This document shows, in pieces, positions 1 through 47,825 of a stretch of 47,825 bases of DNA. Source of the stretch: a virus. The position numbers and the translations under genes were made by a program. Where the stretch lies: IMG/VR virus record IMGVR_UViG_3300030399_000027, one strand, 5' to 3'. Positions within the stretch are counted from its first letter, which is position 1, and each line of letters starts with the position of its first letter. The notes below the pieces were generated by a model. The model worked only from the letters and a program-made list of their open reading frames with translations. It was not told the DNA's origin and made no database searches.

Positions 1-127
1 GTCGCGCTCCTGGCGTGTGAGCGGTGCCGGTGCATCGTATTCGTAGTCATCAAACATTTTGCCCTGCTCCTAGCGCCTTATCGGCGCGTGCGAGTAACGT
101 TGCGTGTGCATCGGGATTGCCTAGCAA
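1..127. repeat. Terminal direct duplication (copy 1): identical to 47699-47825. Indicates circular-assembly overlap or terminal redundancy; unique genome length 47698 bp
   Basis: Base-by-base comparison of both window ends: 127/127 identical. Confidence 0.95.
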
Positions 128-406
128 ATCCGGCCCCCACGAACGGAGAGCCCTAACGATTGCGTGGAATTCCTTCGCACTGGCTAGCGCTCTTTTCTGA
201 TGCTCTTTCGCTGCCGACAGCTTGCGCGGGGCCTTTGGTGGCAACGCTTCGAGCGCGGCGGCTAACTCTTCGCTGCCTCTTGAATCTAGCGCATTACGGT
301 AGTATTCGCGAGCGTGCCTAGCCGGATCAACGCCCGGTAAATGCAGCGCCTTGTAGAGCGCTACTAGCTGATCCTTCGTGAGTGCTGACAGATTCTGCCG
401 GTTCAT
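50..406 (-). CDS. hypothetical protein, 118 aa (MNRQNLSALTKDQL...)
   Basis: Track ORF 50..535 trimmed to ATG 406, which overlaps the stop of the upstream 52-aa ORF (ATGA). No domain recognised. Confidence 0.6.
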   Translation of the reverse strand: MNRQNLSALTKDQLVALYKALHLPGVDPARHAREYYRNALDSRGSEELAAALEALPPKAPRKLSAAKEHQKRALASAKEFHAIVRALRSWGPDLLGNPDAHATLLARADKALGAGQNV

Positions 407-561
407 GCGTATGCTCGGCTCATGTTTTCGATCTTGTAATCGACTATGACGTGTGCGCCCACAAGGGCATCGCCCGCTTCGTCGGCTTCGTTCTCTGTCT
501 GGTAGCTGCCGCTCACTGCGAACGGTTGGCCCCACGTGAATTTAACGCTGAGTTGCCACAT
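403..561 (-). CDS. hypothetical small protein, 52 aa (MWQLSVKFTWGQPF...)
   Basis: Hand translation has no internal stop. AAGGAG lies 9 nt upstream of ATG 561. First ORF after promoter 595-624. Below the track size cut-off. Confidence 0.5.
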   Translation of the reverse strand: MWQLSVKFTWGQPFAVSGSYQTENEADEAGDALVGAHVIVDYKIENMSRAYA

Positions 562-594
562 GATTCTTTGCTCCTTTGGTTGGTGACTACGTAT

Positions 595-624
595 ATACTA
601 CCGTTACGATAGTTTAACAGTCAA
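595..624 (-). promoter_or_regulatory. Early sigma70-like promoter with embedded palindromic operator
   Basis: - strand reads TTGACT-gttaaactatcgtaacgg-TAGTAT (18-nt spacer). TACTACC 596-602, N5, GATAGTT 608-614. About 35 nt upstream of ATG 561. Confidence 0.6.
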
Positions 625-672
625 CACAAATTTAACTGTTCTTCCGAGCGAGGAAACCATGAGGGCGAAACT

Positions 673-1080
673 TTGGACGTTGATACATGCACTGATGCAG
701 GTAGCTGGCTATTCGATGACGGGAACGCCACCATTCGGCCACCCCTTGCACCTGACGACAACACCAATCGTCCATCGGTGAATGGTTTCAAGTTTGGGGA
801 TTGCTTCGTGGAGATTGACGGCAAGCGGTTCCGGCTCTATTCCGTGGCGCGCTCGCATGACCCGCAAGCGTTGATTGAGCGGGAATACGAGCCGGTGACT
901 TTCCCGACTGGATGGTCGGGCACGTTCGCTATCAGTTCGGATGGCAATGAACGCCTGAGTGAGTGGCTAGACAAGATAACGAAGGAAGCGCTTCGAACGG
1001 TTGTCGGACCCGCTCCTGATCGCCCGCGCAATCGTCGTGCGCAATGGTTGCAAAACCCTTTGGAGAGATTCGCCCGATGA
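673..1080 (+). CDS. hypothetical protein, 135 aa
   Basis: Track ORF. TTG start with GAGGG 7 nt upstream. First gene of a rightward overlapping operon. A competing 39-aa ATG-659 ORF in another frame is not excluded. Confidence 0.5.
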   Translation: MDVDTCTDAGSWLFDDGNATIRPPLAPDDNTNRPSVNGFKFGDCFVEIDGKRFRLYSVARSHDPQALIEREYEPVTFPTGWSGTFAISSDGNERLSEWLDKITKEALRTVVGPAPDRPRNRRAQWLQNPLERFAR

Positions 1081-1415
1081 CCCCTTCCGAAGTCGCGCGC
1101 ATCGCGCACGAGCTTGAGCGCGTGCATAACCCGCGTGCTGTGCGTTGGGAAGACCAAAGCCCGATGTATCGCAAGACGGCTACGCAATCGGCTGAGTTGA
1201 TCCTAGCGGGCCGGTTCGACATCAAGGCGCTGTTCGGGGAGCGGGCAGAGTTGCATGCGCTGTTTGCCGCGTGCATGCCGCCAGTCTGGAATGACGACGA
1301 GCCGAACGGCGAGCCTGACCGGAAGCCTGGATACAAGGAAAAGGAATTGCAGAGAGCGAACCCGGCGTTGCGCGAGTTGATGCAGCCGGGACCGTGCGAG
1401 ACGATTACTGTTTGA
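1077..1415 (+). CDS. hypothetical protein, 112 aa (MTPSEVARIAHEL...)
   Basis: Track ORF 1044..1415 trimmed to ATG 1077, which overlaps the previous stop (ATGA). Confidence 0.6.
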   Translation: MTPSEVARIAHELERVHNPRAVRWEDQSPMYRKTATQSAELILAGRFDIKALFGERAELHALFAACMPPVWNDDEPNGEPDRKPGYKEKELQRANPALRELMQPGPCETITV

Positions 1416-1465
1416 CCCGCCGTTGATACGGCCAATGCTTAAAGCGCCGATGCGCGAGGATCACC

Positions 1466-2152
1466 ATGCAACCACAATCACCCGTTCTCATGCTGGCGAG
1501 CGCCTTTGCTCATGCGGCGCACGGCGCAATCGGTCAACAGCGAAAGTACAACGGCGGCGACTACATTTCGCATCCGTGGCGCGTGGCTGGCATCGTGCAA
1601 AACGCTGGCGGATCCGATGATATGGTCGCGGCGGCATGGTTGCATGACGTGGTTGAAGACACGAAGATTGACCGGGGCATGATCGCGTATTTCTTTGGCG
1701 ATACCGTTGCCGACCTCGTAGTCGAGTGCTCGCACATTGACCGCACTGGCGATCCTCGCAAGCTGAACCGCTTCGAGCGGACGGCTATCGAGTTGGCCCG
1801 CGCTGCCGACATTTCGCCGGAAGCGAAGACCATCAAGCTTGCGGACCTGATCGACAACACGTCTAACATTTGCGCGTTCGATCCCGCGTTCGCCAAGGTG
1901 TACATGCCTGAAAAGCGCCGGTTGCTGATGGTGCTCAAGGGCGGTCACGAGGGATTGTGGGCTACGGCGAACAACCAGGTGGAAGCGTATTTTGCGGCGC
2001 CCGCTGCTACTGCCGAGCAAGCGCCGGTTGAGTCGCCTGCTGCCAACGAGCCGGAAGAGCCAGTAAAGCGCAAGCGTCGATTCATCCTGTTCCCGCCAAA
2101 CTTGATCGACCAAAAGCGCGCTGACCGTGTGGCGCGGGAGAAGGGGCGATGA
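1466..2152 (+). CDS. HD-domain (p)ppGpp/(p)ppApp pyrophosphohydrolase-like protein (SpoT/RelA hydrolase domain, small alarmone hydrolase type)
   Basis: HAAHGAIGQQRKYNGGDYISHPWRVAGI...AAAWLHDVVEDT matches the H..GQ.RK..G.PYI.HP..VA...LHD..EDT signature. GAGGA SD upstream. Confidence 0.75.
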   Translation: MQPQSPVLMLASAFAHAAHGAIGQQRKYNGGDYISHPWRVAGIVQNAGGSDDMVAAAWLHDVVEDTKIDRGMIAYFFGDTVADLVVECSHIDRTGDPRKLNRFERTAIELARAADISPEAKTIKLADLIDNTSNICAFDPAFAKVYMPEKRRLLMVLKGGHEGLWATANNQVEAYFAAPAATAEQAPVESPAANEPEEPVKRKRRFILFPPNLIDQKRADRVAREKGR

Positions 2153-2805
2153 GCTACACATACCGGTTGATGCTTCCGCCTGGTGAGCGAGAATTCAGCG
2201 AATTCATGATGTACGCCATAGGGCGTCGGGTCAGCGAATATCGCGTGATCGGTAATTCGGCGTTCATCACGTTGGACATATCTGCCCCGGAAACAGCCAA
2301 GCCAATTCCCGCTGTTCCCGAAAAGGCATCGAGCACTACGCCGTGGGCATCGCCTGATTTCGCTGCTGCCATGCGCCGAGGCTTGAGCGCTGCCGCCGAA
2401 TTCGAGCGCGTGCACGGCATGACGCCTTCTGAATATCGGGACCGGGAGAGTGCATTGCGTCGCACTGATCGCGATGCGTGGCAAAGGCAATATGCCGGAA
2501 AGTTCTCGCCCGATGTCCTAGCGAGCTTGATTCGGACAAAGACGTTGACGCCGATCCTCACTGATCGCGAGTTCTCCGCCAAGAAGGCTTGCGCGCCCGG
2601 TGGCGCGTTCGATCACGCTACGGTGGTACTTGGACGCTCAATCAGCATCGGCGAACGCTTGGAGCGCTTGGAAGCTGCCGTACTGGCGATTGCATCTAAC
2701 GACCCAGGCGGCCCGATCAAGTCGATACGCGATTTCCTGTCGTACAAGGTAAGCGAATCGCTGCGCAAGGCGCTGGTTCACTTCCCTGCGGAGAAGCGGC
2801 CATGA
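2149..2805 (+). CDS. hypothetical protein, 218 aa
   Basis: Track ORF. ATGA overlap with the HD gene. No domain recognised. Confidence 0.65.
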   Translation: MSYTYRLMLPPGEREFSEFMMYAIGRRVSEYRVIGNSAFITLDISAPETAKPIPAVPEKASSTTPWASPDFAAAMRRGLSAAAEFERVHGMTPSEYRDRESALRRTDRDAWQRQYAGKFSPDVLASLIRTKTLTPILTDREFSAKKACAPGGAFDHATVVLGRSISIGERLERLEAAVLAIASNDPGGPIKSIRDFLSYKVSESLRKALVHFPAEKRP

Positions 2806-2897
2806 GCATCATCGACGCGTGGCTCTGCTTTGTGTTTATACCGTTCGCGGCGGGGGTGTTGACGGCGTTTATCTGCTGGTCAACGCTTCGGCCTTAA
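2802..2897 (+). CDS. small hydrophobic peptide, 31 aa (MSIIDAWLCFVFIPFAAGVLTAFICWSTLRP)
   Basis: Hand translation. ATGA overlap with the previous gene. Single predicted TM segment. Confidence 0.4.
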   Translation: MSIIDAWLCFVFIPFAAGVLTAFICWSTLRP

Positions 2898-2906
2898 CGA
2901 TTTACA

Positions 2907-2957
2907 GGGCGCACAGAGATAGGCCGGGATACAGACCGGAGCGCCCTTCTTTACTTG
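2907..2957 (+). terminator. Possible intrinsic terminator closing the rightward accessory operon
   Basis: GGGCGC...CCGGgatacagaCCGG...GCGCCC compound stem followed by TTCTTTACTT. Confidence 0.35.
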
Positions 2958-3263
2958 AGTGCCCTTACGAGGAATGCCACTCGGACAGTAATGGTTCCCT
3001 TTAGCCGATGCGATCTAGGGTTAGCGACCTGGGCAGAAATGCAGCAAATAGGGGATTTACCGAGCAGTACGGCGTCACGTAGCAGATTGACAGTGCAGGG
3101 GCCGGGGCGCATTGCGCCGAACGGCATCCAACGTAAGGACATTCAAAGATCACGCGGGAAGACTGAGCACCAAGCGGTGAGGAAGCACTACGGACGATAG
3201 CACTGCCGCCCCTATACACCGGGCCGCGTGCGAAGCGTTGCGCTGGACTGGCGACATATCAGC

Positions 3264-3294
3264 CGAAAAAGATAGCCCTTTTGTATGCAGGGCT
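3264..3294 (-). terminator. Intrinsic terminator for leftward transcription
   Basis: - strand reads AGCCCTgcatacaaaAGGGCT followed by atcTTTTT. Confidence 0.55.
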
Positions 3295-3511
3295 GACGCT
3301 GATTAGCCTAGAGTCAAGTGAAAAATATGTGTGCCCGCGTTCAGTTTTCCCGCTCCCCATCCCTAAATTGCCCCATACCGCGCATGTGCGCGCGAGGAAC
3401 AGTCATGCGCCATTTGGCTGTTCCCTACGAGTCGTTCGGCCCGCGTTGCTGGTGGTGCGCTAGCCTACTGAACGGGCGAGCGCAATGCTGTGACCCGCGC
3501 AAGGTCGGGCG

Positions 3512-3676
3512 TTAGACGAAAGCCGGGTGATTGGCGTTATCCTCCTTCCGTGCTATCCAGATACCTTTGTCGTCGTGAAAGTCGCCCGCTGCATCGAACG
3601 TGCCGCTGAAAGCAGCGCCAAAGAAATATTCGCCCGACCAGCCGCGAACGCAAAGGTGCATCAGATATTTGTTCAT
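3512..3676 (-). CDS. hypothetical small protein, 54 aa (MNKYLMHLCVRGWSGEYFFG...)
   Basis: Hand translation has no internal stops. AGGAG 6 nt upstream of the ATG. Confidence 0.5.
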   Translation of the reverse strand: MNKYLMHLCVRGWSGEYFFGAAFSGTFDAAGDFHDDKGIWIARKEDNANHPAFV

Positions 3677-3715
3677 TCCAAGCTCCTGGGTTAGCCCCTC
3701 GCGGGGCCGGGTTGG

Positions 3716-3931
3716 TTAGGCGACAGGAACGATTTCAGCGCTGCGCATGAAGTCGCAAGCGTAGCAGTTCATCTTTTGATACCGCTCGGCCATGAACGGC
3801 TTCATCATGGCTTCGAACGCATCGCAGGCTTCCGAGCGACCGTTTGCAATCGGGCCAACGTGCTTGATTCCGAACCGCTTGTCGATTGCGACTACCCGGA
3901 ATTGCTCTACTTTCTTCAGTGACTTAACCAT
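3716..3931 (-). CDS. hypothetical protein, 71 aa
   Basis: Track ORF in a leftward operon. Confidence 0.55.
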   Translation of the reverse strand: MVKSLKKVEQFRVVAIDKRFGIKHVGPIANGRSEACDAFEAMMKPFMAERYQKMNCYACDFMRSAEIVPVA

Positions 3932-3957
3932 TTCGTTCCCCTTCGTGTGGTGAGTGG

Positions 3958-4131
3958 TTAGGCGCGACGCACGCCGACGACTTGGCCGACAACGCCCAGG
4001 CTCAACCAGTATTCGACAACGCTGTCACGGGCCGCTTCAGCGCTAACCGCGTGCATGTGGCAATCCATCGTGCCCTGTTCTGCTTGCGTGTGGCCGTCAA
4101 CGGTTTGCATGGTGATGATGAAGTGGGTCAT
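3958..4131 (-). CDS. hypothetical small protein, 57 aa (MTHFIITMQTVDGHTQ...)
   Basis: Hand translation. First ORF after promoter 4165-4192. Confidence 0.45.
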   Translation of the reverse strand: MTHFIITMQTVDGHTQAEQGTMDCHMHAVSAEAARDSVVEYWLSLGVVGQVVGVRRA

Positions 4132-4164
4132 TTTCGGCTCGCTCTGTTCGGTTGGTATGAGCGA

Positions 4165-4192
4165 ATACTACCATAACGGTATGAACAGTCAA
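4165..4192 (-). promoter_or_regulatory. Early sigma70-like promoter with embedded palindromic operator
   Basis: - strand reads TTGACT-N16-TAGTAT. TACTACC 4166-4172, N5, GGTATGA 4178-4184. The flanking AACAGT...ACTGTT element is shared with the 595-650 locus. Confidence 0.6.
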
Positions 4193-4228
4193 CAAGTATT
4201 TTAACTGTTGTGATTAAGGGTGATCTCT

Positions 4229-4447
4229 ATGACGCGTTTAGGTTGGCTTACCGTTCGGCTCCTGCAAACGATCCTGTTCTTTCTCCTGCTGACTGTCGTT
4301 ATCCCTGTCGGCGTGTCATGGTGGACGTGGTTCGCGATCTACCTGTTTTGGTCGGCTCGCAGTCTTACAGCGTTCATGCAGGGCGAATGGCACGCTCGGA
4401 ATTGTCGTAAGTGCCATCGCACCAGGCGCGTGTGGAGCAAAATCTGA
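4229..4447 (+). CDS. small membrane protein, 72 aa
   Basis: Track ORF 4220..4447 trimmed to ATG 4229. Hydrophobic LLQTILFFLLLTVVIPVGVSWWTWFAIYLFW. Confidence 0.55.
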   Translation: MTRLGWLTVRLLQTILFFLLLTVVIPVGVSWWTWFAIYLFWSARSLTAFMQGEWHARNCRKCHRTRRVWSKI

Positions 4448-4590
4448 TGCTGCGCTACCTACTCAACGCATACGAGCGCTGGCTACTTGAGCGCGCACAA
4501 AAGAAAACGGCCGAACGAATCGGCCAAAGGGTCTTACGGGATTCTGATCACGACCATCTGTTCGACTACCACTGGCGACCGTACGCCTAG
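4447..4590 (+). CDS. hypothetical small protein, 47 aa (MLRYLLNAYERWLLERAQKK...)
   Basis: Hand translation. TGATG overlap with the previous gene. Confidence 0.4.
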   Translation: MLRYLLNAYERWLLERAQKKTAERIGQRVLRDSDHDHLFDYHWRPYA

Positions 4591-4724
4591 TGGATGCCGT
4601 AGATAGCCACGCCAACCAGCAGGAATATGACGAACGCCCCGACAATCACGCCAAGGATTTTGAATCCATACGCGTCACGCTGGCGGCGCATATCGATGAT
4701 GTCTACTTTTACTCGTCTCGTCAT
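4587..4724 (-). CDS. single-pass membrane peptide, 45 aa (MTRRVKVDIIDMRRQRDAYGFKILGVIVGAFVIFLLVGVAIYGIH)
   Basis: Track ORF 4587..4961 trimmed to ATG 4724 with an AGGGG SD. C-terminal TM. Confidence 0.5.
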   Translation of the reverse strand: MTRRVKVDIIDMRRQRDAYGFKILGVIVGAFVIFLLVGVAIYGIH

Positions 4725-4762
4725 GGTGTACCCCTGGTTGATGTCCGCACAGTCTGCGCGGG

Positions 4763-4840
4763 CTATCTCGCTAAGTAAAGGGCTAGCGCTGGCCCGAACG
4801 CGATTGCGAACAGGACGCCGCCCAACAGAAAGTCTTTCAT
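4763..4840 (-). CDS. micro-ORF, 25-aa hydrophobic peptide (MKDFLLGGVLFAIAFGPALALYLAR)
   Basis: Hand translation. Starts 2 nt after the upstream stop. Confidence 0.35.
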   Translation of the reverse strand: MKDFLLGGVLFAIAFGPALALYLAR

Positions 4841-4842
4841 GG

Positions 4843-5019
4843 TCATTCCTCAAGCATTGAATACTGCTGAACCCGGGGCAAATTCGGCGGACGGGGCTTG
4901 TACCAGGGCGGGCGCGGCAAATCAGGGATAACCTGCGCTCCTGCCTTGATAGCTGCCTCACGTTCCTCGAATCGCTCGTACACGGGCTTCCCGGTCACTC
5001 CACCTAATGAGCGAGCCAT
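4843..5019 (-). CDS. hypothetical small protein, 58 aa (MARSLGGVTGKPVYERFEE...)
   Basis: Track ORF 4843..5082 trimmed to ATG 5019, coupled (TGATG) to the upstream micro-ORF. Confidence 0.45.
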   Translation of the reverse strand: MARSLGGVTGKPVYERFEEREAAIKAGAQVIPDLPRPPWYKPRPPNLPRVQQYSMLEE

Positions 5020-5111
5020 CAGCGAGCACGGAAACGCTGTGCGACCGCTACGCACGCCACGAACAGGCCAAACGCCAGCCACGTGACCACGGGGAAGTAG
5101 ATCGATGTCAT
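5019..5111 (-). CDS. micro-ORF, 30-aa TM peptide (MTSIYFPVVTWLAFGLFVACVAVAQRFRAR)
   Basis: Hand translation. ATGA overlap upstream and TGATG overlap downstream. Confidence 0.4.
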   Translation of the reverse strand: MTSIYFPVVTWLAFGLFVACVAVAQRFRAR

Positions 5112-5185
5112 TTCGAAGCCCGATGCGTGAACCACCACGCGAGTCCAGCGAACGCTAACCAAACCATCCACGTTGCGTTATCCAT
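5108..5185 (-). CDS. micro-ORF, 25-aa peptide (MDNATWMVWLAFAGLAWWFTHRASK)
   Basis: Hand translation. GGAG 5 nt upstream. ATGGATAA overlap with the upstream stop. TACTACC box 15 nt upstream. Confidence 0.35.
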   Translation of the reverse strand: MDNATWMVWLAFAGLAWWFTHRASK

Positions 5186-5363
5186 GATTACTCCAATTTC
5201 GGTAGTAGTTAAGGGCGTGCGTGATCTGCTCGATGACATCGCGTAGCCCTGCTAGATGCTTGTCGCGGAAACCTGACTGCGGAATGTGCGCCAGGACATT
5301 GCCTCGCTCGATACGCGCTGCATTGAGGCAAACGCCCAACGCGTATATGAGTTCAGCTTCCAC
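5178..5363 (-). CDS. hypothetical protein, 61 aa
   Basis: Track ORF. GTG start overlapping the stop of the upstream micro-ORF. Confidence 0.5.
   Translation of the reverse strand: MEAELIYALGVCLNAARIERGNVLAHIPQSGFRDKHLAGLRDVIEQITHALNYYRNWSNHG
5201..5207 (-). promoter_or_regulatory. Orientation-locked TACTACC box (gene-sense), 15 nt upstream of ATG 5185
   Basis: - strand reads TACTACC-gaaat-TGGAGTA-atc-ATG. Lies in the 3' end of the preceding ORF. Confidence 0.35.
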
Positions 5364-5439
5364 GATTCGCGCTCAGTGCTGCGATGACGGGCGCAACAAG
5401 TATGAAAAACGAGACTGCGAACTGATATGCGGTGCTCAT
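5353..5439 (-). CDS. micro-ORF, 28-aa TM peptide (MSTAYQFAVSFFILVAPVIAALSANRGS)
   Basis: Hand translation. First ORF after promoter 5474-5503. Confidence 0.4.
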   Translation of the reverse strand: MSTAYQFAVSFFILVAPVIAALSANRGS

Positions 5440-5473
5440 GATCGTTTCCTTTCGCTTCGCTAGTTGATGTCTC

Positions 5474-5503
5474 ATACTACCGAAACGATAGCAAATGCGC
5501 AAA
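5474..5503 (-). promoter_or_regulatory. Early promoter with embedded palindromic operator
   Basis: - strand reads TTTGCG-N18-TAGTAT. TACTACC 5475-5481, N5, GATAGCA 5487-5493. Confidence 0.5.
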
Positions 5504-5511
5504 CACTTATT

Positions 5512-5901
5512 TCAAGGTTTGTTGCTCGCCGTCCACTTTTGCCAGCGCTCGTAGCTCTGCGAACGTTGCGCCTTGGTCATCAGCGATATGCCGAGCATTT
5601 CGAAATCGATGCGCGGCGTACTGAGCCACGTAGCGCGGGTAGCTCGCTCTTTCCAGGCTAGCCACGCACCGTTGACGATCTTTGCTGACGCTTTGACCAA
5701 TTGCGGAATGCCAGCCCGCCACGCGTCGAATTCCTCGCGCTCGGCCTGCTCGTTCTGCTCGGCCGTGTGATCGTCGTCTAGCCAGATGTCGGAATACCCG
5801 GCATATCGCAGCGTGGCGAGCGTACGGGCCGCGTCGATGTCCTGGGCGAACACGTGCGCGATGGACACGGGAAGGCGCACGCAATAGCGGTTGAGGTTCA
5901 T
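5512..5901 (-). CDS. hypothetical protein, 129 aa
   Basis: Track ORF. 4-nt overlap with the upstream gene. Confidence 0.65.
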   Translation of the reverse strand: MNLNRYCVRLPVSIAHVFAQDIDAARTLATLRYAGYSDIWLDDDHTAEQNEQAEREEFDAWRAGIPQLVKASAKIVNGAWLAWKERATRATWLSTPRIDFEMLGISLMTKAQRSQSYERWQKWTASNKP

Positions 5902-6554
5902 TTGCTGGCCCCTATCGCATCGCTTGGCGCATCTGCGGGGCCTTTGAACGAGCGTAGACGTAGCTCGACCTCGCCATAGCGGACGTACGTGCCGTTGCGA
6001 TGCTCGACCATGCCAACGCCGGTCTGGTACGAATAGCGCGCAATTGGCAAGCCGTCTTCATCAGGTCCGAGAATGTTTGCCGGTCGCGCATCTGCGCCCT
6101 GCGTGGGGGCGGGGTGACATGCATCGCATTCGTGAAGATGTTTGCGCGTTGCGTCGCTGGTATGCCAAGGGTCAGGCGTTTCGGCACCGCAAGAATCACA
6201 CTTCAATTCATCGTGTTCTGCATCGCCTGGGGTAGCGAGAAACAACTTAACGCCTTCGCTAACCTTCAATTCCGGGTGTGCTGCTGCGAATTCCTCCGTA
6301 TAGCCGATGGCATTCAGCACGGCTACTAAGGTGTCCATTGCGTCCTGCGCCTCGGTCTTTAGTCGCCCGATCATCGCGTCCAGCATTCTGGTTTGGTCGC
6401 GCAGCAGTGCATTTTCTGCCGTCAGACCAGCCGGGTCACACATCGTTTCCAAGTCATGCACGCGGGAGTCATAGTCAGATGCAAGAACAAACTCGCGCAT
6501 TTGGTCCATGCCGTCGATGTTTGCATCCAGCGTGAATCGCTTAATTTCGCTCAT
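5898..6554 (-). CDS. hypothetical protein, 218 aa
   Basis: Track ORF. Overlapping operon arrangement. Confidence 0.7.
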   Translation of the reverse strand: MSEIKRFTLDANIDGMDQMREFVLASDYDSRVHDLETMCDPAGLTAENALLRDQTRMLDAMIGRLKTEAQDAMDTLVAVLNAIGYTEEFAAAHPELKVSEGVKLFLATPGDAEHDELKCDSCGAETPDPWHTSDATRKHLHECDACHPAPTQGADARPANILGPDEDGLPIARYSYQTGVGMVEHRNGTYVRYGEVELRLRSFKGPADAPSDAIGASK

Positions 6555-6988
6555 GATTTATCTCCGTCCGTAGACGCTGCAAGGAGGGCGTAGAAGTCGG
6601 TAAGCGTGCTGCGTGCGAGCCGATACCCTTCACGTACTCCAGATGTGTATATCGGATGCAGGCCCTGTCCGCGGTCGTTTCCCACGCGGTCAAGCCACGC
6701 CTCAACTACGGCATCGGTTAGTGCTTCACGGGCATCTGCTACAGGCACGTTCGCTTCGGGACTGGCAGGGGCGGCGAATCTAGACCAGCAGGATTTGCAG
6801 CGCAGAGCATCCACATGCGCATCACGCGTCTCAGCGATATTTCCGCAAGCGCAGTGCAGTGCAGTCGGCGCGCTTCCAGTGGTCGGAGCGGTGGATTCGA
6901 GCGAACTAGGATTGAGCGGGCATGAGAAGCCCTTGCAATACGCCCCTTCCGGTAGTTTCTTTTCGCACTTCGAGCATTTGACTGCCAT
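6551..6988 (-). CDS. hypothetical Cys-rich (zinc-ribbon-like) protein, 145 aa
   Basis: Track ORF. CSKC...C..FSC N-terminus. GGAGG SD. First gene after promoter 7014-7043. Confidence 0.65.
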   Translation of the reverse strand: MAVKCSKCEKKLPEGAYCKGFSCPLNPSSLESTAPTTGSAPTALHCACGNIAETRDAHVDALRCKSCWSRFAAPASPEANVPVADAREALTDAVVEAWLDRVGNDRGQGLHPIYTSGVREGYRLARSTLTDFYALLAASTDGDKS

Positions 6989-7013
6989 TTGGCCTCCTGT
7001 TGTGATTACGCCA

Positions 7014-7043
7014 ACACTACCTTCTCGATAGTATTTGCGTCAA
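7014..7043 (-). promoter_or_regulatory. Early sigma70-like promoter with embedded palindromic operator
   Basis: - strand reads TTGACG-N18-TAGTGT. CACTACC 7015-7021, N5, GATAGTA 7027-7033. Confidence 0.55.
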
Positions 7044-7060
7044 TGGTTATTTGATGGGGA

Positions 7061-7450
7061 TTATGCAAAGCTCCATTCGTGCGGGTTGCTGAACCTCCCC
7101 GCCATGATGTCTAGCGCATAGTTAGCTCGGCGCAATGTCTGCTCGGCGTGCCCTATTTGCGCTTGCTTGCGGCGAATGAATGACTCTTTTGCTAGAACGA
7201 TGTCGGGATAGGCAAATCGCTTACCGCCGTGCTTGCGATCTGGCGCAAGAACGAAGCGGCGCATCCCATAATGATCAATCCAGAATCCGCGAGGCGTCCG
7301 CTTGGTGATGGCGAACTTGCGTAACTCAACTTCGAGGCCCGTTGCGTACTCGTCGCCGGTTGCGAAGTCATCGAACCGGAACAGAAACTCGCTTGCACCT
7401 GTTACGCCGTAGCCCGACGATAGAAGCGCTGGCTTGCTGAATGTGTTCAT
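7061..7450 (-). CDS. hypothetical protein, 129 aa
   Basis: Track ORF. Confidence 0.6.
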   Translation of the reverse strand: MNTFSKPALLSSGYGVTGASEFLFRFDDFATGDEYATGLEVELRKFAITKRTPRGFWIDHYGMRRFVLAPDRKHGGKRFAYPDIVLAKESFIRRKQAQIGHAEQTLRRANYALDIMAGRFSNPHEWSFA

Positions 7451-7619
7451 TGATTGGTATCCAAAGACGGCAAGTTTGATAGGGCCACACGTGAGCCGCG
7501 TCGATTGCGCACTGCCCCGTGGTATTGGCGACGATTCGATTCGCGTCCGTGCCGGTGCGTATGAAACTGCCGCGTGCGCAGTTCTCGCAGCGCTTTGCCG
7601 GGTTCTTAGGCGCGCTCAT
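7368..7619 (-). CDS. hypothetical protein, 83 aa (MSAPKNPAKRCENCARG...)
   Basis: Track ORF 7368..7637 trimmed. Its 3' end overlaps the next gene by 83 nt, so the true extent is uncertain. Confidence 0.35.
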   Translation of the reverse strand: MSAPKNPAKRCENCARGSFIRTGTDANRIVANTTGQCAIDAAHVWPYQTCRLWIPINEHIQQASASIVGLRRNRCKRVSVPVR

Positions 7620-7779
7620 AGCACCGACGCAGCGCAAAGACGTTGCTAGATGCGAACAGGTCTAACCAGTCGCATCCTTCCTTGCGAGCCGTTGTGACGC
7701 ATGCGAACGCCTCGGTAAAAGCTGTAACGACGCCGACCAAGCAACCGTCCGACTCGCGGAACACGTAGAACCGTTTCAT
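7606..7779 (-). CDS. hypothetical small protein, 57 aa (MKRFYVFRESDGCLVG...)
   Basis: Hand translation has no internal stops. Confidence 0.45.
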   Translation of the reverse strand: MKRFYVFRESDGCLVGVVTAFTEAFACVTTARKEGCDWLDLFASSNVFALRRCYERA

Positions 7780-7788
7780 TTATTGCCC

Positions 7789-7923
7789 CTAGCACCAAAC
7801 AACATCGTTATATGAGACGGAGCGAATGACTTTCCCGTTGTCGCACACGTCATAGTGATTTCTGAACAGCGCGAGATAGGCAAATACCCTGCGTGCTGCG
7901 TAGACGTAATCGGAATAGAACAT
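7789..7923 (-). CDS. hypothetical small protein, 44 aa (MFYSDYVYAARRVF...)
   Basis: Track ORF 7789..7980 trimmed, because its 5' part covers the promoter motif. Confidence 0.4.
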   Translation of the reverse strand: MFYSDYVYAARRVFAYLALFRNHYDVCDNGKVIRSVSYNDVVWC

Positions 7924-7955
7924 TTTCGCTCTCGTGTTTCCCTGGCTGATGCCAA

Positions 7956-7985
7956 ATACTACCGTAATGGTATTTTGCACGTCAA
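7956..7985 (-). promoter_or_regulatory. Early sigma70-like promoter with embedded palindromic operator, back-to-back with the terS leader
   Basis: - strand reads TTGACG-N18-TAGTAT. TACTACC 7957-7963, N5, GGTATTT 7969-7975. Confidence 0.6.
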
Positions 7986-8008
7986 TACCTTTTTAGGAGT
8001 ATTTGGTT

Positions 8009-8527
8009 ATGCGTCCACTTTGCGGGGCAAAAACTCGCACGGGCGCTCCGTGCGGAGCCAAGGCAGTAAAAGACGGCAAGCGTTGCCGCATGCACGGCGG
8101 GGCAACGCCGAAGGGCATCACGAACGCGCTGAAACAAGGCATATACGCCCGCGTTATCCGTCCAGAACAACAGGCTAGCGCTGCGTACATTCGCGCCAAC
8201 CTGGGTAATGTCGATGACGAAATCGTGATCGTGCGCCTACAGCTAGAGGCAACGCTTGCTGCTCAGAACGCCGCGATGGTGAACGACCAAAACGGGCTTG
8301 AACTGCAAAAGTTCAACGATAAGGAATCGACCGAATATTCGGCTGGCCCTGAGCGCGTTTATGAGCGAGTTGACTACAACGCGCACATTGACCGCCTCAC
8401 GGCGCGCATAGCGTCTCTTGAACGCATGCGCATGGAGTTGATGGAGGCAGAGCGTAACAAGCCGCCTGCTGATGACGATGAGCCCCCGCAATGGGTGATT
8501 AGCGTTGTCCCGCCCAAGGTGAAGTGA
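8009..8527 (+). CDS. terS: terminase small subunit (putative)
   Basis: Lies directly upstream of, and overlaps, terL. Basic N-terminus with CRMHGG. AGGAG 9 nt upstream of ATG 8009. Confidence 0.65.
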   Translation: MRPLCGAKTRTGAPCGAKAVKDGKRCRMHGGATPKGITNALKQGIYARVIRPEQQASAAYIRANLGNVDDEIVIVRLQLEATLAAQNAAMVNDQNGLELQKFNDKESTEYSAGPERVYERVDYNAHIDRLTARIASLERMRMELMEAERNKPPADDDEPPQWVISVVPPKVK

Positions 8528-9846
8528 TGGGGCGAATCATCCAGTCACAGATGACTGAGCCGCAAGCTCGGTTCTTCGCGCTCGACGCCAAATATCCCGC
8601 GTTCGTCGGCGGGTTTGGTGTTGGAAAGTCTGAAACGATGGCGAACTGCGCGATTCGTGATGCGATGCAATCCAGTTCGTCACTTATCGCCCTGTATGAG
8701 CCGACTTACGACCTTGTGCGCCTGATCATGGCCCCGCGCATGGAAGAAAAGTTGTCTGAAATGGGCGTTCGGTACAAGTACAACAAAACCGAAAACATCA
8801 TTTACACGTCGTCACCCGGCATTGGCGATTTCATTTTGCGGACGCTGGAAAACCCCGCTCGGATTATCGGGTATGAAGCGTACCGCTCGCACGTTGACGA
8901 AATCGACACGCTGAAGAAGGCGCAAGCCTATCTGGCGTGGCGAAAGATCATCGCTCGTAATCGCCAGAAGTTGAAGGATAAGCGCGGGAATCAGCTTCCA
9001 GGCACGTTCAACCGTGTGAGCGCATACACCACGCCTGAAGGCTTCAACTTCGTCTATGAGACGTGGAAGAAATCGCCTAAAGCTGGATACGTGATGATCC
9101 AGGCCCCCACGTGGTCTAACCCGTGGTTGCCGGATGACTATGTTGACAACCTGCGCGACAGCTACCCGCCGCAGTTGATCGAGGCGTACCTAGCTGGCGA
9201 GTTTGTGAACCTGACGCAAGGAACGGTGTATCTCTGCTTCAACCGTACCGAGTCCGTAAAGCCTTGCCCGTATAACCCTGCTCTGCCTTTGCATATCGGG
9301 ATGGACTTCAACGTCAACCCTATGTCGGCGTCTGTTCATCAAGAGCAGCCAAACGGCGAGATTTGGTGCGTTGGCGAGTTTGCCGAAATGACCAGCAACA
9401 CGCACGACCTAGCCGACAAGATCATTGCGCGCTACGGCAAAGAGTCATTCGACCCGATGAAGCCAGACCTGTCGCACATAACGATATATCCAGACCCGGC
9501 CGGGACTCAGCAGAAAACTAGCGCGCAAGGGAAAACTGATATTTCGATCCTTCGAGAGAAGGGTTTCAACGTCATCCATATGAATGCGCATCCGCTCATT
9601 CGTGATCGTATCAACTACGTGAACGGCTGGTTGTTAAACGGCCATCGAGTGAGGCGTTATTTCGTTGACCCGTCATGCGAGAACGTAATCGAGTGCTTCG
9701 AACAACTCGTGTATGACCCGGCCACGGGCCAGCCAGATAAAAAATCAAACGTCGATCACATGCCCGATTCGGTTGGTTACTACCTCTGGACGAAACACGT
9801 GTGGATTCCAGCGCAACGCATTCAAACCGGACACATGAGCCGATAA
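8524..9846 (+). CDS. terL: terminase large subunit
   Basis: 440 aa. Walker A-like VGGFGVGKSE near the N-terminus. C-terminal nuclease-like half. Position ahead of the portal. Confidence 0.9.
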   Translation: MMGRIIQSQMTEPQARFFALDAKYPAFVGGFGVGKSETMANCAIRDAMQSSSSLIALYEPTYDLVRLIMAPRMEEKLSEMGVRYKYNKTENIIYTSSPGIGDFILRTLENPARIIGYEAYRSHVDEIDTLKKAQAYLAWRKIIARNRQKLKDKRGNQLPGTFNRVSAYTTPEGFNFVYETWKKSPKAGYVMIQAPTWSNPWLPDDYVDNLRDSYPPQLIEAYLAGEFVNLTQGTVYLCFNRTESVKPCPYNPALPLHIGMDFNVNPMSASVHQEQPNGEIWCVGEFAEMTSNTHDLADKIIARYGKESFDPMKPDLSHITIYPDPAGTQQKTSAQGKTDISILREKGFNVIHMNAHPLIRDRINYVNGWLLNGHRVRRYFVDPSCENVIECFEQLVYDPATGQPDKKSNVDHMPDSVGYYLWTKHVWIPAQRIQTGHMSR

Positions 9847-9859
9847 CTGGATCGATCCT

Positions 9860-10039
9860 ATGACGCGCAAACACATCACATCGTGCCAAGTATTCCCGGT
9901 CGGCAAGTATGAGCGAGCCGACATCGAAGAAGCGATTCAGGAGGCATTCGACAACACCGTCCGCGAAGGCATCGTAATGACGCGCCTACCCGATGGTGGC
10001 CTGATCGCATCGCATCAAAAACCATATGTCCCGTACTAG
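9860..10039 (+). CDS. hypothetical small protein, 59 aa (MTRKHITSCQVFPVGKYE...)
   Basis: Hand translation. Ends at TAG 10037-10039, in the same frame as the portal ORF. Confidence 0.45.
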   Translation: MTRKHITSCQVFPVGKYERADIEEAIQEAFDNTVREGIVMTRLPDGGLIASHQKPYVPY

Positions 10040-10048
10040 GAGGCCGCT

Positions 10049-11527
10049 ATCTGGCTCACGCTCAAAGCAACGCGCACGAAGGATAACGACCTACCTCAAC
10101 GCGCGTTCGACATCACTTGTCTGAACACAGTATTAGACGGCACGTTATACGACAACCTGCCGAATTCATTTCATACCGAGAAAAACGAGGCTGAAGAATA
10201 TGTCAAGCTGAGGGATCGTCGGCCATCTGTTCGCTATGCTCTATGCCGAGCAGTCGTAGACGATTCAGTCGGATTGCTCTTTAGTGAAGAACACTTTCCA
10301 AGCGCGAAAGTTGAAAATCCCGACACGGTTGCGAGTCTTGCGGCAATCGTTAAAGATTGCTCGCTTAACGAGGTAATGATCGATGCCGCTACACGCGGTT
10401 CGGTTGGTTCAGTCGCCATTCAAATGCGAGTCCTGAATAGTCGGCTTTTCTTCAAGGTTCTGCCGACGCAGTTCCTTACGCCGACATGGCAAGACGACGC
10501 CCCCGATACGCTGACACTGGTAACGGAGAAATACAAGACAAAGGGCAAAGCGCTATTCGACTTGGACTATCCGATCAGCCCGGATGACTTCGCCGCTGAT
10601 TTCTGGTTTCAGCGGACATGGGATAGCAACGCTGAGAACTGGTTCGACCCGTGGCCCGTTATCCCCAAGAAACTGGACTACGTTCCGGTGATCGATGCGA
10701 AGCGCAGCAAGTCGCACACGCTCGGCTTCGTCCCTATCGTGTGGATCAAGAATCTGCCCGGAGGCGATGACATCGACGGCGCATGCACGTTCAAGCTCGC
10801 CATCGACACGAACATCGAGATTGACTATCTGCTTAGCCAGGGCGGGCGGTCGCTGAAATACAACCTCGACCCAACGATGATGATTAAAGAGCCAACTATG
10901 GGCGCTGGCGGGACGTTGGTGAAGGGAGGCGGTAACGCAATCGTGGTTGGGCCGGATGGCGACGCCAAGATGCTGGAAATGACTGGAGGCTCTATCGATG
11001 CCCTTCTCGAATTCGTGCGCCTTGCTCGGCAAGTCGGGCTCGAGTCGATCCACGGCAACAAGGCGGACGCAGACAAGATCGCCGCGGCACAATCCGGCCG
11101 CGCTATGGAACTGATGAACCAGGCGCTTATCTGGCTCGCTGACAAGCTGCGCATCAGCTACGGTGAAAAGGGCTTGCTCTCGCTCTACAAGATGATTGCG
11201 AAGGCATCCCAAAAAACCGGCCTGAAGGATTCCAACGGAAAGGACATCGCGCCCATTTCGACGGATGAGCCGTTGGCGCTCAAGTGGCCTAATTGGTACG
11301 CGCCAACGTTCACCGACAAAACGAACGAGGCTAGCACCCTGTCGTCGCTCACCACGAGCGGAATTCTCTCGAAGGAAACCGCAACGGAATCCATCGCTGA
11401 CCAATACGACATCGAAGACGTTCCCGCCGAACTGGCGAAGATCGCAATCGAGCAGAAAGCCGCAGCAGACGCAGCGGTTGCCCTCGCAGTAGCAACCAAG
11501 CCCGTCCCGGATTCAACCGGCGACTAA
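10049..11527 (+). CDS. portal protein (SPP1 gp6-like). Start uncertain: first canonical start is TTG 10274, but the open frame and portal-like N-terminal sequence begin at 10040
   Basis: Track ORF 10274..11527. The frame is open from 10040. AGGAGG at 10038-10043 is followed 5 nt later by ATC 10049. Position after terL. Confidence 0.75.
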   Translation: MWLTLKATRTKDNDLPQRAFDITCLNTVLDGTLYDNLPNSFHTEKNEAEEYVKLRDRRPSVRYALCRAVVDDSVGLLFSEEHFPSAKVENPDTVASLAAIVKDCSLNEVMIDAATRGSVGSVAIQMRVLNSRLFFKVLPTQFLTPTWQDDAPDTLTLVTEKYKTKGKALFDLDYPISPDDFAADFWFQRTWDSNAENWFDPWPVIPKKLDYVPVIDAKRSKSHTLGFVPIVWIKNLPGGDDIDGACTFKLAIDTNIEIDYLLSQGGRSLKYNLDPTMMIKEPTMGAGGTLVKGGGNAIVVGPDGDAKMLEMTGGSIDALLEFVRLARQVGLESIHGNKADADKIAAAQSGRAMELMNQALIWLADKLRISYGEKGLLSLYKMIAKASQKTGLKDSNGKDIAPISTDEPLALKWPNWYAPTFTDKTNEASTLSSLTTSGILSKETATESIADQYDIEDVPAELAKIAIEQKAAADAAVALAVATKPVPDSTGD

Positions 11528-11555
11528 CACCGCGCACGATGCGCAACACCGAACG

Positions 11556-11580
11556 GCCCGCTAGATGCGGGCTTTATTCA
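11556..11580 (+). terminator. Intrinsic terminator (GCCCGC-loop-GCGGGC-T family)
   Basis: GCCCGCtagatGCGGGCTTTATTCA. Confidence 0.6.
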
Positions 11581-11614
11581 TTTCTATAGGATCGGGCTGA
11601 AGCCCATACCAACT

Positions 11615-12217
11615 ATGCGCATTTCTTCCTTACTCGCTCACCTTCTCGGCTTCTCCCTCGCTCGCTCGTATGTCGATGACCCGGACGCTGGCGGCGGTGG
11701 CGATGCAGCCGCCGCTGCTGCTGCCGCTGCTCGTGCAGCGAACCCGCCCCGTGAATCGTTCTCGCGTGAGTACGTATCTGAAATCCGCGAAGAGGCCAAG
11801 TCATGGCGCGTCAAGTTCCAAGAGCGTGATGTGGCGCTCAAGGAAGCGAGCGAAAAACTCACCGTTGCCGAGAAGGCCGCTCAAGAGGCTGGCACGAAAG
11901 CTGAACAGGCGGCAAATGAGCGCGTGATGCGTGCCGAACTGAAGGCCGTCGCACTCAAACATGGCGTGGTCGATATGGACCTGTTGAAGCTTATGGACCT
12001 TTCGGCGGTCAAGTTGCTGGAAAACGGCGACATCGAAGGGGCTGACGCTCTGTTCGAAGCCGCGAAGAAATCGAAGCCGCATTTCTTCGGAGCGGTATCG
12101 ACAAGTTCGACCGCCAAGACTCCGCCAGTTGGCGACCCAAAGGTTACGGATGCGCGCAAGCAGACGCCTGAAGAATACGCCGCCTCGAAGGCCGCATATC
12201 TGAAGGCGAACAAGTAA
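11615..12217 (+). CDS. scaffolding protein (putative)
   Basis: 200 aa, Ala/Glu/Lys-rich and coiled-coil-like. Lies between the portal and the major capsid gene. Confidence 0.6.
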   Translation: MRISSLLAHLLGFSLARSYVDDPDAGGGGDAAAAAAAAARAANPPRESFSREYVSEIREEAKSWRVKFQERDVALKEASEKLTVAEKAAQEAGTKAEQAANERVMRAELKAVALKHGVVDMDLLKLMDLSAVKLLENGDIEGADALFEAAKKSKPHFFGAVSTSSTAKTPPVGDPKVTDARKQTPEEYAASKAAYLKANK

Positions 12218-12264
12218 CAGCCTGATCCTTCCGCAACAAATCGAGTAGTTCCCCTGTAAATAGC

Positions 12265-12295
12265 GGCCCGCCAATGTGCGGGCCGTTTCCATTTG
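12265..12295 (+). terminator. Terminator-like hairpin upstream of the capsid gene
   Basis: GGCCCGCcaatgtGCGGGCC followed by GTTTCCATTT. Confidence 0.45.
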
Positions 12296-12306
12296 AAGGC
12301 ATCACA

Positions 12307-13617
12307 ATGGGTATTCAAGCATTCCCGGCCGCGCTCGTCCCGGCTATCCAAACCGGCATGTTGGCGCGTGAATTCGAAACGGGCCTGCAATCGGTCCTGA
12401 CGTATCGCGAAGTTGCAGACCGCGAAATCTTCCCGGCCGCCATCGGTGAAACGCTCACCAAGACGCGCAAGGGTTTGAAGACGCCAGTTACCACGCCGCT
12501 GGTTCCCTCGACCAATACCAATCTAGACAACGGCTTGACGCCGAGCGGATGGACAATCGAGCAATACACGCTTGCGGTCAACATGTACGGCGATACCATC
12601 GATCTGAACATGGTCACGTCGCGCGTTGCCATCGCATCGCAGTTCTTGCAGAACGCGAACACGAACGGCATCCAGGCGATGCAGTCTGTTGATCGGATCG
12701 CGCGCAACGTGATTTTCGGCGCGTACCTGTCGGGCAACACCCGCGTGCGCGTCACGCTCGGCTCTGCTGGCGCAACCGTTTCGGTGGATGACATTCGCGG
12801 CTTCCAAACCGCGTTTTCGAACGGCATTCAAGTGCCCGTTTCGTCCAGCTTCCCGCTTACCGTCACCGTTGGCTCGGATGTCTACACGCTGACCGGCGCG
12901 ACCGCTGACGGCACCAACGTGTCTACGGCTTTCGGCGGTATCTCGGGAACGCTGACGTTCACCACGAACGTGACCGTGGCCGATGGAACGTTGAATCAGC
13001 CGGTGGTCGCTGCTGTCGGTTCGTCCATTTTCCGCCCGAACAACCGCGCTACCTGCGCGCAACTCGTGGCTGGCGACACAATCACCATTGCGGTCCTGTT
13101 GAACGCCGTTGCGACACTGCGTTCGAACCGCGTCCCGACGATTCGAGGTCTGTACAACGCGTATCTGGATGACCGCCAAATCATCGGCCTGTTCGCTGAC
13201 CCGGAATTCCAACTGCTCTACCGTGGTCAGTACGCATCCACCGCGTACCAACAAGGCCAGGTGATGGAAATGGTCGGCATGCGCATCATCCCGACAACGG
13301 AAGCGCCGCAGCAAGCATCGCTCGGCGCTGGCGTGATCCACCGCGCACTCGTGTGCGGCCAGGGCGCAATGATCGAGGGCGACTTCGCGGAAACCGGCTA
13401 CAGCGATGTGGCGGGCGACGAAGGCTTGGTCGAAATGCTCGACGGCGTGGCGATGGTGACTCGTGAACCGCTCGACCGCTTGAAGCAAATCGTGGCGCAA
13501 TCGTGGTACTGGATCGGCGGCTTTGCTGTGCCGACCGACATCACCGCTACGACCAACATTATCCCGACCGCGACGAATTCGTACTTCAAACGCGGCGTGA
13601 TTGTCGAATCGCTGTAA
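12307..13617 (+). CDS. major capsid protein
   Basis: 436 aa. Track ORF trimmed to ATG 12307. Position after the scaffold. Strong hairpin downstream. Confidence 0.75.
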   Translation: MGIQAFPAALVPAIQTGMLAREFETGLQSVLTYREVADREIFPAAIGETLTKTRKGLKTPVTTPLVPSTNTNLDNGLTPSGWTIEQYTLAVNMYGDTIDLNMVTSRVAIASQFLQNANTNGIQAMQSVDRIARNVIFGAYLSGNTRVRVTLGSAGATVSVDDIRGFQTAFSNGIQVPVSSSFPLTVTVGSDVYTLTGATADGTNVSTAFGGISGTLTFTTNVTVADGTLNQPVVAAVGSSIFRPNNRATCAQLVAGDTITIAVLLNAVATLRSNRVPTIRGLYNAYLDDRQIIGLFADPEFQLLYRGQYASTAYQQGQVMEMVGMRIIPTTEAPQQASLGAGVIHRALVCGQGAMIEGDFAETGYSDVAGDEGLVEMLDGVAMVTREPLDRLKQIVAQSWYWIGGFAVPTDITATTNIIPTATNSYFKRGVIVESL

Positions 13618-13634
13618 TCGACCCGTAGCGATGT

Positions 13635-13663
13635 GGGCGCGCTTCCAATGGTGAAGCGCGCCC
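13635..13663 (+). terminator. 11-bp GC hairpin after the capsid gene (attenuator or mRNA stabiliser; no U tract)
   Basis: GGGCGCGCTTCcaatggtGAAGCGCGCCC. Confidence 0.4.
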
Positions 13664-13689
13664 CGCCCCACACATTCCCAGGACAGAAC

Positions 13690-13908
13690 ATGGCAACGAA
13701 AAAGCCAGTCGCAACGACTGATGCAGAAATTCCAGAAAGCGTAAAGCTTGCCGCTCCGCACGGCTTCTATGACGAAGCGGGCGAACTGCAAGCATGGTTG
13801 CAAAACGAAGTCGTCACCGATGCAAAAGACATCGCATTGCTGATCGAGCGCGGCGCACGCCTGTTCGGTATCGGTGATGAGCCAGCGGAACCCGCTAAGG
13901 CGGCGTAA
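13690..13908 (+). CDS. small head-associated protein, 72 aa (hypothetical)
   Basis: Track ORF trimmed to ATG 13690. Synteny after the capsid gene. Confidence 0.55.
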   Translation: MATKKPVATTDAEIPESVKLAAPHGFYDEAGELQAWLQNEVVTDAKDIALLIERGARLFGIGDEPAEPAKAA

Positions 13909-14294
13909 TGGCCTCGCTAACCGATGCGCAATTGGTGGACTGTCGGCGGTTCTGTGGTTTCCCATTGTTCGGCGGTCAACCGGTGCAGGCGTTCGGTTAT
14001 CGCTTCTTTCAGTGGTACGGAACGCTCGAATTCCGCATGAACAACATGGACCCGGCCGAAACGGTTGTCGTGACGAACTATCTCACGCAATTGAACCTGC
14101 TGGAAACCGCGATTTACGGAACGTCCGCGAATCTCGATACCGATGTTGCCGCCGTCTGGACGCACAACAAAAACGAGCAGCGCGACCGCGAAGCGTTGTT
14201 TGACTCGCAACGCCGCCGTTTGTGCGCGTTCTTTGGCATCCCGCCCGGTCCCGGCTTGAAAGCTGTTTCCAGCGGAATCAGTTTTGAGGTCTAA
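13908..14294 (+). CDS. hypothetical virion (head-tail connector region) protein
   Basis: Track ORF. TAATG coupling to the previous gene. Confidence 0.6.
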   Translation: MASLTDAQLVDCRRFCGFPLFGGQPVQAFGYRFFQWYGTLEFRMNNMDPAETVVVTNYLTQLNLLETAIYGTSANLDTDVAAVWTHNKNEQRDREALFDSQRRRLCAFFGIPPGPGLKAVSSGISFEV

Positions 14295-14942
14295 ATGGAC
14301 GGCGCGACCCTGCAAGGAAAGATTTACGAAGGCTACGCCAAGGCCGCTATTCGGCTCGGCTTGCCCTTCGCGCAGTATCGCCCTAGCGGAGCTAACAACC
14401 CGGTAACAGGAGCGCCGCTGAACGCCTCCATGCTCGCATCGTTCAATGCGGAGGATATGAAGTACGGACGGCCGAATAAATACGGCAAGGCGACGTGGTA
14501 TTGCTTGGCCGATGGAACGCAACTCGCGGTGTTCGATTATCTCGTCGGCGCGAGCGGAACGTACTTCATCGCGGCTATGCAACCGCTGCTGCCGATCCTG
14601 GCCGTTGAGTGCAATCGCACTGTGAGCGTGACGCGCCCGCAGCTACAAACGCAAGTCGGCGGCCTCACGGATTACGAAGGCACCACGGCGGTGAACGAAA
14701 CGCCGCTCATGGCTGGCTGGCCCGCGTCAATCCTGCAAGGGAGCAAGGGCGAGAAAGGCGAAATCGTTTTGCCCGGTGACGTTCGCAACGCATGGTGGAT
14801 CGTGCTGTTTCCTTCGACCCCTAGCGTAGTTCTGCGCTCTGGCGACTTGATATATGACGACAACAATCGGCGCTACATCATTTCGAGTGCGGAACTTACC
14901 GACCTCGGCTGGCGATTAACCGCGCTCCAAGGACAAACATAA
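14295..14942 (+). CDS. hypothetical virion protein, 215 aa
   Basis: Track ORF. Tight operon spacing. Confidence 0.6.
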   Translation: MDGATLQGKIYEGYAKAAIRLGLPFAQYRPSGANNPVTGAPLNASMLASFNAEDMKYGRPNKYGKATWYCLADGTQLAVFDYLVGASGTYFIAAMQPLLPILAVECNRTVSVTRPQLQTQVGGLTDYEGTTAVNETPLMAGWPASILQGSKGEKGEIVLPGDVRNAWWIVLFPSTPSVVLRSGDLIYDDNNRRYIISSAELTDLGWRLTALQGQT

Positions 14943-14943
14943 A

Positions 14944-15129
14944 ATGCCGAGTCTTTACCCGCCCGTCAATGGGCCGTTTACCAAAACGGTGAACAAAAAC
15001 ACGTACACGTCTGCCGGTCAATATCAGCCCGTCACGGTGATTATCCCGGCCGATGTTCATTCGCTTCAAGAGGCCGGATGGCTCGACGTGACAGTCTGCC
15101 CAACGCCCAACATGACAACCAGCCGATAA
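14944..15129 (+). CDS. hypothetical protein, 61 aa
   Basis: Track ORF. Starts 1 nt after the previous stop. Confidence 0.5.
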   Translation: MPSLYPPVNGPFTKTVNKNTYTSAGQYQPVTVIIPADVHSLQEAGWLDVTVCPTPNMTTSR

Positions 15130-15133
15130 AAAT

Positions 15134-15976
15134 ATGGCTGATCTAAGCGACGTTCAAAACGTGCTGGTCGGCCTAGTCGCTGGCTGGCTGTACCCGGTCA
15201 CAAGCTCGGGTAACTCGGTGCTCGGCTTCCCCGTCCGAATCGGTCAGGGCTGGCCTACTGCCGCGCAGATGGACCCCGATCTATACGATGGGATTGCGAA
15301 CATTTCCATCTATGCCACGGCGAACGAGCGCAAGACCACACGCTTTGTGCAAGGGTGGCAACAGCTATCGAGCAACGCGCCCACGCTGACGTTAAATTCG
15401 GTCGGGCAAGTCATCACAGTAGCCGGGACGAATCCCGCGCCCTACTCTCAACAAAACTGCGCTGTGTTCGTGAATGGTGAGCCGTTCACATACGCGGTTC
15501 AGGCAGGCGACACGCCCGCCATCATAGCGAGCGCTCTAGCCGCCGTGATTGCGATTGTTATCCCCGGTACGGTTTCGTCTAGCGGGACGATCACGCTACC
15601 CGCTGGCGCGCGCATCGGCGCTTTGCGTGTCGGGGGAACGGGAACGGCGGTTAGGGTCGTGCGGAATCAGTGCCGATTGTTCCAGATAATCATTTGGGCC
15701 TCGACATCGACGCAGCGAACGGCGATTGCAAACCTGATTGACCCGCTCCTGGCGGACATGCCTCGCATTGCGATGCCTGACGGCTTATACGCAAAGCTGT
15801 CGTATCACGATAGCCCGCAAATCGACCTTGGCGAAAAGGCCCGATTGTTCCGGCGCGATCTGCGCTACATGGTTGATTTTTCGACCACGAAGCAAATGGG
15901 CACGGCACAAGTCATCGTCGGCACAACGATCATTTCCGATACGTTCGGCAACCTCATCAAAACAATCAATTCATAG
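15134..15976 (+). CDS. hypothetical virion protein, 280 aa
   Basis: Track ORF in the neck/tail-completion region. Confidence 0.6.
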   Translation: MADLSDVQNVLVGLVAGWLYPVTSSGNSVLGFPVRIGQGWPTAAQMDPDLYDGIANISIYATANERKTTRFVQGWQQLSSNAPTLTLNSVGQVITVAGTNPAPYSQQNCAVFVNGEPFTYAVQAGDTPAIIASALAAVIAIVIPGTVSSSGTITLPAGARIGALRVGGTGTAVRVVRNQCRLFQIIIWASTSTQRTAIANLIDPLLADMPRIAMPDGLYAKLSYHDSPQIDLGEKARLFRRDLRYMVDFSTTKQMGTAQVIVGTTIISDTFGNLIKTINS

Positions 15977-15983
15977 GGCATCT

Positions 15984-16145
15984 ATGGCAAAGGCTCAAGC
16001 GCCGCAGTTCAGTTTTGAACTCGTGGTGATTCACCCATTTGGCGACCACGAACGCGGAACGCGAATCAGCGAACCGGACGTTATCAAGGCCGTTCTCGAA
16101 GGCGACAACGCGCACCACTGCAACAAGGTCGCAAAGCCGCAGTAA
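15984..16145 (+). CDS. hypothetical small protein, 53 aa (MAKAQAPQFSFELVVIHPFG...)
   Basis: In-frame ATG within track ORF 15738..16145. The rest of that ORF overlaps the previous gene. Confidence 0.45.
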   Translation: MAKAQAPQFSFELVVIHPFGDHERGTRISEPDVIKAVLEGDNAHHCNKVAKPQ

Positions 16146-16165
16146 TCCACCAACGAATGATCAGG

Positions 16166-16190
16166 AAGCCCGCTATATGCGGGCTTTTTG
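16166..16190 (+). terminator. Intrinsic terminator (GCCCGC family) immediately upstream of the sheath gene
   Basis: AAGCCCGCtatatGCGGGCTTTTTG. Confidence 0.7.
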
Positions 16191-16205
16191 CATTGGAGAA
16201 ACGAC

Positions 16206-17774
16206 TTGCCCATTTATCAAGCTGGCGCACTGAATACCACGGCGCTTAGCGCGCCTGGTGTGTACCTTCAAATCCAACCGCCGCCCCTCATCATCAACGG
16301 CGTACCGTCCAACCTGCTCGGGCTCGTCGGTGTCGCTTCTTGGGGTCCGGTCAACGCGCCTACCCTAGTCGGCTCGCCGGGTGACGTGACGCAGTACATC
16401 GGCGCGAACACCGTCCGCAAGTACGACCTTGCGACCGCGTGCGAAGTCGCGTTCAAGTTTGGCGCAACGGCGATTCAGTATGTGCGCGTCACAGACAGCA
16501 CGGACACGGCCGCATCGCTCACGCTGAAAGACACCTTTTCGACGCCCGCAACTGGCGCGACGTTGACGGGCTTCTATACCGGAACAATCGGCAATACGAT
16601 CACTGCTGGCGTAGTCGCAGGCTCGGCGGCGAATACGTTCAAGCTGACAATCCAACGCCCAGGCGCTACAGCAGAAGTATTCGACAACATTCCAGGATCG
16701 TCCGCGTCTGTTTTCTGGCCCGCTCTCGTTAGCGCGGTGAACAACGGCCAAAGCTCGGGCCGTGGTCCGTCGCAAATGGTGGTCGCATCCATCGGCGTGG
16801 CAACTGCGCTTCCCAACATCGTGACCGTCTACACCGCGTCTGGTGGCCTCGACGGAGCTACGACGATGACTGACGCTCTGTTGGTCGGTACGGACGGCGT
16901 AGGGACCGCGAAAAAGGGCATGTACGCGCTTCGTGGAACCGGCTGTCAGGTCGGGACGCTGATCGATCACACAGATTCTACCGCCTGGGCTTCGATCCTC
17001 GCGTACGGCTTGTCTGAAGGCACGTACATGGGCGTGCAATCGCCCAACGGGTCGAATTACAGCGCCACGAGCACGCTGTTGAATACGGCGGGCGCTGACG
17101 GGTACGGAATCAAGACCTTCGTCGGCGACTGGATCACGTATTACGACAACACCAACGGGCAGAACCGAACGATTGCCCCGGCTACCGTTTGGGCGGCTCT
17201 GCAATCGGGTCTTTCGCCTGAACAGTCTTCGCTCAACAAACCGATGCTTGGGTTCGTCGGCACGCAGCGGGTAGCGCAGAAGCAGCCGTATAGCTCTGCT
17301 GAAATCGGCGCAATCAAAACCGCTCGTCTGGATGTGATCACCAACCCGTCGCCGGGCGGCAATTACTACGCGTGTCAAACCGGGGTCAATTCGTCCAGCA
17401 CGAACGGGCAGAACGGCGACACTTACACGCGGATGACGAATTACCTTGCGCTGACGCTCGCGTCTGCGTTCGGCACCGTCATTGGTAAGAACCAGACATC
17501 GGACCTTCGTTTGAGTGCTCAAAACGCGATGCAGGCGTTTTTGACCACGCTCTGGCGCGCGAAGATGATTGGCGATTCTAACAATTCGGCAAACGTCCCG
17601 TTCACCGTCGAAATCGACGCCGCGAACAATCCCGCCGCAGCGGTCGCGAATGGCTACATGACGGCGAACGTTGCCGTTAAGTTTTGGGCTGTCGTCTTCT
17701 ACTTCGTCATCAACCTGCAAGGCGGCCAAACGGTCGTTATTCAGTCCACGTCGAAGCCCAACACGGGCATTTAA
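16206..17774 (+). CDS. contractile tail sheath protein
   Basis: 522 aa. N-terminal ...LSAPGVYLQ... is sheath-like. TTG start with GGAGA 6 nt upstream. Followed by tube and chaperone genes. Confidence 0.85.
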   Translation: MPIYQAGALNTTALSAPGVYLQIQPPPLIINGVPSNLLGLVGVASWGPVNAPTLVGSPGDVTQYIGANTVRKYDLATACEVAFKFGATAIQYVRVTDSTDTAASLTLKDTFSTPATGATLTGFYTGTIGNTITAGVVAGSAANTFKLTIQRPGATAEVFDNIPGSSASVFWPALVSAVNNGQSSGRGPSQMVVASIGVATALPNIVTVYTASGGLDGATTMTDALLVGTDGVGTAKKGMYALRGTGCQVGTLIDHTDSTAWASILAYGLSEGTYMGVQSPNGSNYSATSTLLNTAGADGYGIKTFVGDWITYYDNTNGQNRTIAPATVWAALQSGLSPEQSSLNKPMLGFVGTQRVAQKQPYSSAEIGAIKTARLDVITNPSPGGNYYACQTGVNSSSTNGQNGDTYTRMTNYLALTLASAFGTVIGKNQTSDLRLSAQNAMQAFLTTLWRAKMIGDSNNSANVPFTVEIDAANNPAAAVANGYMTANVAVKFWAVVFYFVINLQGGQTVVIQSTSKPNTGI

Positions 17775-17795
17775 CACGCCAGCGTCACAGCAACT

Positions 17796-17822
17796 AGCCC
17801 GCCAATAGTGCGGGCTTTTTTG
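17796..17822 (+). terminator. Intrinsic terminator (GCCCGC family) after the sheath gene
   Basis: AGCCCGCcaatagtGCGGGCTTTTTTG. Confidence 0.7.
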
Positions 17823-17853
17823 CGTCCATGCAAAACGTACACGAGAGCAAAAC

Positions 17854-18285
17854 ATGCCTTTAAACGGCTTTACCGTTGGTCGCGACGTATCGACCAATAT
17901 CCAGACGCCTAGCGGCGCGCTGACGCTCGGCGGCCTCACCAAGTTCACGTCCAAGCCGGAAACGACCGACAAGAAAGTGAAGCTGCTGAACGGTCGCACG
18001 AAGCACCTGATTTTCCCCGATGGATGGGTCGGCTCATTCGAATGCGAGCGGCAAGACTCGACTATCGATGACTTCATTGCCGCGCAGGAAGCGAACTACT
18101 ACGCAGGGCAAAACCTGCTGCCTTCGACCATCACCGAAACCATCAACGAGGTTAGCGGTGCGGTCACTCAATACCAATACGTTGGCGTGATCTTCAAGCT
18201 TGAAGACGCTGGCGACTTCGCAGGCGATGAAACCGTTAAGCAAAAGCTGACGTTCATGGCTGAAACCCGTATCAAACTGGCCTAA
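17854..18285 (+). CDS. tail tube protein
   Basis: 143 aa directly after the sheath gene and before the frameshifted chaperone (synteny). Confidence 0.7.
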   Translation: MPLNGFTVGRDVSTNIQTPSGALTLGGLTKFTSKPETTDKKVKLLNGRTKHLIFPDGWVGSFECERQDSTIDDFIAAQEANYYAGQNLLPSTITETINEVSGAVTQYQYVGVIFKLEDAGDFAGDETVKQKLTFMAETRIKLA

Positions 18286-18287
18286 AC

Positions 18288-18680
18288 ATGACGACTCTTA
18301 ACGTCCGCAGCAACAAGAAGCAAACCGCCGAAACGCCGTCTGAACAGCTTATCAAAAAGGCTGATTCCGCCGTAACTATCGACACGCCGAACGGCTTCAA
18401 AGTCACGCTGAAGAAACCGGGCGTTTTGAGTCAGTTCCGGCTTGTGAAGATGCTTGGCGACGCGGCAAAAAATCAAGTGTATGTCGGCATGATGTTGCCA
18501 ATGACATACGTGTCTGAAATCGACGGTCGCGCGATTGCATACCCGAACAGCGAGCGCGAACTCGAAGCGCTGATTACACGCCTCGATGAAGAAGGCGTCA
18601 ATGCCGTGATGAACGGCGTAGCGCAACATTTCGGCGGCCAAGCCGACCCGGAAGCGGCGAAGGCTGACATAAAAAACTAG
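18288..18680 (+). CDS. tail assembly chaperone, short (G-like) product
   Basis: 130 aa. Ends 1 codon after an A_AAA_AAC slippery heptamer. Position tube, chaperone, tape measure. Confidence 0.75.
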   Translation: MTTLNVRSNKKQTAETPSEQLIKKADSAVTIDTPNGFKVTLKKPGVLSQFRLVKMLGDAAKNQVYVGMMLPMTYVSEIDGRAIAYPNSERELEALITRLDEEGVNAVMNGVAQHFGGQADPEAAKADIKN

Positions 18681-18844
18681 CGCGCTCTGTTCCGGTTAGC
18701 GAAGCGCTTTGGCTCGTTCGAAATGGCGTGCCGTTCGATGTCGCGTTCGCATTAGATGACGTGACACGAGCGGCATTCGCTATCAAGTTTTCCGAGTTTG
18801 AAGGCCACAAGTTTGATTACTCGAAAATGGAATTTAAAGAATGA
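18288..18844 (+). CDS. tail assembly chaperone, -1 frameshift (GT-like) product
   Basis: From 18677 the -1 frame is open for 55 codons (LARSVPVSEALWLVRNGVPFDV...) to TGA 18842-18844, overlapping the next ATG. Confidence 0.65.
18671..18677 (+). promoter_or_regulatory. Programmed -1 ribosomal frameshift slippery site A_AAA_AAC
   Basis: The heptamer is in the correct zero-frame register (at-A AAA AAC-tag). Confidence 0.65.
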
Positions 18845-19341
18845 TCGGAACACGGACATTCACGAGCATGAACGCTTTCGCGTCTCACCTACTCGCGCGT
18901 CAAGCGCTGGTAGTTGTTGAGCTGAGAACAGGGCTTAAATTCGTTACGACTGCCATTAAAGATACCGCCCAGGCAGAGCTAGGCCACTACCAAGCTGCGG
19001 TCGGGCCGTTTGAGGCATGGAAGGAATTGGCGGACGCGACGAAAGAGGACCGCGTGCGTCAGGGCTTCACAGAGAACGACCCGCTGTTGCGCAGTGGCGC
19101 GCTGAAAGAGTCTGTAGCTGATGAAGTGGTGGGATTAGACGGCTATGTAGGGTCCGACAAGGACGAAGCCGTATGGATGGAGCTAGGAACCGACAAAGCC
19201 CCGCCACGGGCTTACCTTGGGCCTGCTGTGATCCATAACGAAGACCTCATCAAGGAAGTGCTAGGCGCGGCGCTCGTTACCGGGATTCTCGGATCGGGAG
19301 TTAAGTCAATCACGACCATGACATCGAAGCTGATCAAGTAA
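18841..19341 (+). CDS. HK97 gp10-family-like virion protein
   Basis: ...RSGALKESV...VGSDKDEAVWMELGT...PPRAYLGPA resembles the G.L..SI...vGs...Y...vE.GT...P.pfl.pA pattern. Unusual position between the chaperone and the tape measure gene. Confidence 0.5.
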   Translation: MIGTRTFTSMNAFASHLLARQALVVVELRTGLKFVTTAIKDTAQAELGHYQAAVGPFEAWKELADATKEDRVRQGFTENDPLLRSGALKESVADEVVGLDGYVGSDKDEAVWMELGTDKAPPRAYLGPAVIHNEDLIKEVLGAALVTGILGSGVKSITTMTSKLIK

Positions 19342-19567
19342 TCGCGCGGAACACTCGCAGCAGGATATAGAGCGCGGGCAAGCCGATCACGAGCACGAAG
19401 AAGCAAAGTATTGACCGCCCCGCGATGCTCGCCACTTTCAAGGCCTGCTCTTTTCGCAGGGGCGAAAGTGTGCGCGATTGCACATTCAGCGGGCGGATAT
19501 TCGGATATTGCACAAACTCGAAATGATCGGCCGCCCACTCATGGAACTTGAAAAGGTAGTTTTTCAT
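19334..19567 (-). CDS. hypothetical membrane protein, 77 aa (C-terminal TM)
   Basis: Track ORF 19334..19594 trimmed to ATG 19567. It is the only ORF in the 270-bp gap. Weak support. Confidence 0.3.
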   Translation of the reverse strand: MKNYLFKFHEWAADHFEFVQYPNIRPLNVQSRTLSPLRKEQALKVASIAGRSILCFFVLVIGLPALYILLRVFRAIT

Positions 19568-19612
19568 AAGCCCAAAACGGTAGTAAAATGCCACTTCTAC
19601 ATCGGAGCGGCT

Positions 19613-20269
19613 ATGTTTGAAAGCAAAAAGGGTGTGCCGGGAATCTACGCGATTGTAAACCTGAAAGACGGAAAGCGATACGTCGGATCGGCGGTTTGCC
19701 TAGGGACGCGTGCTAGGGCGCACGAAAATCAGCTTGCGGGCAATCGCCACTTCAATAGGCGATTACAAGGCGCATGGAATCGCGACGGAGCCGATTCGTT
19801 CCGTTTCGATGTTATCGAAGTGGTAGGAAGCACGTCCGAATTGATCGCAGCAGAACAGCGCCATATAGATGCCGCTGCCGCGAACAGATACAACCTTCGA
19901 CCGAAGGCAGAATCCAATTTAGGGATTCGATGGAGCGATGAGTTCAAGGCAAAGATTAGTGCGGGGCTGACTGGGAAAGTCCATAGCGAAGAAACCAAGC
20001 GGCGCATGAGCGCATCGCACAAGGGAAAAATTCGCTCAGCCGAGCACACAGAAAAGATCATTGCAACGAAACGCGGCGTCCCACGCCCTGCTCACGTAAT
20101 TAAGGCGTCTTCCGATTTTTTAAGGAAATTCACCGATGCTCAAGTGATTGAGATAAGGGCCTTGCGCGCACTTGGAAAGACATACCGCGTTATAGCGGAG
20201 CAATACAACTGCTCACAATCAACAATCCTCTTTGTTGTCAAAGGAAAGGGGGTTTGCTACTCGGGGTGA
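19613..20269 (+). CDS. GIY-YIG homing endonuclease (I-TevI-like, with NUMOD3-type repeats and a C-terminal HTH)
   Basis: GIYAIVN...KRYVGSA...R...H GIY-YIG core. Repeated G(K).HSEETKRRMSASHKGK motifs. Free-standing between tail genes. Confidence 0.85.
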   Translation: MFESKKGVPGIYAIVNLKDGKRYVGSAVCLGTRARAHENQLAGNRHFNRRLQGAWNRDGADSFRFDVIEVVGSTSELIAAEQRHIDAAAANRYNLRPKAESNLGIRWSDEFKAKISAGLTGKVHSEETKRRMSASHKGKIRSAEHTEKIIATKRGVPRPAHVIKASSDFLRKFTDAQVIEIRALRALGKTYRVIAEQYNCSQSTILFVVKGKGVCYSG

Positions 20270-22097
20270 TATTATCTTTGAGGCATTTCGCATAGGCGTA
20301 AAATTAAGCCTTGTCAATGAAGTATCGCATGGTTTGATTGCGATGGCGAAGGATTTTAATAAGGCGGAATACGCCGCCGATTCTCTGCGCTCGAAAATCG
20401 GCAAGATGGGCACTGCAACAAAATTCGCATTCGGTGGCGCTATCGCTATGGGCGCGGGCGCTGCAATCCTGATGTCGATGAAGCCCGCCATTGATGCGGC
20501 GAAAAAGTGGGAAACCGCCAAGGCAAATTTCAGCCTTTTCGGCATGGACGCAGCGCAGAACAACGAAGCGTTCAAGTTTGCACAGAACATGAGCATCGTA
20601 GGCTCTACCTACGTTGACAACCTGCACAAGATGACGGAAGCGCAAGGCGCTTTCCGTGAGTCGGGCCTGAAGGGTGACGAAGCATTGGCGGGCGCGAAGC
20701 TCGCAGCGCCGATGCTGGCTCGCTTGGCTGTCACGGCCAAGGCAGGCGGACACGAAATGTCCGAGAACGACGATAAGAACCTCATCCGCGCTATCGAAAT
20801 GTCGGGCGGCCTGAAGGACGCCAAAACGTTCAACAGTCGCGCGGACGCAATTTATAAGCTTGTCGGCTCGTCGGGCGGGCAGGTGCATTACGAAGACGTG
20901 CGCGCGTTCTATGCGCGAGGCGGCGTTTCGGCAAAGGGATTGACCGAAGACGCGCTTATGAAGTTTGAGCCGCTTATGGGTGAAATGAAGGGCACATCGG
21001 CCGGTACGGCGTTGATGACTTCGTTTAACCGCTTGAACGGTATCGTCAAGCTTCCTAACCAAATCACGCACGAACTCGTGAACGCTGGTTTGTGGAACGG
21101 CAAAAACATCGAGTGGAACAATCAGGGCGGCGTTAAAAACATCAAGTCTGAGGGCCTGCTGAAAGGCGCTGATCTGCTTCAGTCTGACCCGGTGAAGTGG
21201 GAGAAAGAAATTCTAGAGCCCATGTACGCAAAAATGGGCTTGACCACGCAGAACCAAAAGAACATCGAGAACGCGCGTTTGTTCGGGCGCACTGGCGGCA
21301 CGCTGTTTTCTCTCATGCAGCAGCAAGCGCCAGCAATCGAGCGTTCGCCGGAAGCGATCAAGAAGCGCCTTGGCGTCAATGACTCATACGCTGACTTGCA
21401 GAAGACCACGCAAGGCCAAGAGAACGCAGTCGCGGCGAACTGGCAAAACATTCTGACTAACCTCGGCACTGCAATTTTGCCGAACGTCAATGCGGGGCTG
21501 ACGACATTCAACGGCATCCTTACCAAAATTGCCGACTTCACGCGCGACAACCCCGGATTTGTGAAGTTCGCGATGTATATCCCACTTATCACCGCCGGAA
21601 TTCTGATCGTAAGCGGCGCTATCGCTATGTTGGTCGCGGCATTCATATTTATCGGCGCTCCGATCCTTCTGGCTGTAACGGCGGTGACATTGCTAGGCAC
21701 TGCGCTTGTGTGGATTTTCAATCTAATCGATTGGGACGAAGCAGGCCGAGAAATGCGGGCAGGATGGCAAGCCATCAAGGATGGATTTTCTAGTTTCTTT
21801 GGATGGCTCGGCGGCCTATGGTCGCATCGTCCTACGTGGATGGGCGGCGATGGCGGAACTGCGCCCGCTGTACCCGGCGATAAGCCTAGCAGCAACGATG
21901 CGCCTAAAACGCCAAACATCCGAACTGCTAGCGACAAGAAGGCCACGGTCGTAGCTAGCCTGTACCTGACGAAAGACGGTCGCGAAGCTCTCGCAGAATC
22001 GACGGCGCAGCACATCGCAACGGAAGGTTCAAAGGGCACTGGCTCGGGCAACTTCGATCACGGTATGACAATGGGTACTCCGGGGATGGGCTTCTAA
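20232..22097 (+). CDS. tail tape measure protein (start uncertain; the 5' end overlaps the endonuclease gene)
   Basis: 621 aa. Central TM stretch IPLITAGILIVSGAIAMLVAAFIFIGAPILLAVTAVTLLGTALVWIF. Position downstream of the chaperone. Confidence 0.85.
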   Translation: MLSKERGFATRGDIIFEAFRIGVKLSLVNEVSHGLIAMAKDFNKAEYAADSLRSKIGKMGTATKFAFGGAIAMGAGAAILMSMKPAIDAAKKWETAKANFSLFGMDAAQNNEAFKFAQNMSIVGSTYVDNLHKMTEAQGAFRESGLKGDEALAGAKLAAPMLARLAVTAKAGGHEMSENDDKNLIRAIEMSGGLKDAKTFNSRADAIYKLVGSSGGQVHYEDVRAFYARGGVSAKGLTEDALMKFEPLMGEMKGTSAGTALMTSFNRLNGIVKLPNQITHELVNAGLWNGKNIEWNNQGGVKNIKSEGLLKGADLLQSDPVKWEKEILEPMYAKMGLTTQNQKNIENARLFGRTGGTLFSLMQQQAPAIERSPEAIKKRLGVNDSYADLQKTTQGQENAVAANWQNILTNLGTAILPNVNAGLTTFNGILTKIADFTRDNPGFVKFAMYIPLITAGILIVSGAIAMLVAAFIFIGAPILLAVTAVTLLGTALVWIFNLIDWDEAGREMRAGWQAIKDGFSSFFGWLGGLWSHRPTWMGGDGGTAPAVPGDKPSSNDAPKTPNIRTASDKKATVVASLYLTKDGREALAESTAQHIATEGSKGTGSGNFDHGMTMGTPGMGF

Positions 22098-23059
22098 TGT
22101 CTGATGTCGAATTAATCCTTGGTGATGTCACTTTCGCGGAAGAGGAAATACCGGAACACATCGCTGTTAAAACCGGTCACAAGGCAATCGTGACCAAGTT
22201 CGTAGGCGGCAAGCGCGACGTTCAAATGCTCGGCGCGGATCACGAGCCTATCGCGTGGTCTGCATGGTTGACGGGAGACAACGCGCTGCAACGCGCGCAG
22301 ACCTTGAAAGCTATGAACGATGCGGGTCTCCCCCTCATTTTGTCGTGGTCAGAATATCTGTATCAGGTCGTGATTATCGAATTCGAGGCTGATTTCGAGC
22401 GCGAGTATCAAATCCCGTATCAGATAAAGATGGAAGTCGTTCAAGACTTGACCGCTCCGCTAAACGGCGATGCCGGTTCATCGATTGATGATCTGATCGG
22501 CGGCGACATGAACACGTGCACGGCTCTTTCATCCAGCATTGGCAACACGGGCGTTTCTTCGTCTATGTCTTCGCTGTCATCGGCCATCAGCGCCGTTTCT
22601 AGTTTTGCGTCTGCGACCAAGGCGCAGATAACGGCGGTTCTTACGCCTATTGCGCAGGCACGCGCCCAAGTTCAAACGCTCATCGCATCTACCGAAAACA
22701 CGCTGCAAAGCATTACGACGCTCGGCGGTGTTCTGCCGAATAACCCGCTGGCTACGAACGTCGCGAAGCTAACGAGCCAGGTCAACGCAATGACGAATCA
22801 GACCAACTTGGTGCAACTCGATAGCGTGCTCGGGCGCATGGGCGTGAATGTCGGTCAAATCGGGTCGGGTGTTAAATCAATTCAAACGATGGGCGGATCG
22901 TTGTTCGATCTTGCCTCAAAGTATTACGGTCAAGTCGCTGGTTGGGTTGGAATATCAAACGCGAATCCTCAGCTTAAGGGCGACACAAATATCAACGGTC
23001 CTCAGACTGTTGTTATCCCTCCCTATGACCCACTTCTAAACGGGACAACTATTGTCTAA
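22097..23059 (+). CDS. tail/baseplate protein with a C-terminal LysM-like domain (Mu gp43 / P2 gpX position)
   Basis: 320 aa. C-terminal ...LFDLASKYYGQVAGWVGISNANPQL... is LysM-like. Synteny after the tape measure gene. Confidence 0.6.
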   Translation: MSDVELILGDVTFAEEEIPEHIAVKTGHKAIVTKFVGGKRDVQMLGADHEPIAWSAWLTGDNALQRAQTLKAMNDAGLPLILSWSEYLYQVVIIEFEADFEREYQIPYQIKMEVVQDLTAPLNGDAGSSIDDLIGGDMNTCTALSSSIGNTGVSSSMSSLSSAISAVSSFASATKAQITAVLTPIAQARAQVQTLIASTENTLQSITTLGGVLPNNPLATNVAKLTSQVNAMTNQTNLVQLDSVLGRMGVNVGQIGSGVKSIQTMGGSLFDLASKYYGQVAGWVGISNANPQLKGDTNINGPQTVVIPPYDPLLNGTTIV

Positions 23060-24164
23060 CTCCACCGCATACGCGGTGCGGGGCGCTGTTAAGTTAAATG
23101 GTCAGGTAATCCAAGGTTGGTCCGCGTTCGATGTGAACAACAATTCATATTCGAGTGCGGACACTTTCACGTGCACGTTCCTTGCCAACAAGCTTCCTCC
23201 CGCACAAAACGCCGACTGGTTTTCAAGCCAGAAAGACGCATATGTTGAACTGTTCGTCGGAACCCCGGCAAATCCTCTTAAATGGACCGCTACCGAGTTG
23301 CCAAGCTGGATTTATGGGCAGGTAGATCATATCGATTACGAGCCCTGCTCGGGAACAATTAGCGTGTCTGGCCGCGACCTAACGCGCCTGCTGATTGACG
23401 CTAAGACTACCGAGAAGTGGCAAAACAAAACCGCCTCGCAAATTGCAACAATCCTAGCGCAGCGGCACGGCCTAACCGCGCAAGTCGTCGCGACCAAAAC
23501 GCAAGTAGGAAAGTATTACGAGATTGATCACGAGCAAATGCATGATGCTCGCACCGAGTGGGACTTGCTCACTCATCTTGCGCGAATTGAACAGTTTGAT
23601 GTTCATGTGCGCGGTCAGACCTTGTTTTTCCAGCCCAAGGCATCATCCACCGCCGCCCCGTATCCGGTTATATGGACGCCGCCCGACGAATCGACAGGGT
23701 TCCCGACATGCAGCGTTCTTGACCTAAAGCTAGGTCGTGCTCTCACCGTATCTCGTGGGATCGTCGTCACCGTTCGCTCTTGGAACGACGCGGCGCAAAA
23801 GGTCTTTACCGCAAGCTATCCGCCGAACGCTGCCAAGCAAATCAAACCCGGCTCGGCCACGTTGCCGGGGAACGCGACGCAATATTTTTACAACATCGCA
23901 AACCTGACGCAGCAAGCGGTCGTTCAGCGCGCATATGCACAGTACCAAGACCTAATTCAGCACGAAATGACCGCTTCGTTTTCCATTCCTGGAACGAGTG
24001 CCTTGGATGTTCCTGGGACCATCAATCTTAGCGGAACAGGGACTAAGTGGGATCAGCCCTATTACCCCGACTCCATCAAACGCAAGCTCAGTTTCGCCAG
24101 CGGCTACACGATGGAAGTAAGCGCGAAAAACCATAGCCCTGATTCGGAGGAAACAACGGCATGA
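23052..24164 (+). CDS. baseplate hub protein (late control gene D / Mu gp44-like)
   Basis: 370 aa. Position between the LysM protein and the spike gene. Confidence 0.6.
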   Translation: MSNSTAYAVRGAVKLNGQVIQGWSAFDVNNNSYSSADTFTCTFLANKLPPAQNADWFSSQKDAYVELFVGTPANPLKWTATELPSWIYGQVDHIDYEPCSGTISVSGRDLTRLLIDAKTTEKWQNKTASQIATILAQRHGLTAQVVATKTQVGKYYEIDHEQMHDARTEWDLLTHLARIEQFDVHVRGQTLFFQPKASSTAAPYPVIWTPPDESTGFPTCSVLDLKLGRALTVSRGIVVTVRSWNDAAQKVFTASYPPNAAKQIKPGSATLPGNATQYFYNIANLTQQAVVQRAYAQYQDLIQHEMTASFSIPGTSALDVPGTINLSGTGTKWDQPYYPDSIKRKLSFASGYTMEVSAKNHSPDSEETTA

Positions 24165-24820
24165 GCCGCGCTATCGATCAGCTAACGAACAACATGCGGC
24201 AACAAGCGGAATTGTCCGCTCGCTCAGTCGCCAAGCCACGAACCGGAATCATTACCTCATACGACCCAACGAAACACGCCGTCAAGGTCACGCTTCAGCC
24301 TGAAGGCGAGGAAGTAGCAGGCTGGGTTCCGCTGGGTGCTGTAGGGGTCGGCAATGGCTTTGGCGTGCTATCCGCGCCGAACCTTGGCGATATGGTTCAA
24401 GTGACGTTCAGCGAGGGCGACATTAAAGCCCCGCGCATCACGGGTCGATTCTTCTCTAACGTCAACATGCCCCCGGCTGTTCCCGCTGGCGAAACTTGGA
24501 TCGTTCACGCGTCAGGATCGATTCTGAAGTTCCACAACGATGGAACGGTCGAATTGACGGCGGCTTCTACGATCACCTACAACGCGACTCAGCACCATTT
24601 CATCGGCCCCGTCCAACTCGATAGCACGCTCAACGTGAATCAGAAAATATCTGGCGAAGGCGGAATGACGATTAGCGGAGACAACGGGACCGGGAACGCA
24701 TCCTCAGTAACAGGCAATACGAACTTTCTTGGTCAAGTGTCCGCTAACGGGCATCGAATCGATGATTCACATAAGCACGTTAATTCTGGCGGCTCCGGCC
24801 TTGGTGGTGTTCCTCAATGA
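24161..24820 (+). CDS. baseplate central spike (gpV / Mu gp45 family)
   Basis: GDMVQVTFSEGDIKAPRITGRFF OB-fold-like motif typical of gpV. Synteny. Confidence 0.7.
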   Translation: MSRAIDQLTNNMRQQAELSARSVAKPRTGIITSYDPTKHAVKVTLQPEGEEVAGWVPLGAVGVGNGFGVLSAPNLGDMVQVTFSEGDIKAPRITGRFFSNVNMPPAVPAGETWIVHASGSILKFHNDGTVELTAASTITYNATQHHFIGPVQLDSTLNVNQKISGEGGMTISGDNGTGNASSVTGNTNFLGQVSANGHRIDDSHKHVNSGGSGLGGVPQ

Positions 24821-25218
24821 CCGATCTTTATCACTTTTGGGGGAATGACCTAACCGCCTCACCCTCTGGCGATCTGGCGACGGCTGACGACAGCGAAACA
24901 ACGCTGCAGCAGATATTGCGCGCGTTGATGACAAACCCGGCTCTGAACGATTCGGCCGGGAATCCTATCGCGTCGGCCGACTATTCTGACCATCCGACAT
25001 TTGGCGCTGGCTTGCCGCGCCGGATCGGTTCAAACCTGAATGTCGGCGTCATTCGCGGCCTTGTCCGCTCCGTGGTTCTTTCGTTCCCGGCTGTGTCTCG
25101 CTCACCGGCTCCCGTCATCGACGTATCACCGTTCAACGATGGCGCGACTATCAACATTCAGTATGTCAATCTCGTAACGGGAGTGACTGACACACTATCA
25201 TTTGACATCAACCAATGA
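24817..25218 (+). CDS. baseplate wedge protein (gpW/gp25 or Mu gp46-like)
   Basis: 133 aa between the spike and the J-like gene. Confidence 0.55.
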   Translation: MTDLYHFWGNDLTASPSGDLATADDSETTLQQILRALMTNPALNDSAGNPIASADYSDHPTFGAGLPRRIGSNLNVGVIRGLVRSVVLSFPAVSRSPAPVIDVSPFNDGATINIQYVNLVTGVTDTLSFDINQ

Positions 25219-26366
25219 GCGTAAATAGCCAGTCATTCACACAGATTCTAACCAGCTTCGCAACGGTCGTTCAAGGTCAGGCATCCTCCCTCGTAAACTT
25301 CGTCACCGGCTCAATTATGCGAGCCGTTGGCGAGGGCGTTGCATGGATTTCGATGTGGCTTCAATCGCTGATCTTGAACGCAATCGCACTTACCCGTGCG
25401 GTAACGTCTAGCGGCGCTGATCTGGATTCGTGGTTAGCTCAGTTCGGGTTTTATCGGCTTGCCCCGACCGCTGCAAGCGGCCAAGTAACGCTGTCTCGAT
25501 TCACGTACACGCAGCAAGCGATTGTCCCTGTTGGCTCCATTGTGCAGACTGGCGACGGGACGCAGCAGTACCAAGTAATAGCGGACACGACCAACCCGGC
25601 ATACAGCGTCACGTTGGGCGGCTTCGTCATCGCGGCCGGTACGCAGACAGTCACGCTAACCGTAGTAAGCATCACGCCTGGCTCGAACTCGCTTAGCCTG
25701 CCCGACGCATCCGGCAATGTGTCGGCTGGCGTAATCAATGCTCTCTACCAGTCGATTCCATTTGTCGATACGGTGAGTAATGCCATTGCGTTTTCGAACG
25801 GCGTCAACGCTGAATCTGATGTATCGGCGCGGATTCGATTCGTCGGCTATCTGGCGACACTTGCCAAGGCAACGCGGGCCGCTGTACTCGCCGCTGTCGC
25901 TGCGCTCGGATCAAACTTTGTATGCACGATTGCAGAGAACATCACGTATGGCGGCGTTACGCAAATGGGGTATTTCTATGTCGTCGTAGATGACGGCACG
26001 GGAGCGCCATCGAGCGGCACTCTATCGACGGTCTATAACGCAATCGATGCAGTGCGGCCCTTCACGTCAACGTTCGGCGTGTTCGCGCCAGTGGTTCAAA
26101 ACGCTGTCGTATCGCTCTCGATCACAACCACATCGACGGGCGCGGGTCACGCAGCAACCGCCGCAGTGGTTCAACTCGCGTTGCTGTCCTACATCAACAC
26201 TATGAAGCTCGGGCAGACCCTTTCGTATTTCCGAATCGGTCAAATTGCGTTCGACGCGTCAACCGATGTTGTGGACGTGCTTGCTGTCCTGCTGAATGGT
26301 GGCACTGCTGATTTCACGGCAACTCCGCAGCAGGTTATCAAGTCAACCAGCGTATCGGTGATCTGA
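25215..26366 (+). CDS. baseplate J-like protein (Mu gp47 / P2 gpJ family)
   Basis: 383 aa. Synteny and size. Confidence 0.7.
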   Translation: MSVNSQSFTQILTSFATVVQGQASSLVNFVTGSIMRAVGEGVAWISMWLQSLILNAIALTRAVTSSGADLDSWLAQFGFYRLAPTAASGQVTLSRFTYTQQAIVPVGSIVQTGDGTQQYQVIADTTNPAYSVTLGGFVIAAGTQTVTLTVVSITPGSNSLSLPDASGNVSAGVINALYQSIPFVDTVSNAIAFSNGVNAESDVSARIRFVGYLATLAKATRAAVLAAVAALGSNFVCTIAENITYGGVTQMGYFYVVVDDGTGAPSSGTLSTVYNAIDAVRPFTSTFGVFAPVVQNAVVSLSITTTSTGAGHAATAAVVQLALLSYINTMKLGQTLSYFRIGQIAFDASTDVVDVLAVLLNGGTADFTATPQQVIKSTSVSVI

Positions 26367-27031
26367 TGGCTACAGGCGACCAAGCAGATATTTTCGCGCG
26401 GCTCAGTGAGCGCACTCCAAAGGGCTGGTTCGGTAGCGTGCATCCGATTGTTGATGCTCTGCTGCAAGGCGTAGCGGCTATCTTCGCTGGCGTGTATTCA
26501 TGCTACGCGTACATGGTTCTTCAAACGCGTCTTCAGACATCGACCGATGGATGGCTCGACCTTTCGGCGGCCGATTATTTCGGGCCTACTGGCCTGCTAC
26601 GCATTCCGAACGAGCAAGACCCGACCTATCGGAATCGAATCAAGGTCAACATCATTCGCGAGCGAGGAACGCGAAACGCAGTCATCAAGGTTTTAACCGA
26701 TCTAACCGGGCGAGCGCCAACCATCATTGAGCCATTGCGCCCCGCTGACACTGGCGCTTATGGCATTGCATGCGGCTATGGCGTGGCTGGCGCGTATGGA
26801 TCAATGCTGATGGCATACCAAGCGTTTGTAACCGCCTACCGGCCTGCCGGAACCGGTATCCCGAACGTGGGCGGTTACAGCTCATCCGTTGCCGGTTACT
26901 CGCAGGCATCACAAGCCGAATACGCGAACATTGGATCGACGCTAAGCGGAGTCACCGACGCGGCTATCTATGCCGCTGTCGCATCTGTCATCCCCGCCGC
27001 AACTATCGTTTGGGTTCACATTTCGAACTAA
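26366..27031 (+). CDS. baseplate protein (Mu gp48 / P2 gpI-like)
   Basis: 221 aa directly after the J-like gene (TGATG coupling). Confidence 0.55.
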   Translation: MATGDQADIFARLSERTPKGWFGSVHPIVDALLQGVAAIFAGVYSCYAYMVLQTRLQTSTDGWLDLSAADYFGPTGLLRIPNEQDPTYRNRIKVNIIRERGTRNAVIKVLTDLTGRAPTIIEPLRPADTGAYGIACGYGVAGAYGSMLMAYQAFVTAYRPAGTGIPNVGGYSSSVAGYSQASQAEYANIGSTLSGVTDAAIYAAVASVIPAATIVWVHISN

Positions 27032-27054
27032 GCGCCCCGCATTGAAGAAACCAT

Positions 27055-27085
27055 AAGCCCGCACTCGCGGGCTTTTCCTATTTCA
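27055..27085 (+). terminator. Intrinsic terminator (GCCCGC family) before the tail fibre gene
   Basis: AAGCCCGCactcGCGGGCTTTTCCTATTTC. Confidence 0.65.
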
Positions 27086-27098
27086 GGATCGAAAATAC

Positions 27099-28832
27099 AT
27101 GGATCGCCAGATTGTCTATGCGGGTGCTATTCCGCTTGAAACCGATATTCTCAACACCAACCGGAACACGCTCACCGCCATTGCGGAACTTTGCCAAGAT
27201 ATTTTCGGCACGAGCACGGTTTTCACCGGCCTCGGTTGCGTTCCCGCCATCCCCGCAGCGCTTACGGTAACGATCAATCCCGGCCGTGTTTATTCGCTTC
27301 AAAACCGCGATACGCTGGCCTATTCGTCGCTCGCTGCCGATACGGTAAATCAGATCGTCAAGCAAGGTATCATGTTGACGGCTCAATCGTTGGCGTGCGC
27401 TGCCCCGGCGACTGCTGGCTTTTCGGTGAACTACCTTATCTCGGCCTCGTTCGTTGAGCAAGACATCACGCCTGTTGTCTTGCCTTACTACAACGCGGCC
27501 AATCCGGCGCAAGCGTTCAGCGGCCCCGGCAATACAGGCACTTCGCAGAACACCACGCGGCAAGACACGGTGCAACTTACGTTGACCGCTGGCATTGCCG
27601 CTGCCACTGGATCGCAAACGACTCCGGCTACTCCGGTCGGCACTATCGCGCTTTGGGTGGTGACGGTCGCGAATGGTCAAACCACGATCACGTCATCGAG
27701 CATCGCGCAAGCCTCGGGCGCTCCGATCCTGACTAGCTCGCTGCTGCAAGCGATCCAGGCGGACACACTGACGTATGGCGTTGATGTCGGCACGGTGAAC
27801 GTTGTACAGGCGACGTATCAGCTTCCGATTACCGCGCTCGTTGAGAACATGAACCTTTGGGTTCGGTTCAAGAACGCGAACACGGGGCCGATGACGTTCA
27901 CCCCGGCCCCTGGCCTCATCGCTCCGCTGCCAGTAGTCGGCGGCAATCACTCTGCGTTGCAAGGTGGCGAGGCGGTCGCTAACGGTCGCGGCAATCTCGT
28001 ATATCGAGCCGATATTACGTCATGGGTTCTTATGGAAAGCTCGGGCGGGGCGATGCAAGTCTCCCCCGCCACCGCTAGCCAGCATGCGGTTGAATTCGGG
28101 CAAGTCTCGGGCGTTGTTGGGCAGGCTCGCAACCTGTTTATGAGTATCCCCGCTGCAAGCACAACGGCAACGATTACGGCCGACGAAATTGTTGTTGAAA
28201 CGGCTCTCGGCGGGTTGCGATATTGTCTGCCGGGTTTCAACAAGACCATCAACCTAGCGACGGTTGGCGCGGGCGGAATGGATACAGGGGCGGCACCTGT
28301 CAGCGGCTATGTTGCGTTGTATGTGATATATAACCCAACCACCCAAACTGCTGCGCTGTTGGCAACGAATGCCGCTACAGTTCAGCCAAACATCTATGCT
28401 GGCGCGAATATGCCTGTTGGGTATACGGCGTCAGCACTTGTCAGCGCATGGCTGACGAATGCATCAAAACAGTTTGTTATTGGAGCGCAGCGGGACCGTT
28501 TTTGTACCCCTGCCCAAGTCCAAGTTTTATCCACCGCGACAATTTTCACCAACGCAGGTTTGGCTTTGGCGATACCGCCAAATGCTGTAAGCATTGACGG
28601 AACTCTTGGCGTCAGTTGCACCGCAGCGTCAAATCTATTGCTAACCCTCGCTCCGACAGCAACAAACCTTTTCGGAGCAAAGCAGAACCAGGCATCGATT
28701 GGGGCAGGGACAACGATCATAAATAGCTTCTCAAACTTGGCTTTAGTAGCACCGCAAGCTACTTACGTGACGACAGCAAGCTCAGCCGTTACACCGGCTT
28801 TTTCTGTATACGTTGTAGGGTATTCAATATGA
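27099..28832 (+). CDS. tail fibre protein
   Basis: 577 aa, Thr/Ala/Gly-rich. Position after the baseplate genes. Confidence 0.75.
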   Translation: MDRQIVYAGAIPLETDILNTNRNTLTAIAELCQDIFGTSTVFTGLGCVPAIPAALTVTINPGRVYSLQNRDTLAYSSLAADTVNQIVKQGIMLTAQSLACAAPATAGFSVNYLISASFVEQDITPVVLPYYNAANPAQAFSGPGNTGTSQNTTRQDTVQLTLTAGIAAATGSQTTPATPVGTIALWVVTVANGQTTITSSSIAQASGAPILTSSLLQAIQADTLTYGVDVGTVNVVQATYQLPITALVENMNLWVRFKNANTGPMTFTPAPGLIAPLPVVGGNHSALQGGEAVANGRGNLVYRADITSWVLMESSGGAMQVSPATASQHAVEFGQVSGVVGQARNLFMSIPAASTTATITADEIVVETALGGLRYCLPGFNKTINLATVGAGGMDTGAAPVSGYVALYVIYNPTTQTAALLATNAATVQPNIYAGANMPVGYTASALVSAWLTNASKQFVIGAQRDRFCTPAQVQVLSTATIFTNAGLALAIPPNAVSIDGTLGVSCTAASNLLLTLAPTATNLFGAKQNQASIGAGTTIINSFSNLALVAPQATYVTTASSAVTPAFSVYVVGYSI

Positions 28833-29017
28833 CAACTATCGATGTTCAGTTCTCGGACGCGTCTCAGGCCGTTATCATTTCGTATTTTGCTATGCCTCAG
28901 AACCCCGGTTCATGGCCCAATCAAGGCACTGTAGACACAAGCGATGCGCGCTGGAAGGCATACTTTTCATCTGTGCCAGCGATGATGCAGTCTGGTTTGC
29001 CGCTCTCCGGAAGCTGA
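28829..29017 (+). CDS. small protein after the fibre gene, 62 aa (possible fibre assembly factor)
   Basis: Track ORF. ATGA coupling to the fibre gene. Confidence 0.5.
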   Translation: MTTIDVQFSDASQAVIISYFAMPQNPGSWPNQGTVDTSDARWKAYFSSVPAMMQSGLPLSGS

Positions 29018-29020
29018 AAT

Positions 29021-29773
29021 TCAATTGGCCTTGTCGGCAAAAAATATTACCCGATCCCAATAATTGAGGTCGGCTAATTGATCGGTGAAGCGAAGGCGCT
29101 GCATCACGTCGCCCGCTCTAAAGCTCTGCCAATCGGATAGCGTGTAGTTCTGAAGCGCAAGCGGGTGAGGCATGGGGATGATTGAAATTCCAGATTGGAA
29201 CCCGGCATCCTTGGCAAATTGGTCCATCTCTTCGAGCACCACGTCACGTTCTATCCACGTTGGGTCACGCTCCCTCATGAACTCAACGAATGCTATGGTT
29301 TCAGGTGATTTGCTATGACGCGCGCCGGGCTCCACAAAGATGGCGCGGCCACCGGGCTTTAGAACTCGATAGAACTCCGAGAAAACTTTAGGATAGTCGT
29401 GCATGTGGTGCACGGTGTCATAACAAAGAAGGTGCCCGAAGGTGTTAGATTCAAACGGCATCGCGTGCCCGTCACCCTGCTCCACTGACAGCAAGCTAGG
29501 GTTGACTCGGCAGTCAGATGCAACTCGTTCCTTTATGCACGCGTCGATGAGATCGCCGTTGATGTCAAACGATACAGTCTGAAATCCCATGCGTGCGCAA
29601 AATTCTGAGACCCACGTTGTCCCTGACCCAAAGTCAAGAATCGGATATTCGAGCGCATCTTGCTTGAAACTCGATACCATGACGCCGAAATCGAACAAAA
29701 GCCGCCCCGCTGCTCGACCGGACGAAAACGGTTCTTTGGCGAAGTTCCTGACATCATCTTGAGAGAATTTCAT
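29021..29773 (-). CDS. class I SAM-dependent methyltransferase
   Basis: ILDFGSGTTW (motif I) and VLKPGGRAIFVEP (Methyltransf_11-like). No signal peptide. Confidence 0.8.
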   Translation of the reverse strand: MKFSQDDVRNFAKEPFSSGRAAGRLLFDFGVMVSSFKQDALEYPILDFGSGTTWVSEFCARMGFQTVSFDINGDLIDACIKERVASDCRVNPSLLSVEQGDGHAMPFESNTFGHLLCYDTVHHMHDYPKVFSEFYRVLKPGGRAIFVEPGARHSKSPETIAFVEFMRERDPTWIERDVVLEEMDQFAKDAGFQSGISIIPMPHPLALQNYTLSDWQSFRAGDVMQRLRFTDQLADLNYWDRVIFFADKAN

Positions 29774-29861
29774 TGCGCCCTCCTTATGGGAGTGGTGAGT
29801 TTATCAAACCCGCCCGAACTCATCGAAAAATAGGTGCTCGGGCGGCTCTTTCCCCTGCGCG

Positions 29862-30617
29862 TCACCCCTGAAGCATCTTATTGACGATCACCAATAACGG
29901 GGGGAAATAGTGACTCTCCTTGAACGCGTAGCCCGCATCGTTTGGGTGCTCGGCATCTGACCCAAGTAGCACGGTGCACCAACCCGGGTATGCCTTGAAA
30001 GCGTTGTACACAGGCAGGACTGGAACGCTATCCGCCGATGCGGTTGAGTTCATCGTTGAAACGAACTGGTCAGTAACGGGCAGGTTGCTTCCGGGGATGC
30101 GGCATACCGGATTTGGCTCTTCATGAATCGGCATAGCATTTGCCGCCCTGACAGTCTCGTCCCATAGCTTTACCCAGGTCGCATACTGGTCCATTGTTTC
30201 ATTGAAAACGTACTGATCATTAATTTGACTGTTCGTGATTACGATGTCTGCTGGCGTGGCGAGCGCTGCAAGACGCGTTGCAAGCGGAACGGTTACCGGG
30301 CCACCTGTCTGTAGATCGTCAGGAAATGAACTCCCTGAGATCGATCCATCGATCACAGTAACCAGCCCAGGAAGAGCCAAATCAAAATCTTTCTGCATCC
30401 TCATTGCTGGAGTGTTGGGGGTTTTTTGTGACGGGTATTCCGTGTCGACCCCCCAATTTGTACTATCGCCGTCAAGAAAAATTGTGATGTGGGTCTTTGC
30501 CGGTGGCTTTGGCGCAACAGCAACCGCAGGTTGCGCCGAATTTCCCGACGAACCACCACCGCCGCCACCACAAGCAGATAACAAGCAGCACAACGCGAGG
30601 ACTAGACCTAATTTCAT
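29862..30617 (-). CDS. SGNH/GDSL-family hydrolase lipoprotein
   Basis: MKLGLVLALCCLLSAC lipobox. FLDGDSTNWG (block I GDS), SISGSS, NSQIND, DAEHPND (block V DxxH). Start trimmed to ATG 30617 with GGAG 6 nt upstream. Confidence 0.75.
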   Translation of the reverse strand: MKLGLVLALCCLLSACGGGGGGSSGNSAQPAVAVAPKPPAKTHITIFLDGDSTNWGVDTEYPSQKTPNTPAMRMQKDFDLALPGLVTVIDGSISGSSFPDDLQTGGPVTVPLATRLAALATPADIVITNSQINDQYVFNETMDQYATWVKLWDETVRAANAMPIHEEPNPVCRIPGSNLPVTDQFVSTMNSTASADSVPVLPVYNAFKAYPGWCTVLLGSDAEHPNDAGYAFKESHYFPPLLVIVNKMLQG

Positions 30618-30652
30618 TTTTAACTCCATGGGTTTGTTCGATGGGGTGACAA

Positions 30653-30671
30653 TACTACCATTACGGTAGTA
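30653..30671. promoter_or_regulatory. Perfect 19-bp palindrome TACTACCattacGGTAGTA forming back-to-back -10 elements for the moron (leftward) and lysis (rightward) units
   Basis: - strand GGTAGTAT lies 36 nt from ATG 30617. + strand GTGACA-N15-TAGTAA lies 33 nt from ATG 30705. Confidence 0.6.
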
Positions 30672-30704
30672 ATTCAAGAACTATTTTTCATGCCTAGGAC
30701 ATAG

Positions 30705-31004
30705 ATGGATTTTCAAACACTCAACGCGTGGATGGTCTTGTGCGTGACCGCGCTTGTAGGTCTTGGCTGGTGGCTGTTCCGCACGCTGCATGCAAAGGTT
30801 GACCAGACCGACCGGAACGCCAACTTAGCGGTCGATATGGTTAAGGACCAACTGTCGAAGCACGAGTTGTATTGCGCTCAAAACTACGTCACGAACCCGG
30901 CTCTTACGGCCTCAATCGAAACAATAAACCGAGCGGTCGATGCGATTTTCAAGAAGCTTGAACGCATTGACGAAAAGCTAGACCGGAAAGCCGACAAGCC
31001 ATGA
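30705..31004 (+). CDS. membrane protein with an N-terminal TM and coiled-coil tail (holin or i-spanin-like)
   Basis: AWMVLCVTALVGLGWWLF TM. Directly upstream of, and overlapping, the endolysin gene. Confidence 0.55.
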   Translation: MDFQTLNAWMVLCVTALVGLGWWLFRTLHAKVDQTDRNANLAVDMVKDQLSKHELYCAQNYVTNPALTASIETINRAVDAIFKKLERIDEKLDRKADKP

Positions 31005-31648
31005 ATATCACGCCTGATCTACTGATGGAAACGGTCCAGCCGTTGACCACGAACGCCGCTCGTTGGGCTGATCCACTGCAAGCCGCGTGCGTCAAATACT
31101 CCATAAACACGCCGCAACGTCTCGCCGCGTTCCTGGCGCAGATCGGCCACGAGTCGGGCTCGCTATCGGCGACTAGCGAATCGTTCGATTACTCGATACC
31201 TGCACTGATGGCGACGTTCCCGCGCGTCATGACTTACACGGTTGCCGTGAAGTACGGTCGCCAGCCGAATGAAAAGGCCGTCCCGCTTGCTCGCCAAATG
31301 CAGATCGCAAACATGGTCTATGGCAACAAGTACGGTAACGGCGGAACAGCATCGGGCGATGGCTGGAAATATCGCGGCTCTGGTCCGGTTCAAACAACGT
31401 TCGCCGCTAACTTCCAGGCGGCCAAGGACGGAACGGGCATTGATGTTGTCACTAACCCCGATCTAGTCCGCACGGACGCCGCCACGGGCGCTATGGTCGC
31501 TGGATTCTTCTGGATCAATCACGGCCTGAATAGTCTTTCGGACGCTGGCGAGTTTGAAGCCATAACGCGGCGCATCAATCCCGCGATGGCTGGCGCTTCC
31601 GACCGTGACGCGCGATTCGTCCGCTGCAAAGCCGCGCTCGGCATCTAA
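31001..31648 (+). CDS. endolysin, glycoside hydrolase family 19 (chitinase-like)
   Basis: RLAAFLAQIGHESGSL ... KYRGSGPVQTTFAANF match the GH19 catalytic motifs. Confidence 0.85.
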   Translation: MNITPDLLMETVQPLTTNAARWADPLQAACVKYSINTPQRLAAFLAQIGHESGSLSATSESFDYSIPALMATFPRVMTYTVAVKYGRQPNEKAVPLARQMQIANMVYGNKYGNGGTASGDGWKYRGSGPVQTTFAANFQAAKDGTGIDVVTNPDLVRTDAATGAMVAGFFWINHGLNSLSDAGEFEAITRRINPAMAGASDRDARFVRCKAALGI

Positions 31649-31669
31649 ATAAACCTTCAATCGGAAACT

Positions 31670-31692
31670 GCCCGCCGCGTGCGGGCTTTTTT
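31670..31692 (+). terminator. Intrinsic terminator (GCCCGC family) after the endolysin gene
   Basis: GCCCGCcgcgtGCGGGCTTTTTT. Confidence 0.7.
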
Positions 31693-31698
31693 ACGTCT

Positions 31699-32127
31699 AT
31701 GCAAATCGCACACGAGCACGAAACCCACGAATCGATTCAGATCGATATTTTCTACCCTGACCACGCCCCGCGCAGTGAATCGGCGCTGTTCCGAAAAACA
31801 AAGCATCACCTTATCGCCGCGCTCGATACGCCGTGTTGGGTTTGCGGCACGAAGGAAAAGCGCGAGGTTCATCACTTCCATGCGGAGTGGGCCGATACCG
31901 AAGGCATCGACTGGATCAAGATGCGCGCGCTGCATCCGGCATTCGATTGGTCAACGTTCAAAGACGATTCCGATTTTATCGACTCGGAATACAACATGGT
32001 CGTGCTATGTGAGCGCCATCACCGGGGCAAAGATCACGGCATCCACCTGTTGCCATATCCGATTTGGATTATGCAGCGCAACCAGCTTTCGAATTTCACA
32101 TTCGCCCCTGATGAGGTAAAGGCATGA
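31699..32127 (+). CDS. HNH-motif nuclease-like protein
   Basis: CWVCG...EVHHFH...N...LCERHH arrangement. Confidence 0.6.
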   Translation: MQIAHEHETHESIQIDIFYPDHAPRSESALFRKTKHHLIAALDTPCWVCGTKEKREVHHFHAEWADTEGIDWIKMRALHPAFDWSTFKDDSDFIDSEYNMVVLCERHHRGKDHGIHLLPYPIWIMQRNQLSNFTFAPDEVKA

Positions 32128-32318
32128 ACGCCGACGCCTTAGACGTGCCGCTGAAAATGTTGGCGGTCGGATTTCTCGTTGTCGCTTGGATTGCATGCGA
32201 CATGCTTCACATTCAGGACCAGCCTCTATTTATCATGCTCGGCACGCTGATTGGCGCGGTCCCGATATGGCACGGTGTAAATAACCTGCCGTTCAGTTTG
32301 GCTAAGGCCGCGCCATGA
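32124..32318 (+). CDS. small two-TM membrane protein, 64 aa (holin-like)
   Basis: Two hydrophobic segments, LAVGFLVVAWIA and LFIMLGTLIGAVPIW. ATGA coupling. Confidence 0.55.
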   Translation: MNADALDVPLKMLAVGFLVVAWIACDMLHIQDQPLFIMLGTLIGAVPIWHGVNNLPFSLAKAAP

Positions 32319-32623
32319 GATTAATTGCGCTGCTTCTGGTTGCGATGCTAGCCGGTTGCGCTGGCATCGCGACATATGACGTAAAGCCGTTCTATGACGC
32401 TGCCGCTGGCAAAGAGGTTTGTTGCGAAGTGACCGTAACGAACGGCAAGGATATTTCAACAGTATCCGCTCACTACGCAAAGACAGGCGATGACTACACG
32501 GTTGATTTAACCGAAACGGGAGTCGTCGCAACTGCCCCAATTACAGCGAACGCAGTAACCGCTTCTGCCGTCGCTGGCGCTGTATCAAACGCGGCTATCT
32601 CTGCCGCTAAAATCCTTCACTGA
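32315..32623 (+). CDS. lipoprotein, 102 aa
   Basis: MRLIALLLVAMLAGC lipobox. Ala-rich semi-hydrophobic C-terminus. Confidence 0.6.
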   Translation: MRLIALLLVAMLAGCAGIATYDVKPFYDAAAGKEVCCEVTVTNGKDISTVSAHYAKTGDDYTVDLTETGVVATAPITANAVTASAVAGAVSNAAISAAKILH

Positions 32624-32630
32624 GCCAAAT

Positions 32631-33077
32631 ATGAAACGAGTCTTTTTATCCGTTGTCGCTGCCATTGCATTGGCCGCCGTTGCTGCTTGCTCGTCGCTCC
32701 CGAAAATCACCGTGCAAACTCCGGTTCAGATTGCCCAGGCAGTATGCAAGCCCGCTCAAGCTGAAATCACCGTATTGCAAGCCGATGGAATTTTCACTGG
32801 CGGCGCTGCAAAAACGCTCGCGACCGTACAAGCCGATTTATCCAAGGCGTGTGACGCGATCCTGACCACCGCCACGCCTACGCTTGCCACGAGCCTGTCT
32901 TCGCTATCGACTGAAGCGTTCCCGCTCGTGCTGGACGTGATTGCGGCCTCCAAGCTGTCGCCGTCCGATCAGGCCATTGCAAAGGATGTCGTGTTGGGCC
33001 TGCAATCGACCATTGCGGTACAGCTTGCAATGCAACCCGCCGTAGTCGCTACCGCTCCCGTGGCCGCGTCGCAATGA
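32631..33077 (+). CDS. lipoprotein, 148 aa
   Basis: MKRVFLSVVAAIALAAVAAC lipobox. Confidence 0.6.
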   Translation: MKRVFLSVVAAIALAAVAACSSLPKITVQTPVQIAQAVCKPAQAEITVLQADGIFTGGAAKTLATVQADLSKACDAILTTATPTLATSLSSLSTEAFPLVLDVIAASKLSPSDQAIAKDVVLGLQSTIAVQLAMQPAVVATAPVAASQ

Positions 33078-33454
33078 GCAAGTTCCTAACTGACTTGGAG
33101 GTCAAGCCAGCGGACCCGGCCGCACTCGATGACGGCAACTGGAAACTGATTGCCCCGCTTGAATACCAGGGCGACTTTTCCGGCAAGACGTTCACCGTGC
33201 CAGCCGGGTTTGTGACCAACTTCGCGTCGGTCCCTCGGCTCGCGTTCATCTACGCGATGTTCGGCGGCAAGGCGGATCAAGCCGCGACGCTTCACGACTA
33301 CCTCTATACCGCTCCCGCGCCCGTATCGCGCCGTGTTGCCGATGGCACGTTCCTTGAGGCGTCCAAGGTAACAGGCGTCGCCGCGTGGCGTCGCTGGCCC
33401 ATGTGGGCGGGCGTGCGCCTGTTCGGCCGGTCGCACTACAATACAGCGATGTAG
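33074..33454 (+). CDS. DUF1353-family protein
   Basis: FTVPAGFVTNFASVPR...ATLHDYLY signature. Confidence 0.75.
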   Translation: MSKFLTDLEVKPADPAALDDGNWKLIAPLEYQGDFSGKTFTVPAGFVTNFASVPRLAFIYAMFGGKADQAATLHDYLYTAPAPVSRRVADGTFLEASKVTGVAAWRRWPMWAGVRLFGRSHYNTAM

Positions 33455-33464
33455 CCCAACGGCC

Positions 33465-33489
33465 CCGGACACGGCTATTTTGTGTCCGG
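33465..33489. terminator. 8-bp hairpin at the end of the rightward late/lysis block (no clear U tract)
   Basis: CCGGACACggctattttGTGTCCGG. Confidence 0.35.
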
Positions 33490-33748
33490 TGTGCCAATAG
33501 GGTGCCACGCCGTCATTCGTAAATCCTAGTTGATTGATTTTAATGAGCATTTTCATTTAATCGGTCCCATATAATACCCGTTTTCGGCATTTTTCATACT
33601 ACCGTTAAGGGCTTGATTTGTATGGGCTTTACGATTGATGGCTTGAAAATACAGCAAATTCTCATTATCCCGAACCGCTTATTACTACCGTTAGAGTAGT
33701 TTCGTCCCTTGTCGACAGTGTGCCAGTGTGCCAAAATAGGTGCCACGC
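33489..33748. other. Candidate attP / int regulatory region: AT-rich core flanked by direct repeats carrying GTGCCA boxes
   Basis: GTGTGCCAATAGGGTGCCACGC (33489-33510) versus GTGTGCCAAAATAGGTGCCACGC (33726-33748). Immediately upstream of int. Contains two palindrome-motif copies (33597-33615 and 33683-33701). Confidence 0.4.
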
Positions 33749-33760
33749 AACGGGGGAACT

Positions 33761-34870
33761 ATGGGCACTATCACCACGCGCACGAGCGCGGACGGAACTA
33801 CATCGTACAAAGCCCAGGTTCGCATTCGTCGCGGGGGCGTCGTCATTCACCAAGAGACACAGACGTTCGACCGGAAACAAGTCGCTGCCGCATGGGCAAA
33901 GAAGCGCGAGACGGAGCTATCCAAGGCAGGCGCAATCGCGGAAGCGAAGGCCGAAGACCCAATATTAGCAGACGTGATCCAGCGCTACATTAACGAGTCT
34001 CAGAAGGATTTGGGCCGTACCAAGAAGCAAGCGCTAGCGCTCATCCAGAATAGCAAGCTTGGGCAAGTCAAGGGCTCGCAGATCATGGTCAACACCCTTG
34101 TCGATTGGGGAAAATCGCTTGGTGTCCAGCCTGCTACGGTAGCGCATTATTTCTCGCACCTAAAGTCCGTGTACAAAATCGCTCGCCCTGCGTGGGGCTA
34201 TCCGATCAGCAAGATAACCATTATGGAAGCGCTGGACGTGCTTTCAGAGCTAGGAGTTACCGGGACATCGAATAGCCGTGATAGACGGCCTACGCTTGAT
34301 GAAATTAGCCGGATTATTGAGTACGTGCGGAAAAAGCGGATAGCTAACCCGGCCTTGTTCCCCTATGACCTGATTTTCTTGTTTGCTATTTTTTCGTCTC
34401 GAAGACGCAGCGAGATAGCGCGAATGAAATGGACCGATATAGATCAGTCCGCGTCGCGCCTGCTTGTTTTTGATATGAAAGACCCGAAAAAAAAAATCGG
34501 CAATCACATATGGGTTGATTTAACGCCGGAAGCGTTACGCGTCGCTCGTGCTGCCCCGCGAACAGATAGCGAGCGCATATTCCCGTGTTCAGTCGCGGCG
34601 ATCAGTGGTGAATTCGAGGAAGCTTGCGAAAAGCTAGAGATAGACAACCTGACATTCCACGACTTGCGGCACGAAGGGGTTAGCCGGTTATTCGAGCTAG
34701 GAATGAGCATCCCGGCTGTTTCGATTATGTCAGGGCATAAGACATGGGTTCACCTGAAGCGGTACGCGCATATCCACGCTTTCGGTGATAAATACGCGGG
34801 CTGGAAGTGGCTAGATATTGTAGCGCCACTTCCGCAACTCCCGCTTGGTCACGTCAAACCGCAAAGCTGA
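33761..34870 (+). CDS. int: tyrosine-type site-specific integrase
   Basis: C-terminal HDLRHEGVSRL...SGHKTW..LKRYAH (R-H-R-Y catalytic pattern). Start trimmed to ATG 33761 with a GGGGGA SD. Confidence 0.9.
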   Translation: MGTITTRTSADGTTSYKAQVRIRRGGVVIHQETQTFDRKQVAAAWAKKRETELSKAGAIAEAKAEDPILADVIQRYINESQKDLGRTKKQALALIQNSKLGQVKGSQIMVNTLVDWGKSLGVQPATVAHYFSHLKSVYKIARPAWGYPISKITIMEALDVLSELGVTGTSNSRDRRPTLDEISRIIEYVRKKRIANPALFPYDLIFLFAIFSSRRRSEIARMKWTDIDQSASRLLVFDMKDPKKKIGNHIWVDLTPEALRVARAAPRTDSERIFPCSVAAISGEFEEACEKLEIDNLTFHDLRHEGVSRLFELGMSIPAVSIMSGHKTWVHLKRYAHIHAFGDKYAGWKWLDIVAPLPQLPLGHVKPQS

Positions 34871-35115
34871 TTGCGTTCTTTTACTGCTGCCGCCCGTTGT
34901 GCATCGATATAATCAGCCAAGTCTTGAACGTAGACGCCTCGGGCCGATTTAATGCTTTTCTCGGCGCGGACGATTGGTAATGCGATCTCTCCGCGTGCGA
35001 TCTTCCCTGAAAACTTGTCTAGCTCAAGATGAGAGAAGTATTCACGGCGCACGTCATCAAGCGGGATGATTGCGCGCGCCCCGAATTGAGCCATAAGAAG
35101 AAAAACTGTATTCAT
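34849..35115 (-). CDS. prtN: PrtN-family (pyocin activator-like) DNA-binding protein; possible excision or regulatory factor
   Basis: MNTVFLLMAQFGARAIIPLDDVRREYFSHL...ALPIVR...ARGVYVQDLADYID matches the PrtN family as I recall it. Convergent with and overlapping int. Confidence 0.65.
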   Translation of the reverse strand: MNTVFLLMAQFGARAIIPLDDVRREYFSHLELDKFSGKIARGEIALPIVRAEKSIKSARGVYVQDLADYIDAQRAAAVKERNQLCGLT

Positions 35116-35411
35116 GGACGGCGGCTCACTGGTTCGCGAATAGCGCTGCGCAACGTTGCGTCATAGCCTTTCAATTCAGGCCATTGCGAGAACGCGCTTG
35201 TCGGGGCCGCGTCGATGCGCTCCGCTGTCTTGATATAGCGCGCTCCGTTATACCCTCCCCAAAGTTTCCCCTTCCGAGCCATCGCTTTGCAAAGCTCGCT
35301 CAGAATTGATACCGGAACATGGGGTATCAGCGCTATCAACTCGTGAAACGAGTAGGCTTTTCCATCCTGCATCACGGCCAACACTTCGGCCTCTCTATTC
35401 GCAGCTTTCAT
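35112..35411 (-). CDS. hypothetical (winged-helix-like) protein, 99 aa
   Basis: Track ORF. Overlapping operon. Confidence 0.55.
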   Translation of the reverse strand: MKAANREAEVLAVMQDGKAYSFHELIALIPHVPVSILSELCKAMARKGKLWGGYNGARYIKTAERIDAAPTSAFSQWPELKGYDATLRSAIREPVSRRP

Positions 35412-35745
35412 ATTCCTCGATCCTTTCTTTGGCCGGTATGTGTTTTGATAGCGCGGCTTGGCATTCGATAATCAAGTCGCGCTCGGTGAACCCGTAGTGC
35501 TCTAAAAACTGTTCCTCGTTGAAGTAGTGAACGCTGGTTTTGTAATCAACCGCGTGATGCATCAAACAAAGTGGGATCGTCAGATAGTTGGACGCCCGCA
35601 TATTGGCGAAACGGCCATGAATTCGGTGATGAATAATTGCTTGCATCCCGCTCACGTCATATCCCAATCTGTTACAGATGCAGCAACCTCGCGCAGCGAC
35701 CAATCCCATGTAGCGGCGCTCGGCCGCCGTTGCTGTCTTAGCCAA
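35395..35745 (-). CDS. Ref-like / DUF968-like HNH recombination enhancement nuclease
   Basis: GCCIC...IHHRIHG...IPLCLMHH motif arrangement. TTG start with a GAGGA SD. Confidence 0.6.
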   Translation of the reverse strand: MAKTATAAERRYMGLVAARGCCICNRLGYDVSGMQAIIHHRIHGRFANMRASNYLTIPLCLMHHAVDYKTSVHYFNEEQFLEHYGFTERDLIIECQAALSKHIPAKERIEEYESCE

Positions 35746-35761
35746 ACTTCCTCACCATTTC

Positions 35762-35768
35762 GGTAGTA
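35762..35768 (-). promoter_or_regulatory. Orientation-locked TACTACC box, 16 nt upstream of TTG 35745
   Basis: - strand reads TACTACC-gaaat-GGTGAGG-aagt-TTG. Confidence 0.35.
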
Positions 35769-35780
35769 TTTGTGGGCGTG

Positions 35781-36194
35781 CTAATGCCACTCTTCCATGC
35801 CCTTGGCGGCGGGAAGACGAACATTGTTTTGCGAGCACCAGGCCAAAATGTATTCAATCAGGCTAGACATGCGCCCTACGCCCATCTGAGCCGATGATTC
35901 GCGTATGTTGACCCATTCCCCTTCCAAGCCTGGAACCATGTCCGCTCCGAGCCCGGTAGCGATGGCGTGAGCGCTAATCATCAGCGTCTTCCACTGCACG
36001 GCATTCAAAACGCGTCCATGCCACTTCGCTTGTTTGGCTATGTGGCCGAACAGAGCGTGCAGCATGGCGTTTTGATCAAGTGACCGGGTTGGCGGTTGGA
36101 GCGTCATGAAAAACCCGTCCGGGGCATCAACGAACGCTTGAGCCATGCGCTCGCGTGTTTGCTCGTTCAGAACCGATACGATTTTCTCGCTCAC
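35781..36194 (-). CDS. ninB: NinB/Orf-family recombination mediator
   Basis: RSLDQNAMLHALFGHIAKQAKWHGRVL...WK parallels lambda NinB RSLDQN..LWA.LGD.S.Q..WHGR.L. Confidence 0.8.
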   Translation of the reverse strand: MSEKIVSVLNEQTRERMAQAFVDAPDGFFMTLQPPTRSLDQNAMLHALFGHIAKQAKWHGRVLNAVQWKTLMISAHAIATGLGADMVPGLEGEWVNIRESSAQMGVGRMSSLIEYILAWCSQNNVRLPAAKGMEEWH

Positions 36195-36607
36195 AGGGTG
36201 GGCTCCCCAAGCGACAGGTAATAATTCAGGTGCTTAACTGCTTCGTCAAAGCCGCGAGCGATAACGCAGAAATATCCTTTGTCACGAAGCTTGGCAATCA
36301 TCGCGTGCTGCTCTGAGCTTGTTGTTCCTCCCTTCTGCCGCTTCATTTCGATGAACAGGCCGCCATAAATGCCGCACTTCTCGGCGACCATGATGTCGGG
36401 CACGCCCTTGCGCAAACCCTCTTTCTTCATCTTGTGACCGGTCTTGCGCGATCGGCGGCCAGCGTTCGGGATGGCGAACGCAACGATGTTGCGATACTGC
36501 AATTCGAGGTATTCGAAAAACGTCACTTGCTCGTCGTGCTCAAGTGGCGTCGTGTTTATTATGGCGGTTTGCTTCAAAGCGTTTTCCCCGAACGGATAAA
36601 TTTCCAC
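36191..36607 (-). CDS. VRR-NUC domain nuclease
   Basis: HDEQV..F...AIPN...G..KGVPDIMV...LFIEMK...G..SSEQ...L...G pattern. Confidence 0.8.
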   Translation of the reverse strand: MEIYPFGENALKQTAIINTTPLEHDEQVTFFEYLELQYRNIVAFAIPNAGRRSRKTGHKMKKEGLRKGVPDIMVAEKCGIYGGLFIEMKRQKGGTTSSEQHAMIAKLRDKGYFCVIARGFDEAVKHLNYYLSLGEPTL

Positions 36608-36762
36608 AATTCAATCTTGGCGGTTTCTGCTGCCGCGTCGCCATGCTTCAGCCTGACGGCATGAACGAGGTTTTGTGCCCGCACAAAGTTGCCTCGCTGC
36701 CCGTCGCGCGCCGCTTCCTTGAATACCGCTAGGCAAGCGGCGCGCTGTTCATCGACAGTCAT
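36574..36762 (-). CDS. hypothetical small protein, 62 aa
   Basis: Track ORF 36574..36834 trimmed to ATG 36762 (TGATG-type coupling to the exonuclease stop). Confidence 0.4.
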   Translation of the reverse strand: MTVDEQRAACLAVFKEAARDGQRGNFVRAQNLVHAVRLKHGDAAAETAKIELWKFIRSGKTL

Positions 36763-37586
36763 CAGAAGGGGATTTCGCAAAGCTCTTGCGGGGTGCGGAC
36801 AGAGACAGGGTTGAACGTCATCTTGCGATAGCACCGATACGCCGCCGTCACGTCATCGCAGCAGTAGTCCGCCACGTCATCGATACGACCATCTAGCACC
36901 ATATCGAGCACCATCGAGCCGTCGATACCTTCCGTCTTGCCGATCACGCCGAGCGCCGCGCAAAGAGCGTCAAGCTTGATCGACCCTTGAGCGCCGCACC
37001 AACGCGTCATCGTGTCGAAAATGTCATCACCCCACGGCTTAGCCTGGAACGGGATGATTGCCGGTGGTTTGATACCAAGGATCACGGCGCGCTGAAACAG
37101 AAAGCGCAAGTCGAACTGTGCTACGTAGTGCCCCACGTAAAGCGGATTGCGCATCGATTGCGGGCTGAAATTATCCGCGATTGCTTCAAACGCATCCGTC
37201 AAAATCTCGCGCTCGGCGTCCGGGTCGCGGTAATCGCCACGATAGAACGCGATAGGCGATTCGTCATTGAACTGCAAGCCGATAACTGCGATTCGACCAC
37301 GGGAGCCGTCGAATGACGTTTTGCGCCATTCTGCTTGGGCTACTTCCTCGCTCTTTTCTTCCTTGAATCGAGCCGCCCACAAATCCAGCGCGTTCGCCTT
37401 GCTCGTGAATTTGATTTCGTCATTGTCCGTCATGCCCAGGTCGGCGCAAGCCTTTTCCTTCGTCATGTCGGAAGGCGCTTTGAAGTTCTCTTGAACAGCG
37501 GCGCGGAACGCATCGAGCGCACCATCGCGCATATCTGGCAACGTTTCGATGTCGAGTGTGGTTGTGGGCGTGTCGATGACGTTCAT
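36762..37586 (-). CDS. DEDD-type 3'-5' exonuclease (DnaQ/PolB-exo-like)
   Basis: LDIET (Exo I), GHYVAQFDLRFL (Exo II), YCCDDV (Exo III). C-terminus ends EIPF. Confidence 0.75.
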   Translation of the reverse strand: MNVIDTPTTTLDIETLPDMRDGALDAFRAAVQENFKAPSDMTKEKACADLGMTDNDEIKFTSKANALDLWAARFKEEKSEEVAQAEWRKTSFDGSRGRIAVIGLQFNDESPIAFYRGDYRDPDAEREILTDAFEAIADNFSPQSMRNPLYVGHYVAQFDLRFLFQRAVILGIKPPAIIPFQAKPWGDDIFDTMTRWCGAQGSIKLDALCAALGVIGKTEGIDGSMVLDMVLDGRIDDVADYCCDDVTAAYRCYRKMTFNPVSVRTPQELCEIPF

Positions 37587-37601
37587 TTTTAATCCTATTT
37601 T

Positions 37602-37608
37602 GGTAGTA
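37602..37608 (-). promoter_or_regulatory. Orientation-locked TACTACC box, 15 nt upstream of ATG 37586
   Basis: - strand reads TACTACC-aaaat-AGGATTA-aaa-ATG. Confidence 0.35.
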
Positions 37609-37651
37609 TATAAATCGGCTAAGAATCACCTAGCCGTATCGAATCACTGTG

Positions 37652-38461
37652 TTAGATCGCGGCCGGGGAGAATGCCGCGCTGATCGTTGCATGCCACGTT
37701 TGAGCCCACTCCAAAGCAAGCGCGGACGCTTGGTTGGTTTCCGGTGTGTCGCCCTTGTTGATTGCCATGAAGAACCGTTCGGCCGGTCGGCTCGAATCAC
37801 GCGGGATAGCAAAATCGCCTGACTCAATATCGACGCCTTGAGCCGTGGCGATTGTGCCAACCAAGCATGAGCACGCACCCGTGTACGTCGAGCCATCGAC
37901 GCGGCCGTTTTTGAGGGCGTCGATAAGTGCAGGGACTTCGCGCGGAGCTTGCGAAATAACCTCGATGAAATCAGCCTTGATTGGAAGCAGGTTCGCGCTA
38001 CGCAGGTTCGCGCTACGCAGGTACGCGCTACTCAGGTACGCGCCACTCAGGTCCGCGCTACGCAGGCCCGCGCCACTCAGGTTCGCGCTACGCAGGTCCG
38101 CGCTACGCAGGTCCGCGCTACGCAGGTACGCGCTACGCAGGTTCGCGCCACTCAGGTCCGCGCTACGCAGGTCCGCGCCACTCAGGTTCGCGCTACGCAG
38201 GTCCGCGCCACTCAGGTCCGCGCTACGCAGGTCCGCGCCACTCAGGTGCGCGCTACTCAGGTCCGCGCTACGCAGGTCCGCGCCACTCAGGTGCGCGCTA
38301 CTCAGGTCCGCGCTACGCAGGTCCGCGCCACTCAGGTCCGCGCCACTCAGGTCAACTTTTGCCTTGACGGCAAAAGTCAATGTTAGAGCCATCGAGTTCT
38401 CTTCGGCGTCGTGAGCGAAAAGAACAGCAAGCGACCAGCGATTTTTGATTTCGATACGCAT
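37652..38461 (-). CDS. pentapeptide-repeat protein, 269 aa (about 24 A(D/N)LXX-type repeats plus a roughly 100-aa C-terminal domain)
   Basis: DLSGADLSGADLRSADLSSAHLSGADLRSADL... Start trimmed to ATG 38461 (MRIEIKNRW...). Confidence 0.85.
   Translation of the reverse strand: MRIEIKNRWSLAVLFAHDAEENSMALTLTFAVKAKVDLSGADLSGADLRSADLSSAHLSGADLRSADLSSAHLSGADLRSADLSGADLRSANLSGADLRSADLSGANLRSAYLRSADLRSADLRSANLSGAGLRSADLSGAYLSSAYLRSANLRSANLLPIKADFIEVISQAPREVPALIDALKNGRVDGSTYTGACSCLVGTIATAQGVDIESGDFAIPRDSSRPAERFFMAINKGDTPETNQASALALEWAQTWHATISAAFSPAAI
37988..38347. repeat. Tandem array of 24 x 15 bp (CAGGTNCGCGCYAYK), coding for the pentapeptide repeats
   Basis: Perfect 15-nt register across 360 bp, read directly. 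All three + frames are also open here as an artefact. Confidence 0.9.
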
Positions 38462-38523
38462 GATTTTCCTAATGTCGGGTTGGCAAGTCAGTGAGCTAAC
38501 TATACAACCAATCTCACCGTTTT

Positions 38524-38530
38524 GGTAGTA
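38524..38530 (-). promoter_or_regulatory. TACTACC box with degenerate partner (TACTACC-aaaac-GGTGAGA), 62 nt upstream of the pentapeptide gene
   Basis: Intergenic position. Same orientation as the other boxes in the leftward operon. Confidence 0.35.
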
Positions 38531-38537
38531 TTTAGTT

Positions 38538-38783
38538 TTAAAAAAGTGGATCGAATGCGCCCACGTGTTTCTGTGCCTCGCGCACTTCCGATTGTGCGCG
38601 CCGGAAAGCCTCGCTAGCGAGCGTTTCCCGGTTCTCGGCATCGATCACATCGTACAGTTCCTTGCTGATCCCGACCATTTGCAGGGCGTATTCAAGCGTT
38701 GCAGGCGTGCAGCCGTTCAACATGGTGTTGCCCAGGGCGTGGAGCTTCGTTGTCGCTTGCATATACTTTTCTGCTGAATTCAT
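38538..38783 (-). CDS. hypothetical protein, 81 aa
   Basis: Track ORF. 4-nt overlap with the upstream gene. Confidence 0.55.
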   Translation of the reverse strand: MNSAEKYMQATTKLHALGNTMLNGCTPATLEYALQMVGISKELYDVIDAENRETLASEAFRRAQSEVREAQKHVGAFDPLF

Positions 38784-38977
38784 TGCGGTAACTTCCCTTT
38801 AATTTTGAGTTTCGCCACTCCGCGCCATAGATAGTGCACGGCGTAGCAGTGATTGCAATGGTGCGTGATGGTCATGAACCAGTTCGACAAAACGTACATC
38901 GGGAATTCATGCTCGGCTCCGCACGTAGCGCACACGTACCCAGTCGGGTGCGCCAGCGTCGTGCGGACGGGCTTCAT
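38780..38977 (-). CDS. small zinc-finger protein, 65 aa (Ogr/Delta-like spacing; candidate late activator)
   Basis: C-X2-C-X21-C-X2-C (VCATCG...HHCNHC). Size and spacing are reminiscent of P2 Ogr. Confidence 0.4.
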   Translation of the reverse strand: MKPVRTTLAHPTGYVCATCGAEHEFPMYVLSNWFMTITHHCNHCYAVHYLWRGVAKLKIKGKLPQ

Positions 38978-39843
38978 GCTGCCATTGCAGCGTCGATTGC
39001 TCCGCGTGCTGTGCTGCCCGTTGCAACCGTGCTGCCGTCATAGGTGACGACTGAGAACAGGCCATTGCTCTCGCAGCCTTCGATTGTGTGACCGGAGTCG
39101 ATAAGCCAGTCGAGGCGCTGCGTGTCGGTGATTACCGGCTCGCTGAATGGCTTCAGGTGCTTTGCGCTGGCCTTGGTCTTGCCTGCTGCCTTCGCCACCT
39201 TTACGCCTTCCTGAAGATGCTCTACCGCGCCCGCTCCCTTCTGCTTGATGGCTTTGATAGCGGTAGTTGCCGATACCTCCCCCGCCTTCACCATGTCCTT
39301 AATTGACGTTGGCGCAGCGTGCAGCATGAGCCGGTTATTGAACGTTTCCGTGGCCATGCCGAGACGCCGCTGAATTTCTTGCTCGCTGACGCCAAGCCCC
39401 ATAATCTGCCTGATGATGATTGCCTCTCCGAGCGGGTTTGGCTGCTTGCTGGAATTTCCCAGGATATGCTCGAAATATCGATCAACGTCCGTGGTTCCCT
39501 TTTCCTCATTGATAACCGGAAGGTTTTCAATCGGCATGCCCTCACTGATACAGATAAGCGCAGCGTTGTATCGAGTATGACCGCCGGATAGGTAGAAATA
39601 ACCATCATCGGAAATGGTTCCAAGCAACGTCTTGTCTCGCCGGAACCCGTTAGCCTTGATCTTGTCGGCAATAGAGCGCAAGTGTGCCGGGTAGTCCGGG
39701 TCCGCCTCGCGGTGCGCGTTGAATCCTTCGCGTACACGAATTTTTCCGATGGGCATCATGTACCCGTCAACGCGCCCTTGGCCGTTTGCTGCCTCGCGTA
39801 ACTGCTCGCGGTTTCCTGCTACCAGTTCAGCAACTTGGTTCAT
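38974..39843 (-). CDS. ParB-like nuclease/partition-domain protein with an HTH
   Basis: IGKIRVREGFN...YLSGGHTRYNA ParB N-domain-like, followed by an HTH region. Confidence 0.65.
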   Translation of the reverse strand: MNQVAELVAGNREQLREAANGQGRVDGYMMPIGKIRVREGFNAHREADPDYPAHLRSIADKIKANGFRRDKTLLGTISDDGYFYLSGGHTRYNAALICISEGMPIENLPVINEEKGTTDVDRYFEHILGNSSKQPNPLGEAIIIRQIMGLGVSEQEIQRRLGMATETFNNRLMLHAAPTSIKDMVKAGEVSATTAIKAIKQKGAGAVEHLQEGVKVAKAAGKTKASAKHLKPFSEPVITDTQRLDWLIDSGHTIEGCESNGLFSVVTYDGSTVATGSTARGAIDAAMAA

Positions 39844-39875
39844 TTCATATTATCCGGTTGTGGTGCATGGTTGAA

Positions 39876-40820
39876 TTACCGTCCGTCGCGAATGAATCGG
39901 ATCGCTTCGAGCACATCGGCCACGTTGCGGGGTGACGTGCGGCGCTTGGCTGCGTCGGAAAGGTTCGCGAACACCAATCCATCGTCAGGTAGCACGAACG
40001 CCGTAGCCGCGTGATTTGATGCCTTGGCGATGACTTGCGCCGTCTCGCCGTCCAGAAGGTCAAGCAAGGTTGAATCGAACGATGCGCGAACCGGGCTCAC
40101 CCGCGCTACGGATGCGGTCAAAGGCTGATAGCCAGTTCCAACGGAGCGGTTGTCCCACGGGTCGCTTTTCGGCTTTGCCAAAACGGTAGGCACGCTCTCG
40201 ACTTCAAAGCCAGCTTCGACGCGCTCCCAACCTGCCGGGACATCGATTATCGGCACTGGATCAAAGCCCTTGATCGGCTCCATGATTTCAGCCTGGACCG
40301 GCTTTGCGGCTTCAATCGCTGCTTGTGCTACGGCAAGCTGTTCGCGCAATTCCCGATTGGCTTTCTCGGTAGCATCGCGCTCTGCCTGCAATGCGGCCTC
40401 GCGTTCGGCGGCAAGACGGCGTTCCTCGGCCAACTCAGCGTCGCGGATTGCTTGGGCCTCTGCCGCCTTACGGTCGGCCTCTTCCTTCGCTTCACGTTCC
40501 TTGCGCAAATCCTCTGCGCGAATCTGCTTGTCGTAATCAAGCTCAAGCTTCGTGAGTTCCTTCGTGATGCGCGCGGCCTCGGCGTCAATCTCGCGGCCAG
40601 CTTCCAGATGCGGAGCTTTCAATTCGACCCGCTTCTTTTCCACGCTAACGCGGTATTCCTTCACTTCGGCGCGGTCGGCGCGGGCCGCCTTCATGCCGAC
40701 AGTCGTCTTTACGTCATGCACAACGCCAGTGTGACGCGATTTAAGCGCTTCGAGCGCGGCGTTGATTTCGCTAAAAGGGGCAAGGTTCTGCGACACGCTC
40801 GTATTCTCTGTTGTGGTCAT
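39876..40820 (-). CDS. coiled-coil protein, 314 aa (start uncertain: ATG 40820 or 40892)
   Basis: Track ORF 39876..40955. The central Glu/Arg/Ala-rich coiled coil is typical of phage recombination-module accessory proteins. Confidence 0.6.
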   Translation of the reverse strand: MTTTENTSVSQNLAPFSEINAALEALKSRHTGVVHDVKTTVGMKAARADRAEVKEYRVSVEKKRVELKAPHLEAGREIDAEAARITKELTKLELDYDKQIRAEDLRKEREAKEEADRKAAEAQAIRDAELAEERRLAAEREAALQAERDATEKANRELREQLAVAQAAIEAAKPVQAEIMEPIKGFDPVPIIDVPAGWERVEAGFEVESVPTVLAKPKSDPWDNRSVGTGYQPLTASVARVSPVRASFDSTLLDLLDGETAQVIAKASNHAATAFVLPDDGLVFANLSDAAKRRTSPRNVADVLEAIRFIRDGR

Positions 40821-41115
40821 TTGTGTGTTCCGTCTCGGTTGGTAGGTTTCTGTCCGCAAAGTCTTTGTCGCCGTAGTTTCGTAGTGCGCCATCTGCTCGG
40901 TAGTGGCAATACAAACTGCCCCGTCGATGTTTAAACCAGTACGCCCCGCAAACACATGACAGCTTCGAGTTATCCCGGTTGTTCATCCAGGCATCAACCC
41001 GGTAACTTCGTTCGCCGCACGTTCGGCACTTCGGTATTATTTCGTACTGCTCGGGAAGAAGTCGCAACACGCTGCGCGTCTCACATTTCCGGCATCTGAC
41101 GTGCGTTCTTGCCAC
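40771..41115 (-). CDS. Cys-rich zinc-finger protein, 114 aa
   Basis: CRKC-X17-CRTC plus further Cys/His. GTG start with an AGGGGG SD. First gene after promoter 41145-41174. Confidence 0.6.
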   Translation of the reverse strand: MARTHVRCRKCETRSVLRLLPEQYEIIPKCRTCGERSYRVDAWMNNRDNSKLSCVCGAYWFKHRRGSLYCHYRADGALRNYGDKDFADRNLPTETEHTNDHNREYERVAEPCPF

Positions 41116-41144
41116 TTCGCCCCCTGTTTCGCTACCGCAAGTGA

Positions 41145-41174
41145 ATACTATCGTTGCGGTAGCATTTGAGTCAA
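41145..41174 (-). promoter_or_regulatory. sigma70-like promoter with an embedded operator, plus a second operator copy at 41183-41201
   Basis: - strand reads TTGACT-N18-TAGTAT. TACTATC 41146-41152, N5, GGTAGCA 41158-41164. The upstream copy is TACTACC-ttttt-GGTTGAT, with centres 37 bp apart. Confidence 0.6.
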
Positions 41175-41200
41175 GACTTATTTACTACCTTTTTGGTTGA

Positions 41201-41866
41201 TCAGAATGGAATTTCGTCATCGAATCCATCCGGCGCGTTCGGATGCCCGCTGCTGGTAGTGCGCCGCGAGCCCAAGGATGATGACGCGTTGCCCTTATTC
41301 TTAACCGGGCGATCACGAAGCAATTCAAGGATCAGCGGATATTTCAGCGCCTGGGTCTTGCGATCCATGATTTCGGACGCGAACAGGTTGTCGGCTTCGC
41401 GGAACACCGCATTGAGTCGCGTTGACCAACCAAATTCGCCGGTCGGCTTGCCATCCTGCTTTTTCTCATATTCCTCCATGATGAACATGAGGCCGATTTG
41501 TTTGTTCAGCAGTTCGGGAAACTGCAACAGAACCTTTTCTTCGTTCTGCTTTGTGTCTGCGTTCCAGACCTGCGACTTGACCTTGGCTTCGGTCAATTCC
41601 TTCACGCTCATGCAGGCCATGATTGCAATGAGCAAGCCGTAATCGCCAAGCTTGGTCCCGTCTTCCTTGACGGTGTACACGGTGAAGTTCGCCATATCCC
41701 CATCGTTCCCCTTGAACGAGAACGAGACGCCATGCGTGCCGGTCGTGGCTAGTATCTTTTCGGCCTTGGTGAAAACGCCAGTGAAAGCGCCCTTCACGTC
41801 GATAAAGTGAGTGCGGTTCTCTGCCTTGCGTGCTGCGTCAACTGCATCTTTGGTCAGTGCGTACAT
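41201..41866 (-). CDS. phage single-stranded-DNA-binding-like protein with an SSB-type acidic tip
   Basis: Ends ...DGFDDEIPF (compare E. coli SSB DDDIPF). Adjacent to the Sak4-like ATPase. Confidence 0.6.
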   Translation of the reverse strand: MYALTKDAVDAARKAENRTHFIDVKGAFTGVFTKAEKILATTGTHGVSFSFKGNDGDMANFTVYTVKEDGTKLGDYGLLIAIMACMSVKELTEAKVKSQVWNADTKQNEEKVLLQFPELLNKQIGLMFIMEEYEKKQDGKPTGEFGWSTRLNAVFREADNLFASEIMDRKTQALKYPLILELLRDRPVKNKGNASSSLGSRRTTSSGHPNAPDGFDDEIPF

Positions 41867-41895
41867 TTGCTATCCTTTGGAACGGTTTAGGCGCT

Positions 41896-42552
41896 TTAGG
41901 CCGGGGTGGTGAGGCTGTAGTAATCCGCGATTGCTGCATCGACGGCGGCCAGATCGTTGGGGATCATGTCGGCATCGAACAAGCCCATAGGGCTCTTTAC
42001 TGTGGTGCGTCCGTTGTTCTGCGTCACGAACAGGTGTTCGCGGTCGATCACTTCGGTTTGCAAAACGATGGAAACCATGCCTTCGAGACAAATCTTGTCG
42101 TCAAGCATCTTGCCAATCGTTTTCATCTTGGACTTGCCCGCGTCCGTTTCTTCCGTGTGCGACATGATGTAGACGCGCACGTCACGCGGTAGCTCTGTTG
42201 CGGCGTTGAGAATGTCCCAGGCGTGGCGGCCGATGTCGTTGAACTTGTCGTAGCCCTTTTCATCGTTCCGGCGCATGAACTCGTTGCCCATGATGTATTG
42301 GAAGTCATCCAAAACTATTATCTTCCGGCGCGTGCGCTGCATAGCCGATATTATGTAATCCGCCTTGTCCGACACGAGCATATTGCCCTTCGGGTTTTCG
42401 CTGGACAGGTAGTCCCAACCCAACGGCTTGCCCTTGAACGGGAGCGACTTTCTAAGCGCCTGTATCAAAAGGGTCTCCGCTGGCGCAAGATTGCGCATAG
42501 CGGTGGACTTTCCTGTCCCGGACACGCCAAGGATAAAAGTTACGGTTGCCAT
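41896..42552 (-). CDS. Sak4-like / AAA_24-type RecA-fold ATPase (recombination)
   Basis: N-terminal Walker A GVSGTGKST, Walker B IIVLDD, about 218 aa. Paired with the SSB-like gene. Confidence 0.7.
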   Translation of the reverse strand: MATVTFILGVSGTGKSTAMRNLAPAETLLIQALRKSLPFKGKPLGWDYLSSENPKGNMLVSDKADYIISAMQRTRRKIIVLDDFQYIMGNEFMRRNDEKGYDKFNDIGRHAWDILNAATELPRDVRVYIMSHTEETDAGKSKMKTIGKMLDDKICLEGMVSIVLQTEVIDREHLFVTQNNGRTTVKSPMGLFDADMIPNDLAAVDAAIADYYSLTTPA

Positions 42553-42668
42553 GATTTGCCTTTTCGGTAGCTGTTTCGGATTGTTCGCGCTGTTCGTCGT
42601 TCTCGATCTGTTGCTGCCCGCTGTCGTCGTCTTGCATTTCTGCCGCCTGTTTGCGATAACGTGATGAG

Positions 42669-42698
42669 ATCATATCGAAACGATAGTAATTGCGTCAA
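42669..42698 (-). promoter_or_regulatory. sigma70-like promoter with an embedded operator, plus a second operator copy at 42707-42725
   Basis: - strand reads TTGACG-N18-TATGAT. Half sites 42670-42676 and 42682-42688. The upstream copy is TACTACC-gttta-GGTATTT, with centres 37 bp apart. Confidence 0.6.
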
Positions 42699-42724
42699 GA
42701 ACTATTTACTACCGTTTAGGTATT

Positions 42725-43243
42725 TTATCTCGGCAACCATCCATGAGACTTGTAGGTCGCGTGGAGCTTGGCCGTTGCGGACTTCCCAAGGGCGAGCGCT
42801 GCTTTCTGAACCTTGACGCCCAAGCGGACGGTTACAGTCTTCGAAATGTTGTTCGCCTTCGCAATGTCGCCAAAGCTTGGGCAATACGTTTCTCCGATCA
42901 TGAATTCCCGGTCGATGACTGCGGCGAGCAATGTCGCGTTGGCGTGAAGGTGCGAGAACGCTGCGCAAAGTGTGTCCAGCGCCCCGCGCTTCGCTTCTCC
43001 TGCCCCGTCATAAGTCGCCGTGCACCAAGCCATTTGCGCGGCGCTCAATGCGTCTTGCGTGGCCTTCATTATCCAAACCGCTTGCGCTACCTGATCCAGA
43101 CGCGAAAGCTTCCCCTTCTTTTCGGTAGCGTTCGCCGTGGGCTCGTCGTATGACGGGCACTTGATTCCCTCTGCTACTGCGAGATTTTCGAACGAGAACG
43201 ACAGACCGCTATGTACTGAGCCGAAGATACATATTCTTTGCAT
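42725..43243 (-). CDS. hypothetical protein, 172 aa
   Basis: Track ORF. No confident family assignment. Confidence 0.6.
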   Translation of the reverse strand: MQRICIFGSVHSGLSFSFENLAVAEGIKCPSYDEPTANATEKKGKLSRLDQVAQAVWIMKATQDALSAAQMAWCTATYDGAGEAKRGALDTLCAAFSHLHANATLLAAVIDREFMIGETYCPSFGDIAKANNISKTVTVRLGVKVQKAALALGKSATAKLHATYKSHGWLPR

Positions 43244-43398
43244 CGCTTTATCATCCTTTTATTTTTTGCGCAGATAGCGCCGTCAAAGACCGGTGTTGCC
43301 CCTAATGACCACACGCAACCCTTGCAGGTTCGCTCCTCGCGCTCAATCAAAATGTCCAATGGATCGCGGCAATAGTCGCTGCGTCGAAGTTCATCCAT
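43174..43398 (-). CDS. hypothetical Cys-containing protein, 74 aa
   Basis: Track ORF 43174..43470 trimmed to ATG 43398 (ATGGATGA overlap with the HNH stop). Its 3' end overlaps the next gene by 70 nt. Confidence 0.35.
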   Translation of the reverse strand: MDELRRSDYCRDPLDILIEREERTCKGCVWSLGATPVFDGAICAKNKRMIKRCKEYVSSAQYIAVCRSRSKISQ

Positions 43399-43861
43399 AG
43401 TTGGCAAACTCACCGTGGTACTTGTCGGCGGCCGTTTTGTATGCCTCATGAGCCTCGCGGGGAGTGTCAAACAACCCTAGGCTTATGGTTTTTTTGTTGG
43501 CTCGTATTCTGGCTTGCCACCTGAGTGCCTGCCTATGCCACGTAACCCCCTTGTACCCTGACGTATTGTTTTTCTGCGCGGGTCTGTTCCACATATTTTG
43601 TGTGTGAGTCGCGATGCGAAGGTTATAACGCTGGTTGTTGCCGCGAATCATATCCACGTGATCGATTCGCCTAGGGTCGCCCTGCTCAAGGCCCATGATG
43701 ACGCGATGCATTGGGATAGTTGATCGCTCGCCCGTCGCGTGGTCTACATATTCTCGAACGGCGTAGCCGTCATCAGCAGCCCATTCGAATGAATTTATCC
43801 ATTCGTAATCCGCGTCATCGACTAGGGCGAAATATCCTTTTGTTAGCGGGATTATCTTCAT
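43391..43861 (-). CDS. HNH homing endonuclease with an AP2 DNA-binding domain
   Basis: HR...G......IDHVD....NNQ..NLR......N (HNH_3-like), followed by SGYKGVTWH...RWQARI...K...LG.F.T..EA..AY (AP2). Confidence 0.8.
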   Translation of the reverse strand: MKIIPLTKGYFALVDDADYEWINSFEWAADDGYAVREYVDHATGERSTIPMHRVIMGLEQGDPRRIDHVDMIRGNNQRYNLRIATHTQNMWNRPAQKNNTSGYKGVTWHRQALRWQARIRANKKTISLGLFDTPREAHEAYKTAADKYHGEFANYG

Positions 43862-44139
43862 TGGAGGAATAGATCGGGAGCAGCCTTGATTGTCTGGACC
43901 GTGCGGCCGGTGATGGAATCCTTGATCGGATCGCCACGCACCGCCAAGCCCTCGGCTAGTAGCTCGTCAATGCGCGCACAGACTGAGCCAACCATCAGGT
44001 CAAGATTGCGGGATAACTGAGCACGGCTGAACGATGATTGCCGCATGTCACGCAGGAAGTTGAGTATTGCGATTTGCTGGCGCTGCTTCAAACCACTCGC
44101 GCGCGTTTCTATCAAAGACTCGGCTTTGGTTGATAACAT
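43858..44139 (-). CDS. winged-helix (MarR-like) DNA-binding protein, 93 aa
   Basis: Track ORF trimmed to ATG 44139 (TAATG coupling to the DnaC-like gene). Confidence 0.5.
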   Translation of the reverse strand: MLSTKAESLIETRASGLKQRQQIAILNFLRDMRQSSFSRAQLSRNLDLMVGSVCARIDELLAEGLAVRGDPIKDSITGRTVQTIKAAPDLFLQ

Positions 44140-44909
44140 TACACTTCCCCTATGCTGCGCGCATTGGCGCGGTAACTTTCCCAATCGAAGATGACCACTG
44201 ACGCGCGCTCGCGCAGACGGTCGGCTATACGGTCGCCAAGGTATTCAGAGAGAGCCCCCTTATCGAGGTTGGAAATAATGATCGTCGGTCGCGCATTGCG
44301 ATAACGCCGGTCGATAACGTTTGTCAGGTGGCCGCGCACGTCATCGGTAGCGCCCTGGATGCCGATTTCATCCAGCACCAAGAGGTCGATAGCGCCGTAT
44401 GCGTCCATCATGGCCGTGGTGCTCGTCTCCGCGTCACGGCGCATGCAGTCTCGCATGCGGGTAACGAGGTCGTATGCGGTCTCGTACATGACAGAGTGAC
44501 CGAACGCCATTGCGTGGTGAGCAATGGCAACTGCCAAATGCGTTTTTCCTGTCCCGATGCCTCCAATGAAAGTAAGCGACGCGCCAGTCTTCAGGTGCGA
44601 GCGGAACCCGTCTGCGAACCGCTGAGCCTTCACAAGCGCCGTTTGCATCACTGGCGTATCGGCCCGGTAGCTGTCGAACGTCCGGTTAGCAAATCCTCGC
44701 GGGATGCCCGACTGCGCAAACCGCTTCTCGATGCGCGCCTGCCGCTCTGCCGCTTCCTTAGCCGCGTTCGTCACTGCCAGCGCATCGGCTTCAGCGCGAG
44801 CGCACAGCAAGCAATGCTCGCCCTTCACGACAACCGCGCCGCGAAACATGATCGGCTTGGCCTCGTAATCGCCATGCGTCGGGCAGTTAAGAATCTTGGT
44901 GTCGGTCAT
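44139..44909 (-). CDS. DnaC/IstB-like AAA+ helicase loader
   Basis: FIGGIGTGKTHLAVAIA (Walker A), LLVLDEIG (Walker B). N-terminal CPTHG...CLLC zinc ribbon. Confidence 0.85.
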   Translation of the reverse strand: MTDTKILNCPTHGDYEAKPIMFRGAVVVKGEHCLLCARAEADALAVTNAAKEAAERQARIEKRFAQSGIPRGFANRTFDSYRADTPVMQTALVKAQRFADGFRSHLKTGASLTFIGGIGTGKTHLAVAIAHHAMAFGHSVMYETAYDLVTRMRDCMRRDAETSTTAMMDAYGAIDLLVLDEIGIQGATDDVRGHLTNVIDRRYRNARPTIIISNLDKGALSEYLGDRIADRLRERASVVIFDWESYRANARSIGEV

Positions 44910-44921
44910 TTTTCGCAGTGC

Positions 44922-45701
44922 TTAAAAAGGAATGTCGCCGGATTGATTGCTTCCGTAGTTCATCGATTTTAGATCATATGCTCTAGACTGTCCAACCATT
45001 TTGGTAGTATTTGATTTCGAGCGAGTGGGGGCATACAAGCCTTGATAACCTCCTGCTATCGAGTGGTCGATGACTTCAAGCGGCTCGTATCCTTCCTCGC
45101 GGTACGCAACCAGCTTTGTAAGGCATTGTTCAACAGAAAGACCCGTCATCGTCTTTCCGATCTGCTTGCGGTGCTGGACCCACTTCTCCCAAACTTCAAC
45201 GGCGAGCCATTCAGGAAGAATCGCTTGCACGTCCGACATCCGAGCGGCCCGCTTAGTCTTCTTTAAAGCTTTTACAGTCTTAGTTTCTAAGTCAGTATTA
45301 ACTAGTGGCGGAATTTCCCGATCTGGGTTTTCCCTGTTTGGGAAATTCCCGTTCTGCTGATCTGATAGCAAATCGGGATTTTCCCGTTCTGCTGATTCTT
45401 CCTCTTGGCGCTCGTCGTAGACCATGTAGTCAAGCGTTCCGTCGCGGTGCTTGTGCTTGGTCATGTACCCCGCGTTCAGCAGTTCCTTGATGATTGAGTA
45501 GACGCCATCCTTGCCAACGTTCTTGGGCGTGGCCGGGAGGGTGAAATTTACAAGTGCCTCAACGCACACGCGCCATTCGTCGGGCTTGGCGAGCAGGAAC
45601 ACGAGCATTCCTTTCGCCGCCCATGAAATGCCCGGATCATTGGCGAGCGAGTTTTCCAGCATGTAGAACCCACGTGACTTTTGCTTTGAACGAACGATCA
45701 T
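44922..45701 (-). CDS. replication initiator (lambda O-like role: N-terminal winged helix, internal iterons, C-terminal DnaD-like region)
   Basis: Sits upstream of the loader gene. Iterons lie inside the gene. Ends ...SGDIPF. Confidence 0.7.
   Translation of the reverse strand: MIVRSKQKSRGFYMLENSLANDPGISWAAKGMLVFLLAKPDEWRVCVEALVNFTLPATPKNVGKDGVYSIIKELLNAGYMTKHKHRDGTLDYMVYDERQEEESAERENPDLLSDQQNGNFPNRENPDREIPPLVNTDLETKTVKALKKTKRAARMSDVQAILPEWLAVEVWEKWVQHRKQIGKTMTGLSVEQCLTKLVAYREEGYEPLEVIDHSIAGGYQGLYAPTRSKSNTTKMVGQSRAYDLKSMNYGSNQSGDIPF
45003..45009 (-). promoter_or_regulatory. TACTACC box inside the initiator gene, 3 nt upstream of an in-frame ATG (44999)
   Basis: - strand reads AAATACTACC-aaa-ATG-GTTGG. 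Confidence 0.3.
45309..45395. repeat. Iteron-like direct repeats (candidate ori) inside the initiator gene
   Basis: Four copies of GGRWWTTCCCGWTCTG-like units: 45309-45324, 45325-45340, 45341-45360, 45375-45395. Confidence 0.6.
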
Positions 45702-45955
45702 GCGGATTTCTCCGCTATCTTCGGCGCATTGGCCTCCATAAGCTCGGTTACGCCCAGGTTGTGCCCGGTCATTTCGAGCGCTGCGGCCGACAGTTCCTTA
45801 GCCAGATCGTAGCCAGGACGCTTCCGGCCGTGCTTGATGTGCTCGAAGTAGGAGAATTTCGTTCCGGCCCTCTCGCACACCTTGGTTACAATTTCCGTTC
45901 CGACTGCGTGCCAGAACTCCATTGCGCTGATCGCTTTCTTTTGCTTGGTAGCCAT
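45698..45955 (-). CDS. Cro/YdaS-like HTH regulator
   Basis: 85 aa. First gene of the leftward replication operon, divergent from the CI-like gene. GAGGAG SD. Confidence 0.65.
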   Translation of the reverse strand: MATKQKKAISAMEFWHAVGTEIVTKVCERAGTKFSYFEHIKHGRKRPGYDLAKELSAAALEMTGHNLGVTELMEANAPKIAEKSA

Positions 45956-46111
45956 AAACTCCTCGTTTAGTTACGAAATACCACCATTATGGTAGTCTAC
46001 TTTCGCGGACAAAAGCAAGCGCGGAACGGACGCGCCGCTTTGTTGCGTGGCTTATTCGTATCTTTATGGTATGGTTCTATTTATCGAATAACTACCAACG
46101 AAGGCAGCGTC
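45956..46111. promoter_or_regulatory. Divergent immunity (switch) region between the Cro-like and CI-like genes
   Basis: Contains TACCACC-attat-GGTAGTC (45979-45997) and AACTACC (46090-46096). A candidate leftward promoter is TTGTCC-N17-TAATGG. Confidence 0.55.
46090..46096 (+). promoter_or_regulatory. Orientation-locked (A)ACTACC box, 15 nt upstream of ATG 46112
   Basis: + strand reads AACTACC-aacga-AGGCAGC-gtc-ATG. Confidence 0.35.
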
Positions 46112-46489
46112 ATGGACGTTTACCATATCCGCTTCAAAAACTATCAATTTCTATTTGACAGGTTCAAGGAATCCGTTTGGCGAGAGTGGCCTGGCGAGCC
46201 CGAACACGGAATGTTGCGCCGGTTCGGAACTCGCCTGGACATCAGCGAAGCCTACATGTCTCACCTGAACACGCAGTACAAGCCTATCGGCACGCGCATG
46301 GCCCGTAAGATCGAAGCTGCGCTAAAGCTACCGGCCGGGTGGATGGATCAGGATCACGACAACGGAGCGCCACGCACGCCCGACGAAGCAGACTTCGTGA
46401 AAGCGGCCGTCGAGCTATATCGTCAAAGTCCGAACGAAGCGCAAGCCGCACTAATTCAAGCACTTACGAAAAAGATGCTGGATAGCTAG
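46112..46489 (+). CDS. CI-like HTH repressor, 125 aa, with no recognisable S24 autocleavage domain
   Basis: Track ORF trimmed to ATG 46112. HTH-like ...RRFGTRLDISEAYMSHLNTQYKPIGTRMARKIEAAL.LP.GWMD. Divergent from the cro-like gene. Confidence 0.65.
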   Translation: MDVYHIRFKNYQFLFDRFKESVWREWPGEPEHGMLRRFGTRLDISEAYMSHLNTQYKPIGTRMARKIEAALKLPAGWMDQDHDNGAPRTPDEADFVKAAVELYRQSPNEAQAALIQALTKKMLDS

Positions 46490-46555
46490 CACAATTGTCC
46501 ATGTTTTGATCTGTCGAATATAGGGAATAATACCCGTAACATCTAGTTACCCATT

Positions 46556-46575
46556 TACTACCAATTAGGTATAAT
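46556..46575 (+). promoter_or_regulatory. Promoter with a consensus -10 embedded in the palindrome motif
   Basis: TACTACC-aatta-GGTATAAT, with TATAAT at 46570-46575. A weak -35 GTTACC lies 18 nt upstream. Confidence 0.5.
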
Positions 46576-46587
46576 TGATGCACGTCT

Positions 46588-46803
46588 ATGAGGGGCGCTA
46601 AATTTACCGGAGCGGGAACGATGGACTGCAATACGGCCGTAATAATAAGAATTGAAACAACCAACATTGATGCTATGCGCCGAGATAGCTCAAGGAAGCC
46701 GGATGTACTGAGCGAGGCTGATTTCGTGTATGCGCTGTCGATGCTTTCATCGGTAGAACGAGAAGTGTTGTTAAAAAGCATCAGTAAAACGGTAGTAAAT
46801 TAA
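46588..46803 (+). CDS. hypothetical protein, 71 aa (alternative start ATG 46621)
   Basis: Track ORF downstream of the TATAAT promoter. No domain recognised. Confidence 0.45.
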   Translation: MRGAKFTGAGTMDCNTAVIIRIETTNIDAMRRDSSRKPDVLSEADFVYALSMLSSVEREVLLKSISKTVVN

Positions 46804-46818
46804 ACTACCAAAAAGCGC

Positions 46819-46847
46819 TAGACACGAGGCGGACCGATATATACAAT
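46819..46847 (+). promoter_or_regulatory. sigma70-like promoter upstream of the tRNA region
   Basis: TAGACA-N17-TACAAT. Preceded by the everted motif GGTAGTA-aatta-AACTACC (46791-46809). Confidence 0.5.
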
Positions 46848-46888
46848 TCTGTCTATGGTGGCAATTTGTGCGACCAAAACGATATTCG

Positions 46889-46920
46889 AAGGGCGGAAAC
46901 CGAAAGGTTCATCCGCCCTT
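46889..46920 (+). terminator. 9-bp hairpin in the tRNA leader (leader structure or short-RNA terminator)
   Basis: AAGGGCGGAaaccgaaaggttcaTCCGCCCTT followed by CTTGCATTTG. Confidence 0.35.
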
Positions 46921-46929
46921 CTTGCATTT

Positions 46930-47004
46930 GCGGGATTGGCCGACAAGGTAAGGCGGTGGGCTTGCAACCCATCCATGCGCGTTCGATTCGCGCATCTCGC
47001 TCCA
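46930..47004 (+). tRNA. tRNA, 75 nt with encoded CCA. Anticodon UGC (Ala) by canonical loop numbering, but with non-Ala identity features
   Basis: Hand-folded cloverleaf. 7-bp acceptor GCGGGAT/ATCTCGC. T arm GCGCG-TTCGATT-CGCGC. Anticodon arm GTGGG-CTTGCAA-CCCAT. G18G19 present. Confidence 0.75.
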
Positions 47005-47009
47005 AGTTT

Positions 47010-47109
47010 CGCTTGTAGCTCAATGGTAGAGCGCTCCTATTGTGGAGAGTCCGGGTAACCAAACCTGGAAGTGGGCACACTTATCCGGGTTCGAATCCCG
47101 GCGCGGCGA
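47010..47109 (+). other. Defective or atypical tRNA-like element: canonical D arm and T arm, but no acceptor pairing and about 35 extra nt
   Basis: TAGCTCAATGGTAGAGC D arm (47016-47032). CCGGG-TTCGAAT-CCCGG T arm (47085-47101). The 5' TCGCTTG and 3' CGCGGCG do not pair. 6-nt anticodon-like loop. Confidence 0.35.
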
Positions 47110-47164
47110 ATTAGAAAAAGTCCAGCGAACCACTGGCGGACCTGATCGGACCTACACCCGATCC

Positions 47165-47247
47165 CCTTTGGGCTTACTGTTGCTCCCCGGTCGCTCCCCG
47201 GTCTGGCGTTCGCCACGACACAAGCGACGCGACAGTAAGCCCAAAGG
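47165..47247. repeat. Long inverted repeat / hairpin (16-bp perfect arms, about 51-nt loop containing tandem GCTCCCCGGTC x2)
   Basis: CCTTTGGGCTTACTGT (47165-47180) and ACAGTAAGCCCAAAGG (47232-47247). Confidence 0.8.
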
Positions 47248-47698
47248 TCTAGGGCGAAGTCAGCCATCATTTAGAGTCGCCAATGGGCGATCTTAACCAT
47301 TTGATAGCGCGAGGATTCGATATGCGTAAATGAGCCTAAGCCCCTTGATCTGAGATTTGCTGATTGTTGTGAAGGCGAGTTACCGCGCAACGGCCCTACG
47401 GGGAGCGGGTACTTGGAATTGGCGCATCCTTAACGCATAGACGAGCCCATACCATTGAGTAAGTAGTAAAACGCGCGAACGCGCATTGACTTGAAGTGAA
47501 TCGACTCGTTAATTCGGGATAGCGCGTCTGTGTGATGCGCGGCCAGCCGACATATCGCCGTATGACGCGGTGATCACGGTGTGGCTACGGAAGTGAGATA
47601 GCGGGGCTTGACGGTCGGGCGTGCATTCGCCGCGTGAAAGCCCCGCAAGTCTCTTAGCTCCAATCGTCGCAAGCGTCTGCCCTATCGCGGGCCTGTTC

Positions 47699-47825
47699 GT
47701 CGCGCTCCTGGCGTGTGAGCGGTGCCGGTGCATCGTATTCGTAGTCATCAAACATTTTGCCCTGCTCCTAGCGCCTTATCGGCGCGTGCGAGTAACGTTG
47801 CGTGTGCATCGGGATTGCCTAGCAA
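47699..47825. repeat. Terminal direct duplication (copy 2), identical to 1-127
   Basis: Base-by-base comparison. Confidence 0.95.

Follow-up and report, generated by a model that had tools for sequence, protein, structure and literature searches.

A recurrent 19-bp palindrome in viral promoters is a probable operator of a short CI-like repressor

The operator of lambda is the palindrome TATCACC-N3-GGTGATA. Phage P1 carries 22 C1 operators, which are scattered over its genome (PMC8546580). The stoperators of Cluster A mycobacteriophages are 13-bp, asymmetric and oriented motifs that occur 20-30 times per genome, mostly outside promoters, and block elongation; phages of this cluster with an identical helix-turn-helix (HTH) can have distinct motifs (PMC6550527). 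The SAS/ESAS elements of Cluster K mycobacteriophages are located 3-7 bp upstream of start codons, contain a Shine-Dalgarno core, and are found in one orientation and at non-structural genes only (PMC3203893). Here, a 19-bp inverted repeat, TACTACC-N5-GGTAGTA, is described in the virus record IMGVR_UViG_3300030399_000027, whose 47,825 analysed nucleotides are referred to as the window. An earlier note on this DNA had proposed that the repeat binds a dimeric regulator that clamps many promoters one by one, and comparative evidence supports this proposal. Judged from sequence, the 19-mer is probably the operator at which a short, non-cleavable CI-like repressor encoded by this temperate phage itself (46112-46489) binds, over the -10 of nearly all early promoters.

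The palindrome is strongly enriched. On both strands of the whole window, 20 exact TACTACC/GGTAGTA heptamers were found (about 1.2 expected; 1.22), 11 as TACTACC and 9 as GGTAGTA on the + strand, which replaces the earlier count of 18 (10 and 8). None of 100 shuffled sequences reached this number. The 19-mer with at most three mismatches was matched 18 times against 0.38 expected, and a symmetric position weight matrix (PWM) returned 19 sites of at least 12 bits against 0.28 in simulations; this matrix was trained on 15 of its own sites, and the heptamer and mismatch counts are the independent tests. The core of the 19-mer is CTAyC-N5-GrTAG. About 89% of the window is coding and about 11% non-coding, and at least 16 of the 19 strong PWM sites are intergenic when start codons are re-read, in agreement with the claim that the palindrome recurs almost only between genes. 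The structural block had been described as free of heptamers except for one at an endonuclease gene; the endonuclease copy is there, but another half-site (9778-9784) is located in this late block, inside the large terminase gene.

Seven leftward sigma70-type promoters, here called class I, contain the 19-mer in a single fixed register, with the last half-site serving as the -10 TAGTAT. Their layout consists of an UP-like AAATA block, the -35 TTGAC(T/G) (TTTGCG once), 4 nt (2 nt once) and the 19-mer, whose final 5 nt plus one further nucleotide form the -10 (TAGTAT, TAGTGT or TATGAT), and start codons follow 30-37 nt downstream. All are on the minus strand: 595..624 (TTGACT, 18-nt spacer, TAGTAT; 19-mer 596-614), preceding a 52-aa and a 118-aa gene that it would drive; 4165..4192 (TTGACT, 16-nt spacer, TAGTAT; 19-mer 4166-4184), assigned to three small genes at 3512-4131; 5474..5503 (TTTGCG, 18-nt spacer, TAGTAT; 19-mer 5475-5493); 7014..7043 (TTGACG, 18-nt spacer, TAGTGT; 19-mer 7015-7033), assigned to the genes at 5512-6988; 7956..7985 (TTGACG, 18-nt spacer, TAGTAT; 19-mer 7957-7975), back to back with the small terminase gene; 41145..41174 (TTGACT, 18-nt spacer, TAGTAT; 19-mer 41146-41164), within the leftward early operon and downstream of an SSB-like gene; and 42669..42698 (TTGACG, 18-nt spacer, TATGAT; 19-mer 42670-42688), before a Sak4-like gene. 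These are the seven positions given in the earlier note, and a neutral consensus promoter scan recovered five of them exactly (624-595, 4192-4165, 7985-7956, 42698-42669 and 41174-41145), the first three being its sole matches in region 1-8600. Two auxiliary 19-mers, 41183..41201 and 42707..42725, stand immediately upstream of the -35 elements of promoters 41145 and 42669, and the centre-to-centre distance reported for them, 37 bp in each case (41146 to 41183, 42670 to 42707), is correct. This spacing puts the paired sites on opposite faces of the helix, which was counted against the CI operator.

An information profile was built from 14 promoters of the window and of a relative with 88% CI identity, with a selection regex that imposes part of the signal. 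At 0.8-1.8 bits per position, the spacer half reads C-T-A-y-C, the mirror image of G-r-T-A-G in the -10 half, and the central 5 nt are less informative than the half-sites. RNA polymerase with sigma70 does not read spacers, and yet the spacer half of the palindrome is conserved as well as the -35 and the -10, which supports an operator.

Sites outside promoters are the minority of all copies. The perfect palindrome TACTACCattacGGTAGTA (30653..30671), fully symmetric on inspection as had been claimed, is flanked by a leftward gene pair (GDSL-acylhydrolase and methyltransferase) and by the lysis cassette, which is rightward; either half could act as a -10, with poor -35 spacing (14-16 nt). A rightward promoter-operator (46547..46575, +; TTACCC, 17-nt spacer, TATAAT; 19-mer 46556-46574) precedes a conserved 60-aa ORF. 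The copy between cro and cI, TACCACCattatGGTAGTC (45979..45997), is kept in the relative with 88% CI identity, but no class I -35 or -10 was recognized around it and the cro promoter is not of class I, so that the description of the palindrome as part of every early promoter was an overstatement. The previously listed copies at 33683-33701, 45979-45997 and 46556-46574 all match the 19-mer with at most three mismatches; upstream of the integrase gene, 33683..33701 (+) scores 20.5 bits, and 33597-33615, listed as a full copy, is reduced to a half-site (33597-33603, 11.5 bits). A weak copy (19567..19585, +; 15.9 bits, one perfect half) stands before the GIY-YIG homing endonuclease gene. Upstream of a DnaC-like gene, the degenerate half of 44991..45009 (-) overlaps the -35 of a predicted internal promoter (44994 to 44966, -; TGGACA, 17-nt spacer, TAAAAT).

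Three minus-strand copies stop 3-4 nt short of a start codon, over the ribosome-binding site: TACTACCgaaatTGGAGTA (5189..5207), 3 nt before the ATG of a small conserved ORF, where the degenerate half is itself the ribosome-binding site; TACTACCgaaatGGTGAGG (35750..35768), 4 nt before the TTG of a 116-aa gene; and TACTACCaaaatAGGATTA (37590..37608), 3 nt before the ATG of the exonuclease gene and preceded by a terminator-like hairpin at 37636-37616. Another intergenic copy (38512..38530, -) is located 51 nt upstream of a pentapeptide-repeat gene and is kept in the related locus L126. An everted half-site pair (46790..46810, -) reads on the minus strand like a terminator hairpin, and its two arms are kept in the relative. 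The block just upstream of cI (46052..46105, +), identical at 53 of 54 nt to the relative with 88% CI identity, contains a weak 19-mer (46056-46074, 8.6 bits) and the half-site AACTACC (46090-46096), and is a candidate for the cI promoter and autoregulatory region.

The CI-like repressor candidate (46112..46489, +; 125 aa) has an XRE-type HTH, whose recognition helix is SEAYMSHLNTQYK, and ends in a module of two helices; a peptidase (self-cleavage) domain is lacking. Its residues 1-83 are 33% identical to the DNA-binding domain of the lambdoid cI of H-19B and mEp506, and it matches PHROG repressor and regulator families; Pfam and NCBIfam did not recognize it. For its AF2 model, moderately confident at a pLDDT of 73 (four sequences), the best PDB match was the Rep repressor 5d50 of Salmonella phage SPC32H (probability 1.0), a statistically weak match at 27-29% identity (E 0.018), followed by XRE HTH proteins. 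A LexA box was looked for and is absent. The Cro-like HTH protein (45698..45955, -; 85 aa) is encoded divergently from cI. The conserved 60-aa ORF (46621..46803, +), downstream of cI and under the operator-bearing promoter, might, speculatively, encode an anti-repressor.

In the related loci L124, L125 and L126, sites are kept at equivalent positions while the flanks diverge, and the relative with 88% CI identity likewise retains them amid diverged flanks. Some 50 related loci were grouped according to their CI-like recognition helix, and heptamers were counted (observed/expected). GGTAGTA was enriched in the loci with (S/R)EAYMSH(L/I)NT (33/1.6 and 83/3.7), GGTAGCA in those with SDRYLSH (11/1.6), and GGTATCC in those with SKIYLSQ (8/0.9), where GGTAGTA was not found. 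An unbiased symmetric 7-N5-7 search gave the same words at the top: GGTAGTA for EAYMSH (p=2e-22 and 4e-21), GGTAGCA for DRYLSH (2e-8) and GGTATCC for KIYLSQ (1e-6). The changes are symmetric across both halves and the promoter register is retained, although the variant half-sites pull the -10 off consensus (TAGCAT, TATCTT). Groups D and A2 are both 46% identical to the window CI, and D differs in helix and motif. The half-site thus covaries with the CI recognition helix; the helix groups are clades, so the covariation amounts to about three or four independent changes and may partly reflect co-inheritance. In a group of 44-47% identity with the same CI helix, the partner half-site is xxxTCTC instead of TACTACC; such asymmetric sites are not predicted by a simple symmetric dimer and speak against the CI operator.

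The earlier note had left the choice between the CI-like and the Cro-like protein. Lambdoid operators are common to CI and Cro, and the Cro-like protein, by itself or jointly with CI as in lambda, could be the main reader, shutting the promoters in lytic growth. It is a small HTH protein with a gene divergent from cI, every group has a conserved, syntenic member of its family, and the 44-47% group departs from the window in the Cro helix as well as in the spacer half-site. However, groups A1, A2 and A3 all enrich GGTAGTA with a constant CI helix despite very different Cro helices, even within A2. Because the half-site changes symmetrically with the CI helix and not with the Cro helix, CI is favoured, and Cro as the main reader is unlikely.

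That the motif is merely a lineage-specific promoter design for the host RNA polymerase (UP, -35, favoured spacer and extended -10 GGTAGTAT), with no repressor involved, is highly improbable: GGTAGTAT does double as the -10 of every class I promoter, and distant relatives have both this -35 (TTGACTGT) and the AAATA block, but the spacer half mirrors the -10 half though sigma70 ignores it, strong copies are found without -35/-10 context (5189, 37590, 38512, 41183, 42707 and 45979), and relatives alter both halves symmetrically at the cost of a worse -10. There is a very slight chance that the palindrome is bound by a host (Burkholderiales) transcription factor, the phage promoters having joined a host regulon. 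The host is uncultured with uncharacterized regulators, and the chromosomal loci of group E have a mild GGTAGTA excess (17 against 2.5 expected); yet the motif shifts between close phage groups with the phage-encoded helix, which is unexpected for a fixed host factor, the LexA box is absent, and no such operator was found in the literature searched. An RNA hairpin (7-bp stem, 5-nt loop) that sequesters ribosome-binding sites or terminates or processes transcripts would suit the three start-proximal copies and the everted one, but is scarcely credible, because the predicted class I transcription start lies downstream of the palindrome, which is thus outside the promoter's own transcript, the start-proximal copies have degenerate halves that pair poorly, an Rfam search gave no matching family, and covariation with a DNA-binding helix points to a DNA site.

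The operator of the CI-like repressor is therefore the preferred reading, based on the conservation of the spacer half, the copies outside promoters, the conservation of sites in the relative and the covariation with the CI helix. The repressor would bind the 19-mer as a symmetric dimer. At eight or nine promoters at least, the operator would extend from 4 nt past the -35 into the -10, with its centre near -17, and a bound dimer would cover the -10 hexamer and the spacer and exclude RNA polymerase; we infer repression rather than activation. Early and accessory genes appear to be split into many small units with strong promoters (UP-like AAATA, TTGAC, TAGTAT), and since each unit has its own operator-bearing promoter, a single repressor species could silence all of them in the lysogen. 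These would comprise two promoters inside the leftward early operon, near the Sak4 and SSB genes, five units of the 0-8 kb arm, the small ORF adjoining cI and, probably, the region at 30653 that controls lysis and cargo. The other copies lie over a -35 (one), 37 bp upstream of promoters (two), over ribosome-binding sites (three), and close to cro, to int and to the GIY-YIG gene; they may add repression by -35 occlusion, as cooperative helpers or as roadblocks.

Compared with known systems, the SPC32H Rep is the best match in sequence and structure, a non-cleavable phage repressor solved bound to an antirepressor; the comparison covers the protein, and the window yielded no Ant homologue. The three start-proximal copies resemble the Cluster K SAS/ESAS in standing just before start codons, but they are only three and are versions of the promoter operator 19-mer, whereas SAS is a separate 13-bp asymmetric motif without an assigned function. 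Lambda shares the HTH homology with the cI N-terminal domain, the divergent cI and cro, the overlap of operators with promoter elements, and a palindromic operator with a 7-bp half-site. It differs in that two tripartite operators control its two promoters, binding is cooperative and the C-terminal domain is RecA-cleavable, whereas here single operators with an N5 spacer stand at about nine or more promoters, and peptidase domain and LexA box are lacking.

The likeness to L5 stoperators drawn in the earlier note stands for the many dispersed sites. As in Cluster A, the motif co-evolves with the repressor, some sites lie inside operons away from promoters in a single orientation relative to transcription, and groups A1 and A2 have an identical HTH yet distinct motifs; the likeness fails in that the strong sites here are mostly palindromic promoter operators, and the protein family and host phylum differ. 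The dispersed C1 operators of P1 are the closer analogue: one non-cleavable repressor serves many separate promoters, and most sites are true promoter operators. Coi, which inactivates C1, is, like the 60-aa ORF, a small protein beside the repressor gene under a repressor-controlled promoter, a likeness of gene position and control. Unlike the asymmetric 17-mers of P1 (ATTGCTCTAATAAATTT), bound by the unrelated C1, the 19-bp site here is palindromic, keeps one register and provides the -10. One protein could thus shut off many separate transcription units, which is conceptually a familiar kind of phage regulation.

The 19-mer TACTACC-N5-GGTAGTA is over-represented in the window and concentrated in regulatory DNA, as is characteristic of the operator of a phage immunity repressor. 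Its exact half-site (TACTACC or GGTAGTA) occurs 20 times against 1.22 expected, a count reached by no shuffled sequence, and the 19-mer with up to three mismatches is present in 18 copies, where 0.38 are expected. A symmetric matrix recovers 19 sites of at least 12 bits against 0.28 in simulated sequence, but it was trained on 15 of its own sites, so that only the two former counts are independent tests. Coding density is ~89%, yet of the 19 strong sites at least 16 are intergenic, in the non-coding ~11% of the window. The earlier note, made from the sequence alone, had described the palindrome as recurrent and lying mostly between genes, which these counts bear out; its tally of 18 half-sites falls short by two, and its statement that the structural block holds none apart from one at an endonuclease gene overlooked a half-site at 9778, in the large terminase gene. 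A scan of IMG/VR for the exact palindrome returned single chance matches only, in unrelated, mostly AT-rich contigs, and was uninformative. The 19-mer was not found as a known operator in the literature searched, and an Rfam search of the window returned tRNAs only, with no family matching the 19-mer.

The window is a complete phage genome, circularly assembled or terminally redundant, because its terminal 127 nt are identical (nt 1-127 and nt 47699-47825 form a perfect direct repeat) and the same ~47.8-kb sequence recurs, nearly unchanged, in several metagenome assemblies. The phage is temperate; it encodes an integrase (33761-34870), an excisionase (34849-35115) and a divergent pair of small regulators (45698-45955 on the minus strand and 46112-46489 on the plus strand). 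The leftward early operon encodes an O-like initiator, a DnaC-like loader, HNH-AP2, Sak4, SSB-like and ParB-HTH proteins, a pentapeptide-repeat protein, an exonuclease, VRR-NUC, NinB and Xis. The structural block is read rightward, starting with the small terminase gene (8009), and the lysis cassette begins at 30705. The arm at 0-8 kb carries many small leftward units and a rightward module with an HD-domain protein; the leftward unit from the promoter at 595 runs on across the junction of the window. A nucleotide search against deposited phages found no close relative, the sole match being a 384-nt segment of Sak4 at 74%. Relatives of the CI-like repressor are encoded in Burkholderiales genomes, e.g., those of Rhodoferax, Roseateles and Mitsuaria.

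Several other sequence features accompany this layout. A tRNA-Ala (UGC) gene at 46930-47004 is directly followed by a weak tRNA-like match of 100 nt (47010-47109; 30.1 bits, threshold 29), perhaps a degenerate tRNA or an interrupted one, and a promoter is predicted at 46819-46847. About 600 nt at ~2900-3500 contain no called gene in the annotation of any assembly, and large gene-free gaps also occur in relatives; long-range inverted repeats in this stretch (2955-2984 with 3117-3146, 30 nt, 77% complementary) may reflect a structured RNA. Two 22-nt direct repeats, GGGA(A/T)(A/T)TTCCCGTTCTGCTGAT, lie 35 nt apart in the O-like initiator gene (45340-45361 and 45375-45396) and are candidate iterons or a candidate origin. 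In the pentapeptide-repeat gene (37652-38461), 15-nt units are repeated in tandem over a long stretch (37912-38436), a part that varies in length among relatives (239, 259 and 269 aa). Terminators consisting of a GC-rich hairpin and a T-run are repeated in the late region (11556-11577, 16168-16189 and 31670-31691), and a 46-nt repeat, 85% identical (17808-17853 and 31679-31724), follows two late terminators upstream of the genes at 17854 and 31699 and may represent a regulatory module common to late genes. Three genes of homing-endonuclease type are present in this single 47.7-kb genome, i.e., GIY-YIG/NUMOD3 (19508-20269), HNH (31699-32127) and HNH-AP2 (43391-43861); the first splits the tail gene block and is preceded by a weak copy of the 19-mer.

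Seven leftward sigma70-type promoters, here called class I (595-624, 4165-4192, 5474-5503, 7014-7043, 7956-7985, 41145-41174 and 42669-42698), align without gaps on the transcribed strand as an AAATA block, TTGAC(T/G), 4 nt and the 19-mer. The -10 element is made up of the last five bases of the 19-mer and the following T (TAGTAT in five, TAGTGT in one, TATGAT in one), and start codons lie 30-37 nt downstream. The common register had been claimed from manual reading; besides the gapless alignment, a neutral scan for consensus promoters recovers five of the seven at exactly the coordinates originally proposed, including the only three matches in 1-8600. An eighth promoter, rightward, has the same register (46547-46575; TTACCC, 17-nt spacer, TATAAT). 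The perfect palindrome at 30653 lies between a leftward pair of genes for a GDSL acylhydrolase and a methyltransferase and the rightward lysis genes; either of its halves could serve as a -10, but the spacing to a -35 is poor. Operator-bearing promoters are placed at 0.6, 4.2, 5.5, 7.0, 8.0, 30.7, 41.1, 42.7 and 46.6 kb. In the seven leftward promoters and the rightward one the 19-mer covers spacer and -10, and a repressor bound across these core elements would exclude RNA polymerase. Neither P_cro nor P_cI could be defined from the consensus; the block upstream of cI (46052-46105) contains weak sites only and is identical at 53 of 54 nt to that of a relative whose CI is 88% identical.

A second palindrome, AACAG-N15/16-CTGTT, has 8 matches against 0.77 expected. 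Two copies, at 616-640 and ~4186-4211, span the -35/UP region of class I promoters facing divergent genes, and a third lies at 3398-3422, in the gene-free stretch. The palindrome is kept at the equivalent promoters of relatives (L124 and L127), even at only 44% CI identity, and might be bound by a second regulator.

Activation by DNA distortion of the MerR type, in which the dyad is centered in an over-long spacer of 19-20 bp and is bound by a MerR-family regulator, was rejected on geometry, the spacers here being 16-18 bp with the dyad center moved onto the -10, near -17, and no MerR-family protein was present among the window genes scanned. The 19-mer might also be a promoter element alone, and its last bases do form the -10. 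The sequence evidence nevertheless supports an operator, because the spacer half is conserved as a mirror image, copies occur outside promoters, and sites are kept while their flanks diverge. Sigma70 does not read spacers. An information profile of 14 class I promoters, drawn from the window and from the relative whose CI is 88% identical, gives 0.8-1.8 bits at each position of the spacer half, C-T-A-y-C, which is a mirror image of the G-r-T-A-G in the -10 half; the central 5 nt are less informative. Part of this spacer signal is imposed by the regular expression used to select the promoters, which did not select for the AAATA block. In the same relative, 19-mer sites are retained at equivalent positions between diverged flanks. 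Strong copies also occur outside the class I register: at 41183 and 42707, 37 bp upstream of promoter copies; at 44991, overlapping a predicted internal promoter at its -35; and at 45979, 33683, 38512 and 19567, near cro, int, the pentapeptide-repeat gene and the GIY-YIG gene, respectively. Three others (5189, 35750 and 37590) end 3-4 nt before a start codon, their degenerate half being the ribosome-binding site.

A 25-nt extended repeat, ATT(T/A)CGGTAGTA-N5-G(G/A)GCGTGC, was also noted at 293-317, 5196-5220 and 35757-35781. Two of its copies encode, in frame, the peptide HAxxYYRN, either within a small gene or at its end, and the remaining one comes after a TAG stop in that frame.

The product of 46112-46489 is a CI-like protein of 125 aa, encoded divergently from the cro-like gene (85 aa) and containing a DNA-binding domain. 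Pfam and NCBIfam gave no matches for the CI-like protein, the Cro-like protein or the adjoining small ORF, and the HTH assignment therefore rests on PHROG regulator and repressor families, on tblastn (residues 1-83 are 33% identical to the DNA-binding domain of lambdoid cI) and on a fold search. The AF2 model (pLDDT 73) has six helices, and it comes closest in fold to 5d50 (probability 1.0, E 0.018), the structure of a Salmonella-phage Rep repressor in complex with the antirepressor, ahead of a long list of XRE-type HTH proteins. The family comprises 410 representatives at E up to 1e-3 (~410 at 50% identity). All relatives, including those of 190-210 aa, share a C-terminal two-helix module, ahead of which the longer ones add only Pro/Ala-rich linkers. 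The protein has no peptidase domain (125 aa, no Pfam match), and thus lacks the S24 peptidase/oligomerization C-terminus and autocleavage site of a lambda-type CI; a search of the window for LexA boxes found none, so that no SOS input is evident. Directly downstream of cI, in every group of relatives defined below, lies a small ORF of ~45-80 aa with the signature SExEF[VLI]xA..LSxxER (46621-46803 in the window, 6218-6460 in L125, 10547-10747 in L127, and others). The window copy (60 aa) is driven by the operator-bearing TATAAT promoter. Its paralogy with the CI C-terminal module (residues 85-102) was considered and not established, as hhalign did align the ORF to this stretch, but at a probability of 1.1% (P=0.047, not significant), and BLASTP gave nothing.

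About 50 loci encoding CI relatives were collected and grouped by predicted recognition helix. Ranking de novo palindromes by their raw count brought up mainly GC-rich words and gave way to a composition-corrected test of symmetric 7-N5-7 words; this test, an unbiased heptamer search and a cross-table all agree. Groups A1, A2 and A3, with the helix (S/R)EA[YF][ML]SH, carry GGTAGTA (observed/expected 33/1.6, 83/3.7 and 5/0.2). Group B (SDRYLSH) carries GGTAGCA (11/1.6), and group D (SKIYLSQ) carries GGTATCC (8/0.9) and not a single GGTAGTA. Group C (L150; SPRYLSH) is the weakest case and was treated as such, with GGTAGCC enriched (10/1.3) but no clear examples in promoter register. In groups B and D both halves have changed symmetrically, to TGCT(A/T)CC-N5-GGTAGCA and GATACC-N5-GGTATC, and the variants keep the promoter register, so that the -10 becomes TAGCAT or TATCTT, which is not what RNA polymerase would select for.

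Half-site and recognition helix thus covary among relatives, three or four helix groups having a half-site each; since the groups are clades, this amounts to about three or four independent changes. Overall divergence does not explain the pattern, because the CI of group D is as similar to that of the window (46%) as A2 is (44-47%), yet differs in helix and motif. A Cro-like protein is likewise encoded in all groups and would be a second candidate for reading the 19-mer, but its recognition helix varies widely among A1, A2 and A3, all of which share GGTAGTA; the half-site therefore tracks CI rather than Cro. The comparison supports the CI-like protein as the regulator that binds the motif, where the earlier note had proposed the operator of a CI-like or a Cro-like dimer, and its interpretation is sharpened accordingly. 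Group A2 (L131-L148, CI 43-47% identical) has the same CI helix, yet pairs GGTAGTA with xxxTCTC, giving an asymmetric 19-mer that is used both as a promoter -10 and, reversed, as TACTACC-N5-GAGAG(SD) before start codons.

Use in two orientations, as -10 and as Shine-Dalgarno sequence, is seen in the window and its 88%-CI relative, and the 44-47% group shows it in the form TACTACC-N5-GAGAG. A broader reading, which we consider improbable, would make the 19-mer a dual-use control word, serving one way as the -10 and the other way, through its degenerate half, as the Shine-Dalgarno of an internal gene. On this view, one family of short repressors would gate both transcription initiation and gene starts inside operons, the latter by a roadblock at the ribosome-binding region, and the ORF next to cI would be a Coi-like inactivator replacing RecA cleavage for induction.

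The operator and the short CI-like repressor, of a family missed by Pfam and NCBIfam, define a likely immunity system for an uncharacterized lineage of Burkholderiales temperate phages known from metagenomes only. The natural variants (EAYMSH/GGTAGTA, DRYLSH/GGTAGCA and KIYLSQ/GGTATCC) provide a ready-made small specificity series for DNA reading by XRE-type helices and could allow superinfection immunity groups to be predicted from sequence. The promoter-operator module is compact (~45 bp) and predicted to be strong (UP-like block, TTGAC, TAGTAT), and could yield orthogonal repressible promoters.

Systems of this kind are already known, and the window adds a new and well-delineated one. Its unusual traits are a fixed-register operator doubling as the -10, copies over ribosome-binding sites and, beside cI, a conserved small ORF. 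The HTH of the repressor is lambdoid-like, but the tripartite operators and cleavable domain of lambda are absent. It had been suggested that the scheme is conceptually nearer to the stoperators of mycobacteriophage L5 than to lambda. L5-type stoperators are asymmetric, oriented with transcription and mostly outside promoters, and they block elongation (PMC6550527), whereas the window has palindromic sites, with about nine of its ~19 strong ones embedded in promoters; the likeness holds only for five or six intra-operon copies of shared orientation. In Cluster A repressors, HTH identity and motif are likewise reported to be dissociated (PMC6550527), which resembles the unchanged CI helix and altered partner half of A2. 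The copies next to start codons are reminiscent of the start-associated sequences of Cluster K mycobacteriophages (PMC3203893). The closest logic is that of P1, in which C1, a non-cleavable repressor, acts on many promoters through 22 scattered, asymmetric operators and is inactivated by the small Coi protein (PMC8546580). The window shares with it many singly controlled promoters and one non-cleavable repressor, a likeness of logic only, as the CI-like protein is not a C1 homolog. With no new principle involved, the window adds a palindromic, Gram-negative case to the P1/L5 style of genome-wide repressor control.

Follow-up and report, generated by a model that had tools for sequence, protein, structure and literature searches.

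The window analysed here, a stretch of 47,825 nucleotides in all, corresponds to the complete genome (47.7 kb) of a temperate phage of Burkholderiaceae. The word TACTACC occurs in it 20 times, counting both strands, against 1.22 expected and at most five in 100 dinucleotide shuffles, and is the stronger of the two halves of a 19-bp dyad, TACTACC-N5-GGTAGTA, that is found with three or fewer mismatches at 18 sites (1.55 in shuffles). The spacing is a property of the wider family, in which 159 copies of CTACC-N5-GGTAG are spread over 115 loci and the N3, N4, N6 and N7 versions number only 5 to 16. Genome-wide we count about 20 putative operators, mostly over sigma-70-like promoters (Table 1); with few exceptions a site has one perfect and one compromised half, and a matrix scan finds nearly none in the late operon. 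An independent promoter search recovered five of these sites as TTGACN-16/18-TAGTAT or TATGAT. The putative binder of the dyad is the CI/Rep-like helix-turn-helix protein, which matches the SPC32H Rep (5d50, 6.6e-6) and CI (7nkv, 5.6e-5) profiles, has 5d50 as its best Foldseek match, and carries a recognition helix, AYMSH(L/I)NT, that is conserved across the family.

Table 1. Putative operators, related boxes and associated genes in the window, and orthologous sites in a relative (loci L001 and L024); gap, distance in nt from box to start codon.
Feature	Position	Strand	Sequence or build	Remarks
Start-proximal operator	5189-5207	-	TACTACC-gaaat-TGGAGTA-atc-ATG (5185)	gap 15; score 13.3, 0.05 expected per genome
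Start-proximal operator	35750-35768	-	TACTACC-gaaat-GGTGAGG-aagt-TTG (35745)	gap 16; score 13.5
Start-proximal operator	37590-37608	-	TACTACC-aaaat-AGGATTA-aaa-ATG (37586)	gap 15; score 18.0
Ortholog of 5207 site	L001 12558		CACTACC-gtaac-AGGAGTA-caa-ATG	gap 15
Ortholog of 35768 site	L024 4351		TACTACC-aaaat-TGGATTG-a-ATG	gap 13
Ortholog of 37608 site	L024 2078		CACTACC-aaaaa-AGGATTT-aag-ATG	gap 15
Terminator-like hairpin	37616-37636	-		directly upstream of 37608 box
Reference operator	30653-30671	.	TACTACCATTACGGTAGTA	perfect palindrome between divergent lipoprotein and lysis genes; score 31.4
Promoter-type operator	596-614	-	TTGACT-18-TAGTAT	-10 supplied by GGTAGTA
Promoter-type operators	4166-4184, 5475-5493, 7957-7975, 41146-41164, 42670-42688		as 596-614	
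Auxiliary operator	41183-41201	+		37 bp upstream of promoter operator 41146-41164; conserved in relative
Operator	45979-45997	.	TACCACCATTATGGTAGTC	between divergent Cro-like and CI-like genes; score 23.5
Weak operator-like site	7983-8001	+	CAATACC-ttttt-AGGAGTA	over Shine-Dalgarno of first late gene (ATG 8009); score 13.2, 0.15 expected; 26 bp from operator 7957-7975; conserved in L001
Operator	38512-38530	-	TACTACC-aaaac-GGTGAGA	score 18.6; conserved TATAGT 19 nt downstream (38499-38504)
Operator	44991-45009	-	TACTACC-aaaat-GGTTGGA	inside initiator gene
CI leader box	46090-46096	+	AACTACC	unsupported as class member
Box before Sak4-like gene	42566-42572	-	AGCTACC	unsupported
Intragenic box	40899-40905	-	CACTACC	unsupported
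CI/Rep-like helix-turn-helix repressor gene	46112-46489	+		125 aa; phrog_5736, phrog_12107 (regulator/repressor)
Cro-like gene	45698-45955	-		divergent from CI-like gene, operator between

The original prediction had singled out boxes just ahead of start codons within operons, and its three exact cases, at 5207, 35768 and 37608, are present as described. They occupy very short gene gaps: the first precedes a hydrophobic 25-aa peptide (5108-5185) that is conserved in the relative, the second lies 12 nt past the stop of a NinB-like gene and precedes orf35395-35745, and the third precedes a 3'-5' exonuclease-like gene (36762-37586). To score them we used an operator matrix seeded with 12 promoter or palindromic sites only, and the start-proximal sites were among the best non-seed hits (scores 13.3 to 18.6, at most 0.15 expected per genome). 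When the 13 nt 3' of the box are considered on their own, the start-proximal sites of both window and relative, without exception, outscore all 35 other gene starts bearing a Shine-Dalgarno sequence (SD). All three sites recur at orthologous starts in the relative (IMGVR_UViG_3300013306_000006, about 70-80% identical), 13-16 nt from the start codon, where they stand as conserved islands in diverged flanks; in three sites of the relative the box reads CACTACC and so matches less well at position 1. The heptanucleotide CACGCnC, found 5 nt upstream of several boxes, is likewise conserved and is accounted for by no reading.

Taken together, this sequence evidence suggests that the start-proximal boxes are operators, and we consider it fairly probable that they are complete 19-bp dyads for the CI/Rep-like repressor, merged with the SD in short operon gaps. 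The downstream half would have been adapted to ribosome binding (GGTAG becoming GGAG or GGGAG), with the upstream half held at consensus, presumably to make up for the loss of binding energy in the other. Such an overlap would dictate both that the strong half comes first and that the start codon follows at 13-16 nt. The same overlap is seen in independent Burkholderia and Paraburkholderia prophages (e.g., AACTACC-attat-GGGAGCT-ttt-ATG), and the outermost positions of the SD half follow each phage's own operator variant, with a covariation of 0.139 against 0.073 that only 1 of 500 shuffles reaches, in a set of sequences that are partly orthologous. Dyad symmetry would be needed equally by an RNA hairpin, so covariation alone cannot separate DNA from RNA.

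An element acting in the RNA, with UACUACC either alone or paired to the SD as a translational operator for a phage or host factor or as an SD-occluding hairpin, extends the other reading put forward originally, and the fixed spacing had been taken to favour it. Start-proximal sites are indeed all in the sense orientation at 13-16 nt, and family-wide the combination of sense ACTACC, SD and start codon peaks at gaps of 13-16 (19 of 38 cases, where 59 permuted words average 1.8). Once the SD is recognized as the weak half, though, the distance is simply 5 + 7 + 1 to 4 nt, an outcome that the original prediction had itself named as undoing the argument; orientation and spacing are then both fixed and provide no independent evidence for a translational role. 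Folding also argues against a hairpin: the seven start regions folded from the window have minimum free energies of -1.2 to -7.8 kcal/mol and behave like their shuffles (z from -0.79 to +0.98), although one region of the relative (L024 3912-3960) does fold well (-13.1 kcal/mol, z -4.3). Of 16 sites, 15 lack the central A-U pair and 8 lack pair 7-13, no compensatory changes separate window and relative (the T-to-C change at box position 1, for example, is uncompensated), and the box lies out of reach of the 16S 3' tail.

More generally, promoters carry the very same motif as a dyad, and it is found antisense as well. Boxes lacking a -35 had been claimed always to share the sense of the gene that follows; this is true of the start-proximal sites, but 41183, 42707, 19579 and 46791 run the other way. 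At 41183-41201 the strong half points opposite to that of the start-proximal sites, and the pair 42707-42725/42670-42688 repeats the spacing of 41183-41201 and its promoter operator; antisense copies within transcribed regions (41183, 42707) indicate that the motif as such is a DNA element. A half-box also speaks for the RNA: AC(T/C)ACC lies 12-15 nt before the exonuclease gene in more distant relatives too, and distant clades whose operators have a 14-18 bp spacing keep this half-site at the exonuclease start with no partner, which the full-dyad model leaves unexplained. Such partner-less boxes (about six independent cases) lie near the upper end of the control range (maximum 5-6), where the top composition-matched controls are themselves shifted copies of the motif. 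Overall, we give an RNA-level element only a slight chance.

A second possibility is that the genes behind the boxes have weak or unconventional promoters of their own, the box being a downstream O2-type operator that acts at initiation in a short leader and not on elongating polymerase. Two boxes that had been listed as related are more convincing as operators that cover conserved promoter-like elements. The one at 45009 lies across the -35 of an internal promoter predicted ahead of the DnaC-like gene, TGGACA (44989-44994)-17-TAAAAT (44966-44971), of which L001 4665 keeps both hexamers and their spacing while the spacer diverges; the internal ATG at 44999, proposed to start a 25-aa peptide ending in DIPF, is ACG in the relative. 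The one at 38530 probably belongs to the pentapeptide-repeat cassette's promoter region: the true start (38461) is 62 nt away, the ORF at 16 nt has only three codons, and a relaxed scan finds CTACCA-18-TATAGT at its counterpart in the relative. Elsewhere, a Paraburkholderia prophage (L027) has an SD-overlapping site 36 bp downstream of a promoter-core operator, and L001 12677 lies directly 3' of a promoter -10. A hairpin and T-run precede the exonuclease box in all relatives, so that this gene needs either a promoter or antitermination, which also favours a promoter. Against this, a relaxed sigma-70 scan of about 150 nt upstream of 5207, 35768 and 37608 returned no promoter-like match, with nothing conserved there in the relative; -10-like words ahead of the exonuclease box are not retained from one relative to the next, and only about 25 nt separate terminator and SD. 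We regard conventional promoter operators as an unlikely account of the start-proximal boxes.

The remaining boxes of the original list find no support as members of the class. In the CI leader, AACTACC (46090) is conserved, but the leader is conserved throughout; on the operator matrix the half downstream of the box scores -24.4, below 33 of 35 control genes, and partner-less ACTACC at this distance falls within the composition-matched control range. The box before the Sak4-like gene (42572), inside a small conserved acidic ORF, corresponds to AGAAACC in a part of the relative that is otherwise conserved, and that at 40905, inside a conserved 114-aa ORF (40771-41115), corresponds to CATCACA in the relative.

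The boxes might instead be repeats at module junctions, serving as recombination points for cassette gain and loss or surviving as decaying promoter-operator relics with no present regulatory role. They do flank cassettes that differ between window and relative, namely the pentapeptide-repeat gene between 38530 and 37608 and an extra wHTH gene of the relative between L024 3920 (its own box) and 4351, and the phage has genes for recombination proteins of Sak4-like and SSB-like type. But a repeat of 7-12 bp is very short for recombination, boxes persist where gene content is unchanged, and an operator-like weak half that tracks phage-specific variants is unexpected of junction repeats; we hold this explanation to be highly improbable.

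Under the operator reading, the repressor bound to these sites in a lysogen would silence the exonuclease with the nin-like genes, orf35745 and the small membrane peptides, as a roadblock to RNA polymerase reading through from upstream and/or as an auxiliary operator; blocking of elongation at the start-proximal sites is plausible. The originally proposed DNA-level reading thus fares better than its RNA counterpart, with full dyads whose weak half is merged with the SD in place of asymmetric half-operators. The repressor, too, would be CI/Rep-like and not an L5-type two-domain monomer.

Several known systems share parts of this arrangement. Phage lambda has two operator clusters, whereas here some 20 sites are spread over the genome, with one half almost always perfect, the other compromised, and several sites over DNA encoding ribosome-binding sites in operons. 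Dimeric helix-turn-helix repressors bound within transcription units can impede elongation (PurR at purB, LacI downstream of promoters), and a single phage repressor can control many scattered operators, as does C1 of phage P1, whose sites are asymmetric and at promoters; we know of no systematic merging of operator and SD in the PurR, LacI or P1 C1 systems. As in lambdoid CI/Cro and Salmonella phage SPC32H Rep (PDB 5d50), the dyad lies over the -10/-35 of early promoters, in part as tandem operators, and a divergent repressor/cro-like pair has an operator between its genes. In Cluster A mycobacteriophages (L5 gp71, the TipsytheTRex repressor), dispersed repressor sites lie at promoters and in short intergenic operon gaps, where they keep a consistent orientation relative to transcription and are proposed to halt elongation in the lysogen (PMC9283540). 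The present sites are similarly dispersed, some in promoters and some in operon gaps with consistent orientation. L5 sites, though, are 13-mers that lack symmetry and are recognized by a monomeric protein combining an HTH with a 'Stoperator' domain, and their orientation is intrinsic and functionally required; here a 19-bp dyad and a small CI/Rep-like HTH are found, the SD overlap explains the orientation, and only three or four sites are intra-operon in a genome whose late operon is almost site-free. The SAS/ESAS motifs of Cluster K mycobacteriophages lie just upstream of non-structural gene starts, in one orientation and overlapping the SD (PMC3203893), and like the present boxes are conserved before unrelated genes. 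The SAS 13-mer is not palindromic and has the SD itself as its conserved core, with a proposed role in translation and no reported use as a promoter operator, whereas here the core lies upstream of the SD, the motif is dyad-symmetric, and the same motif stands at promoters in either orientation.

The heptamer TACTACC (hereafter the box) occurs 20 times in the window against 1.22 expected, a count reached in none of 100 shuffles. In the 19-bp dyad TACTACC-N5-GGTAGTA it constitutes the strong half, and a perfect copy of this dyad lies at 30653-30671. Sites matching this dyad with at most 3 mismatches number 18 in the window against 1.55 in shuffles; most consist of a perfect half paired with a half that carries 2-4 mismatches (the weak half). 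The N5 spacing is specific throughout the family: the 115 loci (1.83 Mb) contain 159 such dyads, against 5-16 each for N3, N4, N6, and N7. Using an operator matrix seeded with 12 promoter or palindromic sites only, we find approximately 21 window sites scoring at least 11, three of which (5189, 35750, and 37590) sit in intra-operon gaps. As judged from sequence, each of these three start-proximal sites is a complete, conserved operator-like dyad that merges with a Shine-Dalgarno sequence (SD) and has no recognisable promoter upstream. The TACTACC copies at 298 and 9778 are Tyr-Tyr codons within genes, have no partner half, and are probably due to chance or coding. The late region contains operator-like sites only within an inserted GIY-YIG homing-endonuclease-like gene, and everted half-sites (GGTAGT-N8-ACTACC) followed by a T-run form a predicted terminator on the - strand.

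With an exact direct repeat at its two ends, the window represents one complete phage genome, circularly closed and about 47.7 kb in size; the genes are arranged as in a temperate tailed phage (see the table of features). Homologs of the CI-like repressor in prophages of Burkholderia, Paraburkholderia, and Caballeronia point to a probable host among the Burkholderiaceae. No close relative was found among GenBank phages, a metagenome scan recovered only 2 loci, and a literature search on TACTACC returned nothing relevant. IMGVR_UViG_3300013306_000006 (loci L001 and L024, hereafter the relative) is collinear with the window at roughly 66-88% nucleotide identity; two other loci (L039 and L040; CI 64% identical) are organised differently. 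In a sister clade (L010-L023 and L041-L056; CI homologs about 45% identical), the same TACTACC/GGTAGTA half-sites are spaced by 14-18 bp rather than 5, so that the halves land on the -35 and -10 regions; some genes in this clade seem leaderless. Separately, three different window proteins for replication or recombination end in SSB-like acidic tips, which suggests a common docking partner.

Features of the window and their counterparts in the relative
Feature	Position	Strand	Remarks
Terminal direct repeat	1-127 and 47699-47825		exact, 127 bp
Terminase and structural genes	8.0-28.8 kb	+	
Lysis genes			after structural genes in gene order
GIY-YIG homing-endonuclease-like gene	19478-20269	+	inserted into late structural operon
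Operator-like sites in GIY-YIG gene	19567-19585 and 19810-19828		scores 16.6 and 13.4
Integrase and excisionase	33.7-35.1 kb		
Early operon, long	45.9 to 34.8 kb	leftward	
Cro-like/CI-like gene pair	~45.7-46.5 kb	divergent	Cro-like 45698-45955 (-); CI-like 46112-46489 (+)
Start-proximal site, box 5207	5189-5207	-	gap to start 15 nt
Ortholog of 5207 site	L001 12558		CACTACC-gtaac-AGGAGTA-caa-ATG; gap 15 kept; flanks mostly unalignable
Start-proximal site, box 35768	35750-35768	-	gap 16 nt
Ortholog of 35768 site	L024 4351		TACTACC-aaaat-TGGATTG-a-ATG; kept; gap 13
Start-proximal site, box 37608	37590-37608	-	gap 15 nt
Ortholog of 37608 site	L024 2078		CACTACC-aaaaa-AGGATTT-aag-ATG; gap 15; terminator precedes here too
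CACGCnC plus box spacing	5208-5220, 35769-35781; L024 3900-3919, 4332-4350		
Tiny hydrophobic peptide genes	5019-5438; L001 12247-12535	- (window)	28, 25, and 30 aa
3'-5' exonuclease-like gene	36762-37586	-	tip ...CEIPF
Terminator	37616-37636		
Pentapeptide-repeat gene	37652-38461	-	
114-aa CxxC protein gene	40771-41115	-	77% aa identity in relative
SSB-like gene	41201-41866	-	tip ...DDEIPF
Small conserved acidic ORF	~42552-42636	-	overlaps Sak4-like start
Initiator gene	44922-45701	-	tip ...GDIPF
Everted half-sites	46790-46810	-	predicted terminator
tRNA-Ala(TGC) gene	46930-47004	+	
tRNA-like match adjoining tRNA-Ala	47010-47109	+	weak, unusually long; Rfam 30.1 bits vs threshold 29; no ARAGORN call

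At promoters, the dyad overlaps core elements. An independent consensus scan placed five promoters (TTGACN, a 16-18 nt spacer, and TAGTAT or TATGAT) exactly over dyads, with the GGTAGTA half providing the -10, and at further sites the weak half supplies a -10 for the opposite direction (for example, GGTATAAT at 46556, GGTATTTT at 7957, and AGTAGTTT before int). The promoters at 41146 and 42670 are each accompanied by another site located 37 bp upstream (41183 and 42707, respectively), and this pairing, together with the use of promoters in either direction, identifies the motif as a DNA element that functions in both orientations; the degenerate half is whichever half overlaps another signal. 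Box 45009 lies over the -35 of a predicted internal promoter, TGGACA-17-TAAAAT, and both box and promoter are kept at L001 4665; an operator over the -35 is only suggestive here, as the two hexamers also encode conserved residues. Box 38530 is kept at L024 1981 together with a TATAGT 19 nt downstream, and resembles a promoter serving a moron-like cassette. The pentapeptide-repeat gene lies between this promoter-like element and a terminator; in the relative (L024 1981-2100) both elements are present, about 60 nt from each other and without an intervening gene. The arrangement could be a moron cassette, or else an empty landing pad giving a short RNA.

As originally noted, exact boxes precede the three start codons at a gap of 15 or 16 nt, and all three sites have orthologs in the relative. 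The gene following box 5207, which encodes a 25-aa hydrophobic peptide, is real, as it is conserved there; it stands in a region where tiny conserved peptide genes with overlapping starts and stops cluster downstream of promoter P5475. An extra gene in the relative bears its own box (L024 3920, TACTACC-taaat-AGGAGTA), and a further site is found at L001 12677 (CACTACC-aaaac-GGGAGGA-aac-ATG).

The central question is whether the weak half at these sites is an operator half or simply an SD. Start-proximal sites score 13.3-18.6 on the matrix, where at most 0.15 such hits are expected per genome. The 13 nt following the box (spacer, weak half, and flank) score -1.2 to +7.2, while the same positions at 35 other SD-bearing starts average -13.2, and none of the 35 reaches any start-proximal site. 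Independent prophages present the same arrangement: L027 and L028, with operators AGCTACC-N5-GGTAGCT, carry AACTACC-attat-GGGAGCT-ttt-ATG; L025 carries TGCTACC-gtgtg-GGGATTA-tcat-ATG; and L084 carries GGCTACC-cgcca-GGGAGCC-GTG. Over 16 such sites, several of them orthologs of one another, outer bases in the SD half vary in step with those in the box: the covariation score of 0.139 (vs 0.073) was attained by 1 of 500 shuffles, and slid controls scored lower.

Recognising the weak half as the SD accounts for both of the regularities that had drawn attention to these boxes. The box-to-start distance becomes 5 + 7 + 1 to 4 nt, or 13-16 nt, and the strong half necessarily lies upstream, since TACTACC is unable to act as an SD. 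Family-wide, sense ACTACC followed by an SD and start shows a peak, with 19 of 38 cases at a distance of 13-16 nt compared with an average of 1.8 among 59 permuted words; the peak is real and mostly due to partner-bearing sites, with the roughly six independent partner-less cases falling near the top of a control range whose best members are shifted copies of the motif. The fixed spacing had been taken to favour a translation-linked role, but is what would be expected once the SD is accounted for, an outcome named beforehand as refuting that role; more generally, a fixed distance from motif to start need not imply translational function. The proposed coupling of orientation to transcription holds for all three start-proximal sites of the window and for those of the relatives, where SD overlap explains it; four other promoter-less sites are reversed.

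Several boxes initially grouped with these sites do not belong with them. At box 46090, in the CI leader, the 13 nt after the box score -24.4. Boxes 42572 and 40905 read AGAAACC and CATCACA in the relative and lie inside genes, being explained by the acidic ORF at the Sak4-like start and by the previously unlisted CxxC protein gene downstream of P41146, respectively. That same gene accounts for an apparent conserved leader RNA downstream of P41146, which has no Rfam match and a fold z of +0.78. The suggested internal start at 44999, yielding a 25-aa peptide ending in DIPF, is not supported, as the ATG reads ACG in the relative (L001 4665).

A role at the RNA level, in which UACUACC would pair with the SD-containing half and sequester it, fares poorly. 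Seven window start regions have minimum free energies of -1.2 to -7.8 kcal/mol and fold no better than shuffles (z -0.79 to +0.98), and among 10 start regions folded, the sole signal came from one site of the relative, whose palindrome is extended. In 15 of 16 sites the central pair is disrupted by the substitution that gives rise to the SD, T to G or A at dyad position 15. Covariation across phages is seen at the outer pairs 1-19 and 2-18, as a DNA dyad equally predicts, and differences between window and relative are uncompensated (for example, T to C at position 1, where position 19 has A or T). Two other partners for UACUACC were set aside by reasoning: the 16S rRNA tail, because the box lies 5' of the SD and past the 3' end of the tail, and helix 24 GGUAGU, which is implausible. 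A trans-acting RNA-binding factor could still act at the boxes, but nothing in these data requires one.

The main competing explanation is that unrecognised promoters exist. Promoters do seem present for 45009, 38530, L027 12928, and L001 12677, but no conserved promoter was found by standard or relaxed scan upstream of boxes 5207, 35768, and 37608. At several start-proximal sites of the window and relative, the box is preceded at exactly 5 nt by CACGCnC, a spacing equal to that between the operator halves; this element may be a third degenerate half-site, and no sigma-54 or other alternative promoter consensus fits CACGCnC-N5-TACTACC. Upstream of the exonuclease gene, the terminator and half-box are kept even in clades with 14-18 bp operator spacing.

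The sites are likely occupied by the CI-like protein rather than the Cro-like one. PHROG matches of this 125-aa product are to 'transcriptional regulator' and 'transcriptional repressor' families; a profile built from 11 members of its own family matches the Rep protein of Salmonella phage SPC32H (5d50, 6.6e-6) and a phage CI (7nkv, 5.6e-5), and a structural model of moderate confidence (pLDDT 73) gives 5d50 as its top Foldseek match, with no match at E <=0.001. The predicted recognition helix, AYMSH(L/I)NT, is kept in homologs 41-88% identical and fits the CTACC half-site common to the family; with the co-occurrence of repressor and sites, this suggests that the protein may bind the dyads.

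In a lysogen, the bound repressor would block polymerase entering from upstream, whether from the early promoter, from internal promoters, or by read-through of the terminator preceding the exonuclease gene; alternatively, a start-proximal site might serve as an auxiliary operator. More speculatively, a block would fall in an inter-cistron gap where no translating ribosome trails the polymerase. We put forward, tentatively and as a possibility we consider somewhat less than even, that the SD-embedded operators are an independently evolved stoperator-like system in Gram-negative (Burkholderiaceae) phages, in which a dimeric CI/Rep-type repressor on inter-cistron DNA encoding ribosome-binding sites stops read-through polymerase where the upstream ribosome, having already terminated, gives no help. 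Were the blocking function true, a single small repressor acting through about 20 operators, of which several are fused to ribosome-binding sites, would silence the modules of a mosaic prophage one by one, and any box-carrying gene cassette would come automatically under immunity control. The stoperator idea would then reach past actinobacteriophages and past asymmetric monomer-bound sites, and the order strong half, N5, SD-like half, start codon would provide an annotation rule for Burkholderiaceae prophage immunity regulons.

Among known systems, the start-associated sequences of Cluster K phages (PMC3203893) share position and orientation near starts, but are non-palindromic, occur in one orientation only, and have the SD within their conserved core, 3-7 bp from the start, whereas here the TACTACC core lies 13-16 nt from the start, upstream of the SD, within a dyad used in both orientations at promoters. 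Functionally, the L5-type stoperator system (PMC9283540) is closest, with more than 20 dispersed repressor sites (here about 21 by matrix), some in short intra-operon gaps. In that system, site orientation follows the direction of transcription, reversing a site abolishes repression, and the bound repressor stops elongation. Membership fails on its defining features, an asymmetric 13-bp site and a monomeric repressor with HTH and Stoperator domains, in contrast to the 19-bp dyad and 125-aa CI/Rep-like protein found here. By lineage, the system belongs to the CI/Cro-type dyad operator regulons, with an unusually large number of sites; it shares with that class its dyad symmetry and fixed N5 half-site spacing (including the perfect palindrome at 30653), operators over core promoter elements (at five promoters, and over the -35 at 45009), and an HTH repressor gene, homologous to phage repressors, that adjoins a divergent cro-like gene.
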